From NCBI GenBank assembly GCA_965645245.1, contig OZ287067.1:1922001-1986000 (forward strand): a DNA stretch of 64,000 bases, given 5' to 3'. Each line of letters opens with the position of its first letter. The stretch's first letter is position 1. This stretch comes from Massalongia carnosa. Taxonomy: Eukaryota. Positions 1 to 64,000 of the stretch are shown here, one piece after another. The translations under genes and the position numbers were made by a program. The notes under the pieces are model-generated. The model did not search any database and was not told the DNA's origin. It saw only the letters and a list, made by a program, of their open reading frames with translations.

Positions 1-1396
1 ATTTTTGTCTTGTAGAGTCCGTATTGTAGCGTCCATCTGCTTGATCATCTCTCGCTGCTTGACATCATCTGCATCAGACTGCTCCTTCCACCCCAATTGT
101 ATAGCCACACTTTCCGAAACAGGTCCGTACTTTGGACCCAAAACTTTGGATTTCAACCAGCAATTGGCAATTGTAGTAGAAGAAACGTCTTCTTGCCAAG
201 CAGCTACACTCCATCGAAGAGCTTGTAGAATATGAATTGACTTTAACGGATCGCGATCCAAATCATATTCCGAACAGATGTAATTCAACCAATGTCGACG
301 ATAATGAGCTTTAAAGGCCTTGATGATGCCTTGATCAAGAGGTTGACAGACGCTTGTGGCGTTGGCAGGTAAGAAAAGTACCTAAAAAGTTGATTAATCG
401 ACGCTCTTGAAAATACACATCAGTCTAACGTACCTTGACGTTGTTCAGAGCAGTTTCATCTGCTTCTAAAAGCTTCAATCCGGCGTGATGGGATGAAAAC
501 CCATCTACTAGAAGCACTACATTGCGATCTGCGGTCAAAGCGTTGAACCATAGAAGATACTCTTTGAATATCTTGCCAGTCATCCATGCTTTTTTGTTAT
601 GACGCCAAGTCATCGGTAGGTTTTCTATCTTGACGCCAGATCGAGCAAAACAGCGAGGCTTTGCTGCCGTTCCAATAAACCAGGGATCCATCTTGTGACC
701 CACGACATTACAACAAAGATTGATGGTGATTCTAGACTTATTCAACTTAACACCAGCTGAATCAGACACTGCCAAGGTACGATCCGGCGTCATTTTCCAG
801 TATAGAGCTGATTCGTCCATGTTATAGATGTCTTCATTAGGATACGACTTTAGTTCTTCCCTGAGATCCACGAGTTCAAGCTCCACTGTTGCTTGATCTA
901 CCGCAGCAGCTTCGCCATGACGAACTACTCTATGAATCTTATACCGCTTCTTGAAGCCGTCCAACCAGCCTGTTGGGAATTTGGGCTCCTCAACGCCTTG
1001 ATATTGCGGCATTCGAGCCCAGAATCTTTTGGCCATGGCCTTCAATATATCACCTGTTATGGTGGCATGCTTGAGCTCCTGTTTCTGCTGCCATTCGTAC
1101 AACGCCATCTCCAGATCTTCCCAATTTGCTGGCTGTCTCTTCTTTGATTGCGGATGAATGAGTCTTGAATCATCCAGATGATCATACTGATGAGACAAAC
1201 AGACAGAAACCGTGGATTGAGACAGCTTACGACCAAACTGATTTAGAAACCAGGCTATTAAGGAGTTGGAATTGGGCTTGGGATGATCCGCCTGATTATA
1301 GTGAGCTCGCAAGGCCTTTCTCTCAGCGTCAGTAATAGCTCGTCGTCGCTTGACGCAGGCGGAGGAGCTAATAGGTCTATTCAAGATGGACGACAT
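1..1396 (-). CDS. CENP-B/Tigger-like transposase (HTH plus DDE_1), with one intron; runs off the window
   Basis: Motifs GWLDGFKKRY, IYNMDESALYW, AWMT and LLVDGFSSH. A GT-AG intron at 433-382 joins NNVK to VLFLPANATSVCQPLDQGII, and the frame stays open to position 1. Confidence 0.88.
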
Positions 1397-1802
1397 GATG
1401 TTGTGAATACTCGGCGAATATCTTGGAAGTAGGAGGCTAGGTTATCAAATGGTAATACAACAAACGGGAACGACTTGGCTAATCAGCTTAACCAGAGCTT
1501 GATTTGTGACTGCTTATACTACTACCTCTAGTAAAGAGTGATTCTATGAAAATATAGCAGAATAGGCTCCCTATATATATACCTATCAAAAAACTACACT
1601 GCATTATTTAAGTAGGAAGTTCGGTCGAGGTGCAACCTGGCTTCTATGTATAACGATACCCTACAAAAATTTTGAGATTTACTAACGATATCGTAATAGG
1701 GAGATTATCGTTATTTTGCACCTAAAATTGCCGGATTTCTCCAACCAATCGTTGTGGAGCGATTATCGTTATAACCAAAATCGTTATAGGAAGGTTTGAC
1801 TG
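1..1802 (-). mobile_element. pogo/Tigger-like DNA transposon (Tc1/mariner superfamily), truncated by the window start
   Basis: The end at 1802 reads TA|CAGTCAAACCTTCCTATAACG on the minus strand (pogo-like TIR, TA at 1803-1804). Contains a CENP-B-type transposase ORF. Confidence 0.85.
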
Positions 1803-1992
1803 TAATACAATAGAACTGCCTTAGTACTGCGTCGCTCTACGAGCTGTCTAAGCCCCTTCGGGTTAGTCAATTTCGCTAAGCTCCTTCGGATTAGTGATTA
1901 AGATAGCACGTCTGAGCGCAAAATGACGTGTCCAGTTAAGCCCTTTCGGGTTAACAGGCTGACTACGCAGCACATCTGTAGAGCCCAAAACT

Positions 1993-2834
1993 TGCCTCAG
2001 TACCTCAGACTTGCCCGGCTAAGCCCCTTCGGGTTAACAGGCTGACTACGCAGCACTTCTGTAGCAAGTCTGAGCCCAACACTCAAGATTACGGTCAGAT
2101 ATTGTGATGAAGCGAGATAGTGAATAGATTTCTACCATTGCGCCACCTGTCCTTCCCGACCAAAAGGCACAATACTTAGTTCGCAGACCAAGCTCTATTC
2201 TACTATAACTGGGACTCCTGCTATGTTCGCTGTAGGTCCTGCCGTCCGCACCACGCTTGGTCGAACCGTTACAGATATGGCTTAACGATCCTGACAAGAA
2301 CGATTTCGACCTTATAGAACAACGTCACAACTTCATTGTTTCATGTTTGTAACGTCGTCGTCGCTTGATATGATCATGATCAATGTATTTTTGAATTTTC
2401 CGTTATAAATTTCAATCTTTATTTATGTTTATAACGTGCAGAGCAATTTTACATACATCTTGTTATTTTCGTTAAGTCGATTCTCGATTTCTATGCGAAG
2501 TGCAATCAGATTGCCCCACATGAACTTTACAACGAACAGGAATTTCAGGAAACTTTCTATACAAATTCTATACAAATTCTACTTGAATTCTTTCGAAGAA
2601 ATAGCCTGTTTCAAACGAAAAAGCAAGACGTCAAAATGTCAAAAAATCGCAATAATACACGATTTATTACGAATATCTGACCGTAATATTGAGTTTTGCG
2701 CTCAGACGTGCTATCGCAACCACGTTAGTCAGCAGGGACGCTAATCCGAAGGAGCTTAGCGAAATAGGCTAACCCGGAGGGACGAGGGGCTTAGACAGCT
2801 CCTAGAGCCCACGCACGTCTGAGGTACTGAGGCA
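1993..2834. mobile_element. Complete inner non-autonomous copy with 18-bp terminal inverted repeat and ~10-bp TSD
   Basis: TGCCTCAGTACCTCAGAC...GTCTGAGGTACTGAGGCA, flanked by GCCCAAAACT (1983-1992) and ACCCAAAACT (2835-2844). Confidence 0.8.
2103..2273. mobile_element. 171-bp solo LTR (family X, copy 1)
   Basis: TG...CA ends, 5-bp TSD GATAT (2098-2102 and 2274-2278), four more copies in the window. Confidence 0.9.
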
Positions 2835-3985
2835 ACCCAAAACTCAAGATTACGGTCAGATATTGACAAGAACGATTTCGACCTCATAGAACGATGTCAC
2901 AACTTCATTGTTTTCATGTTTGTAACGTCGTCGCTTGATATGATCCTGATCAATGTATTTTGATTTTTTCGTTATAAATTTCAATCTTTATTTATGTTTA
3001 TAACGTGCAGAGCAATTTTACATACATCTTGTTATTTTCGTTAAGTCGATTCTCGATTTCTATGCGAAGTGCAATCAGATTGCCCCACATGAACTTTACA
3101 ACGAACAGGAATTTCGGGAAACTTTCTATACAAATTCTATACAAATTCTACTTGAATTCTTTCGAAGAAATAGCCTGTTTCAAACGAAAAAGCAAGACGT
3201 CAAAATGTCAAAAAATCGCAATAATACACGATTTATTACGAATATCTGACCGTAATATTGAGTTTTGCGCGCTATCGCAGCCACGTTAGTCAGCTGGGAC
3301 GCTAATCCGGAGGAGCTTAGCGAAATAGGCTAACCTGGAGGGGCTTAGACGGCTCCTAGAGGCCACACGTCTGAGGTACTGAGGCAATAAAATTCAGCAT
3401 TACGGTCAGATATTTGTAATATGTATTAATCGTGTCAAGAAACTAGTAATCGAAGCGAGTCGCCTACTTGTCATGAAATCGAACCAACCCGATCCAGAAT
3501 CAATCCCGCAGATGAATCTGACTAAGCTCCCGTTCCTCTATTCAGCTTAGTCAGAATCTCATTAACTAAATCGAGTTTAGACCCTCTCAACGGCTTCAGG
3601 TCAAAGTTGTACCATCACCATCAAAGCGTACCAACGACAGGAGAACCTCATCTCCACCTTTTATCGTCAAACACCTCGTCAAACCTTCGTGCCGTACGTC
3701 TCCTAATAGGGGGAGATGAACACTGATCGAATCTTCATGCAAAGGGGTTCGAGACAAATATAAAAGGAAGGACAAGTTAATTAGATAGTTGACTCCTTGT
3801 CCGACGTCTTGTATAGCAATCCATCACCTAGCTATAGCCTTATTAATAAAGACATCTTGATCACCCAATCCAATTCCTAGGAACATTAGTTCAATCCCCT
3901 GCCCAGTCCTTGACATTACGTCGGACCTACATCGAAAGGTGCCTTTCATAGCACTAGCCCCTGTCCCCCCTCATATTCCACCATC

Positions 3986-5179
3986 ATGTCTTCGTCTTCA
4001 GAAGAGATGACCGTCCCCCAAAATCCTCTCATCGACGAGAACGTGAAGTTGTTTCAAAACCAGTTCCAAACCAATCCTGAAGCATTTGTCGCGGAAATAC
4101 GACGACTTCAAGACGAGGTGGCCCGGTTGCAGGCCGCCCCAGCTCCCGACCCCCCTATACCCACTCCAGCATCAACCTCGTCTCCCTCGTCCGTTCCGGC
4201 AATGGACCCTCAGATAGCTGCCCTCCTGCAGCTCCTTTTGACCCGGAATTCCGAGTCCAAAACCGATCTTCGTTCCGAAAAACTTCCCGACATCTCCGAG
4301 TACGATGGAGATGAAGCCAAGTTGGACTCCTGGGAACAGAGCCTGATTCAACGGATGCACGTTAATCATGATCGATACTCCACCGATGCCTCCAAGATTG
4401 CATACGCGGAGAATCGGCTCACCATCGGGAAACGAGCTCACAACCTTATGAATGCGTATCGAGTGGATGGCATTTGTAGACTCACCACCTTCTCCGAATG
4501 GCGTTCTGCTCTTCGCCTAGCCTGCGGCAACCCCTTCGAACAAGAGGATGCCCGTAAGTACCTTCGAGAAACCCTCAAGCAGGGCTCTCTGAGTTTCGAA
4601 GAGTACAACACTCTCTTCTCTCAGAAAAAAGACCGATCCAGAATGGAAGACGCTTCGTTGATTGATGCCATGAAGGCAAACATCAACTACTCCGTTCAAA
4701 CCGCGGCCGTCCACTACCGAGTCCCCGGCACCAATCTGGAGCCAATCACCTTCGACGAGCACGTCGCAATGTGGTTAAGCACGGACCGGAAAATCCGTCA
4801 GATCCGTCATCTGGCACCCAAGGCCACGACTCCGGCCACATCAGCTCCCGCCAATCGAAGAAACGGCACCAACCTTCCTGCTGCCCCTTTCCCCCGCACT
4901 GTCGTCAAGGGCACGGTCACCCCATCGATCCCAACCCCCGCCTTCCCCCCAGCTGGAGACCCCATGGACCTAAGTCAGGCCATGGCGGCTGTCAAAGGTC
5001 AGTCGTTGAAAACCGAGGGAGTAAGGAAGATCTGCGAGAATTGGAACCTGTGCTTCTATTGCAAATTGCAACACCTCGGGTCGGCCTCCGACTGTCCAAA
5101 TAAGCCTACCAAACGCCTTCGCAACATGGAAGTCGTCTCGACCCTCACTCCCGAGACTGACGACTCGGGAAACGTCTAG
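3986..5179 (+). CDS. gag: Gag of Gypsy element 1
   Basis: 397-aa ORF after the 5' LTR: EKLPDISEYDG, LKQG...F..Y, PMDL, and a degenerate Zn-knuckle CFYCKLQH...C. Confidence 0.9.
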   Translation: MSSSSEEMTVPQNPLIDENVKLFQNQFQTNPEAFVAEIRRLQDEVARLQAAPAPDPPIPTPASTSSPSSVPAMDPQIAALLQLLLTRNSESKTDLRSEKLPDISEYDGDEAKLDSWEQSLIQRMHVNHDRYSTDASKIAYAENRLTIGKRAHNLMNAYRVDGICRLTTFSEWRSALRLACGNPFEQEDARKYLRETLKQGSLSFEEYNTLFSQKKDRSRMEDASLIDAMKANINYSVQTAAVHYRVPGTNLEPITFDEHVAMWLSTDRKIRQIRHLAPKATTPATSAPANRRNGTNLPAAPFPRTVVKGTVTPSIPTPAFPPAGDPMDLSQAMAAVKGQSLKTEGVRKICENWNLCFYCKLQHLGSASDCPNKPTKRLRNMEVVSTLTPETDDSGNV

Positions 5180-8100
5180 ACTCTGCGCATCGTCGCGCGC
5201 AGAGCCCTATTTTAATTTCTTCTTGTCTGTTAGCCAACTCGTTTTCTCCTCCCCTTCAATCAAACACTCGTTTTTCCGCAGCCTCCGCTTTGGAGCTGTT
5301 TGAAACCGAAGAAGCGTTTCGAGATAGCCACCTAGTGGTATCATGTATCTTACGTTTAGGTAGATCTCGAATTCAAGCTCTCAATCTGATTGATTGTGGT
5401 GCATCTGGCTATGCATTCATTGACAAGAAGTTTGCGCAAACTCACCAAATCCCCCTTCATCCCCTCAAATACGCCCGACGCCTTGAAGGCTTCGACGGTC
5501 AGCCGGCTCTGACTGGAAATATCACTCATGTGGCCGAGGTAATCATGGACTTAAACGGACATGTAGAAAGATTATTCCTTTTCGTAACAGGACTGAAAAC
5601 CTACCCCATCGTCCTGGGACACCCGTGGTTGCGACGACATCAAGCTCTCGCTGATTTCGAGTCCAACTCTCTCTCCCTGTCTTCCTCTTTCTGCCTGGCT
5701 CATTGTAACCCTCATCCAGTCAAGGTGAAGGCCTACACGGGCGAGAAATTCCTATCTCCTGCGGAAAGTCAGGAAGTATGGGAATCGGAAAACTACTCGT
5801 CCAATAGTCAAATCCTGTCCGAAAAACCTGTCCTGTCCGATAAAACCACGCCGCGCGATAGTAAGACAACTTCTCTCGAAAATCAGGACATCAGTCGTAT
5901 CGAAAAAGCGATTGAACAGGGCGACTCACCGAATATCCGATATCGAAGTCCCTCTTCGTATCGCACCTCCACTCAGCGACATGCTGCCCAGCAGAATCGC
6001 AATCCTCCTGTTTTGGACGGCTGTGAAATCGGCGCCCTCAACTTCAACTATCTCGGACGAAAAAAGAGTCACGAGATGTTTGCTCTCTCCTTGAAAGAAA
6101 TGGATCACTTTCTCGGCCTGACTCAACCTGAACCTAAGCCTGAACCCAAACCCGAATCTCGCCTTCGTCAAGAGACTGACTGGGCACACTCGAAACCAAC
6201 CTACCAACCCAACCCCCGGTCCAGCCCTAGTGAAAAGAAATATCACTTAGCCCTGTTCCGTATGAACCAGGCTCTGACACAGTTATGTTCAGTGACCGAA
6301 CCCGAACCTCAACCCTTGACACTGCAATCATCAGTGACCGCCGAAGAACTGAACGCTTATCGTGAGCGAAAGAACGTCGACCCAGCCCCCCTTCTACCCA
6401 AACAGTATCACGACTTTCTGGATGTCTTCTCCAAAAAAGAATCGGACGTCCTGCCCGAACACCGACCCTACGACCATGCCATAAAGCTAAAAGAAGGCTC
6501 TCCAATCCCGAATCAAGCTCTTTATGGCATGAGTCGAACCGAAATCGAAGAACTCCGACGCTACCTTGATGAGAACCTGTCGAAAGGCTTCATCCGAGCT
6601 AGTAAATCCCCCGCTGCCTCCCCAGTCATGTTCGTAAAGAAGCCAGGAGGAGGACTTCGCTTCTGTGTCGACTATCGAGGCCTCAATGCCATCACGATTA
6701 AGAATCGGTATCCGCTTCCCCTGATCACCGAAACCCTGAATCGCCTGAGTCGGGCTAAGATATTCACCAAGCTGGACATTATTTCAGCGTTCAATCGGCT
6801 CCGCATCAAGGAAGGAGATGAAGAACTCACCGCAGTCAGAACCCGTTTTGGCCTCTTCGAATCCCTGGTCCTACCATTCGGCCTCTGTAACGGCCCCGCC
6901 TCCTTTCAACACTTCATCAATGATACTCTTCGAGAGTATCCCGACGACTTTTGCACGGCCTATCTAGATGACATTCTCATCTACAGCGAAATTGAAGGCG
7001 AGCATGAAATCCACGTCAAACGTATCCTCATCAAGCTGAGAGAAGCCGGGCTGCAAGTAGACATCACCAAATGCAAATTTCATATCACAGAAGTTGCCTA
7101 TCTCGGACTAATCGTAACCACCGAGGGAATCAAAATGGACCCCGCTAAAATCGAAACAGTAACTCATTGGCCAATACCGATCAATATGAAAGATGTACAA
7201 AGCTTTCTGGGATTTGCTAACTTCTATAGACGATTCGTATACGGCTTTAGTAAGATAGCCGGCCCACTGACGAATCTAACCAAAAAGGAGGTCAGCTTTC
7301 AATGGACTGACAAATGTCAACAGGCATTCGAAACTCTAAAAAAAGCTTTCACCTCGGAACTAATACTGATGCATTTCGATCCCGATCGTCCTATCATCGT
7401 GGAAACCGATGCTTCGGACTACGTCTCTGGTGGTATCCTTTCTCAGTATGACAACGAGAACGTGCTTCGCCCCATCGCATACTTCTCCAAGAAACACAAC
7501 CCGGCCGAATGCAATTATGAGATCTATGACAAGGAACTCATGGCCATCGTCCGATGCTTCGAAGAATGGAGACCGGAATTGGAAGGTTCTGCTCACCCCA
7601 TCAGCGTTATCTCAGATCATAAGAATTTGGAATACTTCGCTTCAACCAAACAACTCAGTCGTCGTCAAGCTCGCTGGTCCGAATTCTTATCCCGATTTGA
7701 CTTTAAAATAGTCTATCGACCCGGAAAAGCTGGTGGAAAACCAGATGCACTGACTCGTCGCTCAGGAGACCTCCCTAAAGAGGGGGATGAAACTGATGAA
7801 AGACATAAACATCAGCATCAAACCATCCTGAAAACTCATAACCTGGACGACGAAGTGGCGAAAAGTTTCTTATCCACGATTATCCTAGCCCCCGCGTTCA
7901 TCGAACAGGATCCCGAGTCCGTTGAACATGATCACGAGTTCATTGAACCTGAACCACAGCTGGATCAGCCTGCCGACCAAACCAATCCTGGCCAAGACCC
8001 GACCGACGTCCCAACTCAGCTGTTATGGGAACAAGCTCTGGAACAGGATCAATTCTCTCTGAAAGTTCTAGACATGCTTCGCAATAATGTCAGATATCAT

Positions 8101-9558
8101 AACGGCATTCAGCTAGCCGAATGTGAAGATAAAGAAGGGATTCTTTATTTTCGAAACCGTCGATACGTACCCAATTCGGATCGGCTCCGTCTCCGTCTCA
8201 TTCAACAGGCACACGACAGCGTAGCAGGTGGCCATCCCGGTCGTTCCAAATGCTACGAACTAATGAATCGATCATACTGGTGGCCCAGTATGCATCAAAC
8301 CGTCAAACGATTCATTCGTAACTGTCACACCTGTAGACGATCCAAACCATCCCGCCAACGATACCAAGGATGGCTACGCCCTCTGTCCCCACCCGAACGT
8401 CGATGGCGTGACGTTTCCATGGACTACGTAGGTCCGCTGCCTCCGAGCACCTTCATGGGTATAACCTATCGTTATATCCTCGTCTTCATCGATCGCCTTT
8501 CCAAGATGCGATATTTCGTCCCCACCACCTCCATGGAGGTAGAAGAGGCTGCTAACTCCTTCTACCAAAATGTATGGAAATTACACGGTCTCCCAGACGC
8601 CTTGATTTCGGATCGAGGCACCCAATTCACCTCCGATTTCTGGGACATCATGTGTAAACGGCTTAGAATTGATGCTAGGCTATCAACCAGTTTTCATCCC
8701 GAGACAGATGGCCAAACCGAGAGGGCTAATGCAACCATGGAGCACTATCTTCGGGCATACGTCAATTACATGCAAGATGACTGGGCCCAGTACTTACCCG
8801 GTGCCGAATTCTCCAGCAATAACACCGACTCTTCCAGCATTCTCGCCTCTCCCTTCCTGGCTAATTATGGACAACACCCCAGGGTAGGATTCGAACCCGA
8901 AGAGCCCCTTCCGCAAGACCTGACCGCCCAGGGAATCGCTAACCTGATCGCCGCCAATCGATTCGTAGACAAGATGCGAGACGTAGACACTCACCTACGA
9001 GAAGAGATGTTGATCGCGCAGGCCTCATACGAATCTTCCGCCAATGAGAACCGCCGTCCCTGTCCTCGTTATCTTGTAGGAGACATGGTATGGCTGAACA
9101 CCCGAAATATCCAGACAGCCCGTCCGGCAGCCAAACTGGACGATCGAAATGTCGGTCCTTACCGAGTCTGTAAGGTGTTCGCCAACCCTCTTGTTGTTCA
9201 ACTGGAACTCCCCGACACGGTTAAAATTCATCCGGTCTTTCATGTAAATCTGCTACAACACGACGCAGACGACCCCCTCCCAGGACAAATTCCCGAGCTT
9301 CGCGACCCAATAATAGCCGAAGATGGACAGCGAGAATGGTATGTCAACAGCATTCTGAACTCGAAACTGGACAGACGTTATCAACCTCCGCTTCTCAAGT
9401 ATTTCGTCAACTGGGAAGGACATACCCCCACCTGGGAGCCATTTCACCTACTAACCAACTGCCAACAAGCTCTGGACGAATTCCACGAAGCCTATCCTGG
9501 TGCATCCGGCCCACATCTCACCCCCTGTTCCATTCCTCGATGTCGCTGTCATGAATAA
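5173..9558 (+). CDS. pol: Pol (protease-RT-RNase H-integrase-chromodomain), in the -1 frame relative to gag
   Basis: LIDCGASG, LRFCVDYRGLN, YLDD, ETDASD, NYEIYDKEL, HHCC zinc finger, SDRGTQF, FHPETDGQTER and a C-terminal chromodomain. The frame is open from the slippery site G GGA AAC (5167-5173). Confidence 0.95.
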   Translation, partial: RLDSAHRRAQSPILISSCLLANSFSPPLQSNTRFSAASALELFETEEAFRDSHLVVSCILRLGRSRIQALNLIDCGASGYAFIDKKFAQTHQIPLHPLKYARRLEGFDGQPALTGNITHVAEVIMDLNGHVERLFLFVTGLKTYPIVLGHPWLRRHQALADFESNSLSLSSSFCLAHCNPHPVKVKAYTGEKFLSPAESQEVWESENYSSNSQILSEKPVLSDKTTPRDSKTTSLENQDISRIEKAIEQGDSPNIRYRSPSSYRTSTQRHAAQQNRNPPVLDGCEIGALNFNYLGRKKSHEMFALSLKEMDHFLGLTQPEPKPEPKPESRLRQETDWAHSKPTYQPNPRSSPSEKKYHLALFRMNQALTQLCSVTEPEPQPLTLQSSVTAEELNAYRERKNVDPAPLLPKQYHDFLDVFSKKESDVLPEHRPYDHAIKLKEGSPIPNQALYGMSRTEIEELRRYLDENLSKGFIRASKSPAASPVMFVKKPGGGLRFCVDYRGLNAITIKNRYPLPLITETLNRLSRAKIFTKLDIISAFNRLRIKEGDEELTAVRTRFGLFESLVLPFGLCNGPASFQHFINDTLREYPDDFCTAYLDDILIYSEIEGEHEIHVKRILIKLREAGLQVDITKCKFHITEVAYLGLIVTTEGIKMDPAKIETVTHWPIPINMKDVQSFLGFANFYRRFVYGFSKIAGPLTNLTKKEVSFQWTDKCQQAFETLKKAFTSELILMHFDPDRPIIVETDASDYVSGGILSQYDNENVLRPIAYFSKKHNPAECNYEIYDKELMAIVRCFEEWRPELEGSAHPISVISDHKNLEYFASTKQLSRRQARWSEFLSRFDFKIVYRPGKAGGKPDALTRRSGDLPKEGDETDERHKHQHQTILKTHNLDDEVAKSFLSTIILAPAFIEQDPESVEHDHEFIEPEPQLDQPADQTNPGQDPTDVPTQLLWEQALEQDQFSLKVLDMLRNNVRYHNGIQLAECEDKEGILYFRNRRYVPNSDRLRLRLIQQAHDSVAGGHPGRSKCYELMNRSYWWPSMHQTVKRFIRNCHTCRRSKPSRQRYQGWLRPLSPPERRWRDVSMDYVGPLPPSTFMGITYRYILVFIDRLSKMRYFVPTTSMEVEEAANSFYQNVWKLHGLPDALISDRGTQFTSDFWDIMCKRLRIDARLSTSFHPETDGQTERANATMEHYLRAYVNYMQDDWAQYLPGAEFSSNNTDSSSILASPFLANYGQHPRVGFEPEEPLPQDLTAQGIANLIAANRFVDKMRDVDTHLREEMLIAQASYESSANENRRPCPRYLVGDMVWLNTRNIQTARPAAKLDDRNVGPYRVCKVFANPLVVQLELPDTVKIHPVFHVNLLQHDADDPLPGQIPELRDPIIAEDGQREWYVNSILNSKLDRRYQPPLLKYFVNWEGHTPTWEPFHLLTNCQQALDEFHEAYPGASGPHLTPCSIPRCRCHE

Positions 9559-9679
9559 AACTGCTTCGCAGGAGCTCAGCTCTTGAAAGGGGAGCTACTG
9601 TCATGAAATCGAACCAACCCGATCCAGAATCAATCCCGCAGATGAATCTGACTAAGCTCCCGTTCCTCTATTCAGCTTA

Positions 9680-11488
9680 ACGTATTTACTAGCCAATCGG
9701 GCCAGCTACCCATTCGGGCCACCCACCAAAACCAACACCAAAATTTCAACTTTTTCGCCTTGCATCTTGTACCACACCACCATGGCCTCATCAAATGAAA
9801 CCATCATTGATGTTAATAGTTCTGATACTAGAATGGAATTAGCTATCGCTGAGTTGAAAAGAAATCCTGCTATATCTCAGCGTCAATTAGCTAAGGAGTA
9901 TAACGTGCCTAGATCTACCCTTCAAGCACGTATTCACGGTCGGAAATCAGCCAAAACCTATCATGAAGAGTCTCAACGATTATCAGTAATTGAGGAAAGG
10001 GCTCTGATTGGCTGGATAGAACAGATGACCGAGTGGGGCTGGCCCCCACGCATACAACATCTAGAAAGCATGGCAAAAAATCTTCTGAATGCGAAGGGCG
10101 ATAGCGAGCCTTTGGGTCATTGTTGGTATCAGAATTTTTTAAAGAGACACCCTGATTTCAAGTGCAAACACAGTAGAAATCTGGATCAAGTCCGAAAAGA
10201 TGCTGGAAACGTTGATATCATAAAAGACTGGTATCAATTATACTCGACTACCCGAACGAAGTATGGAATAGCCGACGGAGATGTATACAACATGGATGAA
10301 AAAGGGTTTGCCATGGGCATCGCCGATAGCTCCAAAGTGTTAGTAAAAGTCACTGAAGCTGAAGCATTCAACGTCCATTCGGGTAATAGGGACTGGGTTT
10401 CAATGATTGAATGTGTTTCATCTTTGGGATCCGTTTTACCAGCTTATTTTATATTTCAAGGAGTTTCGAGTACAGCAAGCCTGGCTAGGTCCTATCAAGG
10501 ATAATAGGACCACCTTACAAGTCAGTCCCAATGGATGGACCACCAACGAAATAGCACTCCATTGGCTGAAAGAGGTGTTCGATTTGCATACTCGACATAC
10601 GCAGGGCGTTTATAGACTTCTTATACTCGATGGACACGAAAGTCATGTATCTATCGATTTTATGACTTATTGCGAGCAACATAAAATCATACCGCTTTGT
10701 TTGCCCCCTCATTCAACTCATCTATTGCAACCTCTGGATGTGGGCGTTTTTTCACCTCTAGCTAAGGCCTATAAAAAACGGGTAGCAAATCACTCTCGCT
10801 ATGGGGCCGTCAACGTTTCGAAGATAGATTTTCTAAGTTATATTCAGGAGGCTAGAAAGGAGGCCATGACTATTATCAACATCAGCTCTGCATGGCGAGG
10901 TGCAGGTCTAGTACCACTCGATCCAAATTATGTTCTAGCTAAAGTATCGAGATCAAAACCTTTTCCGCGTGATATTAACGCTATCAGTACTCCGAAAACA
11001 ATCAAGAAAATCAGAGAGACTAGTGAGACCCTTCTACAAAATATAACTCCGTCTCTTCGAGGGCCTGTTGAACAGCTGAAAATCATAGCTCTTAATGCTA
11101 TTGCTGATAAAACCATTCTAACACAGTCAAATCAGGAGCTTATTGATAAACAAAAGACTCGACGTACAAAGCAGTCTAGAAAGGGTTGTGAAAAGGCTAA
11201 GGTGCTGACTGTGGGTGCAGCACGTACAATGATGGAAGAAAAGGAGAAGGCGGCTGAGGCAATAGCCAATCAAAAGGCTAGATATCATGCCTTAAACGGA
11301 AAGGTAAAATTTGCGAAAATAGTATATAAAGAGATGGGTATGAATATTGATATTTTCATGTAATTATATTGGAAATAGATGATGATAAAATCATGTAATA
11401 ATGGTTGTTAAGTTGATAAGATGATTTGGTCAAATTTTTGGTGGGGTGGCCCGACTGGGTAGCTGGCCCGTTTGGCTAGTAAATACGT
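9680..11488 (+). mobile_element. Fot1/pogo transposon inserted in the 3' LTR of Gypsy 1
   Basis: TIR ACGTATTTACTAGCCAA(T/A)CGGGCCAGCTACCC at both ends; TA duplication at 9678-9679 and 11489-11490. Confidence 0.95.
9782..11363 (+). pseudogene. Fot1-type transposase with a single frameshift near 10465
   Basis: HTH (YNVPRSTL) and YNMDEKGF, then GWTTNE, LILDGHESH and HLLQPLDVG in a second frame. One extra T in GGAGTTTCGA. Confidence 0.9.
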
Positions 11489-11943
11489 TAGTCAGAATCT
11501 CATTAACTAAATCGAGTTTAGACCCTCTCAACGGCTTCAGGTCAAAGTTGTATCAAAGCGTACCAACGACAGGAGAACCTCATCTCCACCTTTTATCGTC
11601 AAACACCTCGTCAAACCTTCGTGCCGTACGTCTCCTAATAGGGGGAGATGAACACTGATCGAATCTTCATGCAAAGGGGTTCGAGACAAATATAAAAGGA
11701 AGGACAAGTTAATTAGATAGTTGACTCCTTGTCCGACGTCTTGTATAGCAATCCATCACCTAGCTATAGCCTTATTAATAAAGACATCTTGATCACCCAA
11801 TCCAATTCCTAGGAACATTAGTTCAATCCCCTGCCCAGTCCTTGACACTACTAGTGTCCGACACCTCAGTGACGCATATAGCTTAGTGACGCACTTTTCC
11901 CATTTTACCTACCATTTTACATACAATTTGTGGACAACAATGG

Positions 11944-13790
11944 TTATGTAGAATTTAATTGACTATGACGCTGGTAAAACAGCTTTGCTTGCCTGGGCAT
12001 AGATCGAGCGATTGCTTTATACTTTCGATCCAGGGCCAATTGCTTCTTTTCAGCAGCTAGTACGGCACGTTCATAGGCCTGCTTGGTCTTTTCCACCTCA
12101 TTCTGAGTGCGTTTTATAACCTTCGCCCGTACATCTCGAACGGTTATGACTCCTCCCTTCTGGGCCACCTTTCCATCAAGTTTTCGTCGTGCTGTCTTCG
12201 CGATGGACAGCATCTGATTGGCCCGAAGGTCTCGCTCTGAAATCTGACGTGCATGAGCACTGGAGATGGAGCCTTTCACAAATCGTTCCACATGACAGTC
12301 CCACTCGGCATTCAAAACATTGTACTTCTTCAGGCTTTTCCGAAGCTTATTTCCATAATCAACAACCTCTTTGGCTGTGGAAGGTGTTCTGGCGAGCAAT
12401 GGAGCTGATGGAAGTGGGGGCGGGGTAGCAGGCCTACGAGTCTGAATAGCCTCCACTTTGCGGAGTACCACTTCTGGATTATAAGGCACCAGACCCGTGT
12501 TTCTGAATGAAGCTAGTATGGTAGTTGACGTGAATGTTTGATTTCGCATGATCTGAAAAATCGATAGAAAGTCGAGTTTATCGAAATCAGACCCTCCACC
12601 CCGCATCAGTTGATCAATGGCTTCGGAATGATAATGTTTGAAAGGCTGAAAACATCCTACATCCAATGGCTGAGTGAGATGTGTGGAATGAGGTGGAAGA
12701 CGAAATAATTCGATTTTTTTTCGTTTGGCATAGGTAAAGAACTCGAATGTCATATGAGATCCATATCCATCCATGATGAGCATGCGCCATGCACCTACCT
12801 GCCCCTTTCGACTGCGTTTGTCGAAATGTTTCAACCAATCGAGAGCTAAATCATCATTGGAATAGCCGGTAGGACTGGTGGTCAGGAGAATATCATCATC
12901 CAAGTCATTGTGTTGGGCCCATTTCTCCAGTACCCATGCACCAGCGATTATGATCATGGGGGGAATATCACGCCCCCCTGCACTAATACATTCATACGAG
13001 GTGATATATTCTCTATTGTCCGAGTCCGTCAACAGCAAAGACTTTCTAGAATGAGTTGAAACAACCCAATGAGCTCGCCAACAGCCAATTCGAAAGCCTG
13101 TCTCGTCCATGTTCCAAATATCCTCATCCGCTACTCCAAGAGCCTCGCGAGCAGCCCGATATGTCTCGAAATATTTCAATACATCATCGACGTTGTGTGC
13201 ATGTTTTCGCTCGACGGCTAGTGGTTTTTGTTTGCGTTTGAAGAATTGAGGATGTCGAGTCAGAAAACGTTTGGTCCAGGCATTGCTGACGTGGGGAGAA
13301 GGAGTGAAAACGTCTGAATGAGCCTCTTGAAGTAGATTGTGACGAAGCGAGATAGTGAATAGATTTCTACCATTGCGCCACCTGTCCTTCCCGACCAAAA
13401 GGCACAATACTTAGTCCGCAGACCAAGCTCTATTCTACTATAACTGGGACTCCTGCTATGTTCGCTGTAGGTCCTGCCGTCCGCACCACGCTTGGTCGGA
13501 CCGTTACATAGATAATTTGCTGCCGCCCGAATCATTGAAATTCCGGCAGATTGTTCGGCTTGATCGAGCATTTTAATAGATTCACAAAGAGCTAATTCTT
13601 CTTCATCAGACAGAGATTTGGGGGCAGAACGACCGATTTTCGAACCACCTCCATTAAGTCTTCTCTGTAGAGTACGAATGTCCACGTCGTACTCCAAAGC
13701 TACCGCGCGCACACTTCGAAAATCACCCGTGTCCCACGCGTCAATAGCTTCAAGAATTCGATTCTCCTTACTGAAAGATAAACTAGACAT
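11944..13790 (-). pseudogene. pogo/Fot1 transposase interrupted by a solo LTR
   Basis: N-terminal HTH (13790-13514) and DDE core (WNMDETGFRIG, LIMDGYGSH, HLTQPLDVG) are separated by the insertion at 13338-13508. Confidence 0.9.
13338..13508. mobile_element. 171-bp solo LTR (family X, copy 2)
   Basis: TG...CA ends; TSD TAGAT (13333-13337 and 13509-13513). Confidence 0.92.
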
Positions 13791-13893
13791 GATGTGGTGG
13801 AGTGATTACGTGGTGAAGCTGTATGCGTCACTGAGGTGTCGGACACTAGTAGGCGACTCGCCTCGATTACTAGTTTCTTGACACGATTAACTA

Positions 13894-15815
13894 ATCGTGC
13901 TAAATCACTTTCGGAATGGAAGGGCATCCCTTAGTGCTTACCATCTCAATGACGCATTGGGCTCAATGTCGTTTTTTTCACCATCTACCCACCATCTTTG
14001 ACACGTAAACACCCCACACAATGCCTTCTGATTCTTATTATAAACTCGAAAATCGTATTGAAGAGGCCATCGACGCGCTTCATGATGGTTGGTATAAGAA
14101 TTGCACCAAGGCTGTGCGTGCATACGACGTGCCCATTTGTCAACTTCAAAGACGATGGAATAGGTCCAATTCCAAAAGCACCCGCCCCAGCACCAACAAA
14201 GCTCTTACGGAGGAGCAAGAGGAGGCAATTCGCGAGTATATTGATCGATGTGACCAGTTCAATATGTGCGCTAGGCCAAAGATGATTGTGGGGGCGGCGA
14301 ATTATTTGATTCGTTCAGAGGATCGAAAGGTGGGGCATCAGTGGTTCAATCGATTTCTTGAACGAAATCCACAGTACAACAAGCGCAAAAAAAAGCCCCT
14401 GGCGATGGATAGAAAAAACAGTCACAGTCTCACAGATATGCGGGATTATTTCTATAAATTGAAGGCTGCTATTGAGAACAAGGGCATTACCGACGTGGAC
14501 GTTTGGAACATGGATGAAACAGGCTTTCGCATTGGCTGTGGGTGGGCTCAAATGGTGATTACCATGGACCCGAAAAAGCCTTTGCGAATGACGGACCCGG
14601 ACAATCGTGATTATATCACGACGGTGGAGTGTATAAGTTCTGGAGGGGAGGTGATTCCCCCTTTGATCATCATTTCAGGGGTGCAGATTTTGCATAAATG
14701 GTGTCAGGAAAATGATCTACATGATGACATTCTCATTGGCACCAGCAACAGTGGTTATTCAAATGATGATTTAGCTATGGACTGGTTGAATCACTTCATC
14801 GAGCATACGAGTAGCAAAAGGCAAGGTGCATGGCTACTTTTAATCATTGACGGTTTTGGATCGCATATGACCATCCCATTTTTTTAACTAGCCACTGCCA
14901 ACAACATCGTTTTGTTTCGATTACCAGCTCATTCCACTCACCTCACCCAGCCATTGGACGTAGGTGTTTTTCAACCGTTCAAACATTATCACACCGAGGC
15001 AATAGATCGGGCTGTCCGGTTGGGGACTGTCAGTTTGGTAAGCTGGAATTTCTCGCTGCATTTCAGGGCTTCCGAAATGAAACGTTCAAACCATCCACAA
15101 TCCGTCATGCGTTCAAATCAACCGGAATCGTACCGTTTGACCCAAACGTTGTCCTGGACAAAATTCGAGAAAAGGAGGCACGATTGAGGGAGTCGGTCAT
15201 TCGAACTCCCTCCCCTCCCCCCGCTTCCATTGAATCAACGCACACCCCATGGTCCCGAATCGGTTGTTCGGTACGGTCGAAAGCTTCAGAGAGCCATTGC
15301 CAAAGCGGGACCCAATGATAAACTTGAGGTTCAACAGGTTGAACGGTTCGTTCGCGGTTCGGTGGCATCCGCTCATGCTCTGGATTTGACCGCTCGAGAC
15401 CTTCATGCCATGCAGGAAGCAGCTTCATCACGTCAGAAACGAGCCGTTCTTGGTGGACAGGTGGCCTCTCAGGGTGGAATCATCAAGGTAAGTCAGTGTA
15501 GGGAGCTTTGTTCAAAAAGAAAGCAGAAGGAGGAGGAAAAGGCGAAACGGAAGAAGGCTAGAGAGGAGAAAGCGGCTGAGAAAAAAAAAGATTCTCAGCT
15601 GAATCAAATAGCCTTTCTCATCAACGACACACCTTTGGTAGATTAGTCAATTATCTACGTATCAGAATTGAAACATTCACAATCGGGGTTGTTTTGATGA
15701 TGTGGTGAATTGTTTGGTAGGTAGATGGTGAAAAAAACGACATTGAGCCCAATGCGTCATTGAGATGGTAAATACTAAGGGATGCCCTTCCATTCCGAAA
15801 GTGGTTTAGCACGAT
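13894..15815 (+). mobile_element. pogo/Fot1-like transposon with ~95-bp TIRs
   Basis: TIR ATCGTGCTAAA(T/C)CACTTTCGGAATGGAAGGGCATCCC...CACCATCTACC at both ends, TA flanks. Confidence 0.93.
14021..15646 (+). pseudogene. pogo/Fot1 transposase with an in-frame stop (14885-14887) and a frameshift (~15025)
   Basis: WNMDETGFRIG, LIIDGFGSH and HLTQPLDVG spread over three ORFs; paralogous to 11944-13790. Confidence 0.9.
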
Positions 15816-15997
15816 TAAGTCATATCATATCTGACGAAGAAGCTTATCCGAGGCCGATTTTTTTTTCGGGGCCGCGGGGTTGAGATTTAGCGTAAAAAAT
15901 GCTGGCTTGGCGGTCCTTCAAAAAGTGGACTTATCGCCTGTGACTTTGGGGTATAAACCGACTTATAGGCGTGACCCTGCAAAATCGTCACGCTGTA

Positions 15998-18900
15998 TAT
16001 GGACAATATCGCCCGTGACCAAGCTCCATACCACGATTTTCTCTCCTCGACCCATTCAGTCGAACTGCAAAAAGCCTGCCTGTCCCCGTTTTGCGCCGCG
16101 AGCGACTTGCTGGTCAACGAGCGTTCTACATACCACGGATACCCTCTTTGGCGGCCGCACGATGGACCCGGGCCCCTCCGCTGCAGGCCCCGCTGTCGCA
16201 GATCCGGAGACGGCGGCGCCTCTTTCTTGGCCTCCTCCTGAGGCTTACGTTGATGTCGAGGCCGTCAAGCGTGAGTCTCAGGCCTATGCCACCCACGGCA
16301 ACAACGAGGCCGCCATGGCCGCCACCATGAGGCGCGTCCGCGGGATGCGGGAGGAGGATCGGAGGGCCAACACCCTTAAGGCGTACCGCAGGTGCTGGCA
16401 TCTGTGGGAGGTGACTACGATAGGTATGCCCTGCAACTTTGGGCCTACGCTAACATCCTACAGAAGTGGTGCCGACGGCGCAATTTTCTTGACGGCGTCC
16501 TTGTGTGGGAGCGGAAGATGCTCCTCTTCCTCGAAGAGGTCGTCCTCCGCCTGCGCTTCGTCCCACGTCCCAAGTTCACAGGCGCAGCAGCGCAGGCCAG
16601 GCGGCGGGATCAGGATCGCCAACGGCAGGCTAAGCGCCGCGCGTTGAAGAGGGGGAAGGGGAAGGCGATGGAGGCGGTGGAAGCCTCGCCAGCGGTAGAG
16701 GGAGAGGAGCTGGAGGAGGTGGAAAAATTCGAGGAATTCTCCGACGGCGAGGAGCTCGTTGAGACGGTGAGTCGGCCCCTGAACTCGAATTCAGGGATAG
16801 AATCATCTTTTTGTAGCTTACTGACTCGTCTTGCAGCAAGCCGACGACCCTTTATCCCGGCCCCTGGCGCCCGATAGCGTGGAATCGGGCTACGTCTCTG
16901 CCCTCTGCGCCCTCTTCGATGGCCAGCATCTCGAAAAGAATTTGGTGGTGCCCCATCCCAGAGGGAAAGCCACCAAAGCCCTGATGACGCGCTTACGCAT
17001 CGATTGGAGCGCTTTCAAACGGGCCTCGTTCGAGGATCGCGCGATCCACGGCCTCACCGACGGCTACACGATTGAGCAGGCCGCTCAATTTTCGGCAATG
17101 CTGCTCGCCGGGGGCAAGGTTTTGGGGGAGGAGGGCGTGGCGGGCGGCGAGTGGCACCTCCTGCGGACTAGCCTCGACTTCCTCCTAATGCATTCGATGA
17201 TGCTGCGGGGGGAGTCAACGCGGAGGGCTGAGCTATCTGACCTCTGCGCCTACGACCTCCCTAACGAGGGGTCCGAATGCCTTGCGTTGATCCTTCGAAT
17301 TGGCTAGGGCAAGAGCATTCCTCTGGCGGACGGGGGCAACTCGCGCCGCCAGCATTACTATGGTGCTTTGCGGAGCAGAGATGTCGTCCTTTGTCCTCTC
17401 GGCGCCCTCGCCCACTGGCTCGTCTTGTGCTAGGACCTCCTCCTGGAGAAGCGGCCGGACTTCCGGGATCGATCTTAGTGGTATTTCACGAAGGAAGGTC
17501 ATCTCCGGGAGCCTGGCGCGATCTAAGGAGGAGATCTCCGACAAAACACAGGCCCGATGGATCAAGCCGGCTTTGGATGCTGTCGGCGTCGACAGCTCCA
17601 AGACGGTCCACACCATGCGGCAGTCCTCGTCACGGCTGGCCGACATGTGGGAAGTCCCCGCGGACCAGGTAAGTACTCTACGATTCATGGCCCCTTATAC
17701 TTACTAGCGTTACCCTTATATCAACTACTACAGATCATGAGAGCAGGCGGATGGGAACGTGGCGTCTGGGCCACTAACTACCTCACTCGCCTGCCGCGTG
17801 TCTACATGCGTCGCGCCGCCGGCTTTGGCAACTCCCCCGGGAGTTACTTTTTGAGAAGAGGACACTCACCGGATCTGGCCCTGCAGCGGCAGGTGTGGCC
17901 TTGGGTGGATGACGCTCTGGCGGCGTACAAAGGCGGTCTTTTTCCTGATGCGGATAAGGCAGGGAAGAAGGTTCTGGAGATGTTGCTGCGGCTGCGTTGT
18001 GTCTTCCTGCAAGACGCAGCGCTTCTACAGCCTCAGTTTCCTGAGCTTTCGCTCTGGAGACACCAAGTCTTCAGAGATCCCCTTTGGCCTGCGTTCGCGG
18101 CGAAGATACGGGAGTTGGAGGCTGTAGAAAAGGAACCTTTGCACGTGGCCATCCACGGCGTGCTGCCTCTTGTTACTGACTCCGTTGATGGCGTCAGTAA
18201 CAAGGTCAGCGGTGTTGCAATTAAGCAAGATCGCACGCTCAACGCTGTGGAGAGGTTGCTCTCCGGGCAGAGCCAGCTGACGACCACCTTGAGTGCGCTG
18301 CCGGCGGCAAATGCCCAGGAGATAGCTCGAGTCCTGGGTTCGCAGCTCTCACAATTGCAGGCCACGGTCTCGACGCTGCTTCGATCCTTTCTGACGGTTC
18401 CTGTGGAGGCTGTTCGGAGGGACTGGCTGCTGGACGAGGCTTCTTGGCGAGGGCAGGCGACTGCTCTTGCGACGGCGGCGCACTCCGTTGGTGAAGAGCC
18501 TGCTGCGTCGGCGTCCTCGTACGTCGACGCAGTCGCTTCTCTCCTTCCTACACCTTCTGTCGTCCTCACTTCCGTCCCCGGAGAGACGTCTACGGTCTCT
18601 GCGCCCTGTGGCTCCCTCCCCCAAGAGGGGCCGCCTCAACGTCCTCCTGGCTGCCCGGCGGAGCCCATTCTCGGCGGCGTGACCTCGGCGGAGGCGGTGT
18701 TGGAGGAATTCGCGTTGGGGACGTTGGTGGAGGGGGTCCAGCGTGCATCTCTCGACGAGTTGGACCGCCTCTTTGGGGCTAAGTGGAGGTACACTCCTGC
18801 CCTGAGGCAGCGGTTCTACGTCAAGAGACGGATCCGTCGGTACCTTCAGGGGAAGGCGAATGAGCAGGGGAGGGATCCGTGGGATATTGCGCGGGAAGTT

Positions 18901-19531
18901 GACAGTTTGGGGCTCTCTGGACATCAGATCTCTAAGCGTATTGACGCTGGAGAGGATCTGCTTCGTAGATAGGCCAATGGTACCTCTCTTTCTCTCTACG
19001 AGTACTAGTCATGGAGGCCTGTAACACCGTTTCTACTAAGAAGCGATCACTCGTAATGTTCCTGTAGTACCTCCTTCTCGTTTCTGTGACTGGGTGGGAC
19101 ATCTTGTGACGAGGCGTGCAACTGCACCACGTATCGCGCCATCAGCGCTACGTTAATTCTACTCGGGGTAAGATGTTTCTTCTATTCAGAAGAAGCTCTT
19201 TTCAGCAAACCCAGTTTCAAAATTCTAGCAAAACCCCTTTGTGGTTCGATTGCGGAGCGCAAATGTCGACCTTCGCAACGACCAGGGCCAAGCAGGGCGT
19301 CAGTTTTGCACGGCGATCCTACACTTCACAGCACATCAAATCAGACAATTCAGGCGCGGGTCTACTCGTTGAAGGATGCTCTATTTGACGGTTTAAATTG
19401 CTTCAAAATAAAATTTTTTCTCGCTGCGCGAGACTACAACTTCAGGTTACTAAGGCTATTTGGCGTGACAAGAAACAATCGCGGGATTTAGGATTTTAAA
19501 CGCCGCTAAGTGTCACGGGCGATAATTATGG
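15998..19531 (+). mobile_element. Crypton (tyrosine-recombinase DNA transposon, CryptonF-like)
   Basis: TATGG direct repeat at 15998-16002 and 19527-19531. 13-bp subterminal inverted repeat TATCGCCCGTGAC (16007-16019) / GTCACGGGCGATA (19512-19524). Encloses a GC-rich YR gene. Boundaries are inferred from these repeats. Confidence 0.78.
16162..18972 (+). pseudogene. Crypton tyrosine recombinase with NDC10-II-like region and C-terminal GCR1_C-like domain; 3 introns, 3 nonsense codons, 1 frameshift
   Basis: NTLKAY...W, YVSAL, LRGESTR (catalytic R), CPLGALA, HTMR (HxxR), AGGW...NYL (Y), WPW, FLQDAA, and LDELDRLFGAKWR. Introns at 16411-16463, 16767-16836 and 17669-17733. TAG stops at ~17305, ~17431 and ~17476; AAGG duplication at ~17491. 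Confidence 0.88.
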
Positions 19532-20088
19532 CTTATCGGACATTGAGAAGTAGACAAACGCACCCCACTAGGAGGATGCTGTTGAGCACTCTGTTCGGTG
19601 AAAAAATTCCCGATTCTAACATGACAGATCATGGACATCGTTAGAGAGGCGTAGGAATTTAGTGGACGAGGTGCACGAGTTGGAAGAGTGATAGGGTTTA
19701 AGAAAGAGGAAGTGGAGTTGAATGAAGTGAGTGATAAGGTGATGAGCGAGGGGAGCATGGGGCGGACGAGAGGTGTTTAAATGAAATTCCTGCGAGCATG
19801 CCCATCACCTTCCAGAATAACTAGCTGAAGCTGAACCAAACACCATTTTCTGAGTATTTAGCATTTACTCAGCAAGCTAGACTCGGATTTTTAGTGTGAA
19901 TTTGATAAAGATCTTAGAAGTTTTGGTTGGTGATAGTTTCTTCTTTTGGTTTCCGGATGAGACGGTATATAAGCATTCAAGAGGGGATACCAAGGCTTAC
20001 AAAACAGAGTATTGCCAGGAAGGTGGAGATATTCCGCGGCCGACGGAATAGCCCCCTTCAAAACCATAGGAAAAATCGGTTTATAGTC

Positions 20089-21586
20089 TTATCTGTTGTC
20101 CTGCCTGAACACCCATAATGCCAGCTTATGCCTTACAAGTAGCCCTATCAATCCCGTCAAAGCCTGCATTGCCAGTATATCAATTGCAAGCCGATCTTCT
20201 TTCAAGGGACCAAACCAAAGAAGCCATAAATTTAGAATTGTGAGATTGGAGGACTGGGTAATCTGGCCTTTTTCATCCGTTTCAATCTTGACCAAAGGCA
20301 AAGGTAGGTTCGCAAGAAACTTCAGAGTCCATGCTATGAGCGTAGATGGGGGGTGTTGCCATTCGGTCGCAGATGGCTCGAGAAGGCCCGACCGAGCGTT
20401 GAAGTGCGGAAGACGATGCCTTGGACATGGTATTACCCGAAACAGTTGTGGTGCGGAGTATACAAAATTGATAATCTGCGGTATGAACAAGAGCAGTAGT
20501 GTTTTGCTAAAATGTCCGAGAATCCCAACGATTGCGAAGACCATGCCTGCAAAATAGCAATATGTGTCACCAACAAACACTTTAGCTGGATACCAGTTGT
20601 GCCACCATAGAGCCAATGATACACCCAAGAACGGGAGGAGCAGATAAATTGAAAAAAGATGTGGATCCGTTGCTGGATGAGGCTCCGGACTGCTTTGTGC
20701 TGCGTACAAGGAAGTTATGTCATTGATTACAAGAAGAAGACTGATGACCAGAGACTGTGAAACCTCGATTCCATTTATACCGGCAAGGATATTGATGCTG
20801 TTCGGACAAAATATAGCGATAGCAGCCATGTAAGCGTAATACAGCCATCCAAGATCGACCATTGTTCCCAAGTAAACCTCGAGATGAACGGGAACAACCA
20901 CGTTAGTAACGCCAAAATCGACAAAATAGACTACGAGTATCGGAATAGACGCGAACGCTGGGATGAAGAACTTATGACGCCATCGGATATCGAATAGGTC
21001 GTCGCCGATGCCTAAGAGAACAACGGATTGCAAAGACAAGATGGCGGATAAATAAGACGCCAACTGTTTCAAGGCTTAGTTTTGCTTACGGTCTAGTGAG
21101 GATAGTGCTATCACCTTGCTGTGGGGGAATCGATGCAGAATGCGACCCGTCTCGAGCTCCTGACGTTCTATTACGACATCTCTATTGCCACCTCCTGAGG
21201 TGGCGGCTACAATATCTTTGTAGAAAGGAAAAGGAATGAAAATAATGATTATCAGAAGATAAACCACGGCGCACACAGCGCCCATTGCCTCAGGACTGCA
21301 TGATCCAAAATTTAGTACCCCAAATATTTGCATATCAAACGTGATTGACGTACATCTCCACCCTTTTGATCTTTGCCATGTCCCGGCCCTTGAGACCAGC
21401 CTTCATAAAAGCATTCCCCAGCCATCGTATAAGGCTGTACGTAAACGCAAACGCGATGCCGCTCAGCGCGAGTGAGACTATCAGTGGCTCACCTTCCCCT
21501 TGAAATGAATTCGCGACTATGCCAAAACAGGCCACGGAGAGCAGACTGAGGCTTGATGTCTCAGTTCTGCTCAAAGATTTGGTCAT
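20089..21586 (-). CDS. ALG7: UDP-GlcNAc:dolichyl-phosphate GlcNAc-1-phosphotransferase (DPAGT1/GPT)
   Basis: GRDMAK...IPEAMG, LLGIGDDLFDIRWRHK, FCPNSINILAGINGIE, VFVGDTYCYFAG, GHFSKT and PCPRHRLP. Introns at 21353-21296 and 21114-21064. Confidence 0.96.
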
Positions 21587-22507
21587 TGCGAACTAGATAA
21601 AAGATCCGATGGTGGATAGAAACCCTGGGAGTACATTGAGACTTGTAACGTGATCTTCGAATAAGCTAGGTGGCTAGGCTTGGTGGCTAGGTAGGAGCGT
21701 AGTAATCTTCAAATGCAGTAGGACTTCCCCTTAAAGGCTTCTTCTTTATTTTAAAAATACGTAACTAACAAAACGGTCAGATTCAGCCATAATCGATAAA
21801 CCATTCCAGAGTTTAACATACAGTAACGTTCCCTGGTATCTTAGTACCATATGGAGTACGTATGGAGTACTTGGTCGATCTTCCTTCTGTCGTCGAGCTA
21901 CAATTGCTCTTCTTACTACCTCTCTTTCTTGCTAATTTGCTATTTCGCTATCTGTGCTGAAACGGAAAAACAGAGCGCAGAATGTGACGGAGTGTAAAAG
22001 GCATTAGACAGTTGCCTCAGTACCTCAGACGTGCTGTGGCTCAGCCTTCGCCTTTATTAACCTTTTCCGGTTAACTCACCGCTAACTTATTTAGCCTACA
22101 AGTCTAACTTTTTATAGTTAGACTTTACTTACTAAGTTCGCTGTGCCAGCACGTCTGAGGGCAAAACTCAAATAATACAGGCAGATTTGCGTTATGAATG
22201 AGAAAATGTTAAAATACCAAGCCGCCTTACCCGATTAAGCGTAAAATATCAACTCGATTGTGTTATACCATCCCATCGTTTTCTATGTGTGTTATTTATG
22301 TGTTTTCCAACTACACGACAGACTATGCGCGCTGTAGAACGCCATCAAGGAACAATGAGCGCGCTTTTTAACCGCGATGCAAGTTAGACAAAAGGCCCGG
22401 ATCTCAGTCTACAATGGACATCTAGTTGAGTCACGAAAATAGTAAGAGAATGACAGCTGCAAGCGGTCATTGATTCATAATTAACTTGTCATCTCTATAG
22501 CTAGACT

Positions 22508-23470
22508 ATGTACGGCAAAGCTAGGATCGAGCGGCAATCATCCTTCATGAACAGGGTTGGACCTGGGTCGCGGAGGCCCTTCGAGCGGAGCTCAATGCAC
22601 TGGTTGCAACGGCCGCATTTGGGGTTTTCCACCCACCGTCGGAGACTGACGAGCTGGGCACCTTAAATAGCTTCAAGGGTGCCGCATCGGTCATCATGAG
22701 TAAGGCGTCACGATGGCTAGATCCTATTAAGCGCGTCTGTTGTGATGCCCACCGAGACGAGTCCACTCATCCTCAGCGCGCTATTCCGGTCGGGCGGCAG
22801 ATAACTATATTGTCCCTCTTTTGTCACATGTTGCGCCCGAATACATCAATAAATTTTCAGAGCGTCATGGGCCTTTATATCTATCAGGGTGGCGCCAGGC
22901 GCAGAGTTCTGGATACTTTATGTCACCTTGGCTTGACAATGTCGTATTCCACTCTTCAACGGCACATGTCAAGCTTAAGTGACGAAGCGAGGCGAAAATT
23001 AAGGACGATAGGGCGGGCTTCAACTACTGTTGTAACCTATGATAATTTTGTTTTTGCAGAAGGCCGAAGAGGCGAGAGAATCGGTGACGTAAGATAGTTT
23101 CAATCAATTACGACCGCTTTGATATTTGAAGGACAGGGCCTTGGGGTAACGGTCTTGAGACAGAATATGTGGCAACCTGAGAATTATCCTTTGTCCGCCA
23201 TAGGACTCGCACTAAGATTGAAACCAGATGACATAGACGCACAGGTAAGCATCGACCACTTTTCCAAGCGGCTTACTTGAAACTGATGAAATGTGGACGA
23301 AGATTCAAATTCATCATTTCGAGTCGGCAATCCAAGCCCTTTACAATGCTAAATTCAGCGACTTCAAGTTTCCTCGGGTTACATCCATGCCTGTGTTGAA
23401 AAGACTGAATCGCCTTCGAACGAAGTATCATCCGTTGAAGTCGGTTATGAAAGACGAAAGCACAACTGTT
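22508..23470 (+). pseudogene. Academ/DUF6589-type transposase N-terminal fragment
   Basis: NFQSVMGLYIYQGGARRRVLDTLCHLGLTMSYSTL...VVTYDNFVF...*FQSITTA...HPLKSVMKDEST. The family is recognised by motif only. Confidence 0.65.
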
Positions 23471-23983
23471 GAAGATCAAGCATTCCAGCTTGTGATTTCA
23501 ACAAAGAACTGACTTGAATGTAAATCTCTGGTCGACCAAGAGGTGTTTTGATAAGTCTAGTTTCATCATGAAACCCACATTGACTTCTGACGCAGTTCAA
23601 GGTTTGTTCATCCAACGTTGCAGAAACTCCCAAAAAGGGTATTCCATCTGGCAATCATGTTCGAAGCACCCCAAGATTAAAGTATTCAGGTCGAAAATCA
23701 CGCCATTCCAATACCAGATGCAGCCCGTCGATAGCCAACAGACAAAGATTTGAGAAATAAGATGAATGACTGAGAACCATTTCGTTAAACAATATCGACG
23801 TTGCTATTTCTGGACTCGTGAATACTGTAAGTAACAATTAGAGCGCTGACTTGTATACAAACAAATTTATTCGACTTATCATGAGTGTAATATGTAAATA
23901 AAATTAGACACCAAAAAGTAAAAATAACTACAAGGTACATAACTTACCATATTGAGTGGTTATGTTTCACCCTCGTTCCCCTG
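23465..23983 (-). pseudogene. RecQ-like SF2 helicase fragment (motifs Ib-III)
   Basis: FTSPE, LLAIDGLHLVLEWRDFRPEY..LG.LR, PFLGVSATL and RPEI, with an internal stop at 23655. Confidence 0.82.
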
Positions 23984-24154
23984 TGTAACGGTTCGACCAA
24001 GCGTGGTGCGGACGGCAGGACCTACAGCGAACATAGCAGGAGTCCCAGTTATAGTAGAATAGAGCTTGGTCTGCGGACTAAGTATTGTGCCTTTTGGTCG
24101 GGAAGGACAGGTGGCGCAATGGTAGAAATCTATTCACTATCTCGCTTCGTCATA
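23984..24154. mobile_element. 171-bp solo LTR (family X, copy 3, opposite orientation), no matching TSD
   Basis: TGTAACGGTTCG...TTCGTCATA; the flanks CCCTG and TTCAC differ. Confidence 0.9.
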
Positions 24155-24509
24155 TTCACGAAGCATTAGATTTTCTTTAAAATCGTCTATAAGAGGTTTA
24201 GCGCGGACTCGATTGGGTTTACGGTGCTTTTCGTGTTGTTTACCTATCATCGCAGCTCTTATCATCCTAGCCTTTTCACCGCAACTCTTTTTACCGCTGA
24301 ATATCAACGTAAACTCGGTATAGGAATGTTAACGAAAGATATTTGGAGGAAGAAAATTGATGATGATATAGATAAGACTTGAGATAGATGAGCTTATAAT
24401 CACGTTAAACGACATATAATAGAAAATCGGGTTGGAAAGGAGAAAACGGAGTCGATTATTTTTACGCTTCTAGAGTGTCTCATTATCCAGAGCTTCGAGA
24501 AAATAGACG

Positions 24510-24645
24510 AATTCAAGATGCACGAGACCAAAAAGCTAAAGAAGCTATGCGAAAAGCGGCGGAAAAAGAAAATTGATAATTCAAGATGCACGAGACCAAA
24601 AAGCTAAAGAAGCTATGCGAAAAGCGGCGGAAAAAGAAAATTGAT
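24510..24645 (+). repeat. 68-bp tandem duplication
   Basis: AATTCAAGATGCACGAGACC...GAAAATTGAT occurs twice; it is single-copy in unit U2. Confidence 0.9.
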
Positions 24646-24664
24646 AACGAGGGAGATAGATATT

Positions 24665-25012
24665 GAGGCTATTCAAGAGGCTATCTGATAGCTATTTGGG
24701 AAACTATTTGGGAGACTATTTGAAAGGCTATTTGAAAAGCAGCGGAGATTATCTGGGAGACTATTTGGGAGGCTAATTGGAAAGTTATTTGGGAGGCTAT
24801 TTGGGATATTATTTAATAGCTAAGCAGAATATCTGGAAGGCTATTTGGGAGGCTATTTGGAAGACTATTTGAAAGCGGTGAAGATTATCTGGGAGGCTAT
24901 TTGGGAGGCTTTATGCGAGGCTTTATGCAAGGCTATTTGAGATACTATCTGAAAAGCAGCGGAGACTATTTGGGAGGCTATTTGATAGCTATTTGGGGGA
25001 ATATTTGGGAGA
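24665..25012 (+). repeat. Degenerate ~12-bp minisatellite (GGCTATTTGGGA), continuing at 32234-32450
   Basis: Dozens of CTATTTG(G/A)(G/A)AG variants. Confidence 0.9.
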
Positions 25013-25464
25013 TGTCAGGACTCGGGTGTGGGAGCGCTAAATCCAACGGCTCTTTCCGACCGAAGCTTCGGAGATAAGCTTCTAGAGCCGGATGGAAACT
25101 TCGAGAAGAAGGGCAAACGGGCATATAGATTTCACATTCTTCTTTTTAAATAGATTTCTCTTCTTCATGCTTAGTCCCTGGATAGTGGTTCTTACATTAG
25201 ACTAAGCATCTTCTTTAACCCTTGCTATCCTGAACACGATATTAAACCGTTCAACCAGGAAAATTAGAAGAAGAACCCGGAACTTAGACTAGAACCAGAT
25301 CATAGGACCTTAGAAGCAAGGATTTCTAGGCCACCAGAATTACCAGAATCAAAAGAAGAACTCAGACCCAGAAGAACCAGAACCCAGGATCGTAGAAACC
25401 AGGATTTCTCGGCCATCGAATAGAAGATCACAAGATAAGAACACCCCCAAGAAAGAAAGAAGAA

Positions 25465-27636
25465 ATGCCCCGAGTAATCAGCGAGCCTCGAAGGAGTAGG
25501 CTCACTATGGACGAACCCATGGAGGGCCGACGTGAGTCCATTGTCCCTAATATTATCGATGATGACTCCCCATATAGCATCGACTCCGTGGATAGACTGA
25601 ATGAATTTGTCCGCCAGGACCCCCAGCGGGTGGTGGAAATGATAACTGAGTTGAAGACGGAGTCCCGAACGAAGACCCACCTATTGAACAAGGTGGCCGA
25701 AAGATTCAATGAAACGTTAGAGATAGCCCGGACCCTTCGCGATGAGCGGGACTCGGCCCAAGAGGAATTGGATAAAGCTAAGGTGATAATCCAATTTCTT
25801 CAAAACACCAACATATCGTCCGCAAGCACCGCATCGGCCGAGAATGTGCATACACACACGACCACTACCGCGTCAACACCTGCCCCCGAAGGAGTTGGCA
25901 AATCTTCCAAGCTTCCTGACCCACCCATTCTCGAAAATAATAAAGACGACAACTTCGAGGACTGGCTATCTAGCATGCGAAATAAGCTAGAAGGCAATGC
26001 GGATTGGTACCCTACCGAGGCCATGAAAAAGGCATACGTACGGACTCGGGTTGGTGGTGAGGCAGTCAAGCATATAGCCTCTAGATTTAGAAAGGAGTCT
26101 ACCAAACCATTTACCACTGCTGAAGAGATTTTCGATGATTTAAACCGAGTATATGGTGACCCTCACAAGGAACAAACAGCACTGCGAGAATTCCGCGACC
26201 TTAAACAAGTGGGTAAATATCGAGAATTCCATGCCTTCTGGTCAGAATTCCAACGCTTAGCCAACGAACTTGAATATTCCGAAAAGACCCTACTGAATGA
26301 GCCCGGCACGAACACGAGTGCGCTGGGATTCGTAGACGACGTAAACGTGTTGCCATACGGTAAAAGCACGGAAGAAAATTGCAGAACTCTTGAAAGAATT
26401 CACAGGAAATGCGAATTGTGGGCGACACGGCATGGCTCCGTATTTGCACCGGATAAATATGAACTCATTCATTTGTCAAGAAATCCAAAGAAATTCAACA
26501 TGACGGCCACTATTCAAATTGAAACCAATCTGATTGAACCAAAAACGGACATAAGAGTACTGGGCCTACAAATCGACACAAAACTAAAATGGGGAGCTCA
26601 TATACGGAAGACGCAGGAAAAGATGACGTCGCAGTCGCTAGCGCTCACAAAAATCTCGGCATCCACCTGGGGAGCATCCTTCGCAAAGGCCCGGCAGGTC
26701 TACACCTCCGTCGTCCGCCCGGCAATGACATACGGAAGCGCCGTGTGGCACACGCCCAAGGAAATCAAGAAAAACAAGGCCACGATGTCCAAACTCAGTG
26801 TCATGCAGAACAAATGCCTACGCACTGTGGCAGGAGCGTTTAAAGCAACACCCGTCGAGGTTCTCGAAGCGGAAACTTTCATCGCCCCTATGGAGCTACA
26901 CTTGGATCATCTGCAGATGAAAGCAAGATACCGCCTACGGGCCTCAGGGCAAGCGAAACTGATCACCACTGCCTGCAGCACAATAGCGAACAAGCTACGA
27001 GGCAAGGCAGGACGCAAAAGAATACAACGCCCCACCCTAGGAGATTTAAAACACGAATGGGCCAGCAAGATGCTAAACAACGAAGCCCCAGCCGCAATAC
27101 CGCCGCCGCCCCGACCCTGGTCAGGACCCGACCCTGTCCGTCTCGAGAAATACATCACGGCACGCCGAATTATCGGAAAGCACGCAAAGACCATTACAGT
27201 ACGAATCAAGGAGCGTTGGGAGACCAGGTGGAAGGCGTATCAGGACCGCGTTCCCTACCCAACAGAGGCACAGCTCGGACCACTCAACAGAACTAGATTG
27301 AAGATTCATGACAACTTGATGAAGGCGGAAAGCGCGCTAACCACGCAAATCCGCACTGAGAAAATAGGTTTGGCAAACTTCCTGTTCAATCGTCGGGTTC
27401 CGGGAGCTATGACTCCAGCTTGCTCGTGTGGCTGGCAGAAACAGACTGCCAAACACATCATATTACACTGCAGACTAATCGAAGGCAGATATGAGCTGCT
27501 CAGACAATTGGGCACCCACGACTACCGGACGATTACGCGTTCGTCGAAAATGCTGAAAAAGCTAACTGCATGGATAATAAAAGCAAACTTGTTAACACAG
27601 TTCTCACTAGCATCGCAAATGTTATACGAGATATAA
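25465..27636 (+). CDS. Chimeric 723-aa ORF: Gypsy Gag N-terminus fused in frame to the C-terminal half of a LINE ORF2
   Basis: Gag motifs KLPDPP and LKQ...F...F up to TLLNE, then LINE GFVDD, F.PDK.ELIH, VLGL..D.KL.W..H, and CSCG...HIILHC. Confidence 0.85.
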   Translation: MPRVISEPRRSRLTMDEPMEGRRESIVPNIIDDDSPYSIDSVDRLNEFVRQDPQRVVEMITELKTESRTKTHLLNKVAERFNETLEIARTLRDERDSAQEELDKAKVIIQFLQNTNISSASTASAENVHTHTTTTASTPAPEGVGKSSKLPDPPILENNKDDNFEDWLSSMRNKLEGNADWYPTEAMKKAYVRTRVGGEAVKHIASRFRKESTKPFTTAEEIFDDLNRVYGDPHKEQTALREFRDLKQVGKYREFHAFWSEFQRLANELEYSEKTLLNEPGTNTSALGFVDDVNVLPYGKSTEENCRTLERIHRKCELWATRHGSVFAPDKYELIHLSRNPKKFNMTATIQIETNLIEPKTDIRVLGLQIDTKLKWGAHIRKTQEKMTSQSLALTKISASTWGASFAKARQVYTSVVRPAMTYGSAVWHTPKEIKKNKATMSKLSVMQNKCLRTVAGAFKATPVEVLEAETFIAPMELHLDHLQMKARYRLRASGQAKLITTACSTIANKLRGKAGRKRIQRPTLGDLKHEWASKMLNNEAPAAIPPPPRPWSGPDPVRLEKYITARRIIGKHAKTITVRIKERWETRWKAYQDRVPYPTEAQLGPLNRTRLKIHDNLMKAESALTTQIRTEKIGLANFLFNRRVPGAMTPACSCGWQKQTAKHIILHCRLIEGRYELLRQLGTHDYRTITRSSKMLKKLTAWIIKANLLTQFSLASQMLYEI

Positions 27637-27832
27637 CTTCTCATTTTCGTCAAGGATTCTAAAGAAAAACGATCACAGAGAGCAGCCTGTTGCCAGCGAG
27701 GCTCCGGAGGTAGTGCGTAGTCTACGGGGTTTTTATTCCCAAGAAGGGTTTTCCTTGTATGATAAACATAGACAGCCCGCATGGGCCGGCCTTCGGCCGG
27801 TGTCATATCGGAATAAGAATAAATCAATCAAT
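26303..27832 (+). mobile_element. 5'-truncated Tad1-like LINE
   Basis: 14-bp TSD CCTACTGAATGAGC (26289-26302 and 27833-27846), (AATC)n-type tail, RT domains 5-7 and a C-terminal cysteine motif. Confidence 0.93.
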
Positions 27833-28304
27833 CCTACTGAATGAGCTCCGCAACAAGATGAACTTTGAGCTCCAGAAGATGCTAGCCGTCGAGGCCTACA
27901 AGGCCACCGATTTGTATGAATTCGCACGCCTATGCATGCATACTGATCAGTCCATCCGCGAGGTTGAGACCAAGACGAAAGGCTATCGAAAGAACTTTGT
28001 TGGCCCCTCAGTACCTATCGCAAGCACGGCCGGTGGGACCACCTCCATCGTAAAGGCCTCCACCCCCGCATTAACCCGTACTCCCGCAATGCCTTCCGCC
28101 ACCAGCAGCCGATCTTCAACGCCCTTTATGGCCCGAGCCCCCCATCCCGATCCAATCATGGAGAAAAGAATGAAGGAAGGAAGATGTTTTAACTGCGATC
28201 TGACCGGGCATATGGCCAAAGACTGCCCTCAGCCTAGAAAGGGACGGGTTAGCGAGATGAGCGCAGAAGCAGAAGATTCGGGAAAAGACGCACCTCCGTC
28301 ATAG
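27833..28304 (+). pseudogene. gag: Displaced C-terminal part of Gypsy 2 gag with CCHC zinc knuckle
   Basis: Resumes at LLNELRNK after the TSD; CFNCDLTGHMAKDC; ends SGKDAPPS. Confidence 0.9.
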
Positions 28305-28323
28305 ACGCGGCGGGGTAGATGAG

Positions 28324-31300
28324 TTGGTTATCACATCTTTCTTTATGGAGGATGATTTATTCGATGACCATCCAGTAATGGAAGATTGTATCGTAGGAAA
28401 TAAATTTAATACGAGAGCGATGATTGATACTGGATCTACTGGTTATTGTTTTGTTGATAGACTAACTGCGCAGGAAATATGTGAAAAGGCTAATATCTCA
28501 CCGGTGACGTTAAATAGACGGAAAGAGATAAAGGCATATGATGGAAGAAAAGGCAAGCCTATTACCCAGGCCATTTATCCATCTCTGAAAATTGGAAATC
28601 ATACCGAGAGCTCAACACCAATGTTGATCACCGAGCTGGGCCAACAAACGATTATTCTTGGCAAGCCTTGGATGCGAAAACTTGGTGTTAGCTATCATGG
28701 GCATACGAATTCGATTTCTTTTCGTCCCGATCATTGCAATCATCTAGGTGCCCCCGAAAGGCCTTTCCCATCGTCGCCAATCAGGAGAGAAGAACCGGGC
28801 TCAACAAAGGACACCACGCCTATATTCCAACCAAAGAAGATATTGAAAAGAGACGAACCCGATGAAAAGAATCATAGCAACTCGAACCCGATTTCAGTTC
28901 GAAGATCAAGAAAGGAAGATATCTTGAAGCAAAAGTCTTGGAGAAAAGACGCCGAGAGCGAAGAAGCCCTGGATATAGCGATGATAGGTGCAGACCCATT
29001 TAATGTATTAACGAAACAAAAGGATGTCGAGATATTTGCAGTCTCGCTGAGAGATATCAACTTTGAACTAGCCAAGGGAGAAAAGCCAGTCACCGATCCT
29101 AAGACCATAGTCCCCCCCGAGTATCACGATTTTCTTGATGTTTTCTCTAAGGAAAAAGCTGATGAACTGCCCCCTCATAGAAAGCATGACCATACCATCG
29201 AATTGCTAGAAGGTAAAGGACCCGGGCATGCCCCGCTATATAATATGTCAGAGGGAGAACTCCTACTGGTCAAGAGATATTTGGAAGAAAATCTGAAGAA
29301 AGGATTTATTACAGCCAGCTCGGCCCCATTTGCCTCGCCGATACTATTCGCCAAGAAACCGAGTGGAGGACTTCGGTTCTGCGTCGATTATCGAAAGCTA
29401 AACGAAATCACCAAAAAAAATCGATATCCCCTACCTCTGATATCTGAGATAATGTCTCGATTGGCCAGGGCTAGATTTTTGACAAGAATAGATATTCGAC
29501 ATGCCTTTAACCGACTTAGGATGAAAACCGAAAAGGACGAAGATCTCACAACCTTCCGCACGCGATTTGGGTCATATAAATCTCTAGTATTACCCTTCGG
29601 ACTGACCAACGGCCCTGCTACGTTTCAGAACTTCATCAACGATACCTTCTTAGAATATCTAGACGAATTCCTAATAGCCTATCTGGACGATCTCTTGGTT
29701 TATAGTGAAACCATGACTGACCACCGAAAACATGTTCGAAAAGTTCTACAAAAGCTTCGAGAAGCTGGTATTCAGGCTGATGTGGATAAATGCGAATTCC
29801 ATGTGACCGAAACAAAGTTCCTAGGAGTGGTAGTCGGGCGGAATGGGATCAATATGGACCCTACCAAAATTGAGGCAGTCGTCGAATGGGCCATCCCTAG
29901 GCATCTTAAACAGGTGCAGGCCTTTCTAGGATTTATCAACTTTTATAGACGTTTTATCAAAGACTTCTCCAAAATAGCCAAACCCCTCGTACATCTAACT
30001 CGAAAAGACGAACCATTCAATTGGACCCCAGCCTGCCAAGCAGCTTTTTCCGAATTGAAAAGACGGGTGACCGAGGCCCCGGTCCTCGCGCATTTCAGCC
30101 CAAGCCGAGAAACGTTCGTGGAATCGGATTCATCTGATTATGTGTCAGCCGGAGTATTATCGCAAAGAGGTGAAGATGGACTTATCAGACCAGTAGCCTT
30201 CTTTTCAAAGAGCCTGTTGCCAGCCGAATGCAATTATGAAATATACGATAAAGAATTGCTTGCAATAATCAAATGTTTCGAACAATGGAGGCCTGAGCTG
30301 CAATCCACCGAGCTCCCAATCAAAGTGTTGACCGACCACAAAAGCTTGGAATATTTCATGACAACCAAAAAGCTAAATAGGCGACAGGCCAGATGGGCTG
30401 AATTTCTGGCCGATTTCAATTTTGTCATCACATACCAAGCTGGAAAATTCCATACAAAGGCAGATGCACTAACTAGAAGACCAGGAGACAGGCCCGAATC
30501 AGAGGAAGATGACAGGCAAAGGCATCAACATCAGATAATCTTACCTCTCGAAAGCCTAGACCCTCAAATCCAAAAGGAAATGGGGTTTGAAATGAACGAG
30601 ATCAACGCGGAAAAGTCGAAAGATCCGCTCGAGAATAATGCCAAACTATTTGTCCCCGAAGAAAAGAGAATGAAGCTGATACAGGAAGTTCACGATCAAC
30701 CAGCCGTTGGCCATCCGGGAATAAAGCGGACCTACGAGATGATGAAGAAATTCTTTTTTTGGCCAAAGATGAAAGGGACCATAGAACAATACATTCGAAA
30801 TTGTCATACATGCAAAAGCGCAAAAGCTCCAAGGGACGGTTATTCCGGACTATTAAATCCGCTACCTATACCAGACCGGCCCTGGACAGATATATCAATG
30901 GATTTCGTAACTGGCCTACCTGAAAGCAAAGGTCATAATGCAATATTAATGGTAGTAGACCGATTTTCCAAGATGCATCATTACATTCCATGCACCACGG
31001 ACGAAGAAGGGACAACTGCCGAAGAGACGGCCCGAATGCTAATAAAACATGTATGGAAATTGCATGGCCTACCGACCACGATAATCTCAGATAGGGGACC
31101 TCAATTCGTATCGCTAGTATGGAAATCGCTATGCGTAATGCTGGGAATAAAAGCCAAGTTATCAACCGCATTCCATCCCGAGACCGACGGTCAAAGCGAA
31201 ATATCCAATCAAGATATGGAGCGATATCTGAGAACCTATGTCAATTATCAGCAAGATGACTGGACAGAGTGGCTATCGATGGCCGAGTTCGCATCAAATG

Positions 31301-31986
31301 CCTGTGTCTCAGCTTCAAGTGGATTATCTCCATTTCAGGTCAACTATGGGTTTGAACCGAGGATAATCTTCTATCCGATTGACGCATCTACTGGATCGGC
31401 CAGAGAAAGAATATTGAAAACTCGAGCAAAAAATATCGGCCAAGCAATGGAGAAAATCTGGGAATTTGGAAAAGAAAACCTAGTACGAAGCCAAGAAAGT
31501 CAGAAGAGATTCGCGGACAATCATCGGGAGGAGGCACCAACCTATAAAGAAGGAGATGAAGTTTGGCTATCAACCAAAAATATCAAAACGGAAAGGCCTT
31601 CGAAAAAGCTAGATCATAAGATGATCGGACCGTACAAGATATTAAAAGCTTTGGGGAATAGCTATAAGTTAGATCTTCCAGCATCGATGAAAATACACGA
31701 TGTTTTCCATTCATCATTACTCCGACCAGCAAGTAAAGACCCATTGCCCGGACAAATACCCCCGCCTCCACCACCGGTAATTATTGACAACGAGGAAGAA
31801 TTTGAAATTGATGATATTTTGGATTCAAGAACTTTCAACAAGAAGCTACAATACAAGGTAAAATGGAGCAATTACGCACCGGATAACACATGGTATCCGG
31901 CCGAAGATTTTGCGAATTCAAAAGAAACTGTGGAAGAATATCATCGGAAATATCCAAAGAAGCCGCGACCGAAGCTAATCACATGA
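28324..31986 (+). CDS. pol: Pol of Gypsy 2 (protease-RT-RNase H-integrase-chromodomain)
   Basis: AMIDTGST, YLDD, SDSSD, NYEIYDKEL, GHPG...C..C, SDRGPQF, and EFEIDDILDSR...YKVKW. Confidence 0.95.
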   Translation: MVITSFFMEDDLFDDHPVMEDCIVGNKFNTRAMIDTGSTGYCFVDRLTAQEICEKANISPVTLNRRKEIKAYDGRKGKPITQAIYPSLKIGNHTESSTPMLITELGQQTIILGKPWMRKLGVSYHGHTNSISFRPDHCNHLGAPERPFPSSPIRREEPGSTKDTTPIFQPKKILKRDEPDEKNHSNSNPISVRRSRKEDILKQKSWRKDAESEEALDIAMIGADPFNVLTKQKDVEIFAVSLRDINFELAKGEKPVTDPKTIVPPEYHDFLDVFSKEKADELPPHRKHDHTIELLEGKGPGHAPLYNMSEGELLLVKRYLEENLKKGFITASSAPFASPILFAKKPSGGLRFCVDYRKLNEITKKNRYPLPLISEIMSRLARARFLTRIDIRHAFNRLRMKTEKDEDLTTFRTRFGSYKSLVLPFGLTNGPATFQNFINDTFLEYLDEFLIAYLDDLLVYSETMTDHRKHVRKVLQKLREAGIQADVDKCEFHVTETKFLGVVVGRNGINMDPTKIEAVVEWAIPRHLKQVQAFLGFINFYRRFIKDFSKIAKPLVHLTRKDEPFNWTPACQAAFSELKRRVTEAPVLAHFSPSRETFVESDSSDYVSAGVLSQRGEDGLIRPVAFFSKSLLPAECNYEIYDKELLAIIKCFEQWRPELQSTELPIKVLTDHKSLEYFMTTKKLNRRQARWAEFLADFNFVITYQAGKFHTKADALTRRPGDRPESEEDDRQRHQHQIILPLESLDPQIQKEMGFEMNEINAEKSKDPLENNAKLFVPEEKRMKLIQEVHDQPAVGHPGIKRTYEMMKKFFFWPKMKGTIEQYIRNCHTCKSAKAPRDGYSGLLNPLPIPDRPWTDISMDFVTGLPESKGHNAILMVVDRFSKMHHYIPCTTDEEGTTAEETARMLIKHVWKLHGLPTTIISDRGPQFVSLVWKSLCVMLGIKAKLSTAFHPETDGQSEISNQDMERYLRTYVNYQQDDWTEWLSMAEFASNACVSASSGLSPFQVNYGFEPRIIFYPIDASTGSARERILKTRAKNIGQAMEKIWEFGKENLVRSQESQKRFADNHREEAPTYKEGDEVWLSTKNIKTERPSKKLDHKMIGPYKILKALGNSYKLDLPASMKIHDVFHSSLLRPASKDPLPGQIPPPPPPVIIDNEEEFEIDDILDSRTFNKKLQYKVKWSNYAPDNTWYPAEDFANSKETVEEYHRKYPKKPRPKLIT

Positions 31987-33046
31987 CAGCGATCAGGAGC
32001 TCGCTAACCAAGAGGGGTAGTGTCAGGACTCGGGTGTGGGAGCGCTAAATCCAACGGCTCTTTCCGACCGAAGCTTCGGAGATAAGCTTCTAGAGCCGGA
32101 TGGAAACTTCGAGAAGAAGGGCAAACGGGCATATAGATTTCACATTCTTCTTTGTAGATAGATTTCTCTTCTTCATGCTTAGTCTCTTAGGTAGCTGACT
32201 ACTATTCGTCTTCCCTGGATAGTGGTTCTTACAGGAGACTATTTGGGAGATATTTGAGAGATACTTGGAAGATAATTGAAAGGCTATTTGGGAGGCTATT
32301 TGAAAGGCTTTTTGGGAGGCTTTTGGGAGGCTTTTGGGAGGCTATCTGGGAGACTATTTGAAAAGCAGCGGAGACTATTTGAAAGGCTATTTAGGGGCTA
32401 GATGTGGGGCCTTATAGAAATCAGCGGAGGCTATCTGGGAGACTATTTGGAAGATGCTTTGACAGATGCTTTGGCGGGTGCCAAGGAGGAGATAGCGTAG
32501 GGCCGTTGCGGAGCGAAGCGAAGCATGTCCGGAGCAGAAATCAGAGATATTTTGAGATTCGCATGAAAAAATAGCAAGCCAAATAGTAAGTAAATGAAAA
32601 GTAGTAGTAAATTAGATTTTTTCATTCGAAAAATCTCAGGTCTGAGATGGCACTGTCTCGTCTATATTGTACTGAAGTGGTTCCCCTGCTACTTTGGGCA
32701 ACACTACCTTATTCGGTTAGATTTAACCCGAAAAAGGGAACGCGGCTTGCGGAACAGTACTGAATTACGTATCAAATAATGCGGAAAGGACGCCGTACGG
32801 AAAGGACCAAAAAGAGGCACATCATTGCGAGCATGCATTTCATCGTATGATATCGTAAAACTTTGCAGACCTATGAATCATATCAACCATAGTCGATATC
32901 TCGAAACGTGCGTGCTTTTTCGCCCGTTTGCCGTGGGGGGAGGAGGTCTCTTCGCGAAGCATCAGATTTTCTTTGAAATCCTCCATAAGAGGTTTAGCGC
33001 GGACTCGATTTGGTTTACGGTGCTTTTCGTGTTGTTTACCTATCTC

Positions 33047-33210
33047 TTTTCACCGTAGCCTTTTCACCGCAGCTCTTTTCACCGCAGCTCTTTTCACCGC
33101 AGCTCTTTTCACCGCAGCTCTTTTCACCGCAGCTCTTTTCACCGCAGCTCTTTTCACCGCAGCTCTTTTCACCGCAGCTCTTTTCACCGCAGCTCTTTTC
33201 ACCGCAGCTT
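33047..33210 (+). repeat. 15-bp tandem repeat TTTTCACCGCAGCTC, about 11 copies
   Basis: Near-perfect array; only about 2 degenerate units in U1 (~24272). Confidence 0.97.
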
Positions 33211-33909
33211 TTATCCATTTCAATCAGGTAAAGAATCTTCTCCATCGCAGCTCCCTTCATCTCAGCCAGCTAATAATAATTCTATCTATTTTAGCTCTTT
33301 ATGTCTCAACACGTTTTTGCTATTACTCAGGCCTCCGCACGTTCCGTAAATCAAATCGAACGATGCCGCAAACATATAAACAATAACAACAATTCGCCGT
33401 ACGGCGTTTTTCGGGTAAGAATTCTCATTTGAATTTTGACGTTTTGATTAATGATTTTATTAGGTGCAAAAACAAACTCCTGTTATTCATTCGCGATCCC
33501 GTTTTGTTTCTTCAGACGCTCCCATTTTTTCTTCTATAGTTTCCGAATTTCGGGTTGACGCGTTATCGAGTGCAAAAATAAAATATTTATCGCTCGCACG
33601 AGAAACGCTTGCTGAATATCAACGTGAACTCGATACAGGAATGTTAACGGAAGATATTTTGACCAAAAAAATTGACGATGATATAGATAAGACTCGAGAC
33701 GGACGAGCTTATAATCACGTCAAACGACATATAATAGAAAAATCGGGTTGGAAGGGAGAAAACGGAGTCGATTATTCTTATGCTTCTAGAGTGCCTCATT
33801 ATCGACAGCTTCGAGAAAATAGACGAATTCAAGATGCACGAGACCAAAAAGCTAAAGAAACTATGCGAAAAGCGGCGGAAAAAAATTGATAACGGGGGAG
33901 ATAGATATT

Positions 33910-34495
33910 GAGGCTATTCAAGAAGCTATCTGGTAGCTATTTGGGAAACTATTTGGGAGACTATTTGAAAGGCTATTTGAAAAGCAGCAGAGATTATCTG
34001 GGAGACTATTTGGAAGGCTAATTGGAAAGTTATTTAGGAGGCTATATGGGAGATTATTTGATAGCTATCTGGGAGGCTATTTGAAGAGTTATTTGAAAAG
34101 CAGCGCAGAATATCTGGAAGGCTATTTGGGAGACTATTTGAAAGCGGTGAAGACTATCTGGGAGGCTATTTGGGAGGCTTTATGCGAGGCGATTTGAAAG
34201 GCTATTTGGGAGGCTATTTGAGATGCTATCTGAAAAGCAGCGGAGACTATTTGGGAGGCTATTTGGTAGCTATTTAGGGGAATATTTGGGAGGCTATTTA
34301 GGAGATATTTAAGAGATACTTGGGAGATAATTAAAGGCTATTTGGGAGGCTATTTGAGAGGCTATTTAAGAGGCTTTTTGGGAGGCTTTCTGGGAGACTA
34401 TCTGAAAAGCAGCGGAGACTATTTGAAAGGCTATTTAGGGACTAGATGAGGGGCCTTATAAAAATCAGCGGAGGCTATCTGGGAGACTATTTGGA
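33910..34495 (+). repeat. Degenerate ~12-bp minisatellite (GGCTATTTGGGA)
   Basis: Same family as 24665-25012. Confidence 0.9.
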
Positions 34496-34704
34496 AGATG
34501 CTTTGACAGATGCTTTGGCGGGTGCCAAGGAGGAGATGGCGCAGGGCCGTTGCGGAGCGAAGCGGAGCAGGTCCGGAGCAGAAATCCGAGATATTTTGAG
34601 ATTCGCATGAAAAAATAGCAAGCCAAATAGTAAGTAAATGAAAAGTAGTAGTAAATTAGATTTTTTCATTCGAAACATCTCAGGTCTGAGATGGCACTTT
34701 CTCG

Positions 34705-37700
34705 TCTATATTGTACTGAAGTAGTTCCCCTGCTACTTTGGGCAATACTACCTTATTCGGTTAGATTGAACCCGAAAAAGGGAACGCGGCTTGCGGAACA
34801 GTACTGAATTATCAAATAATGCGGGGAGGACCTCCCTGCGGACAGGACCAAAAATTCCCCTCTTGCCTCGACCGTACCGGACCGTTTCACTTCGTCAAAC
34901 TTCGGAGATCAACTGATCCTGTTGATATCAGTCCGTATCGCGAAAACTACGTTCTTTTACGTTCGTTGTGGGCCGCGAGAGGTGGTCGTTGTTCGCGTTT
35001 TTCATGTTTTGATGTTCCGGAAAACCACGCTAAATCCGTCCGTTCAATGAACCTGCGAAAACCCTCGATTCGGTTTAACGTAGTCTTAATTATGTTTAGC
35101 ATTAACGATTATCTGATCTCTTCGCAACAACAGCAACGACTACCGCTATATCTTTGCAGCCTAGCTCTTCTCCTCGAGAAATCGTTTCTCGACTTCCTAT
35201 TCCGTTACGACAATGGTGTTCTCTCCGTAGACCGCATAATAAAGTGAATTCTCCGGAAAATCCTCCCGCAAAACGCGTTCGTCTAATCTTACGACCACCG
35301 AAAACGTTCTGTTAGTCTTTTCCTGCGTCCGCCTGCTCCTCCAAGAAGTTCGATTGTATCTCCTGTCACTCTTCCATCTTTGCAGAGTTCGCCTAACAGT
35401 TCAATAACGAATTCCGTTTCTCCCGTATCGTCGGCTTTCCACTCGCCAAGCCCGCCAAATCGAAATGATTTGCAGTTGGAAAATCCGAACATTTGGGAAG
35501 AAATGCTGCTCAACGAAGCAGAAGCGGGTCAGTACAATCACAACCGAGCTCGCGGTTTCGTAAGGTCGAGTTTCGGACATATTTCTCCATCCATTGCGAG
35601 TTCCAGACCTGTTTCTCCACCTGTTAATCATCGTGAGTCACGAGGAAATCGTCGAACACGTCGTCGCGACCGTACTGTTGAAGCCCGTGACCATGCGGCT
35701 GCAATCGTAACTTTCCTGCTGCATTTAAAAGTCAGTACACTTTAGAATCCGCGATACAACGAATTCAACACATAACAGATCATTGCAGAAACTGCGGTGC
35801 GTGGCATTGGGAAACGGAAGCTGTTCAGAGTGACAGAAGACGAGATCGAGTATACAAATCCTGTTGCAAGCGAGGTGGTGTCGTGTTGCCACCGTTTCAG
35901 CCTCCTCCTGATTATTTACGGCAACTGTTAATTGGTGACGATATTAGAACCCGCACATTTCGCAAAAACCTCCGAAAATATAATTCCACGTTGACGTTCA
36001 CCTCCGTAAACTACAAACCCGATCGCCGACTTCCTCGCAACGGTCGTGGACCGGTATGTTTTCAAAATCACGGAGAACTGTATCACCTGCAAGGTCCTTT
36101 GGATCCCGTTGACGATTCTCCTCGCTTTGCTCAACTGTTTTTTACGATCCCGACGAAGCAACCGCGATTCGTACTCGACAACATACAGAATTGGATCCCG
36201 ATATTTTACGACGTTTAACAGAGATGTTGCACAATATGAATCCCTTTATCAGGCTTTACAAAACCGCCAGCGAGGCTTTGCGGGAGAATGCGGTCACAAC
36301 CGATGATCGTCGTGTTACGGATCCTACGGCCTTATGGAATCGATACGCAAATGATATATATGACGATTTACCGCATCGATTACGATCAATGACTGATGTT
36401 CCTGACGATTTAATGAGTCCGCATTTAGATTACGGCCTTTATTTGTTAAACGGAGGTCTTTCGGATTTAGGAAAACGATTAGAGGATTAGAATATGCCGC
36501 TGTTTACATACGATTGGGGTCGGAGTACTGGAAATCCGTTGATCGCAAATGAAATTATGACGAAGCGAGAAGTGAATAGATTTCTACCATTGCGCCACCT
36601 GTCCTCCCGACCAAAAGGCACAATACTTAGTCTGCAGACCAAGCTCTATTCTACTATAACTGGGACTCCTGCTTTGTTCGCTGTAGGTCCTGCCGTCCGC
36701 ACCACGCATGGTCGAACCGTTACAGAAATGACTTACGATTTCAACGAAGAAACGACGTTACGAAATGAACGATATACTCAATTGAATGCGGATCAGAAAT
36801 ACTGTTTTGATACCATTGTTGCGGGAGTTAGAGATTATCCTAGAATGGCGCATTTTTTTGTTCACGGACCTGCAGGAACAGGTAAGACTTTTTTATATTA
36901 GACTCTTTGCAATGATATTCGGGCGGAGAATAAAATCATTCTTTGCGTTGCGTCTCCCGGCATTGCGGCTTCACTTCTTCCTAGCGGACAGACTTCACAT
37001 TCCGGGTTGAAAATTCCTTTGATTTTAAATGAGGACAGCATGTGTAATATCACCCGCAACACGCATTTACACTGTCTTTTGCAACGCACAGCCTTAATTA
37101 TTGGGGATGAGGTGCCGATGTAACACAAACAATGCTTCATGGCCGTACATCGCACTTTTACGGACCTTTTAGGTAATGACGACCTTTCGGAGTTATTCCG
37201 ATGGTGTTAGGCGGAGATTTCGCTCAAATCTTGCCCGTTGTTCCCCGTGGAAATCGGGAAGCCATCGTTGCGGCGAACATTCAAAACACCTTCTGTGGCC
37301 GCGATTTCAAAAACTGTTTTTGCGTCAAATCATGCGAATTCGTAACGAAGTCGCCAATGAGGCGTTTGCGGACTGGATCGGGAAAATGTCTTATGATCCT
37401 GCTTTTTCCGGTCGTGTTCAGCTACCGGAACAAGTCAATCAACTGAACAACTTAGACAGTTTCGTGGACACCGTTTTTCCTTCCGATCGCATGCGGCAAG
37501 TTCATCTGGATGCGGATTCTTTCGCAAGTCGAGCAATTTTGACTTTGCGGAACGATATCGTCGCAGAGTTAAACGGTGCAGTACTGAATAAATTGCAGGG
37601 CGGTTCGCACACCTTGAACTCCGTTGCTCAAATAGAGAACGATACGGCGCAGGAACGAGGAGACTTTCTTCCTCCCGAGTTTTTACAACCCTTGCAAACA

Positions 37701-38512
37701 TCGTCTATACAACCTTCACAATTGCAACTGAAACTTGGAGCCCGAATCATTTTTTTGCGGAATTTGTATCCCAAACTTGGTCTCTGTAACGGCACCCGAT
37801 TACGTCTTACTCACATTTCGCGGACCTGTCTAGAGGGAAAGATTTTGGGATAAGAATTCAACGGTGAAACGCGATTAATTCCCCGGATTCTTCTTAATAC
37901 CACGGAAGGCGAGTTGCCCTGGATCATAAGTCGCAAATAATTTCCGATACGATTGTGCTTTGCTATGACTGTCAACAAGTCGCAAGGTCAATCATTGGAC
38001 ACGATAGGAGTCGATTTGCGAGCTCCTCCTTTTACTCATGGTCAGTTATATGTGGCATTATCTCGAGTTATGGATGTGTCTCGATTGTGTATGTTGTTTC
38101 CGGAACGAAATGACTGGAAAACGGATAACATTGTATATCCGGAAGTAATTCTGCGATCGCAACATGACATGATAACTCATGTTCCTCCGAATCCTGCTGT
38201 AAGTTTATGATGATATAGGGTATCATGTCACTTAGAAAATGTATTCAATTGCAAAATAGACAGCAAGTTTATTGTGTTATCAAAAATTTATCGTCCGGGT
38301 CATCAAGTGTGACATTTTCCGCTAATTTCGCAAGTCGTAAGTTTTAGAAAATTTAAGAAAAGTTTTCAATTTTTCGATTTCAATCCTGAAATTAAATAGA
38401 TAATTTTTTTATTGCATACGTGGTTTTAAATTTACAACCTTTTACGAATTGCATCGATCGTAAAAACTTGAAACCGGTTCCAAAATCTCAGTTCTGAGAT
38501 GGCACGGTCTCG
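34705..38512 (+). mobile_element. Helitron unit U3: RepHel deletion derivative (N-terminal region plus Pif1 helicase pseudogene)
   Basis: CxxCGAWHW...CCKRG, RKYNS.L.FTS, GELYHLQGPL, PRFAQL. Pif1 motifs GPAGTGKT, DE.PM, GGDFAQILPV, LRN....[17 protein letters not shown] and [10 protein letters not shown]. 5' TC; 3' hairpin plus CTCG. Confidence 0.9.
36556..36724. mobile_element. 169-bp solo LTR (family X, copy 4)
   Basis: TSD GAAAT (36551-36555 and 36725-36729). Confidence 0.9.
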
Positions 38513-40271
38513 TCTATATAGTACTGAAGTAGTAATAATGCGGAGAGGACGTCGTGCGGATAGGACCAAAAATTCTCCTCTTGCCTCCACCGTATTACAT
38601 CGTTTTACTTCGGAAAACTTGGTAAATCAACTGATCCTATTGATATCAGTCCGTATCGCGAAAACTACGTTCTTTTACGTTCGTTGTGGGCCGCGAGAGG
38701 TGGTCGTTGTTCGCGTTTTTCATGTTTTGATGTTCCGGAAAACCACGCTAAATCCGTCCGTTCAATGAACCTGCGAAAACCCTCGATTCGGTTTAACGTA
38801 GTCTTAATTAGGTTTAGCATTTACAATTATCTGATCTCTTCGCAACAACAGCAACGACTACCGCTATGTCTTTGCGCCTAGCTCTTCTCCGCGAGAAATC
38901 GTTTCTCGACTTCCCATTCCGTTACGACAATCGTGTTCTCTCCATAGTCCGCATAATGAAGTGAATTCTCCGGAAAATCCTCCCGCAAAACGCGTTCGTC
39001 TTATCTTACGACCACCGAAACGTTCTGTTCCTCTTTTCCTGCGTCCGCCTGCTCCAAGAAGTTCGATTGTATCTCCTGTCACTTCTCCGTCTTTGAGAGT
39101 TCGCCTGACAGTTCAATGACGAATTCCATTTCTTCCGTATCGTCGGCTTTCCACTCGCCAAGCCCGCCAAATCGAAATGATTTGAAGTTGGAAAATCCGA
39201 ACATTTGGGAAGAAATGCTGCTCAACGAAGCAGAAGCGGGTCAGAACCATCACAACCGAGCTCGCGGTTCCGTAAGGTCGAGTTTCGGACGTATTTCTCC
39301 ATCCGTTGTGAGTTCCAGACCTGTTTCTCCACCTGTTAATAATCGTGAGTCACGAGGAAATCGTCGAACACGTCGTCGCGAGCGTACTGTTGCAGCCCGT
39401 GACCATGCGGCTGCAATTCGTGACTTTCCTGCCGCATTCAAAAGTCAGTACACTTTGGAATTCGCGATACAACGAATTCAAAACATAACAGATCATTGCA
39501 GACACTGCGGTGCGTGGCATTGAGAAACGGAAGCTGTTCAGAGTGAAAGAAGACGAGATCGAGTATACGAATCCTGTTGCAAGTGAGGTGATTTCGTGTT
39601 GCCACCGTTTCAGCCTCCTCCTGCTTATTTACGGCAATTGTTAATTGGTGACGATGTTAGAACCCGCACATTTCGCAAAAACCTCCGAAAATTTAATTCC
39701 GCGTTGACGTTCACCTCCGTGAGCTACAAACCCGATCGCCGACTTCCTCGCAACGGTCGTGGACCAGTGTGTTTTCAAATTCACGGAGAATTGTATCACC
39801 TGCAAGGTCCTTTGCATCCCGTTGACGATTCTCCTCGCTTTGCTCAACTGTTTTTTTACGATCCCGACGAAGCAACCGCGATTCGTACTCGACAACATAC
39901 AGAATTATATCCCGACGTTGTACGACGTTTAACAGAGATGTTGCACAATATGAATCCCTTTATCAGGCTTTACAAAACCGCCAGCGAGGCTTTGCGGGAG
40001 AATGCGGCCAAAACCGATGATCGTCGTGTGTTACGGATCCTACGGCCTTATGGAATCGATACGCAAATGATATATGTGACGATTTACCGCATCGATTACG
40101 ATCAATGACTGATGTTCCTGACGATTTAATAAGTCCGCATTTAGATTACGGCCTTTATTTGTTAAACGGAGTTCTTTCGGATTTAGGAAAACGATTAGAG
40201 GATTAGAATATGCCGCTGTTTACATACGATTGGGGTCGGAGTACTGGAAATCCGTTGATCGCAAATGAAAT

Positions 40272-40440
40272 TATGACGAAGCGAGAAGTGAATAGATTTC
40301 TACCATTGCGCCACCCGTCCTCCCGACCAAAATGCACAATACTTAGTCCGCAGACCAAGCTCTATTCTACTATAACTGGGACTCCTGCTATGTTTGCTGT
40401 AGGTCCTGCCGTCCGCACCACGCATGGTCGAACCGTTACA
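40272..40440. mobile_element. 169-bp solo LTR (family X, copy 5; duplicated along with the Helitron)
   Basis: Same site and TSD GAAAT as copy 4. Confidence 0.9.
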
Positions 40441-41834
40441 GAAATAACTTACGATTTCAACGAAGAAACAACGTTACGAAATGAACGATATACTCAATTG
40501 AATGCGGATCAGAAATACTGTTTTGATACCATTCTTGCGGGAGTTAGAGATTATCCTAGAACGGCGCATTTTTTTGTTCACGGACCTGCAGGAACAGGTA
40601 AGACTTTTTTATATAAGACTCTTTGCAATCATTTTCGGGCGGAGAATAAAATCGTTCTTTGCGTTGCGTCTTCCGGCACTGCGGCTTTACTTCTTCCTGG
40701 CGGACAGACTTCACATTCCCGTTTTAAATTTCCTTTGATTTTAAATGAGGACAGCATGTGCGCATTTACACGGTCTTTTGCAACGCACAGCATTAATCAT
40801 TTGGGATGAGGTGCCAATGCAACACAAACAATGCTTCATGGCCGTACATCGCACTTTTACGGACCTTTTAGGCAATGACGATCTTTTCGGAGGTATTCCG
40901 ATGGTGTTAGGCGGAGATTTCGCTCAAATATTGCCCGTTGTTCCCCGTGGAAATCGGGAAGCCATCGTTGCGGCGAACATTCAAAACACCTTTCTGTGGC
41001 CGCGATTTCAAAAACTGTTTTTGCGTCAAAACATGCGAATTCGTAACGAAGTCGCCAATGAGGCGTTTGCGGACTGGATCGGGAAAATGTCTTATGATCC
41101 TGCTTTTTACGGTCGTGTTCAGCTACCGGAACAAGTCAATCAATTGAACAACTTAGACAGTTTCGTGGACACCGTTTTTCCTTCGGATCGCATGCGGCAA
41201 GCTCATCTGGATGCGGATTCTTTCGCAAGTCGAGCAATTTTGACTTTGCGAAACGATATCGTCGCGGAGTTAAACGGTGCAGTACTGAATAAATTGCAGG
41301 GCGATTCGCACAACTTGAACTCCGTTGATCAAATAGAGAACGATACGGCGCATGAACGAGGAGACTTTCTTCCTCCCGAGTTTTTACAACCCTTGCAAAC
41401 ATCGTCTTTACCACCTTCACAATTGTAACTGAAACTTGGAGCTCCAATCATTTTGTTGCGGAATTTGTATCCCAAACTTGGTCTCTGTAACGGCACCCGA
41501 TTACGTCTTACTCACATTTCGCGGACCTGTCTAGAGGGAAAGATTTTGGGAGGAGAATTCAACGGTGAAACGCGATTAATTCCCCGGATTCTTCTTAATA
41601 CCACGGAAGACGAGTTGCCCTGGATCATAAGTCGCAAACAATTTCCCATACGATTGTGCTTTGCTATGACTGTCAACAAGTCGCAAGGTCAATCATTGGA
41701 CACGGTAGGAGTCGATTTGCGAGCTCCTCCTTTTACTCATGGTCAGTTATATGTGGCATTATCTCGAGTTACGGATGTGTCTCGATTGTGTGTTGTTTCC
41801 GGAACGAAATGACGGGAAAACGGATAACATTGTA

Positions 41835-44312
41835 ATCGTCGGCTAGTCGCTCGCTTAATCCTCTCCCTCCAAGAAGCATTCGCTTCTAGTCGGGGAAAGC
41901 AAACTTCGTAGGAAAGCGAAGCTTCGTAGGCTCGCAACATTAAACTACCACCACATCACTAAAGCACCACCGCATCATTTAAATTACTATCACATTTAAT
42001 ATTACATTATTATATTATTATCACATCATAAATCATTGCTATCTCTATCTACAATGGATTATGTATCCTTACAAACACGTATTAGTGATGCTAAAACATT
42101 CTTGTTGGAAAATCCTGACGAACGAACTGCATGCGCAGCTCAGATATTCAAAATTCGGCCTACAACGTTGTACAGCTCTATTGCGACTGATAAGAAATCT
42201 TCTTTTTCTGATATGAAATCTTCTTCTAACAAGAAATCTTCTTCCAGTGCAAAAAGTGCAAGAGGTGGACAAAACAAGATACTTGAGGAGCATCAAGTAA
42301 AAGCGATTCATCACTTTATTCGATCCTTACTTGCACAAGGTATTCAACCATCGTACGGAGTTGTATTCAATGCAATTGTCAGTTTAAAACGCGGGCAAAA
42401 TCCTGAGTCGAGTGGACCTACTTTACGCTGGTTCAGAACATGGTGGAAAAAGAATAACCTACACAAGATCAAGACTAAGCCATTAGCAATGATACGATTC
42501 ACCGCTGCACAAGAGAAGGATATACAAGCATGGTTTGTAGATTATAGACAAGCTTTAAAGACGTTACAGATCAAAACAAAGAAGAATATTGTCAATTTCG
42601 ATGAGGCAGGCTTTCGTGTTGGGTGTATGAAAGGGCATCAAATTCTGGCACCCACAGACGTATTAGAAGTTAGATTCTATATTCTTATTCATTTATTCAG
42701 CAAGTTAAATATATTTTTTAGTTCTATGCGATAAGTCCTGAAAATCGTAAATCTCTCACGATATTTGAATGCATCAATGCAGCGGGCGACTACCCTCCAC
42801 CACCTTTAATTCTTATACAAGGACATGAAATCATGATGGACTGGTTTTCAAAAGAGCTGCCAAAGGGAACTCGAATTATACCTTCAGAAAACGGATTTAC
42901 CTCTGACAAGATAGCACAGGTGTTTCTTCAGCATTATATTGATCATTCAGACTCTGGACCAGAAGCAGACTGGAAAATAATGCTCATGGATAATCATGGC
43001 AGTCATTGTACTCCTGAGTTCATAGCTCTTGCTAATATAAATCACATTCGTCCTTATCCGCTTATACCGCATCTTACACACTGTATGCAGCCGCTTGATG
43101 TTGGAGTATTTCAACCTTATAAACACTGGCATGATATGGCAATTCAAGATGCTCTACTGGAATTCAATGATGAGTATACATTACAGCGATTTCTTGCGGA
43201 TCTTAGTAAGATACGTGATAATACTTTCAAGAAATATACTATTCGAAGTGCTTTTGAGAAATCAGGAATGTGGCCTGTTAATGCTAAAAACTGCATCTGA
43301 TTGCTTAAAACTTTCAAGCCGCCTGATGCTCAAGAAAAGCTACACAATAAAGAAAAAGAGCCTACTCTTCCAATCTTGCCTCATATTCAGCCAACATCCT
43401 CAATGGATATTGAAATAGGACTTCAAACATGGCAGAAGAAAATTCAACAAGGAATGTTGTGGAGTGATCCGGCTCGCTCAGAGCAATTTGAGTCGTTTGT
43501 TAATGATACAAAAACCGTTTGTACACAAGCTACGTTTAATGATATTCAATTATCTATATATCAGAAAAGAAGAGAAGATGACTTAAAACAGAAACCTACC
43601 TCTCGTAAGCGATTACGAACCTTAGGTTCAGGATTAGGGCTTACTAAAGAGAATGCTGAGGAGATGATTGCAGCAAAGGAAAAACAAGCTAAAGAAACAG
43701 AAGCAAAGAAGCAGCATCAGACATGGATGAAGATTTAGCGTATGGAAAGAGACGCCAAATATGCCGAAGGAGTGATTGCTCGAAAGCAAGAAAGAAATCA
43801 TTTACGACAAATTAAAGAGCTTTCAAAACAAGATCTTGCTATTTCCTCCGAGCATCTTATTCCTATTCCCGATCCCGAAGCAATTTGGAAGGCAACAGAT
43901 GTTACTTGGCAAGAAGAAGAGAGAAAGAAAGCGAAAAAGACTAAATCTCAAGTATATAATGAATATGAAGATGAAGATGAGGCGGAGACAACATTCATCA
44001 CAGATGTTACAGGTGATTCTTCTTTGCAAAGAGATTTTCTGCCGTTTGATGAAGACGATACTGATGGAGGCAACGAGTCTGACAATGATGTACAAGAACA
44101 ATTAGGATATTACTAGGTTTCAGCTCTTTATTAAAGCGGCAATAGTAATTTAACGATATGATAATAAATAATAAGGTGATAGTAAATGTAATAGTAATTT
44201 AAATGATGTGGTGGTGCTTTAGTGATGTGGTGGTGGTTTAACGTTGCGAGCCTACGAAGCTTCGCTTTCCTACGAAGTTTGCTTTCCCCGACTCGAGCGA
44301 CTAGCCGACGAT
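41835..44312 (+). mobile_element. pogo/Fot1-like transposon with long TIRs
   Basis: TIR ATCGTCGGCTAGTCGCTCG...AGTCGGGGAAAGCAAACTTCGTAGG... at both ends with TA duplication. The empty site is visible in U3 (TTGTATATCC, ~38131). Confidence 0.94.
42054..44116 (+). pseudogene. pogo transposase with one intron and two nonsense codons
   Basis: NFDEAGF, intron ~42670-42721, LMDNHGSH and HCMQPLDVG; stops at 43298 and 43736 in an otherwise continuous frame. Confidence 0.9.
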
Positions 44313-44829
44313 TATATCTGTAACTAATTCTGCGATCGCAACATGACATGATAACTCATGTTCCTCCGAATCCTGCTGTAAGTTTATGATGATATACGGT
44401 ATCATGTCACTTAGAAATTGTATTCAATTGCAAAATAGACAGCAAGTTTATTGTGCTATCAAAATTTATCGTCCGGGTAATCAAGTGTGACATTTTCCGC
44501 TAATTTCGCAAGTATCGTAAGTTTTAGAAAATTTAAGAAAAGTTTTCAATTTTTCGATTTCAATGCTGCGAATATTAAATTAAATAGATAATATTGTATT
44601 GCATACGTGGTTTTAAATTTACAACCTTTTACGAATTGTATCGATCGTAAAAACTTGAAACCGGTTCCAAAATCTCGTTCTGAGATGGAACGGTCTCGAA
44701 TTAAGGTACGGAGGCACAGGATAAAGGGTGACGATAACCGAAGAGGACTTATAGTTGGTTTCATCAATATAACGAAGAATTTGTAATTCAATTGTCACTA
44801 GCAACGATGACTTTTACATACTCTATCTG

Positions 44830-46152
44830 ATGACAGAGTGTCTTGCAATGGAAGCGAATGTTCCTCTTCAATTCGGGTTATCTCATCAAGTTGAACATGG
44901 CTTCAAAAAGTTTGACCATGGGGCGACTGATGTTGTGCTTGCGGTTGCTTATAATTCATCGGGCTCACGAATCGCTCTTGGGTCGGCAGATCACAGGATC
45001 AGGGTTTATGATGTCCAACGAGACGGCGCGGCAACATTGATCGATCAGTGGCGAGGTCATGACGCCGAAGTCTTGGATGCAAGTCTCCCTGATTTACCGT
45101 GCTTGGCTGTGCTGAGACTTGGGATTTCCAGATCAAATGGATTGGATCAACATTGGGGCAGTTGTTTGGCACGATTGGAGGTGATAATAAATTTAAGCTG
45201 TGGCGCGAAGATCCCTCTCAAGCACCCAGAGGAGGCCGCCGTTTCAGGTGCATATTCTCTCAATCGCCAAGTAATCACGTTGCCTACGTTTCTTTTGATT
45301 TCAAGACTGTCAAAAATGAGGTCTGGCTTGTGTTAATTACGCGTGATGGTCTATTTACTCTTCTTGAACCATCCGAATCCGAAGCTCTGAGCGTATGGAA
45401 GGAACTTGACACTATTTATCCGTTTGGCCAGCATTCTCGGGGTACAGAACCGAAGTTCACGACATCTTTTCATCAGGCTGAACAACCCTGTTACAATGCT
45501 GTCATGGCAGGCCTCGATCCCAAAGCCCTCTCACTGGCTGTTTCTGCCATGAATCTTATCAAAATTTTCCGGGCCATCAAGCCAGAAGACGGCCAGTATC
45601 GATTACATGAGGTGGCTAAGTTAGTCACCGATGCTCCCCTCATAAATGATATATCGTGGGCACCCGGATGCATCCGACCTTATGATCTGATCGCCGCGGC
45701 ATGTGATGATGGATCTATACGAATCTTTGAGGTGAATACGCCCCATGGCGGTGACATGTCAATTGTTTCAATATTAAAATCCCCAATTCCATCCGGTGCT
45801 TTTATACGGGAACCTGCAAAAAACCCTCGAAATGCTCCTTCAGGGATTGGAGCTGGCCTCGCTGATGTTAATCGCGCCGCCGCCGCAGCTCGCCATACCG
45901 CAGTCATCGCAAATATTAAACATGAATGGAAGGAGATTGCAGTTCTTCCTCATGATGATAGTTCAGCGGTCTGCAAGGTGAGGTGGTTACATGACGGTTA
46001 GTTGAATTATTTCTCTACCGCCTACGAAGGGGCTGAAGATTATCCATCTAGGCAGCGCGTTGGCTTCGTCGGGTGATAGCGGGAAATTACACCTTTGGAA
46101 GCAGAATTTGGCCGGAAAATTTAGTGCCTTTGCCGAGACTGGGCCAGGCTGA
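44830..46152 (+). CDS. SEH1: Nucleoporin/SEACAT WD40 protein Seh1
   Basis: HG..D.V.AVAYN..G.R, DQWRGHDAEV, G.IGGD.KFKLWREDP, and SWAPGCIRPYDLIA. Introns at 45079-45131 (GC-AG) and 45997-46051. The start could be 44848. Confidence 0.88.
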
Positions 46153-48912
46153 TAATTTGCATTTGAGGGAGCAAAACGTCTGGATCCTAATGACATCCCC
46201 ATATAGATTATGTCGACATAGTTGGCCCATTTAAGGACAAATGTGGCTCCGTAAAGGTCAGCGTTAACCCGACAGGGCGTAATCTATGATTACAGATCCT
46301 TGTTAAACTAAAATGCAGCTCAAAAACTTCATTCGAAAACGAAAAAGGGAAGCTATGCTGGCATGGGCCCCATAGCGACAACGAGTGATACCTTCAGCGG
46401 AAGCCTTGGGGGGGGGGAAGACAAATTTAGTTACTAATTAATACGTTTTCCTTAGCAGCATAATAATCTTTAAAAAACCAAAAGATAAACTACAATGAGA
46501 AGCAAATCCTTGAAAGCAGAGAAGGATTCCTTAATCCTGGTATTCGGAGTTCGAGTTAAATTCGTTGCTGGTGAACAAGTGTTGAAAGTCAATCTTGTAT
46601 GATGGATCATCAACGTCTGCTCACAAGGTCTTACGGGTATATTAAGCGCAGCTGTTCTATATCTATGGCACTCAAACTAGCTTTTCTTATAATTCCCAGC
46701 AAAACTGCCCGTATCAGCGGGCCATTAGCCTGAGACTGATGGAAGAATCATTTCCAATGTCATTTTGTTTGACGGCTGTGCCAATCGATTTTTTTCTTTG
46801 AAAAGGTTCGGCTTCTTTCTGTAAGATCTGTTGCAACCTGTTTGATAATATACTAGATGTTTCTTATAGAGTCCATTGTCGCCGACTGCGGGAATAGTCC
46901 GAGTTGGCCCTGGAAGCATTGCGTTCGCTGAAGCATATATATTTTCTAGGCTTTCTTGAAAGTTATGTATTTGCCCTGCTGTCATCTGTACTGGTTCTGG
47001 GTTATCGACATCCGGCATGTCCACCACAAATCCATCCAGCAACACTCTTACTGAAGTTGTCGGACATGGCGCCTTATTGAAATCTTACTTGTGGACACAC
47101 AATGGCGGACTCTACACAATACACCAACCAAGGCTATTCTGCTTCCACTTCCCAATTCCATTTATTTTTCCTTCGTTGAGTTACTTGCGCCTTCCTGATG
47201 CCGATACAATTGCCTCAGAGATTTTCTACTACAATCACTTACATCTGGGGTCATGAACCCTGTACGTGGATTTGCTCTACGCTACACTAGCTAATCATCC
47301 TTGCAAACCATTCTCACCCTGTCTCTTTCTCTTCTACGTTGGTTCCCCTCCCTTTGTCTATTCGAGTCGTCCCGTTTACCACGTTGGAAGTGATCTCATG
47401 CTTTGTATTTTTGCAATGGTTATAGTCAGAGAAGTCGTCAGTCCCGCCGTCGGCATGCGCTTCTCTATATCGGTTGATGAGTTTCTGCACAAAACTTGAG
47501 GGTCTATAGACATATCAGGCTATACCGTTGTTACAAGGGAGGCAACCCTGATGCTGTTGGTAGGGAAGTCTTGTCTGTGTCGAGGCATTCAAAAACTTCC
47601 GTGTTTGCGTCAGTGCTCTAGATGCCGGGTTAGACATCGTAAGGCTCAGCGCGGGTTTGCCTTTGAGGAATTTCTCCATTCTGAAGTAGCCTGGGTAAGC
47701 TTTAAAAAAGGGAAACGAGGCTTGCCTTCTGTGTTCGACGGATGCCATGGTGATGGATGAAGGTTAGCGAGCGATATTCCTTAGAAAAGCTAGAAAATGT
47801 AGTCGTATACAAAAGTCAAACTGAACGATAATGGAATGAGCAAATCCGAACCACGGGGTTTGACTTCAACCCCTATATCACGTTAGAAAGGATTGGCATT
47901 TCGTGCTTATATCACTAAGATATCTGTTTGTTTCAACTCTACACCGGCTCGTACAATTCTAGGATTCCTCAGTTTTCTTCCGGACCACAAAGTCGATGTT
48001 GATGTTATAGAGCCTTTGAAGAAACACTGAATGAGAATGAAGAATAAATGTGTACACATAATTTTGATACGTTATTTTTAACTCCTTCCTCACTCCAGAA
48101 CTTCCTGCTGCCCCCCAAGCTAAGCCAAGCTCCGCTGCGCACAGCGCAAAAATAACAACAACATCTGGCCCCGGCTTATCTACGGTGAAAACGGGGTTTT
48201 CGGCTTCAACTCCACCCCGTCTACCCAATCAATAGCTATGGGTGGGAAAGATGCAGGTTCCAACATGGTAGACACGCAGCGCGGAGAAACTGAACTGCCA
48301 AATAGCACATATAGGTATGATCCTTCTGCTATAAAATTTGATGTAAGTAAAAGCTATAGAATGCTATAGCAAAGATATTTTTCGTTATACCTGGTAACTA
48401 CGCAAAAGCGACATAGCCAAAGATCACCACAAGAAGCACTCAGCGCTGAAGGATGTTAAGACTGAAACCTTTCTTGAATTTAACACCTACTCCATGCATC
48501 ACGGCTGACATTGATTGCCTATGGGGGACTTTAGCTCATTCGCTCACCCAGGATCATAAAACTTCATTTGCTTAGAATTTTGAGATTTTTACAGAGTTAA
48601 AAAAACCATGCTTGAACGATATGAAATTGGCTGAGATTTAATACAGATCTTCGCATAGCTTCACAGGCTAGAGAAATAACTCAAGCCGAAAGAACTCCAG
48701 GCAGTTCGTAAGCATTTTCACTAAGGTTAATTTTTGGTAGAGTTAGTCTGCTGAATTCCCTGTAGCTGATGGCATCTACTCCTAGTCCATCCTAATAAGA
48801 CTAAATGTAGGGCTTACAGTTTGAGAGGTGGACAATTTGTTTTGAAGATTAGCAGCTGAAGAGATTGATGTGATCGTTGTATCTGATTAGGACTAAGTTC
48901 GGATAATAATTG

Positions 48913-50295
48913 TCAAAACCGTCCGCTCTCTCGACTTGAGGAAGGAACTTCGAGTTGACTCCAGCGGTGTCCATTGGGTCCTCCGGGCGTACTAGTCCTT
49001 TTTGGCAGAATCGCATCTCTCTTGACTGGGCTAACGCTCCTCTCCTGTCGCCAGTGCGCATCGGTGAAATTTGTTGAAGCCGCCTTCCTGAGAGGGGAAT
49101 GAGCGTGAGTGTAAACCCCAAGACTGCCGCCATCCCCATTTCGAACACCTGCAAGATGTGGTTTTCTTATCGCCGTGTTGGGACGCAATGGCGATGAAGG
49201 GTCCCGTTGAAGTGTGGGAGTGTGATGTGGTGGGGCTGTACCCGTTGCGATGCCTTTTAATGGCGTTGCTCTCAAGATCAGGCTGTCGGGATTCAAATGC
49301 TTAATGTAATTAGGATTGGGCCGAGTGTGAAAGCCTCTATTCACGATGACGGTAGGCTTGTAGATGTCCACAGTCTCATTGTTGTCATCAAGGTAAGCCG
49401 AAACGTCTGTAGACGCATCGGAGCTCGAAAACTGTGTTCCAACGTCTCGTACGGCTGGTCTGGTACGGGGGTGGACAAACTTAGCATCATACTCATTTAG
49501 CATTTCTTTATGTATAACAGAATTGTCCTTAGACTGCTGCAAGAAAAATATATGAAGTACAATAAGCTGAACCGATAGAAGGGTAGTTAATACTAGAGTT
49601 GTAAATATCGTAACACTCGGTCTAGGATCTCTGGAAGTGGTTGGTAGAAAGAGCCAGTACACCAAGACATGTCCAGGACTCAAATAACAGAACAACTTGA
49701 GGGACAGAGGCGTAGGATCCCATACAGCAAGCTCCCAGACATCCCTAGTCGCATCTGGATGTGATCGAGCCTCTGCACTCTCACCTGCCAGCACACTAGA
49801 TAGAAAATGAAGGGGGGAGGATGATAGTGGTGATGAATCAACACGGACACGGCGAGCAGATGGTGTGCTTGGAGCAGTATCAAGGGCATTTTCAAAGAGT
49901 CTGTAATAGCGCCTGCGCCAAAAGGTGTAGGCGGTGTTCATGACCGACAACAAGGTCAAGAAATGAACTATAAAAGCTGCCTGTCATCTATAAGCAATAC
50001 TAAAGCAGCTTCGAAGGCTGAAAACACCCACCATCCAGGCCAGCCACCCAATGTACTGTATATCCTCTCCGAAGACATCGTCCCCTTCTCTTCGAGTATA
50101 CGGCCCACAGTTCGCTCTCGCGATTAAGAAAATCACATTGAGAGTTATTCCGATTGGGGTGGCCCACTCATCTTGCCATTGCTCCCAATCACCCGAATCA
50201 AGCTCCTCCGAAATCCAAAGCAAGAAGTCTAGCGGATTGAGATGATTTTTAATCCGCTCTGATAGCGGTCTGCGACGAACAAGTCTTGGCGGCAT
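48913..50295 (-). CDS. NUR1: Nuclear rim protein Nur1/Mug154-like
   Basis: RLVRRRPL.ERI...LNPLDFLLW.SEE, R.YRLFE......PSTPSARRV, VWELAVWDP, FSPGH-like motif, and E...EYD.KFVHP. Intron at 50031-49981. Confidence 0.88.
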
Positions 50296-50835
50296 GCTGC
50301 TGTCCTAATCAGAGAGGGAAGCTATGCAGAGACTCGAGAATTATAAAGGCGTCTCGCAAAGTTTGTACTCTATACTCTGTACCTCTGTACGCTGTACGGA
50401 GTAGTGTAGATTATTCTAGGTATACTGTATACTCTGGACTCCATGTAGGTTCTTTAGCCAACGAATTCTAATCTGTTATTATATCATTAATAGAGTAAGT
50501 AAAGTGATGTGAAAGCTTTCAGTAAACTGTACAGAACATGGGATAACGATTGAGTTCCATGTTTTTAAAATCTCTGTAATCTGTGACTAGGGATGCACCC
50601 TAGTTACTAATTACAGAAAAATACTCTGTACCTGTTTTGTACTAGTAATATACACTTACATAGTTTTGTAAGCCAATCAAATTGCGCTAACAATGTTATC
50701 GTAATGATACCGTACTCAATATAGTTATTCTTTATAAGTTAATTTTACTTGCAGTATTCTGGAGAGTACTCAACCCCTTTGTTTACTGGGTCGTCTCTTG
50801 CTACAGCAGGAGCACCACTAGTATTTCAGAGCAAA

Positions 50836-51399
50836 ATGGCAGCTCCCCCTTCCGCTTATAAGGACCGTCACTTTCTTGCCGTTATTGGAGATGAGGTACA
50901 AGCGATTTTAACTCCATATTTCAGTGCTTTGAAGCTAATCGATGTCTAGGACTCTGTTACAGGCCTGCTTCTCGCTGGGATTGGGGTAGGGACTGGCATA
51001 CACATAAAATACTTGGGCAACTTTTTGACCTTGGAAAATTGCTGACACGCAAACTATAGCATGTCACGCTGCCTCCGGATGCCCAAAAGAATTTTCTTGT
51101 CGTTGATACCAAAACCGAAACCTCGACAATTGAACAAGCGTTTGATAGATATACACATGATCGAAAGGATATTGCAATCCTCCTGATTAATCAGCATGTA
51201 GGTGATATTCCTGTTAGACAATGCATGTTGGAGTGCCTGCTGAATGGGCGTTTCTAAGATCGCGGAGCGGATTCGCCATCGTGTGGACATTTACACAGAT
51301 GCCTTTCCGGCGGTTCTAGAAATCCCAAGCAAAGATCACCCGTATGATCCAGAAAAGGATAGTGTTCTAAAGCGGGTTAGAAGGCTGTTTGGAGAGTGA
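50836..51399 (+). CDS. VMA7: V-type ATPase subunit F (4 exons)
   Basis: Spliced product: [23 protein letters not shown]...[19 protein letters not shown]...[27 protein letters not shown]. Confidence 0.97.
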
Positions 51400-51730
51400 T
51401 AATGTGAATGTCAAAGCTATTGAACTCAATGTATTCCCCTTGAAGGCAGGGGCTTTGCCGCACCTTTTTGCCGCAACTTCACAACTTGATCCTAAAGTAC
51501 CTGGTCAAACTTAGATACACCAGAGGGAGTTACATGCAGTCTGAAAGCAATCGCCTAAAAACCCAGCCTCAATAATTCACGGATTCCGTTTTTAAGTTGT
51601 CATTACTATCCATCAGTGAAGTAGGCTACTAATGGTGCCGATCTTCCAGCTTCCGATAGTAGAAATTCATTGGTTAGGCACTTTTATCACCTCTGAACGG
51701 ACTCCGAACTTTTATTCAATCAACTTGTTG

Positions 51731-52333
51731 TCATATTTTAACTGTAGCCTCCAGGCAAGTAATTTGACGATCATCATGTGTATACACATCCGCCAAAACA
51801 GTATATTTTCCCTAAAAGTAGATCTTGTAAGCACTATTGAAACCCTGAGAACAGGACACTATGATGTATACCGGTGGAATTGGGCTAGGCAACTCAAACT
51901 TCTTTGTCAGTGCCTTCTCGCCGTATAATGGACACTCCTTGTCAACGTTGTGAATCTGCTCACACAAGTCCACCGTCTGTTTTATCAAGGTAATGAGGCT
52001 ATATTTGACAGAAAGGTGGATATAAGCGCCTTTGATAACTTCAGCAGTAAAGTTGCCTTTGGCTTCGATGATGAGTGTTTTGCCCCTAAAGTATGTTAGC
52101 AGGATGGTCTTTAGGCACTGGAACGACTCCAAAATTTACTCTACTGGAGGATTTGGCGACACGTTGACGTGATCAATAGTCAGGAGGTAATCATCCGCAG
52201 TTTGACAGAATTGCAAAGGGTTCTCGCCAGGGACATCGCGATTATCGGCCAAAATCCACTGCTCCTTGCTAATGGACCTAAATGTAGCGGCGGCAAAGGA
52301 AGCAAAGAGGGGGAAAAGAACAGTAGACTTCAT
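51731..52333 (-). CDS. NPC2: ML-domain phosphatidylglycerol/phosphatidylinositol/sterol transfer protein (3 exons)
   Basis: Signal peptide, VPGENPLQFC, V.VSPNPP, VKYSLITLI...DLC, and IPP|GKYTVLADVYT.....TCL. Confidence 0.93.
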
Positions 52334-53865
52334 TGTTAGTTAATCGTGCACGCGTTATGTTTCAGCGTTAGATTAACTGTAGATAAATCACACTCTAAGC
52401 CGGATCGTATAATATAATGTAAACGCTTATTGGAAGAATGGCGTGAATATCGATGACGCGCAAGGAATGAGTGATGAAAGGTAGAAACTCATGTTCTTGG
52501 CCAGATACGTAGGGAGGCAGTAGACGAGAATATCAGGGTATTGTTAATATTACATAATCTGATGTCTAACGTACTAGGGATGTACCCTATACCAAGCTCA
52601 TGAGAATTGCTGCAGTATTATTGAGGCTTGTACGGATAATGTAATATGTGTTATATGTCTGTCACTTCTGTCACTGAATTTCCTTTCGTGTACCTCGTAC
52701 GGAGTACACACACCTCTGATTTAGAATACTGAACAACGACTAGCTTGAAAGCAAGGAAAATAGATATCAAGAAAACGTAATGATTACCTTAGCTCCTCCA
52801 TCCTCTCAGATCGATAGTGTCCTTGGTACTCTGTACGGAGTATTCCGTACCGAGTACTCAATATAGAACAAATCTGTGTATAACTTGGTTCTCATGCAGG
52901 CCACCCTAAACACTAAAATAGGCTTCTATTCTTCTGTATCTAGGTACAGAATATATGAATGATTTGGCAGGAATCTGTTTGCCCTTGAACGTTCCCAACT
53001 AGTTTCAGGGCATTGCTTCGGCTGTTCCATAGAGAGTTGCAGGGACTCCAAGATGTATTCTGTATTCTTTATGTAGAATCACTACAATTAGTTAGTCAGC
53101 GCTCTTGATCAAATCCCAAGACCACAGAGAACTTTGATTGTGGAAGAGAAGTTCTATCGAAAGTCAGTACAGAGTACTTACCCGAATGTTGCTTCGTCAT
53201 GACATTCCACCCAGTAAAATACATGAGATGATCCTGTATTCTTACGCTATGTATGAAGGTATAGAAGTGTTAGCGTCGTATGATGAATGAGGGGCGGGTT
53301 CAGCGTGTCAGCGTGCATAAAAGCTACTACAAAACTTATCCGCCATTCGCCATTTCAACCTGGATCGTTCCACCCTGATTGGCTCTACCTTGTTTGGTTT
53401 AGCGTACTCCGTAAGTCTTTGCTCTTTGCGAGTTGATCTTTCCCTCGCTGATTCTCACTCGATTTCGCACTCTGGCACTTACACTGTATTTCTTACTTTC
53501 CTGGTCTCACCGGCCTTCACCCCGAAAACCCTCAACTCTGCACGATAGCGCGCCTAGGATCTTCTTCAGCGCAAAGATCTTGTTGACCTACAGGACACCC
53601 TGTCCGTCAAGTGCATCACCCTCGTATTCACTGTTTATCACGCACTAAAAATATTCGTCTCGCCCTTTTACCCGTCAGTTAAGGCCAATCATTAAGTATT
53701 TGACACAAATGCAACTGGGCTGAATGATCGCTGTATACATCTAGATGACGATCAACGTGCCCAGAATCGTCGCGTCCCTTGCACACGCCATGCGATTCAG
53801 GCCAAGGACTTTCTGAACTCATTGTCTCTACACCACAACGCCAAAGATAGGCTGTCTGTCATAGT

Positions 53866-56800
53866 ATGACAGATCCCTCGCTTTCTGTTAAAACGCATGC
53901 GGCGCCTTTTGTCGATTCGGTCGCTGGACCCGTACCTTCGTCTGCCAAGCTTGCTCATTTCTCGAAACCGACCGATGTTCCCGTTGACGAAGAAGAGGAC
54001 TACACCATCAAATGCATCTGTGGCTTTCAAGATGATGACGGGAGTACTGTGTTCTGCGAACGATGCGAAACTTGGCAACATATTGTCTGTTACTATTACT
54101 TTGAAGGAACGGTTCAAGATGTCAGCAAAATTGATCACAACTGCGCAGATTGCGAGCCCAGGCAACTCGATGCTCAAGGTGCGACCGAGCGGCAAAGTAA
54201 CAAACGTCGAGAAGAACCTGATCCCCGAAAAGTTAAGAAGACAACGACAAAGAGCCATAAGAAGAAGGTGAAGGTTCCTGACTCCCACCTTTCGCTGACG
54301 AATGGATGGTCTCATGAATCTCATGAGCGCACCAGTCGAAGCCCCAAAGACCAACTTCCTCCCGCAAAGAGACCCAAGACATGTCACAGGCCTTCCGGTT
54401 CGTTGCAGTTTCCTCTAACGTCTCTTAACTCACAGCCTCAAGCAGGCAAGCGCTCTGCGTCGTCCTCTCGCACCTTTCACAGTCCAACAGAGCTGCCAAA
54501 CGGTCACTCGCCAAATAGCTATTCCACCGAGCCCTACAGTTTTGAGTTCTTACATTTATATGATGATGATCCAGGCGATGCTCCAATGCAAGCAAATCTG
54601 TTCAACGACATCACCATCACCGGGAGTCTCTCCACATGGTCACGCGACGTAGAATCCTTACGAGATGCAACCAATGGCTTATCACCTCAGGAAGTTTTCC
54701 ATCGTTGTGAGCAACCTCTTGACTCTATGACCTTACCCTGTTTGCGGAAGGACCAGAAGCAAGACACATCACATGAGATAGATGGGCAGTACCCTAGATG
54801 GAAGTTTTTGACTATCGATACCCTGACTCCGAAGGATGCTATTGTTGGCGAGTTACGAGGAAAGATTGGCCACAAGCAAAATTATGCCCAGGATCCGCTG
54901 AATCGATGGGATTATCTCCGACATCCTGTTCCGTTTGTTTTCTTTCACCCCAAGCTACCAATTTATATAGACACACGTTGTGAAGGCACAACCTGTCGGT
55001 ATCTGCGACGAAGCTGCCACCCAAATCTAAGCATGAAGACTATCCTTGAGAATGGATCAGACTACCATTTTTGTTTTGTCGCCAAACATGATCTCGTACC
55101 TGGAGAGGAGCTAACCATAGGATGGGTTCTGGATGAACATATCCGCAGTTTTGTTCATCATCGCCGCTCTGATGAAGCAAAGCAAGACGACACCGAAGAA
55201 GAGTATGTGACAGACTGGGTTGGCAAAGTGCTTGCAGACTTTGGCGGTTGTGCATGTGATGCTCCAAGCAAATGCACTCTGGCGAGGTATGACCGGCGCC
55301 ATTGCGGATCAGGTAGTAACGTCGCAAGACCGGTATCGAACGGTAAGTTAATAAAGGGGCGAAATGGATATGCCAATAAGCCATCACCGCCAAGTACTGG
55401 CTATGCGACAAACAGTAGGGCAGGTAGCGAGATATACAAGCATCAAGATGAGGATGAGCACGAAGATAATCGATCAACATCAGGCTCAATGCGCAGCAAG
55501 CCACCAAGCAGAGATTTAACGCCAATGCATAGAGCCTCTGGTGACACCGGGTTCGTACCTGGGGTAGAGCTTTCGGATCGTGAGAAGAGGAAAATTGCTG
55601 CTATGGAAAAGAACTTTGAGCAACTTGAGCAACCAGCCCCCAAAAAAAAGAAACGCAATAGCGGTGGTTCAACTTTCATCAATACGGCCGCAGCTCCTAC
55701 CTTGGTGAGTACTATCCAGGACTTTGTGAGGTAGCTTTTGCTGATTAGCTTGTATAGAAGCAGCCAAGTCATACCATTGCTTCATTCTCGCAGCCGAATA
55801 CTCCTGGTCTTCCCACCAAGTCTCGCCACATGGAAGTAAGGACCTCTCGTCACAGATCAGGGTCTCCTGGCATAAAACCGCTACATGCCCTTGCAGCTTC
55901 AAACACCGCTTTGTCTAATATCAAGTATCAAAAAAGGCCTTCCCAATCTTCCGCTCCCGCCGCAACTTCTCCGCTTGTTTGCCAGAGTTATGTTAGCTCG
56001 GGCATGCAAACAGACGTTGAAAATACTGACTGGTTTGACTCAACAACACCGCTTTCTCTTACGCGAGCACCTTTCATGTCACTGACAAAACGTCTTTTGC
56101 TTCGTTGCCAAAAAGACAGGGAAAGACTGGACGCTGAAAGAAGCTTAGCCCATGTAGCTCCTAATAATACGCATAACAATAATATTCCGCTGTCTTTGGC
56201 CAAGTCGCAGACACCCCCAATCTCGGATGCTACCAATTCCGTCCCAATCAGTATCAGTATAACTGAAGAGTCCGAAATGAAGGAGTTCCATCCTGAACCT
56301 AAATCAGAACCCGGGGGTGCGCTCTCAAACCTTCCCGTACAGAAGCCTCGTCCTCCAGATCTAGCGCCTTCGATTCTTGATTCTATAGCAAGCAGGGATA
56401 TCAAACCTCCACTTCCACCACCGCCTTTGAAGATGGCGATTTTCCCTTCTACTACTCGGTGCCAAACCAACGGTTACCATCCACCGGACCTTCAAATTCA
56501 GCTTCCACCACCTCCAACACCTTACCAATCGTATTCGGAATTAACGTCAGACTCGTCCGTTGTTCTTATTCCTAATTCCCTTCCAACTGGATCACCATCT
56601 CACCAAACTCAGAACAGCCATTCAAGCCTTTCCGCGAACGCTTCTACTCTAGTTCATCCAAGCCCTAAAAAGAAGAAATACAACCTCAGAGAATACATGA
56701 ATAAGTTTAGCAATAGCAAGGCAGAATCTCAATCGAGTTTGGAAAAGAGCGCAGGAGCCAGCCCGGTCGTACAGCATAATCCTATAAAACTACTGGGTGG

Positions 56801-56909
56801 GCCGGCTGTAGACTCTAAAGTTTTTCCAATAGAAGAGAGCACACTTGTCAGCACCCCTATAAAAGAAGTCGATGATCTTCTGATAGAGACCAAAGACCCA
56901 AAGTCGTGA
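53866..56909 (+). CDS. SET3: PHD finger plus SET domain protein (Set3/Set4-like)
   Basis: PHD YTIKCICGFQDDDGSTVFCERCETWQHIVCY; SET YIDTR..G...RYLRRSCHPN...GEELTIGW; LSDREKRKI. Intron 55705-55757 joins the two long ORFs in frame. Confidence 0.88.
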
Positions 56910-57645
56910 TTGGTCGGTTCTTTCGGTTCCTTTTTTTTGGTTTCACTTTCTTGGGGGGCCTTAGTTTTACATAACGACTTTGCTGCCAATCAAGCGAGCG
57001 CGTTATCATTACAAATACTACGGGTACACCATTGGTGTTTCCAAGGTTGGATACCGCCTGAAGCGGTAATCCATCTAGCGGCTGTCATGATAAGGGAATC
57101 CTGTACTTTAGGGACTGTCGGTCGTGGCTGTAGCTGCCAGCAAATCCATGCACTTTTTGGCCGAATGTGTTTCACTGCTGTATCCTTGAAAATCTGGTTC
57201 ATGGCTTCGTTTGAGACGTCTCCATGTACCGGTGGCTGAGTAGTCATGAAGCGAAGAATGAAGACTAGGGGAGAGATGATTGTGTAATAGCCGGGATGTT
57301 CATGTAGTGGTGAGGATCCCACTTGTGTTGTATGTTCTTTTTGAGTAGAAGCTCCACTTTTGGGGTTTTACGAGGTAAGATGGATTCGCCTAGGCGTGGT
57401 TGTAGCTACGAATGGGTATGTATCAACGATCCATCTAAATATGCCGCAACACCGCATATCTCTTTTCGGCTTCAGATTAGTTAACGGTTAATCAGGCTCA
57501 GGTACTGGTCATTGCTAGAGTCTCAGTCCCTGTTGGCAGGGGGGAAAAAAAGGGGGGGGGCTAGATCGGAGAAGCATCCTTCACATGCATGAATCTCTAT
57601 CACTTCATTATTGTGTGAATAGAGTGAGCTGATCATGCAAAATCT

Positions 57646-60600
57646 CTACCCGCTAAACCGAAACCTCGTAGCCTCCAAACGTCCCAATCCTTCCCTAGGC
57701 GCTACGTTTCTCCTTCGGTAGGAGTTAGTGAAATCTATATCTCAGGTGCGTTAGTCATGCTACAACTAATACCACATTGATGTAGAGGAATGAACAAATA
57801 TGAGGAAGTGCCGTACCCTGCATTAAAATTCTGATTTTTCGTGGATCACCCGACTGGATCTTCTGTCCGATGGCCGTCATCAAGCGATCTCCTTCCGCCG
57901 CCCTCACCGTCCCCGCTGGTAGCATTCCTATTGTGCCCTTCACCCAAACCGCGACTTCCTGCGGCATGATCTCAAATAGAACAAGAAGGACCCCCGACGC
58001 ATCTGGGAAACAGTCCCGCGGGAAATGAAACATCATGCCTGTCAGGATGCGTTGCACTAGGACTTCACCCTGCGAAGCTACCAAGCGCTTGACAGCCTGC
58101 TGAACGTGCGGGAGGTTGCCTGGTGCTGGGCCTTGGGATCTTTCACCAAAGGAGGAAGAGTTTGGGTGGTCGGTGCCGTAGCTAAGGAAGTCACGAAGGA
58201 AGTGGAGGGTAGCCGTTAACGGGGCATCTTGTTCGAGAGTCAAGGCACTGATAGACGCCGAGAGGATAGGGCCGCAGACGGCTGCCGGAATGAGCTGCTG
58301 GTGGTAGTAGATTAAGGCGTCAACTAGTAAGCGAAAGAAATCTTCGATCACTGTACAAGCCAAACATTAAGTAAGAGCGATGGCAAAATATACTATAAAG
58401 GGAAGGGCATACCGTCAGGTAAATCGCCAGGCGGGAGATCATTCATTATCCGCAGGAAAGCGAGGGCTTGCTGCTCGAAGAAGTTATAAATCGCTTGGGA
58501 AGTAGCCGTATCAACAAATTCTGCTCCAGCAGCAAATTCGCGTAGCACAGAGTCCGTGGCCCATAAAAAGCATCCCTGGCGTGAATTTTCAAACCCAGCA
58601 GCGAGCTGCTGCGCAAGTGAGGGGAGTAGGGGAAGGATGGCAGTCCGATAAGATAGAACCATATACCGCCAACAACGGCAGACCCTTTCAAGGATTGGTG
58701 TAGAATGAGTGAAGTTTTCCGCTATTGCCGATAGTACCGGTAAGATTTCTTGGCAGTACTTGACAGCCGGGTTTTGTTCTGTGGGCGAGACATAGGGCTG
58801 GATATTTTGTATAAAAATTGTCAGAAGCTGCAAATAATCTAGGCGCTAGCAATCAGTATTTTGAACCAAATTTCTTAGATCCAATGAATTCCTAGTACCT
58901 GCGACGGCCAATCTACCGTTTTCATCTTGCTCGTTGCTTGCCTCATTGGCGCGAGCCACCAATCTCCTTATTATAGGGTCACAATAGAGTTTGAACATAG
59001 GAAGGATCTTGTCCAGCGGTTGTGCTGAAACCACGCAAGCCACGCCTTCAGTAATTTCTTCCTGACTCGCGGGTGGAAGCTTGTCAAGGACTGATTCATA
59101 GAAATCGTGAAGCTGGGTAACGTGATCTTGGAGAAGTGCCTTGCAATCTGTGCCAAAGAATCGGAAAGCAAGTGCTGCAGCTCGTACGACGTCCTTAGAC
59201 TCATGCTGGAACCCTGCAATGACAAAATTCAACTGAGTTTGGAGAAATTCTGGATGCTGAGCAGTCCAGTCCGTATAGCGCCCAAGAGCCATAATAGCCT
59301 GAAAACGAAGCTTCTCATGATCCGGGATTTGGACGATGAGTGGAATAACTTGACGAAGAATAACATTCTCCTCCGCGGATACGTTCCGACCCATAGCACG
59401 CATACTAAACAGCGGAGCTTCAAGCTCTTGCCAATGCGGTACTCTAGTGGTCGATGATTGCGAGCCCCAAATGGAAATCCAACGTTGAATGAGGTTGAAA
59501 GCTTTACCCAGGCATTCTGTGACAGTGATCACATCGCAACAATCTTTGAGAACATCTCCCATTTGGTGACGAAATTCGCGGAATTTCTCCTCTTGCTCTC
59601 GGTCACCATCAAAAAGATCCGTCTCGTCGGCAGTATTTGGTGTGGGGTATTCCAGATGTTTAATCATGATGTCCACCAGTTTTGCAAAGACATCCACATA
59701 TTGGTTGCGCGCTTCAGTATATTTATCTAAAGTAATCATTTGCTTGAACTCATACCAGAATAAGAATGTTAAGGCAATCGAGTCTCGGTTACGATCCCTA
59801 GCACAGCACTCCAGGATGGCTTCCACGAGACCCCTGAATTCATTTGGTAGCCGAGCGATCATAACAACCCAGGCTTCCCCAGCTTCAGCAAAGATTCTTG
59901 TAATGCCTTTAAAATATTCGGATTCTTCCGATTCGGCAAACTCGGCAATCTTAGGCTTCAAAGAAAGAATGCGTGGATAAATGGTTTGGATCAGCTCAAC
60001 GGATTCGTCTACCTCCCGAGTATCCCTAAAAATAGTGCACATACAGTCTGTGGCAGCCTCAAAAGAAGACTCTATCGACAAGGCATTGACAATTGAGTCA
60101 AACAAGGGAGAGTTGACAACGTCAGCAGCAGGGATCTCCCGAAGCCATGAATCTATACATTCCAGAAAATGAGGGTTTGACGCCGCATTTTCTACTCAAA
60201 AATCAGTAGAGGCAAACAACGTATTCACTATGCCGCTAAACATTACCAGATGATTGAGAGTATTGCGTTAGAAGTCCCAAAACATGGGTCGCATTTTCTT
60301 CTAGAAGTTCTCGGCTTCTATCTGCAAGTTCCTCTTCCTATGGTTATTAGGATGCATTAGATAATGTTGTTTTGATAAGCAGAGCTGCCTGCATTTGCCC
60401 AAACTGGTGGTGTCTTGGCCGCACATACTGTGAGATTGATTTTTCGACCCTCGGTGACTTCTTCAGGTAACACTCTCAGAAATTCCAAGACACAGTCTCC
60501 TGCGCTTTTTCCTAAAGTAGAGCCGACAAGCTGGAGAACATCTTTCCACTCTATCATTTGTATTGCTAAGTTCGCGAGGCAGACGCACAGCTGTGTTCGA

Positions 60601-61031
60601 ACTGGCCTAGGCCCATTGCGAAAGGACGCCAAGAGAGCAAGAAGGGAGTCGCGTAGGGCTGGTAATGATTGTCGAGGAAGCTGGTCTAGATCGTAGGTAA
60701 TCTGAAAAGGTAAGTATACATGTTGAAGTACAACCCATAGAAAGTAGCCGTACCTTGCCCTTAAGCGTTGTGGCAGCAAATAGTCTAGCTTCTGCAGCCA
60801 CTTCAGATGCAGATAGCATTGAGTGAGTTACGGACCATGCTTCTGGCTAAAGAATTACAAAGAGTCAGTCTATATAATAATAAAATAGCGCTCCCAAGGT
60901 GTACTTACAGACTTCTGGAATTTCTCAAGAAACTCGTGAGCTTGAGACTTTTGTAGTCTGTCCACATTACTTTGCATAGTTGCTAAAGCCACCGAAACAG
61001 ACGCAAAGCTCTCATTCGCCATCGAAGCCAT
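57646..61031 (-). CDS. MTR10: Transportin-SR / importin-beta family karyopherin (multi-exon)
   Basis: A.EFLEKFQKS, FAATTLKGK|ITYDL, EFLRVLPEEVTEGRK, FREFRH.MGDVLKDC, WQELEAPLFSMRAMG, ERVCRCWR, and the C-terminus DFTNSYRRRNVAPR. Confidence 0.94.
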
Positions 61032-61568
61032 TGTGGACGAGATTCTTAAGAAGGCGGGGCGAAGCGGAGTGGAATTCTGTTATGACGGATAGATGGGCGA
61101 CAATGTGAATGATGTCACATGCCTTAGAGAGGAAGAATCTAGCATGAAGACAAAGATACGGTCGTCAAGCTTTAAAGTCTGTGAAGATTGTAGTATTTAG
61201 AAGCCTTTCATCTTATATGAGTAAGTTGATAGAAAACAACTCTAAATAGAGGACTCGGTCCAAATTAGTAATGCATTGGTACACACATTAATTAACCCCG
61301 GGTACCTTGTACGGGTATAGATACGCGTACTTACCCGAGTAATTTATCTTTCTAGTGCTACAACTAAAATATTTAAAAATAACAAAATGTAAAAGATAAG
61401 TTTAGTGTTTTGTAATTACATAATATTTGAAATTTATTATTTCTATAAAAGTTTCTTATTTTAAATTATATATAAAATATGTTAATTAAAATACATAAAA
61501 TTATCTATAATTTTTTTTCATAGAAATATTCGGGTATTACTGTAAAGGTAATTATCATAATAAGGGTG

Positions 61569-64000
61569 TGTAAAAGGATGTCCATTGAGATATGCGAGCA
61601 AGCTCGTCTATATACAGCTAATCTAGACTAGTCCCAATCTGGACCTGCTCCTATCATGGAAGGACCAAAGAGTTAAGCCGGGCTTATCACGGAGATAAGC
61701 AAGTGTTAGAGTACGAAAGCATGCTATGTTATATTATCGTGACAACTTCCCCCGAGCAAATAAGCTGCTACGACCCCGTAGCAATATTATTACTTACCAA
61801 CTCTGCCATCTTTCCTGGGTCTTCCACGACCCCTCTTTACTGGCACGACTGCTTTTGTAGCGGGTACCATAGCTCCCGTAGTAGGTGTTAGTGGGGCGGA
61901 TTGTGGAGTAGGTGTGACCTTTGTAGGACCAGTCGTGGACGTTTCAGCGGGAGCCACCTTTGACATTTGTACTGCCTCACCAGCTGGTGCTGTGATAGCA
62001 GGTGTTTCCTTGGTAACTACCGCAGTACTGGAGGTTGTTGACGCAGGTGGACTGCCAATGGACAGTGTGGACCCTATGCTCTTTTCGTAGTCATAGACTA
62101 ATTCCTTGGCATTGTCAAGATCCTTGATGCTATACTATTGATCGAACTCGGGTCCGTAGCCCTTCCATTTTACCAAGTACTGTATGGACTGTCCGCGGCC
62201 TTTCCGGACGACACGGTTATTTAATATCCTTTCTATCTCGTAAGACTTGAGGTAGTCCGTGTCTCCTTCCACGAAGACGGTGGGTGGATGATCAGGCCTG
62301 GGACGATCAAACGGGTCCGTCGCTGGTGGCGGACAGGGCTCTAGCTGTGCTACCGAGAAGACAGGATGAACCTTCCAATGGGGAGGGACGTCAAGGCGGT
62401 AAGCCAAGCGGCCGATTGTCTGTAAGACCTTGAAAGGCCGTACGTACTGTTGAGTGAGCTTCATGGTTACTCCAGTGGTCGAGGGGATGGAATATCCCTT
62501 ATGAAGCTTGAGCAGGGCCCATTCTCCCTCCTTCATGAACAAAGGTTGATGTAAGCGGTCATAGTGCCGTTTATAATTCATACTGGCAAAGGAGATAGCG
62601 TCCCTAGCTTGATTTCTAACTGCGGATATTTGTATTTCGGTATCATCCCTGAGAAGATCCAGGGCCGTATTTGGAGTAAATCCAAATGCTAGCTCATTAG
62701 GAGTCTTTCCGGTGGTGGAAGATGAAGAGTTGTTCAGAGATGACTGAATAGAAACTAGGACTTTTGGCGAGTCAGCTGGAGCCTCCAGGGTGGTTATGTG
62801 AAAACGTAAGGCAATTTCCGCCGTTTGATTCGTTCGTTCCGAACTTCCATCCGTCTGAGGATGATAAGCTGTGGAATAGAGTAGGGAAGTACCCAGTCTA
62901 TGAAAGATCGCCTTCCATAGCTCAGATAGGAACTTTGGATCCCGATCGGTAATAATCACCTTGGGGAGACCCCAGTTCATAAGAGAAAGACGTTCGTAGA
63001 GAAGGTCTGCCCAATTTACTGCACCGAACGTGGACTTTCCAGGAATCATGGTTATTTGCTTGGTAAATTTATCCGTTACAGACATTATCGAGTCCCATGC
63101 TTGCTTAGTGATGGGAAGTGCTAGGATAAAATCCAAAGTAATAGTATGAAATGGAACCGGTGGGCTGTCGATGGGCTGAAGACTTCCCCAGGGTTTATGT
63201 CTTCTGGTCTGAAGTACTAGACACTCTGGACAGTGTCGTACTCTCGTAATGTCCGTACCAGGTTCCTGACGTACCATGAACGAGTAACTATCTCATAGCC
63301 CCTGGCAAATCCAGGATGACCATTTCCATGCGCTATAGCAAATATGTCTTTGACACAACTGGCTGGTATACAGAGACGTCTGATACCTGAGAATCTATCT
63401 ATGTGATAGATGAGATCCTTGTCTGTTTTGCCAATTGGCAAAATGTCCTGAGTTGATTTTTCAGTTGAGTTTATCTCAGCTGGATTGACTGGAATTTCCA
63501 TAGTGTTTCCCCGGGCAAAAGGAATTTTAGCGGCGTCCTCGTCGAGTTTATCGTTAGTGTCTATCATTTGGATTATATTGATCCATAATTTATCTGTAGA
63601 ATAACCGGCGATAAGACGTTTTCTGAAGTCATTGCTCATTTCTACGACCGTAGTGTTATAGACGTATAAGACATCCAACTCCGAGTGATCATCGGCTAAG
63701 ATAGGCCTCACGTTGGCGCTGGCTAGTCGGGAAAGAGCATCAGGAATGATGTGCTCTTTGCCTGGTTTATGCCTGATGTCGAGTCGGAATTGACTCAGAA
63801 ACTGAGTAGCTCTGACCAATCGGACGTTCATTCTCATGGTCGATGTAGTGGCCGTTATTAGCTTTTGCTTACTGATTTCGATTATAGCGGAGTGATCTGT
63901 CTGAACGATCATTGGATGCTCCGATGATTGGACAAGGTGTCTGACTTTTTTGATGGTCCATACTAGACCTGCCATCTCTAGTTCAGTAGGCCAGTAGTTC
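61569..64000 (-). mobile_element. 3' part of a degenerate Gypsy chromovirus (RNase H, integrase, chromodomain, 3' LTR), truncated by the window end
   Basis: [42 protein letters not shown] and YLVKWKGYG. Frameshift at ~63240, stop at 62135. Putative LTR ~61569-61744 (TG...CA) next to purine tract GGGGGAAG. Confidence 0.9.

Follow-up and report, generated by a model that had tools for sequence, protein, structure and literature searches.

Nested elements and gene remnants in the window

The window, the whole 64,000-nucleotide stretch of Massalongia carnosa contig OZ287067.1 analysed here, contains nested non-autonomous (N) copies of a DNA transposon family near its left end, and an internally deleted B2 copy with gene fragments further to the right. 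The nested N element occupies positions 1992..2835 (844 bp, with typical copies being 682 bp), is interrupted near 2101-2273 by another repeat, and is flanked by an 8-bp target-site duplication, CCCAAAAC, with its left copy at 1984..1991 (+) and its right copy at 2836..2843 (+). Its target was the right end of an outer N copy (1925..1991, +), which is truncated and without 7 nt of its inner arm; the remainder of that copy (2836..3387, -) terminates in an N-L end, from whose inner arm 8 nt are missing. A Yap1-type site, GCTGACTACGC, at 1958..1968 (+) is centred 29 bp ahead of the nested element. To the left lies a decayed older left-type end (1816..1921, +), from which the outer arm is deleted and in which the hairpins and the inner arm (1906-1916) remain. 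A B2-L end lies at 22012 (+). The B2 copy includes fragments of a DUF6589 transposase (22528..23467, +), which share 53-55% identity with the complete protein of family A, and of a RecQ-like helicase (23463..23825, -; 69% identical), the two being convergent.

The initial annotation described three termini with an internal inverted repeat near the tip, and all six arms lie at the coordinates it gave. TTGCC opens these ends at 1992 (+), 2835 (-) and 22012 (+), and the stem starts at position 12-13. The N-R end (1992..2074, +) consists of a 12-nt tip, an outer arm (2004-2014), hairpins, of which one unit is missing, and an inner arm (2064-2074), with a Yap1-type site at 2041-2051. The N-L end (2701..2835, -) has a tip, an outer arm (2823-2813), four hairpins and an inner arm (2711-2701), with its Yap1-type site at 2733-2723 (-), and the B2-L end (22012..22160, +) has an outer arm (22023-22036), hairpins and an inner arm (22147-22160), with its site at 22127-22137 (+). 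The small hairpins described earlier are present at 1848-1866 and 22057-22125. Folded as DNA and compared with dinucleotide shuffles, the ends at 1992, 2835 and 22012 give z values of -2.7/-2.2, -2.4/-1.6 and -7.7/-6.7 for their two strands; two further ends in the window, the decayed one at 1816 and that at 3387 (-), give -1.0 and +0.6.

Transposase, helicase and family assignment

The transposase matches DUF6589 (PF20231, E 2e-62), which may be the Academ transposase, and in its exon 2 residues D146 and E346 are invariant across 40 sequences. A literature search for DUF6589 returned unrelated content only, comparison with solved structures found no relative, and structure-atlas matches fall in DUF6589 clusters only. 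The helicase is RecQ-like as annotated, with DEAD and Helicase_C domains and best PDB matches to RecQ and WRN (E 1e-16); its gene is convergent with the transposase gene on the opposite strand, and in 13 of 80 metagenome loci a convergent helicase lies beside the transposase match. Searches by protein and by terminal inverted repeat (TIR) found no prokaryotic or viral relatives. Four pattern matches in prokaryotic assemblies were rejected as such: two are chance matches with 5-bp stems, one (L369) is a pair of head-to-head IS630-type genes, and L372 is a fungal contig with a HET gene, representing a further family with both ends folded. Sly1-1 (PMC4592977) and the telomeric RecQ genes (PMC4522978) were also considered and are unrelated, as far as the available portions of those papers describe them.

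Every family of this genome has a perfect 19-bp TIR. Among 87 candidate pairs of flanks, target duplications are 8 bp in 57, 7 bp in one and 9 bp in one, with no exact duplication in 28, and the 8-bp duplication is a variable 8-mer. Five pairs were checked in relatives, of which two have 9 bp and three none; the 9-bp length is found in the related metagenome family M5. AcademH belongs to the Academ superfamily and, like the present family, is a DNA transposon of fungi with TIRs that encodes a putative DDE transposase together with a RecQ-like helicase of the DEAD/Helicase_C type; helicase and TIR fit the Academ(H)-like label of the initial annotation. The AcademH duplication is however 9-10 bp according to the available part of PMC10045372, whereas here it is 8 bp in 57 of the 59 pairs with an exact duplication, and the family is therefore filed as AcademH-like, with a putative DDE transposase and a RecQ-like helicase, rather than as an AcademH member.

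Conservation of the fold-back ends

Fold-back ends of this kind occur well beyond the window; 18 end types, taken from the present genome and from relatives in metagenomes with transposases 25-64% identical, were compared, and the family itself has 263 end copies. Each end has a 12-13-nt tip, the invariant CTCAGRC, an end-specific paired extension, 2-4 hairpins and an inverted inner copy. The stem starts 13-14 nt from the tip and the CTCAGRC core is present in 18/18 types. Left and right ends diverge past CTCAGAC, each still pairing with its own inner arm; in B1, B2, M2 and M5 left/right identity ends after 7 bases, with own stems of 9-18 bp and cross stems of 7. At stem positions 6-11 of the 18 end types, 101 of 108 pairs are Watson-Crick, compared with a permuted mean of 60.6 and a maximum of 84 in 20,000 permutations; positions 8-10 show three or four different pair types. 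The comparison supports, much more strongly than the three ends of the window could, conservation of outer-stem pairing beyond the 7-bp core while the sequence changes.

The earlier proposal that structure rather than sequence is conserved thus holds for the outer stem beyond its core and for some inner hairpins, as illustrated by five pairs that differ at both bases between subfamilies B1 and B2 yet stay Watson-Crick, by a series inside family N that runs from G-C via G.T to A-T, and by a 3-nt loop register backed by covariation (CCC/GGG to TCC/GGA). It does not hold for CTCAGRC and, in this genome, the Yap1-type site, which are also conserved, and interiors fold better than shuffles in 13/18 types, those of B1-R, B2-R, M2-L, M2-R and M3 folding no better. 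The TAA...TTA stems said to be shared are typical of this genome's families and are absent or rare in several relatives, and were rejected as a universal motif. The T-A pair described as compensating a G-C pair is present in the window N-R end, but the contrast spans two different end types and T-A is a minority variant within N-R: the position is a G.A mismatch in 29 of 31 scored copies and T-A in two (the pattern missed the window copy), with T found there in 4/59 N-R ends. This pair is weak evidence for compensation, and the G.A mismatch is tolerated in the amplified N family.

G...A loops occur on the transferred strand in 14/46 loops and on the other strand in 2/46 (9% and 7% in shuffled sequences), or in 9/38 and 2/38 when only distinct loops are counted; the bias was noticed before being tested, and about six lineages lie behind it. 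Such loops are described as extra-stable DNA mini-hairpins in the accessible part of PMC13037366. A test of G.T against A.C shows no strand asymmetry (29 vs 27).

Target sites and the Yap1-type motif

Insertions in this genome lie 29-30 bp from a Yap1-type site, the Yap response element being given as MTKASTMA in the available text of PMC3111461; E-box, CCAAT and GATA motifs give no signal at the target position in this genome. The ends themselves contain a Yap1-type site at J-27/-28 (J being the last base of the inner arm) in 10/10 end types of this genome, and in metagenome ends it is not at the equivalent place. Self-insertions use the duplication J-6..J+1, its bond matching the wall of breakpoints described below, and a similar junction is found in metagenome family M2. 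Ends with the inner arm lost or replaced are still hit at -29 (window 1958-1991; L149). Self-insertion was rejected as proof of structure, as the hits track the Yap1-type site and not the stem.

Fused mini-elements

There are 35 left-right fused mini-elements (fusion events), and their 70 junction sides stop at a sharp wall: 64 lie at or before J-6, of which 17 are at J-7/-6, none falls from J-5 to J+11, and six lie past J+11. Within 12 nt on either side of the wall the breakpoints number 39 vs 0, and in 19 of the 35 events one side is at J-8..-6. The wall at J-7 is found in three families, and many joints are blunt or contain filler; among metagenome relatives it is supported by two cases (J-9 and J-6), with a third at J-57. 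The mini-elements have 36 distinct junction strings, with breakpoints shared by at most two pairs; because they are not amplified although their tips are intact, the inner site seems to be required. Only 1/209 inner sites is without its outer portion, and independent movement of the inner segment was rejected on this ground. Contigs from 4 of 21 listed sequencing runs contained no joints, a result that is uninformative.

A proposed model for excision

We favour, at slightly less than even confidence, a reading in which the element, with its conserved fold-back ends, is excised by a long staggered cut, with the helicase unzipping the DNA between the nicks. The fuller proposal, in which the travelling ends are single-stranded and folded and one Yap1-type site guides both target choice and the second-strand cut, is held a little more tentatively. 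In this scheme the transferred strand would be nicked by the transposase at the tip, and its partner ~50-150 nt further in (predicted span 47-154 nt), immediately ahead of the inner GTCTGAG; the stretch between the two nicks would be opened by the RecQ-like helicase. Both freed strands would fold, blocking re-annealing, and the fold would rebuild a duplex CTCAGAC site, next to which the transferred strand would carry a 3' tail of 12-13 nt; mini-elements would be donor scars from the joining of two 3' flaps. The target cut lies 21 bp from the Yap1-type site, and the protein geometry responsible for this spacing would also set the inner cut, the predicted top-strand cut falling exactly between J-7 and J-6. 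Scar breakpoints put the predicted second-strand cut of the window N-R end between 2067 and 2068; those of the N-L and B2-L ends are predicted between 2708 and 2707 and between 22152 and 22153. The two nicks, their strands and the single-stranded end intermediate are what we infer from these patterns, and nothing in the data singles out the cruciform that had been suggested as another intermediate. Terminal and interior variants per site are 0.134 and 0.127, with no excess at the ends, and G>A is not raised (24/224 vs 54/388); long single-stranded exposure of the transferred strand thus left no trace, and the mutation spectrum was rejected as support for it.

That negative test also suits a rather unlikely alternative, in which cut-and-paste occurs at the tip, the inner GTCTGAG is a second, inverted duplex site for transposase binding, and mini-elements arise from stalled sister-chromatid gap repair with end joining. 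It would accommodate the invariant 7-bp core, further left/right likeness inside J, a Yap1-type duplex site at a fixed position and one-sided junctions, and aborted SDSA with end joining is the usual P element outcome in the available part of PMC2895639. The base-exact wall, seen in three families with joints mostly blunt or with filler, is in our judgement sharper than a stall predicts, and repair would also need to get past the outer site, which is identical. Stems would be functional only in repair, or be lengthened by template switches from one inverted site to another close by, which fits T-A repair of the mismatch on different backgrounds; but multibranch interiors and 16-18-bp end-specific stems are kept across transposases 25-35% identical, and the helicase is given no role.

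It is doubtful that the element's 3'-OH ends attack the inner site, by long-range hairpinning or the formation of circles under direction of the Yap1-type site, whether as a regular step or as auto-integration that happens often, with folding or cruciform extrusion bringing the tip to the inner site. The bond of the self-insertion duplication and the M2 junction agree with such an attack, but self-insertion follows the motif even where the inner arm is gone, and if the target were cut on both strands, scars reaching J+1 would be expected at times, whereas 0/70 sides show them. An origin without function, with inverted repeats homogenised by mutation bias and deletions merely favoured at long inverted repeats, is very improbable: although hairpin units are freely duplicated and lost and stem mismatch is tolerated, the tip-to-stem register is the same in 18/18 types and in one more fungal family, stems do not exceed 5 bp in 44 chance matches to the tip pattern, and mini-elements without inner arms do not spread. 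We give hardly any weight to the fold acting in RNA, as a guide or regulatory structure of promoter-proximal or antisense transcripts, since although some loops have UUCG/UCCG on the top strand, sequences with a role as RNA tetraloops, the covariation supports a 3-nt loop register, nearly all stem pairs are Watson-Crick and there is no bias to G.U, there is no Rfam match, both ends lie upstream of convergent genes, and the wall is unexplained.

The presence of a RecQ helicase in some DNA transposons has no settled explanation in the literature searched; staggered excision with unzipping and folding, if true, would account for this gene in AcademH-like elements. It makes predictions at base level: the nick at J-7/J-6, a stem that is needed but free in sequence beyond 7 bp, a requirement for the helicase, and defined scars. 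The family is young, with 32 near-complete transposase copies 97-100% identical, so a direct test is possible. Insertion at a fixed distance from Yap1-type sites would link the elements with oxidative-stress promoters as well as with other repeats bearing the motif, and suggests a tool for sequence-directed insertion.

Comparison with known systems

Integration of Ty3 and Tf1 is directed by factors; like the present family, which is a DNA transposon, they insert at a set spacing from a site of transcription-factor type. IS200/IS605 and Helitron ends have subterminal single-stranded DNA hairpins and helicase dependence, with HUH chemistry, no symmetric TIRs and no such duplication; unlike them, both ends are symmetric here, with G...A loops on opposite strands at the two ends. 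For AcademH, a search of the literature found no fold-back ends, scars or target motif in the papers covered. KolobokH, in the available portion of PMC9587614, is a fungal DDE transposon with a RecQ helicase, features that it shares with this family; the variable 8-mer duplication and the helicase on the opposite strand place the present family outside KolobokH. The P element makes a 17-nt staggered cut, with the transferred strand looping out and 17-nt 3' tails left at the donor, in the parts available of PMC7776569 and PMC2895639. The 8-bp duplication is common to both, and under our proposal so would be a staggered cut after which element sequence stays at the donor as 3' tails and the transferred strand doubles back, but the P element has a 17-nt stagger and no helicase gene, whereas here the inferred stagger is 47-154 nt, with pairing within the transferred strand. 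The P element transposase is of THAP/P-type with a GTP-binding domain, for which there is no Pfam or PDB match here, and by the searches run it is unrelated to that of the present family; the likeness is mechanistic only.

Family and classification

The fold-back ends of the AcademH-like transposons of M. carnosa are a real feature, and in some form the fold-back is very probably under selection. Each end consists of a tip, an outer arm starting CTCAGRC, hairpins, and an inverted inner arm whose last base is designated J. The 18-base end motif is present in 263 exact copies in the genome (52 Mb, 25 contigs, with fungal gene content), and 254 distinct ends were extracted and typed as left or right ends of families A, N (non-autonomous), B1 and B2, plus one outlier. 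Family A is 6.0 kb long with two convergent genes. One codes for a DUF6589 protein, the other for a protein with DEAD and Helicase_C domains, for which the best solved relatives are RecQ and WRN. Its transposase exon has 84 matches, and in 32 of these the match is 97-100% identical over 476 or more of the 506 residues; named relatives are from lichen-forming ascomycetes and Fusarium. Among 87 candidate end pairs the target duplication is exactly 8 bp in 57, 7 bp in one and 9 bp in one, and 28 have no exact duplication. The family is named AcademH-like because its duplication is mostly 8 bp, whereas PMC10045372 gives 9-10 bp for AcademH. In the literature on AcademH and Academ termini, RecQ, DUF6589 and Yap1 targeting we found no description of the ends, scars or target motif, in a coverage that is incomplete; Kojima 2020 and its supplements, or Repbase, may show these termini.

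Of the words of family A (L040:259-6284), 0.73-0.96 recur in public runs filed under four organism codes or as a lichen metagenome, and contigs of organism D are 99% or more identical to it, which may reflect recent horizontal spread or mixed samples. A contig of run X10 across helicase exon 1 (L040:5234-5946) stops near the intron in a loose end that resembles an adapter, and is possibly cDNA. In one B1 copy (L041:890-2738) inserted ORFs replace most of the transposase, one matching a PhyH dioxygenase (E 4e-5). A contig in a Deltaproteobacteria bin (L372, G002:C89) is fungal, with a HET gene, and carries a non-autonomous element of the same kind, 0.7 kb long and folded at both ends.

Ends in the window

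The initial annotation described three fold-back ends in the window; all six arms are where it placed them and folding bears out its three structures (z -1.6 to -7.7), but the window holds five ends rather than three. A nested non-autonomous element (1992-2835, duplication CCCAAAAC) has another copy's right end on both sides of it, and that copy terminates at 3387; the end at 1816 is decayed, and the one at 22012 starts a copy that has an internal deletion and retains pieces of transposase and helicase. The T-A pair read as a compensatory change from G-C is a minority state, G.A being present instead in 29 of the 31 scored right ends of family N; the change that is truly fixed at this pair is to C-G, shared by 13 of 13 right ends of the B families.

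Other window elements include an ORF (17527-18972) matching NDC10_II and weakly GCR1_C, a pattern that we take to be a Crypton-type tyrosine-recombinase element; and a tandem duplication of 3.3 kb (34800-41834) that contains pieces of a Pif1 helicase and is possibly a Helitron remnant. Three retroelements of gypsy type and several DDE_1 elements of pogo/Tc5 type are also present.

Conservation of the fold-back

Folding z-scores are -2.2 to -7.5 for the nine main end types and -1.8/-0.5 for the outlier, with neighbouring interiors, as a control, at -0.4 to +1.8. A metagenome scan gave 136 related loci, of which 80 were retained (transposase identity 24-63%); in these the tip pattern has 55 matches versus 2 per shuffle. 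Of 21 end types defined, 18 were scored (the outlier, a T-variant and one duplicate being excluded), and in every one a tip of 12-13 nt is followed by CTCAGRC, with the inverted copy 54-149 nt further on. Stem positions 6-11 are Watson-Crick in 101 of 108 pairs, against 60.6 +/- 5.2 with permuted partners (maximum 84 in 20,000), and for eight representatives the true pairing alone, among 40,320, attains 44 of 48; the inner anchor was picked for best pairing, which slightly biases toward covariation. Chance tip-pattern matches with the anchor free (n=44) have stems of at most 5 bp.

In a plain-binding-site test, pairing with the own and with the opposite arm was compared between left and right ends. 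Those of B1, B2 and the metagenome families M2 and M5 are identical over just 7 bases, and pair over 9-18 bp with their own inner arm and 7 with that of the opposite end; M6 is mixed, and A and N are uninformative. Between B1 and B2 the inner hairpins have five double Watson-Crick and four single changes at predicted pairs, and in family N one such pair occurs as G-C, G.T and A-T. Interior folding reaches z <= -2 against shuffles in only 13 of the 18 types.

With strand-neutral Watson-Crick stems, G...A loops occur in 14 of 46 cases on the strand with its 3' end at the tip and 2 of 46 on the other (9 versus 2 among 38 distinct loops; shuffles 9% and 7%), in a post hoc test over about six lineages. 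GNA loops give extra-stable mini-hairpins in DNA, not RNA (PMC13037366). There is no G.T strand bias (29 versus 27), and an Rfam search of the ends gave no match.

A second TIR family, 1.3 kb long, ends in CACGCG and has an ORF resembling Tc1/IS630 (DD37E by manual count); it has repeatedly inserted into the hairpins of AcademH-like ends (L077:1594-2921; also L029, L097, L344, L045 and L190). Its duplication is 5 bp, not TA, in four of four complete copies.

Scars at the inner arm

Colinearity is lost within 400 nt in 99 of 254 ends, 45 of them within 20 nt before J. Left-right fusions (minis) have 36 distinct junctions from 35 events; of their 70 sides, 64 break at or before J-6, with 12 at J-7 and five at J-6, six break past J+11, and none between J-5 and J+11. 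Within 12 nt on either side of this wall, breakpoints number 39 before it versus 0 after it, and in 19 of the 35 events one of the two sides falls at J-8 to J-6. Many fusions retain the 8-bp duplication, and the minis show no amplification. Metagenome loci have truncations within the fold at J-9, J-6 and J-57, and just one of 209 inner sites begins without its outer part. About a dozen ends missing the exact motif (L349-L367 and window 1816) have lost short stretches from the tip's first 20 nt, several being fused straight to J-7/J-8 of another end.

Target choice

TKASTMA is centred -31 to -27 from the element in 46 of 237 flanks (0.8 expected per 5-nt window). An 11-mer built from those same flanks, with up to two mismatches allowed, is in exactly one flank of 31 of the 57 duplication-bounded elements (14 left, 17 right), in both flanks of none, and at 3 of 1185 control positions; some flanks are in repeated targets, so that the insertions are independent but the sequences are not. 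Insertion points have a Yap1/AP-1-type site 29-30 bp away, on one of their two sides only (at 1958-1968 in the window); MTKASTMA is the Yap1/Cap1 consensus (PMC3111461). Metagenome flanks have the site in 3 of 53. The terminal LTR hairpin of a gypsy element (window 3518-3560, and copies) bears the site and is repeatedly targeted. In metagenome family M1 a CACGTG/CACATG-type box, seen by eye, lies ~25-30 bp from the insertion in four of six flanks shown (L265, L266, L267, L279), hinting at a different targeting site.

The Yap1-type site is also within the ends, at J-27/-28, in all ten end types of the M. carnosa genome (one with three mismatches), and is absent from that position in the metagenome families. 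Its placement predicts a staggered target cut over J-6 to J+1, which is the duplication that self-insertions show, and the predicted top-strand bond J-7|J-6 coincides with the scar wall. The outer copy in the window lacks 7 nt of the inner arm, yet received its insertion 29 bp from the site, and on this sequence evidence self-insertion is driven by the motif.

A proposed staggered cut at the ends

The conserved fold, strand bias, scars and target site are most simply joined by a P-element-like cut with a 47-154 nt stagger, a tentative scheme of which we infer every step. Nicks so far apart would need a helicase, and the strands, once freed, would fold. Donor flaps, if joined, would give minis, and the variable extension would serve, on the transferred strand, as a toehold re-forming duplex CTCAGAC beside the 3' tail. 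One prediction of this cut failed, the ends being no more mutated than the interiors and having no G>A excess. That failure favours the main rival, ordinary excision with gap repair stalling at the protein-bound inner site, which we consider unlikely; aborted repair with end joining is common in P elements (PMC2895639). When a P element is cut, with a stagger of 17 nt, the donor retains 3' tails of that length and the transferred strand loops out (PMC7776569 and PMC2895639). The staggered cut proposed for the AcademH-like family would follow the same logic, with 47-154 nt between nicks where the P element has 17.

Follow-up and report, generated by a model that had tools for sequence, protein, structure and literature searches.

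What does this locus carry, where does it end, and what do its ends say about how it moves? The window, by which we mean the whole 64,000-nucleotide stretch analysed (Massalongia carnosa contig OZ287067.1, assembly GCA_965645245.1, positions 1,922,001 to 1,986,000, forward strand), contains a Crypton, an element whose mode of movement has stood as a proposal since 2003. The active CryptonF of PMC9977147 combines copy gain with clean excision, a pairing still without explanation in the available part of that paper. A first-pass annotation of the locus had placed the element's ends at two TATGG motifs and proposed that circularisation there creates a loxP/FRT-like site with 13-bp arms.

Ends, copies and empty sites

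A search of its own genome with the element returned 62 matching pieces, and in 17 copies, with 94-100% mutual identity, the gene is covered without a break. Homology between copies stops at 15842-15843 on the left and at 19535 or a few bases further on the right, and the flanks of dispersed copies are unrelated (16 independent left and 15 right flanks, the left count excluding the duplicates or near-duplicates L010, L011, L022, L025, L027 and L028). The direct repeat at the ends is of the CryptonF type (4-6 bp), single at empty sites and without TSD; there are no terminal inverted repeats, the inverted boxes being subterminal and at least 88 bp from the left end. Judged from these limits and from empty paralogous sites, window 15842..19535 (+) is almost certainly a degraded copy of a multi-copy CryptonF DNA transposon with the ends given in Table 1. 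The CryptonF family is new, with target RCTTAKC, its class being taken from domains, catalytic residues, ends and copies.

Table 1 Features of the CryptonF element in the window (coordinates are window positions)
Feature	Position	Strand	Remarks
CryptonF element	15842..19535	+	3694 bp including both terminal GCTTA repeats; from homology limits among copies and empty paralogous sites
Left junction GCTTATC	15842..15848	+	15842 (G or A) comes from the target; invariant base C at 15843; TTATC probably forms the inner end of a half-site for binding; 16 independent left flanks
Subterminal box CTTATCGCCTGTGAC	15930..15944	+	perfect box in some copies
Degenerate subterminal box CTTATAGGCGTGAC	15962..15975	+	
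Internal imperfect palindrome	15987..16019	.	inverted box 15987-15999, 7 bp, box 16007-16019; 9/13 complementary
Recombinase exon 1	16162..16410	+	ATG 16162; splice sites predicted from the sequence (GT-AG intron, CTAAC branch site)
Recombinase exon 2	16464..16766	+	homolog alignment; splice sites from sequence
Recombinase exon 3	16837..17668	+	catalytic R (17206), K (17311), H (17609), R (17618); three TAG and a duplication
Recombinase exon 4	17734..18972	+	W (17752), Tyr nucleophile (17779), weak GCR1_C near the C-terminus
Short palindrome CTCGCTGCGCGAG	19420..19432	.	retained in relative L083
Subterminal box TATTTGGCGTGAC	19457..19469	+	retained in L083; three copies end alongside
Right terminal box (right arm of the first-pass annotation)	19512..19524	-	GTCACG 20 bp before the invariant C, also in L083
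Likely 7-bp spacer TTATGGC	19526..19532	+	between GATAA (19521-19525) and TTATC (19533-19537); element-type in 15/15 right junctions
Right junction GCTTATC	19531..19537	+	bases beyond CTT follow the target, consensus RCTTAKC

Both TATGG motifs are present at the reported places (15998-16002 and 19527-19531), but neither is an end of the element. Homology running past TATGG, which the annotation had itself named as evidence against its proposal, was found on both sides, by 156 bp on the left and by 4 bp on the right. None of the 16 left flanks ends in TATGG, and the empty sites, expected to hold a single TATGG, keep instead one (R)CTTA and no TATGG. Thus, three of the four fetched paralogs of the L005 locus (L093-L095) run straight through one ACTTATC, the fourth carrying a 9-bp insertion at that place; L017 joins both flanks of copy L013 via one GCTTA, and in L049 one GCTTA likewise lies between the L021 left flank and the L010/L024 right flank. 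The same search yielded no paralog reaching the junction for the left flanks of L007, L017 and L026, and for L003 it returned right-flank paralogs whose left side does not match the L003 left flank. A single-copy contig of run X4 agrees with the window from 19531 onward only, where ends at TATGG would predict 19527; its 52 further letters would, by their number, fit an empty site beside the pogo-like end at 15817. Contigs of runs X1 and X3 enter the element.

Four copies had at first appeared to begin near 15995, as an end at the left motif would have it. Two of them are TA-site insertions of DNA transposons, the real left end lying farther out, and the remaining two showed no left end within 9 kb. 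As for the arms, perfect 13-bp inverted boxes do exist at 16007-16019 and 19512-19524 and are kept among copies, but at the proposed joint they would stand 11 bp apart, not 7. Since 167 of 500 Markov simulations run on the span produced a perfect 13-bp inverted pair, the pair alone is within chance, and it is conservation among copies that gives it weight. At the real joint, mirror symmetry is limited to GATAA and TTATC, and no two 13-bp arms surround a 6-8-bp spacer. With its ends misplaced, the proposed att site falls too; nor is the site loxP/FRT-like, because targets share neither an 8-bp spacer nor a pair of 13-bp arms with the element. Cre/loxP and Flp/FRT resemble this system in their tyrosine-recombinase residues and repeated 13-bp boxes. 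Partners of the loxP/FRT kind require identity over the 8-bp spacer, whereas targets here have no paired arms and share 1-4 bases rather than a full spacer. Although its motifs exist and its boxes are conserved, the model with TATGG ends is contradicted by inter-copy homology, by the empty sites and by a relative which has neither TATGG nor half of the arm (see below), and we give it next to no chance. The corrected ends spare a reporter experiment on the wrong site.

The TATGG termini that the first-pass annotation mentioned for oomycete CryptonS are indeed reported in the available part of PMC3212892, and TATGG occurs here too, within the right spacer; unlike in CryptonS, it is non-terminal, and CryptonS elements come from stramenopiles and have no GCR1_C. 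Of the 24 CryptonF-group elements tabulated in the PMC3212892 supplement, none is given TATGG ends.

Several copies are rearranged. The right ends of L010, L011 and L024 lie 78 bp early, at an internal GGCT (window-equivalent 19457), as would follow from recombination at a secondary site or from deletion through microhomology. In L006, L010, L011, L021 and L024 the left and right flanks derive from different repeats, which suggests inter-copy rearrangement or a Crypton-mediated translocation as reported in Chlamydomonas. A subfamily (L020, L026-L030, L043, L046, L047) is cut within the right box and has a common right flank of at least 3.6 kb that holds a fungal protein kinase gene (PF17667; L054:1324-2292); its loci, mostly near contig ends, look like passive segmental duplications. 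An internal inversion (window-equivalent 18368-18584) is common to L021, L022 and L024. Among the 17 aligned copies, C>T or G>A make up 420 of 689 changes, and classical CpA RIP was ruled out, CpC being the most mutated context (0.31 per site vs 0.15 for CpA).

Recombinase gene and subterminal boxes

The first-pass identification of a Crypton whose tyrosine-recombinase gene is broken was borne out. One run that contains the stretch is labelled lichen metagenome, so the host is probably a lichen-forming fungus; no RNA run was among those listed, which does not bear on expression. The gene product is classed as a CryptonF tyrosine recombinase, the fold call resting on Pfam and residue conservation: NDC10_II matched with 58.8 and 50.5 bits against a cut-off of 26.3, and the R, K, H, R, W and Y residues are all present in the window copy. 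Among 69 aligned proteins they are conserved in 69, 69, 65, 67, 49 and 54, respectively, with 17 gaps at W and 12 at Y. The GCR1_C match was weak (21.9 bits, E 2e-4, below the cut-off of 23), and three full-length homologs match GCR1_C with 58-70 bits. When longer homologs were sought at the protein level, 0 and 1 matches came back, and no solved structure was matched by sequence.

The lesions are those that had been listed, three in-frame TAG codons (17305, 17431 and 17476) and one 4-bp duplication (17490-17493); the window copy is also 3 bp short after 17857 relative to 12 of 16 other copies. None of the 17 near-full copies has an open recombinase frame. Copies L001-L004 have two stops and the frameshifting duplication in common and yet occupy four loci, L002 being 99.8% identical, inverted and about 21 kb away; because these lesions are shared across four loci, copies probably moved in trans, and a dead copy with these ends would likely be mobilised by a recombinase supplied from elsewhere.

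Six boxes resembling TAT-N5-GTGAC lie near the ends, at 15932, 15963, 15987 (inverted), 16007, 19457 and 19512 (inverted), and the 13-bp arms of the first-pass annotation are two of them. Twelve further matches with at most 4 mismatches occur elsewhere in the window, so the degenerate boxes carry little weight alone. The palindrome at 15987..16019, which lies 142 bp upstream of the ATG and contains the left TATGG, may be an operator or an accessory or resolution site. TA dinucleotides within it attract DNA-transposon insertions (L031, L032).

Among nine metagenome relatives a recognisable right end was found in L083 only, and a clear left end in none. L083 (66% protein identity) retains the palindrome at 19420 and both right boxes at an almost unchanged distance, and then GTCACG, exactly 14 nt, and CTTATC; it has neither TATGG nor the inner half of the formerly proposed arm. 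As L083 is a single copy, its right end is a predicted one.

Junction pattern and position of the crossover

The base before CTTA is G in 12 and A in 4 of the independent left flanks, which show no other strong consensus. Right junctions run in the order box, 7-bp spacer, CTT (common to 15/15), A (14/15), then T (10), G (4) or A (1), and C (11/15), the target consensus being RCTTAKC. The two sides differ in origin: in 16/16 independent left junctions the target bases are kept up to the repeat, the left flanks matching the element's spacer at just 0-4 of 6 places, and in 15/15 right junctions the element's own 7-bp spacer is found, six times with a point change or 1-bp loss. This spacer holds the right TATGG, and its last two bases match the target. 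If heteroduplexes resolved 50:50, the odds of the observed right junctions would be near 2^-15.

Mismatched targets allow the crossover to be positioned. In copy L005 the target's A remains left of the insertion and the G at the right junction is the element's own, which places the crossover right of the purine; in L013 the target's G at +4 remains on the right, which places it left of +4. The family-1 crossover should therefore lie within C-T-T-A, a firm limit. Copies L006 and L014 weakly hint at a narrowing to the single C, the right flank of L014 matching its paralog for 7 bases only and L006 being chimeric. The edges of the repeat vary: 4 of 16 junctions have A at -1 and 5 of 15 have a base other than T at +4, and all nine resolve alike.

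The same genome holds a second CryptonF-like family (L103-L136; 34-38% protein identity to family 1). Its right ends read CTCATG in six of seven independent cases and CTTTTG in one, leaving aside L119, a deletion form of L110. After the shared G, targets have A (4), T (2) or G (1), and before it the left flanks have T (8), A (2) or C (1) (n=11, omitting internal tandem joints and one duplicate), so that crossover identity in this family narrows to one invariant base, the G. There are two exceptions, the L131 left flank, which matches the spacer at 5 of 6 places, and the L107 right end, which has two changes. Five of 7 places in the ends are mirrored about a 7-bp stretch, and left ends are also found inserted in subterminal sites of the element itself. 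At the left end of this family a 7-bp inverted pair flanks 8 bp, and mini-elements of about 55-130 bp and head-to-tail arrays occur (e.g. L113:6690-6990, minus strand, and L125).

In the Crypton model as published (in the available parts of PMC3212892, PMC13465315 and PMC9977147), the GCTTA(T) repeat (5-6 bp) is the overlap, both strands are exchanged, and homology between end and target drives integration and excision. The shared CTT, the nearly constant A after it and the one repeat kept at empty sites agree with this. The repeat edges, however, are where homology matters most in tyrosine recombinases, and it is the edges that vary while every such case resolves alike; in family 2 end and target disagree already at the base beside the invariant G. 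We regard this model as unlikely, although it retains some standing.

About as probable as the contrary, or slightly more so, is that the repeat represents the inner end of a binding half-site and that one strand exchange, at the spacer edge, survives. This half-site reading is preferred because 1-4 shared bases together with a double exchange would yield heteroduplex and two junction types, and one type is seen. The argument assumes the usual 6-8-bp stagger, the distance between tyrosine-recombinase cuts given in the accessible text of PMC3212892. The mirror half-site is weak in targets: GATAA scores 33, where 21.6 would be expected (best of 9 offsets, p 0.005), and lies one base closer than in the element, and in L083 it is poorly kept (2/5).

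Two exchanged strands could be reconciled with the one-sided pattern if, as in IntDOT or Tn916, the second exchange across the 7-bp spacer proceeded without homology and the heteroduplex were then repaired with strong bias. IntDOT needs no more than one or two identical bases at the first cut (PMC2817482, in its available part), and the same two-base pattern is seen in both families. Against such biased repair, no junction of the opposite type occurs in 16 left and 15 right ends, and the spacer is constant over copies up to ~6% apart, which makes it quite improbable.

Under the half-site reading, the element would insert at RCTTAKC with a recombinase likely supplied in trans, which probably binds the subterminal boxes. 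Only one lasting strand exchange is likely to take place, beside the invariant C at the edge of the 7-bp spacer, TTATC acting as the inner end of the half-site rather than as a homology spacer. Joined ends would form a circle with a GATAA / 7 bp / TTATC core, further boxes serving as arm or accessory sites, and the junction left by the first exchange would be resolved by replication or host enzymes; a single exchange so resolved would yield both clean empty sites and copy gain. A circle or head-to-tail joint of family 1 was not found in the assembly, where only two ordinary right junctions turned up, nor among the joints listed for four contig sets, contigs being prone to drop rare forms.

Comparison with known systems and surroundings of the element

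In the available text of PMC3212892 and PMC9977147, CryptonF elements, including Chlamydomonas CryptonF-1_cRei, share with this one a YR gene (with GCR1_C there and a weak GCR1_C match here), a length of 3.7 kb, a short terminal repeat without TSD that is single at empty sites, and copies with exchanged flanks. The ends GATAAT, ATTATC and TACTTA listed for oomycete CryptonF (PMC3212892) resemble the core motifs found here. Distinctive are the target RCTTAKC and the subterminal boxes and constant spacer, which are absent from the accessible portions of those descriptions. A circular intermediate of CryptonF has been proposed and, in the portions of the literature at hand, not shown in print. 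We found no description of Crypton att-site anatomy in the literature on Cryptons, mostly open papers, although Goodwin 2003 may describe subterminal repeats.

The closest parallel to the junction pattern comes from the strand-biased circularising integrative elements of bacteria (SE; PMC10214605, feature iii, in the part available), in which the element's spacer goes to the right junction (attR) and the target's to the left (attL). According to the same portion, SEs need four genes (intA, tfp, intB, srap) where here there is one spliced gene, so the resemblance is in working and not in membership; moreover, their circle takes up the spacer of the left end and no empty site remains, whereas here the right-end spacer is constant. 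IntDOT of CTnDOT (PMC2817482, available part) likewise works with 1-2 matching bases at one edge of its overlap (7 bp) and has arm-type sites, but it completes the second exchange and forms heteroduplex, and no second junction type is seen here. The Starship Hephaestus (PMC10104507; 10.64898/2026.09.21.753150; both as far as their available text goes) is also a fungal YR element with a 4-bp repeat, an extended target preference and clean excision; it differs in its DUF3435 recombinase and its large cargo, and its circle has been detected, whereas no circle was seen here.

Put together, these likenesses raise the possibility, tentative and somewhat short of even, that Cryptons are eukaryotic strand-biased integrative elements, in which the repeat would be a half-site, one base of identity would be enough, and a single exchange plus replication would leave the donor intact while producing a clean empty site and a circle, all with one protein and an attP-like array of TGAC-containing boxes. 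If true, this would change the textbook view of the direct repeat as a homology region and would have consequences for Starships and for how DNA binding by Ndc10 and Gcr1 arose. The base-level ends, the target consensus and the natural mismatch cases in two families provide exact substrates and a sharp prediction of junction bias.

Other mobile elements lie around the Crypton. A pogo/Fot1-like element with 103-bp inverted repeats (13892-15817) ends 24 bp left of the Crypton, and further DDE_1 transposase frames lie at 425-1441, 9656-11363 and 11944-13410. Ty3/Gypsy-type retrotransposon frames were found at 3914-9558, 25396-31986 and 62135-63292, chromodomains being present in the second and third. 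A glycosyl transferase family 4 gene (20089-21075, minus strand), which we take to be ALG7-like, lies some 550 bp beyond the Crypton's right end.
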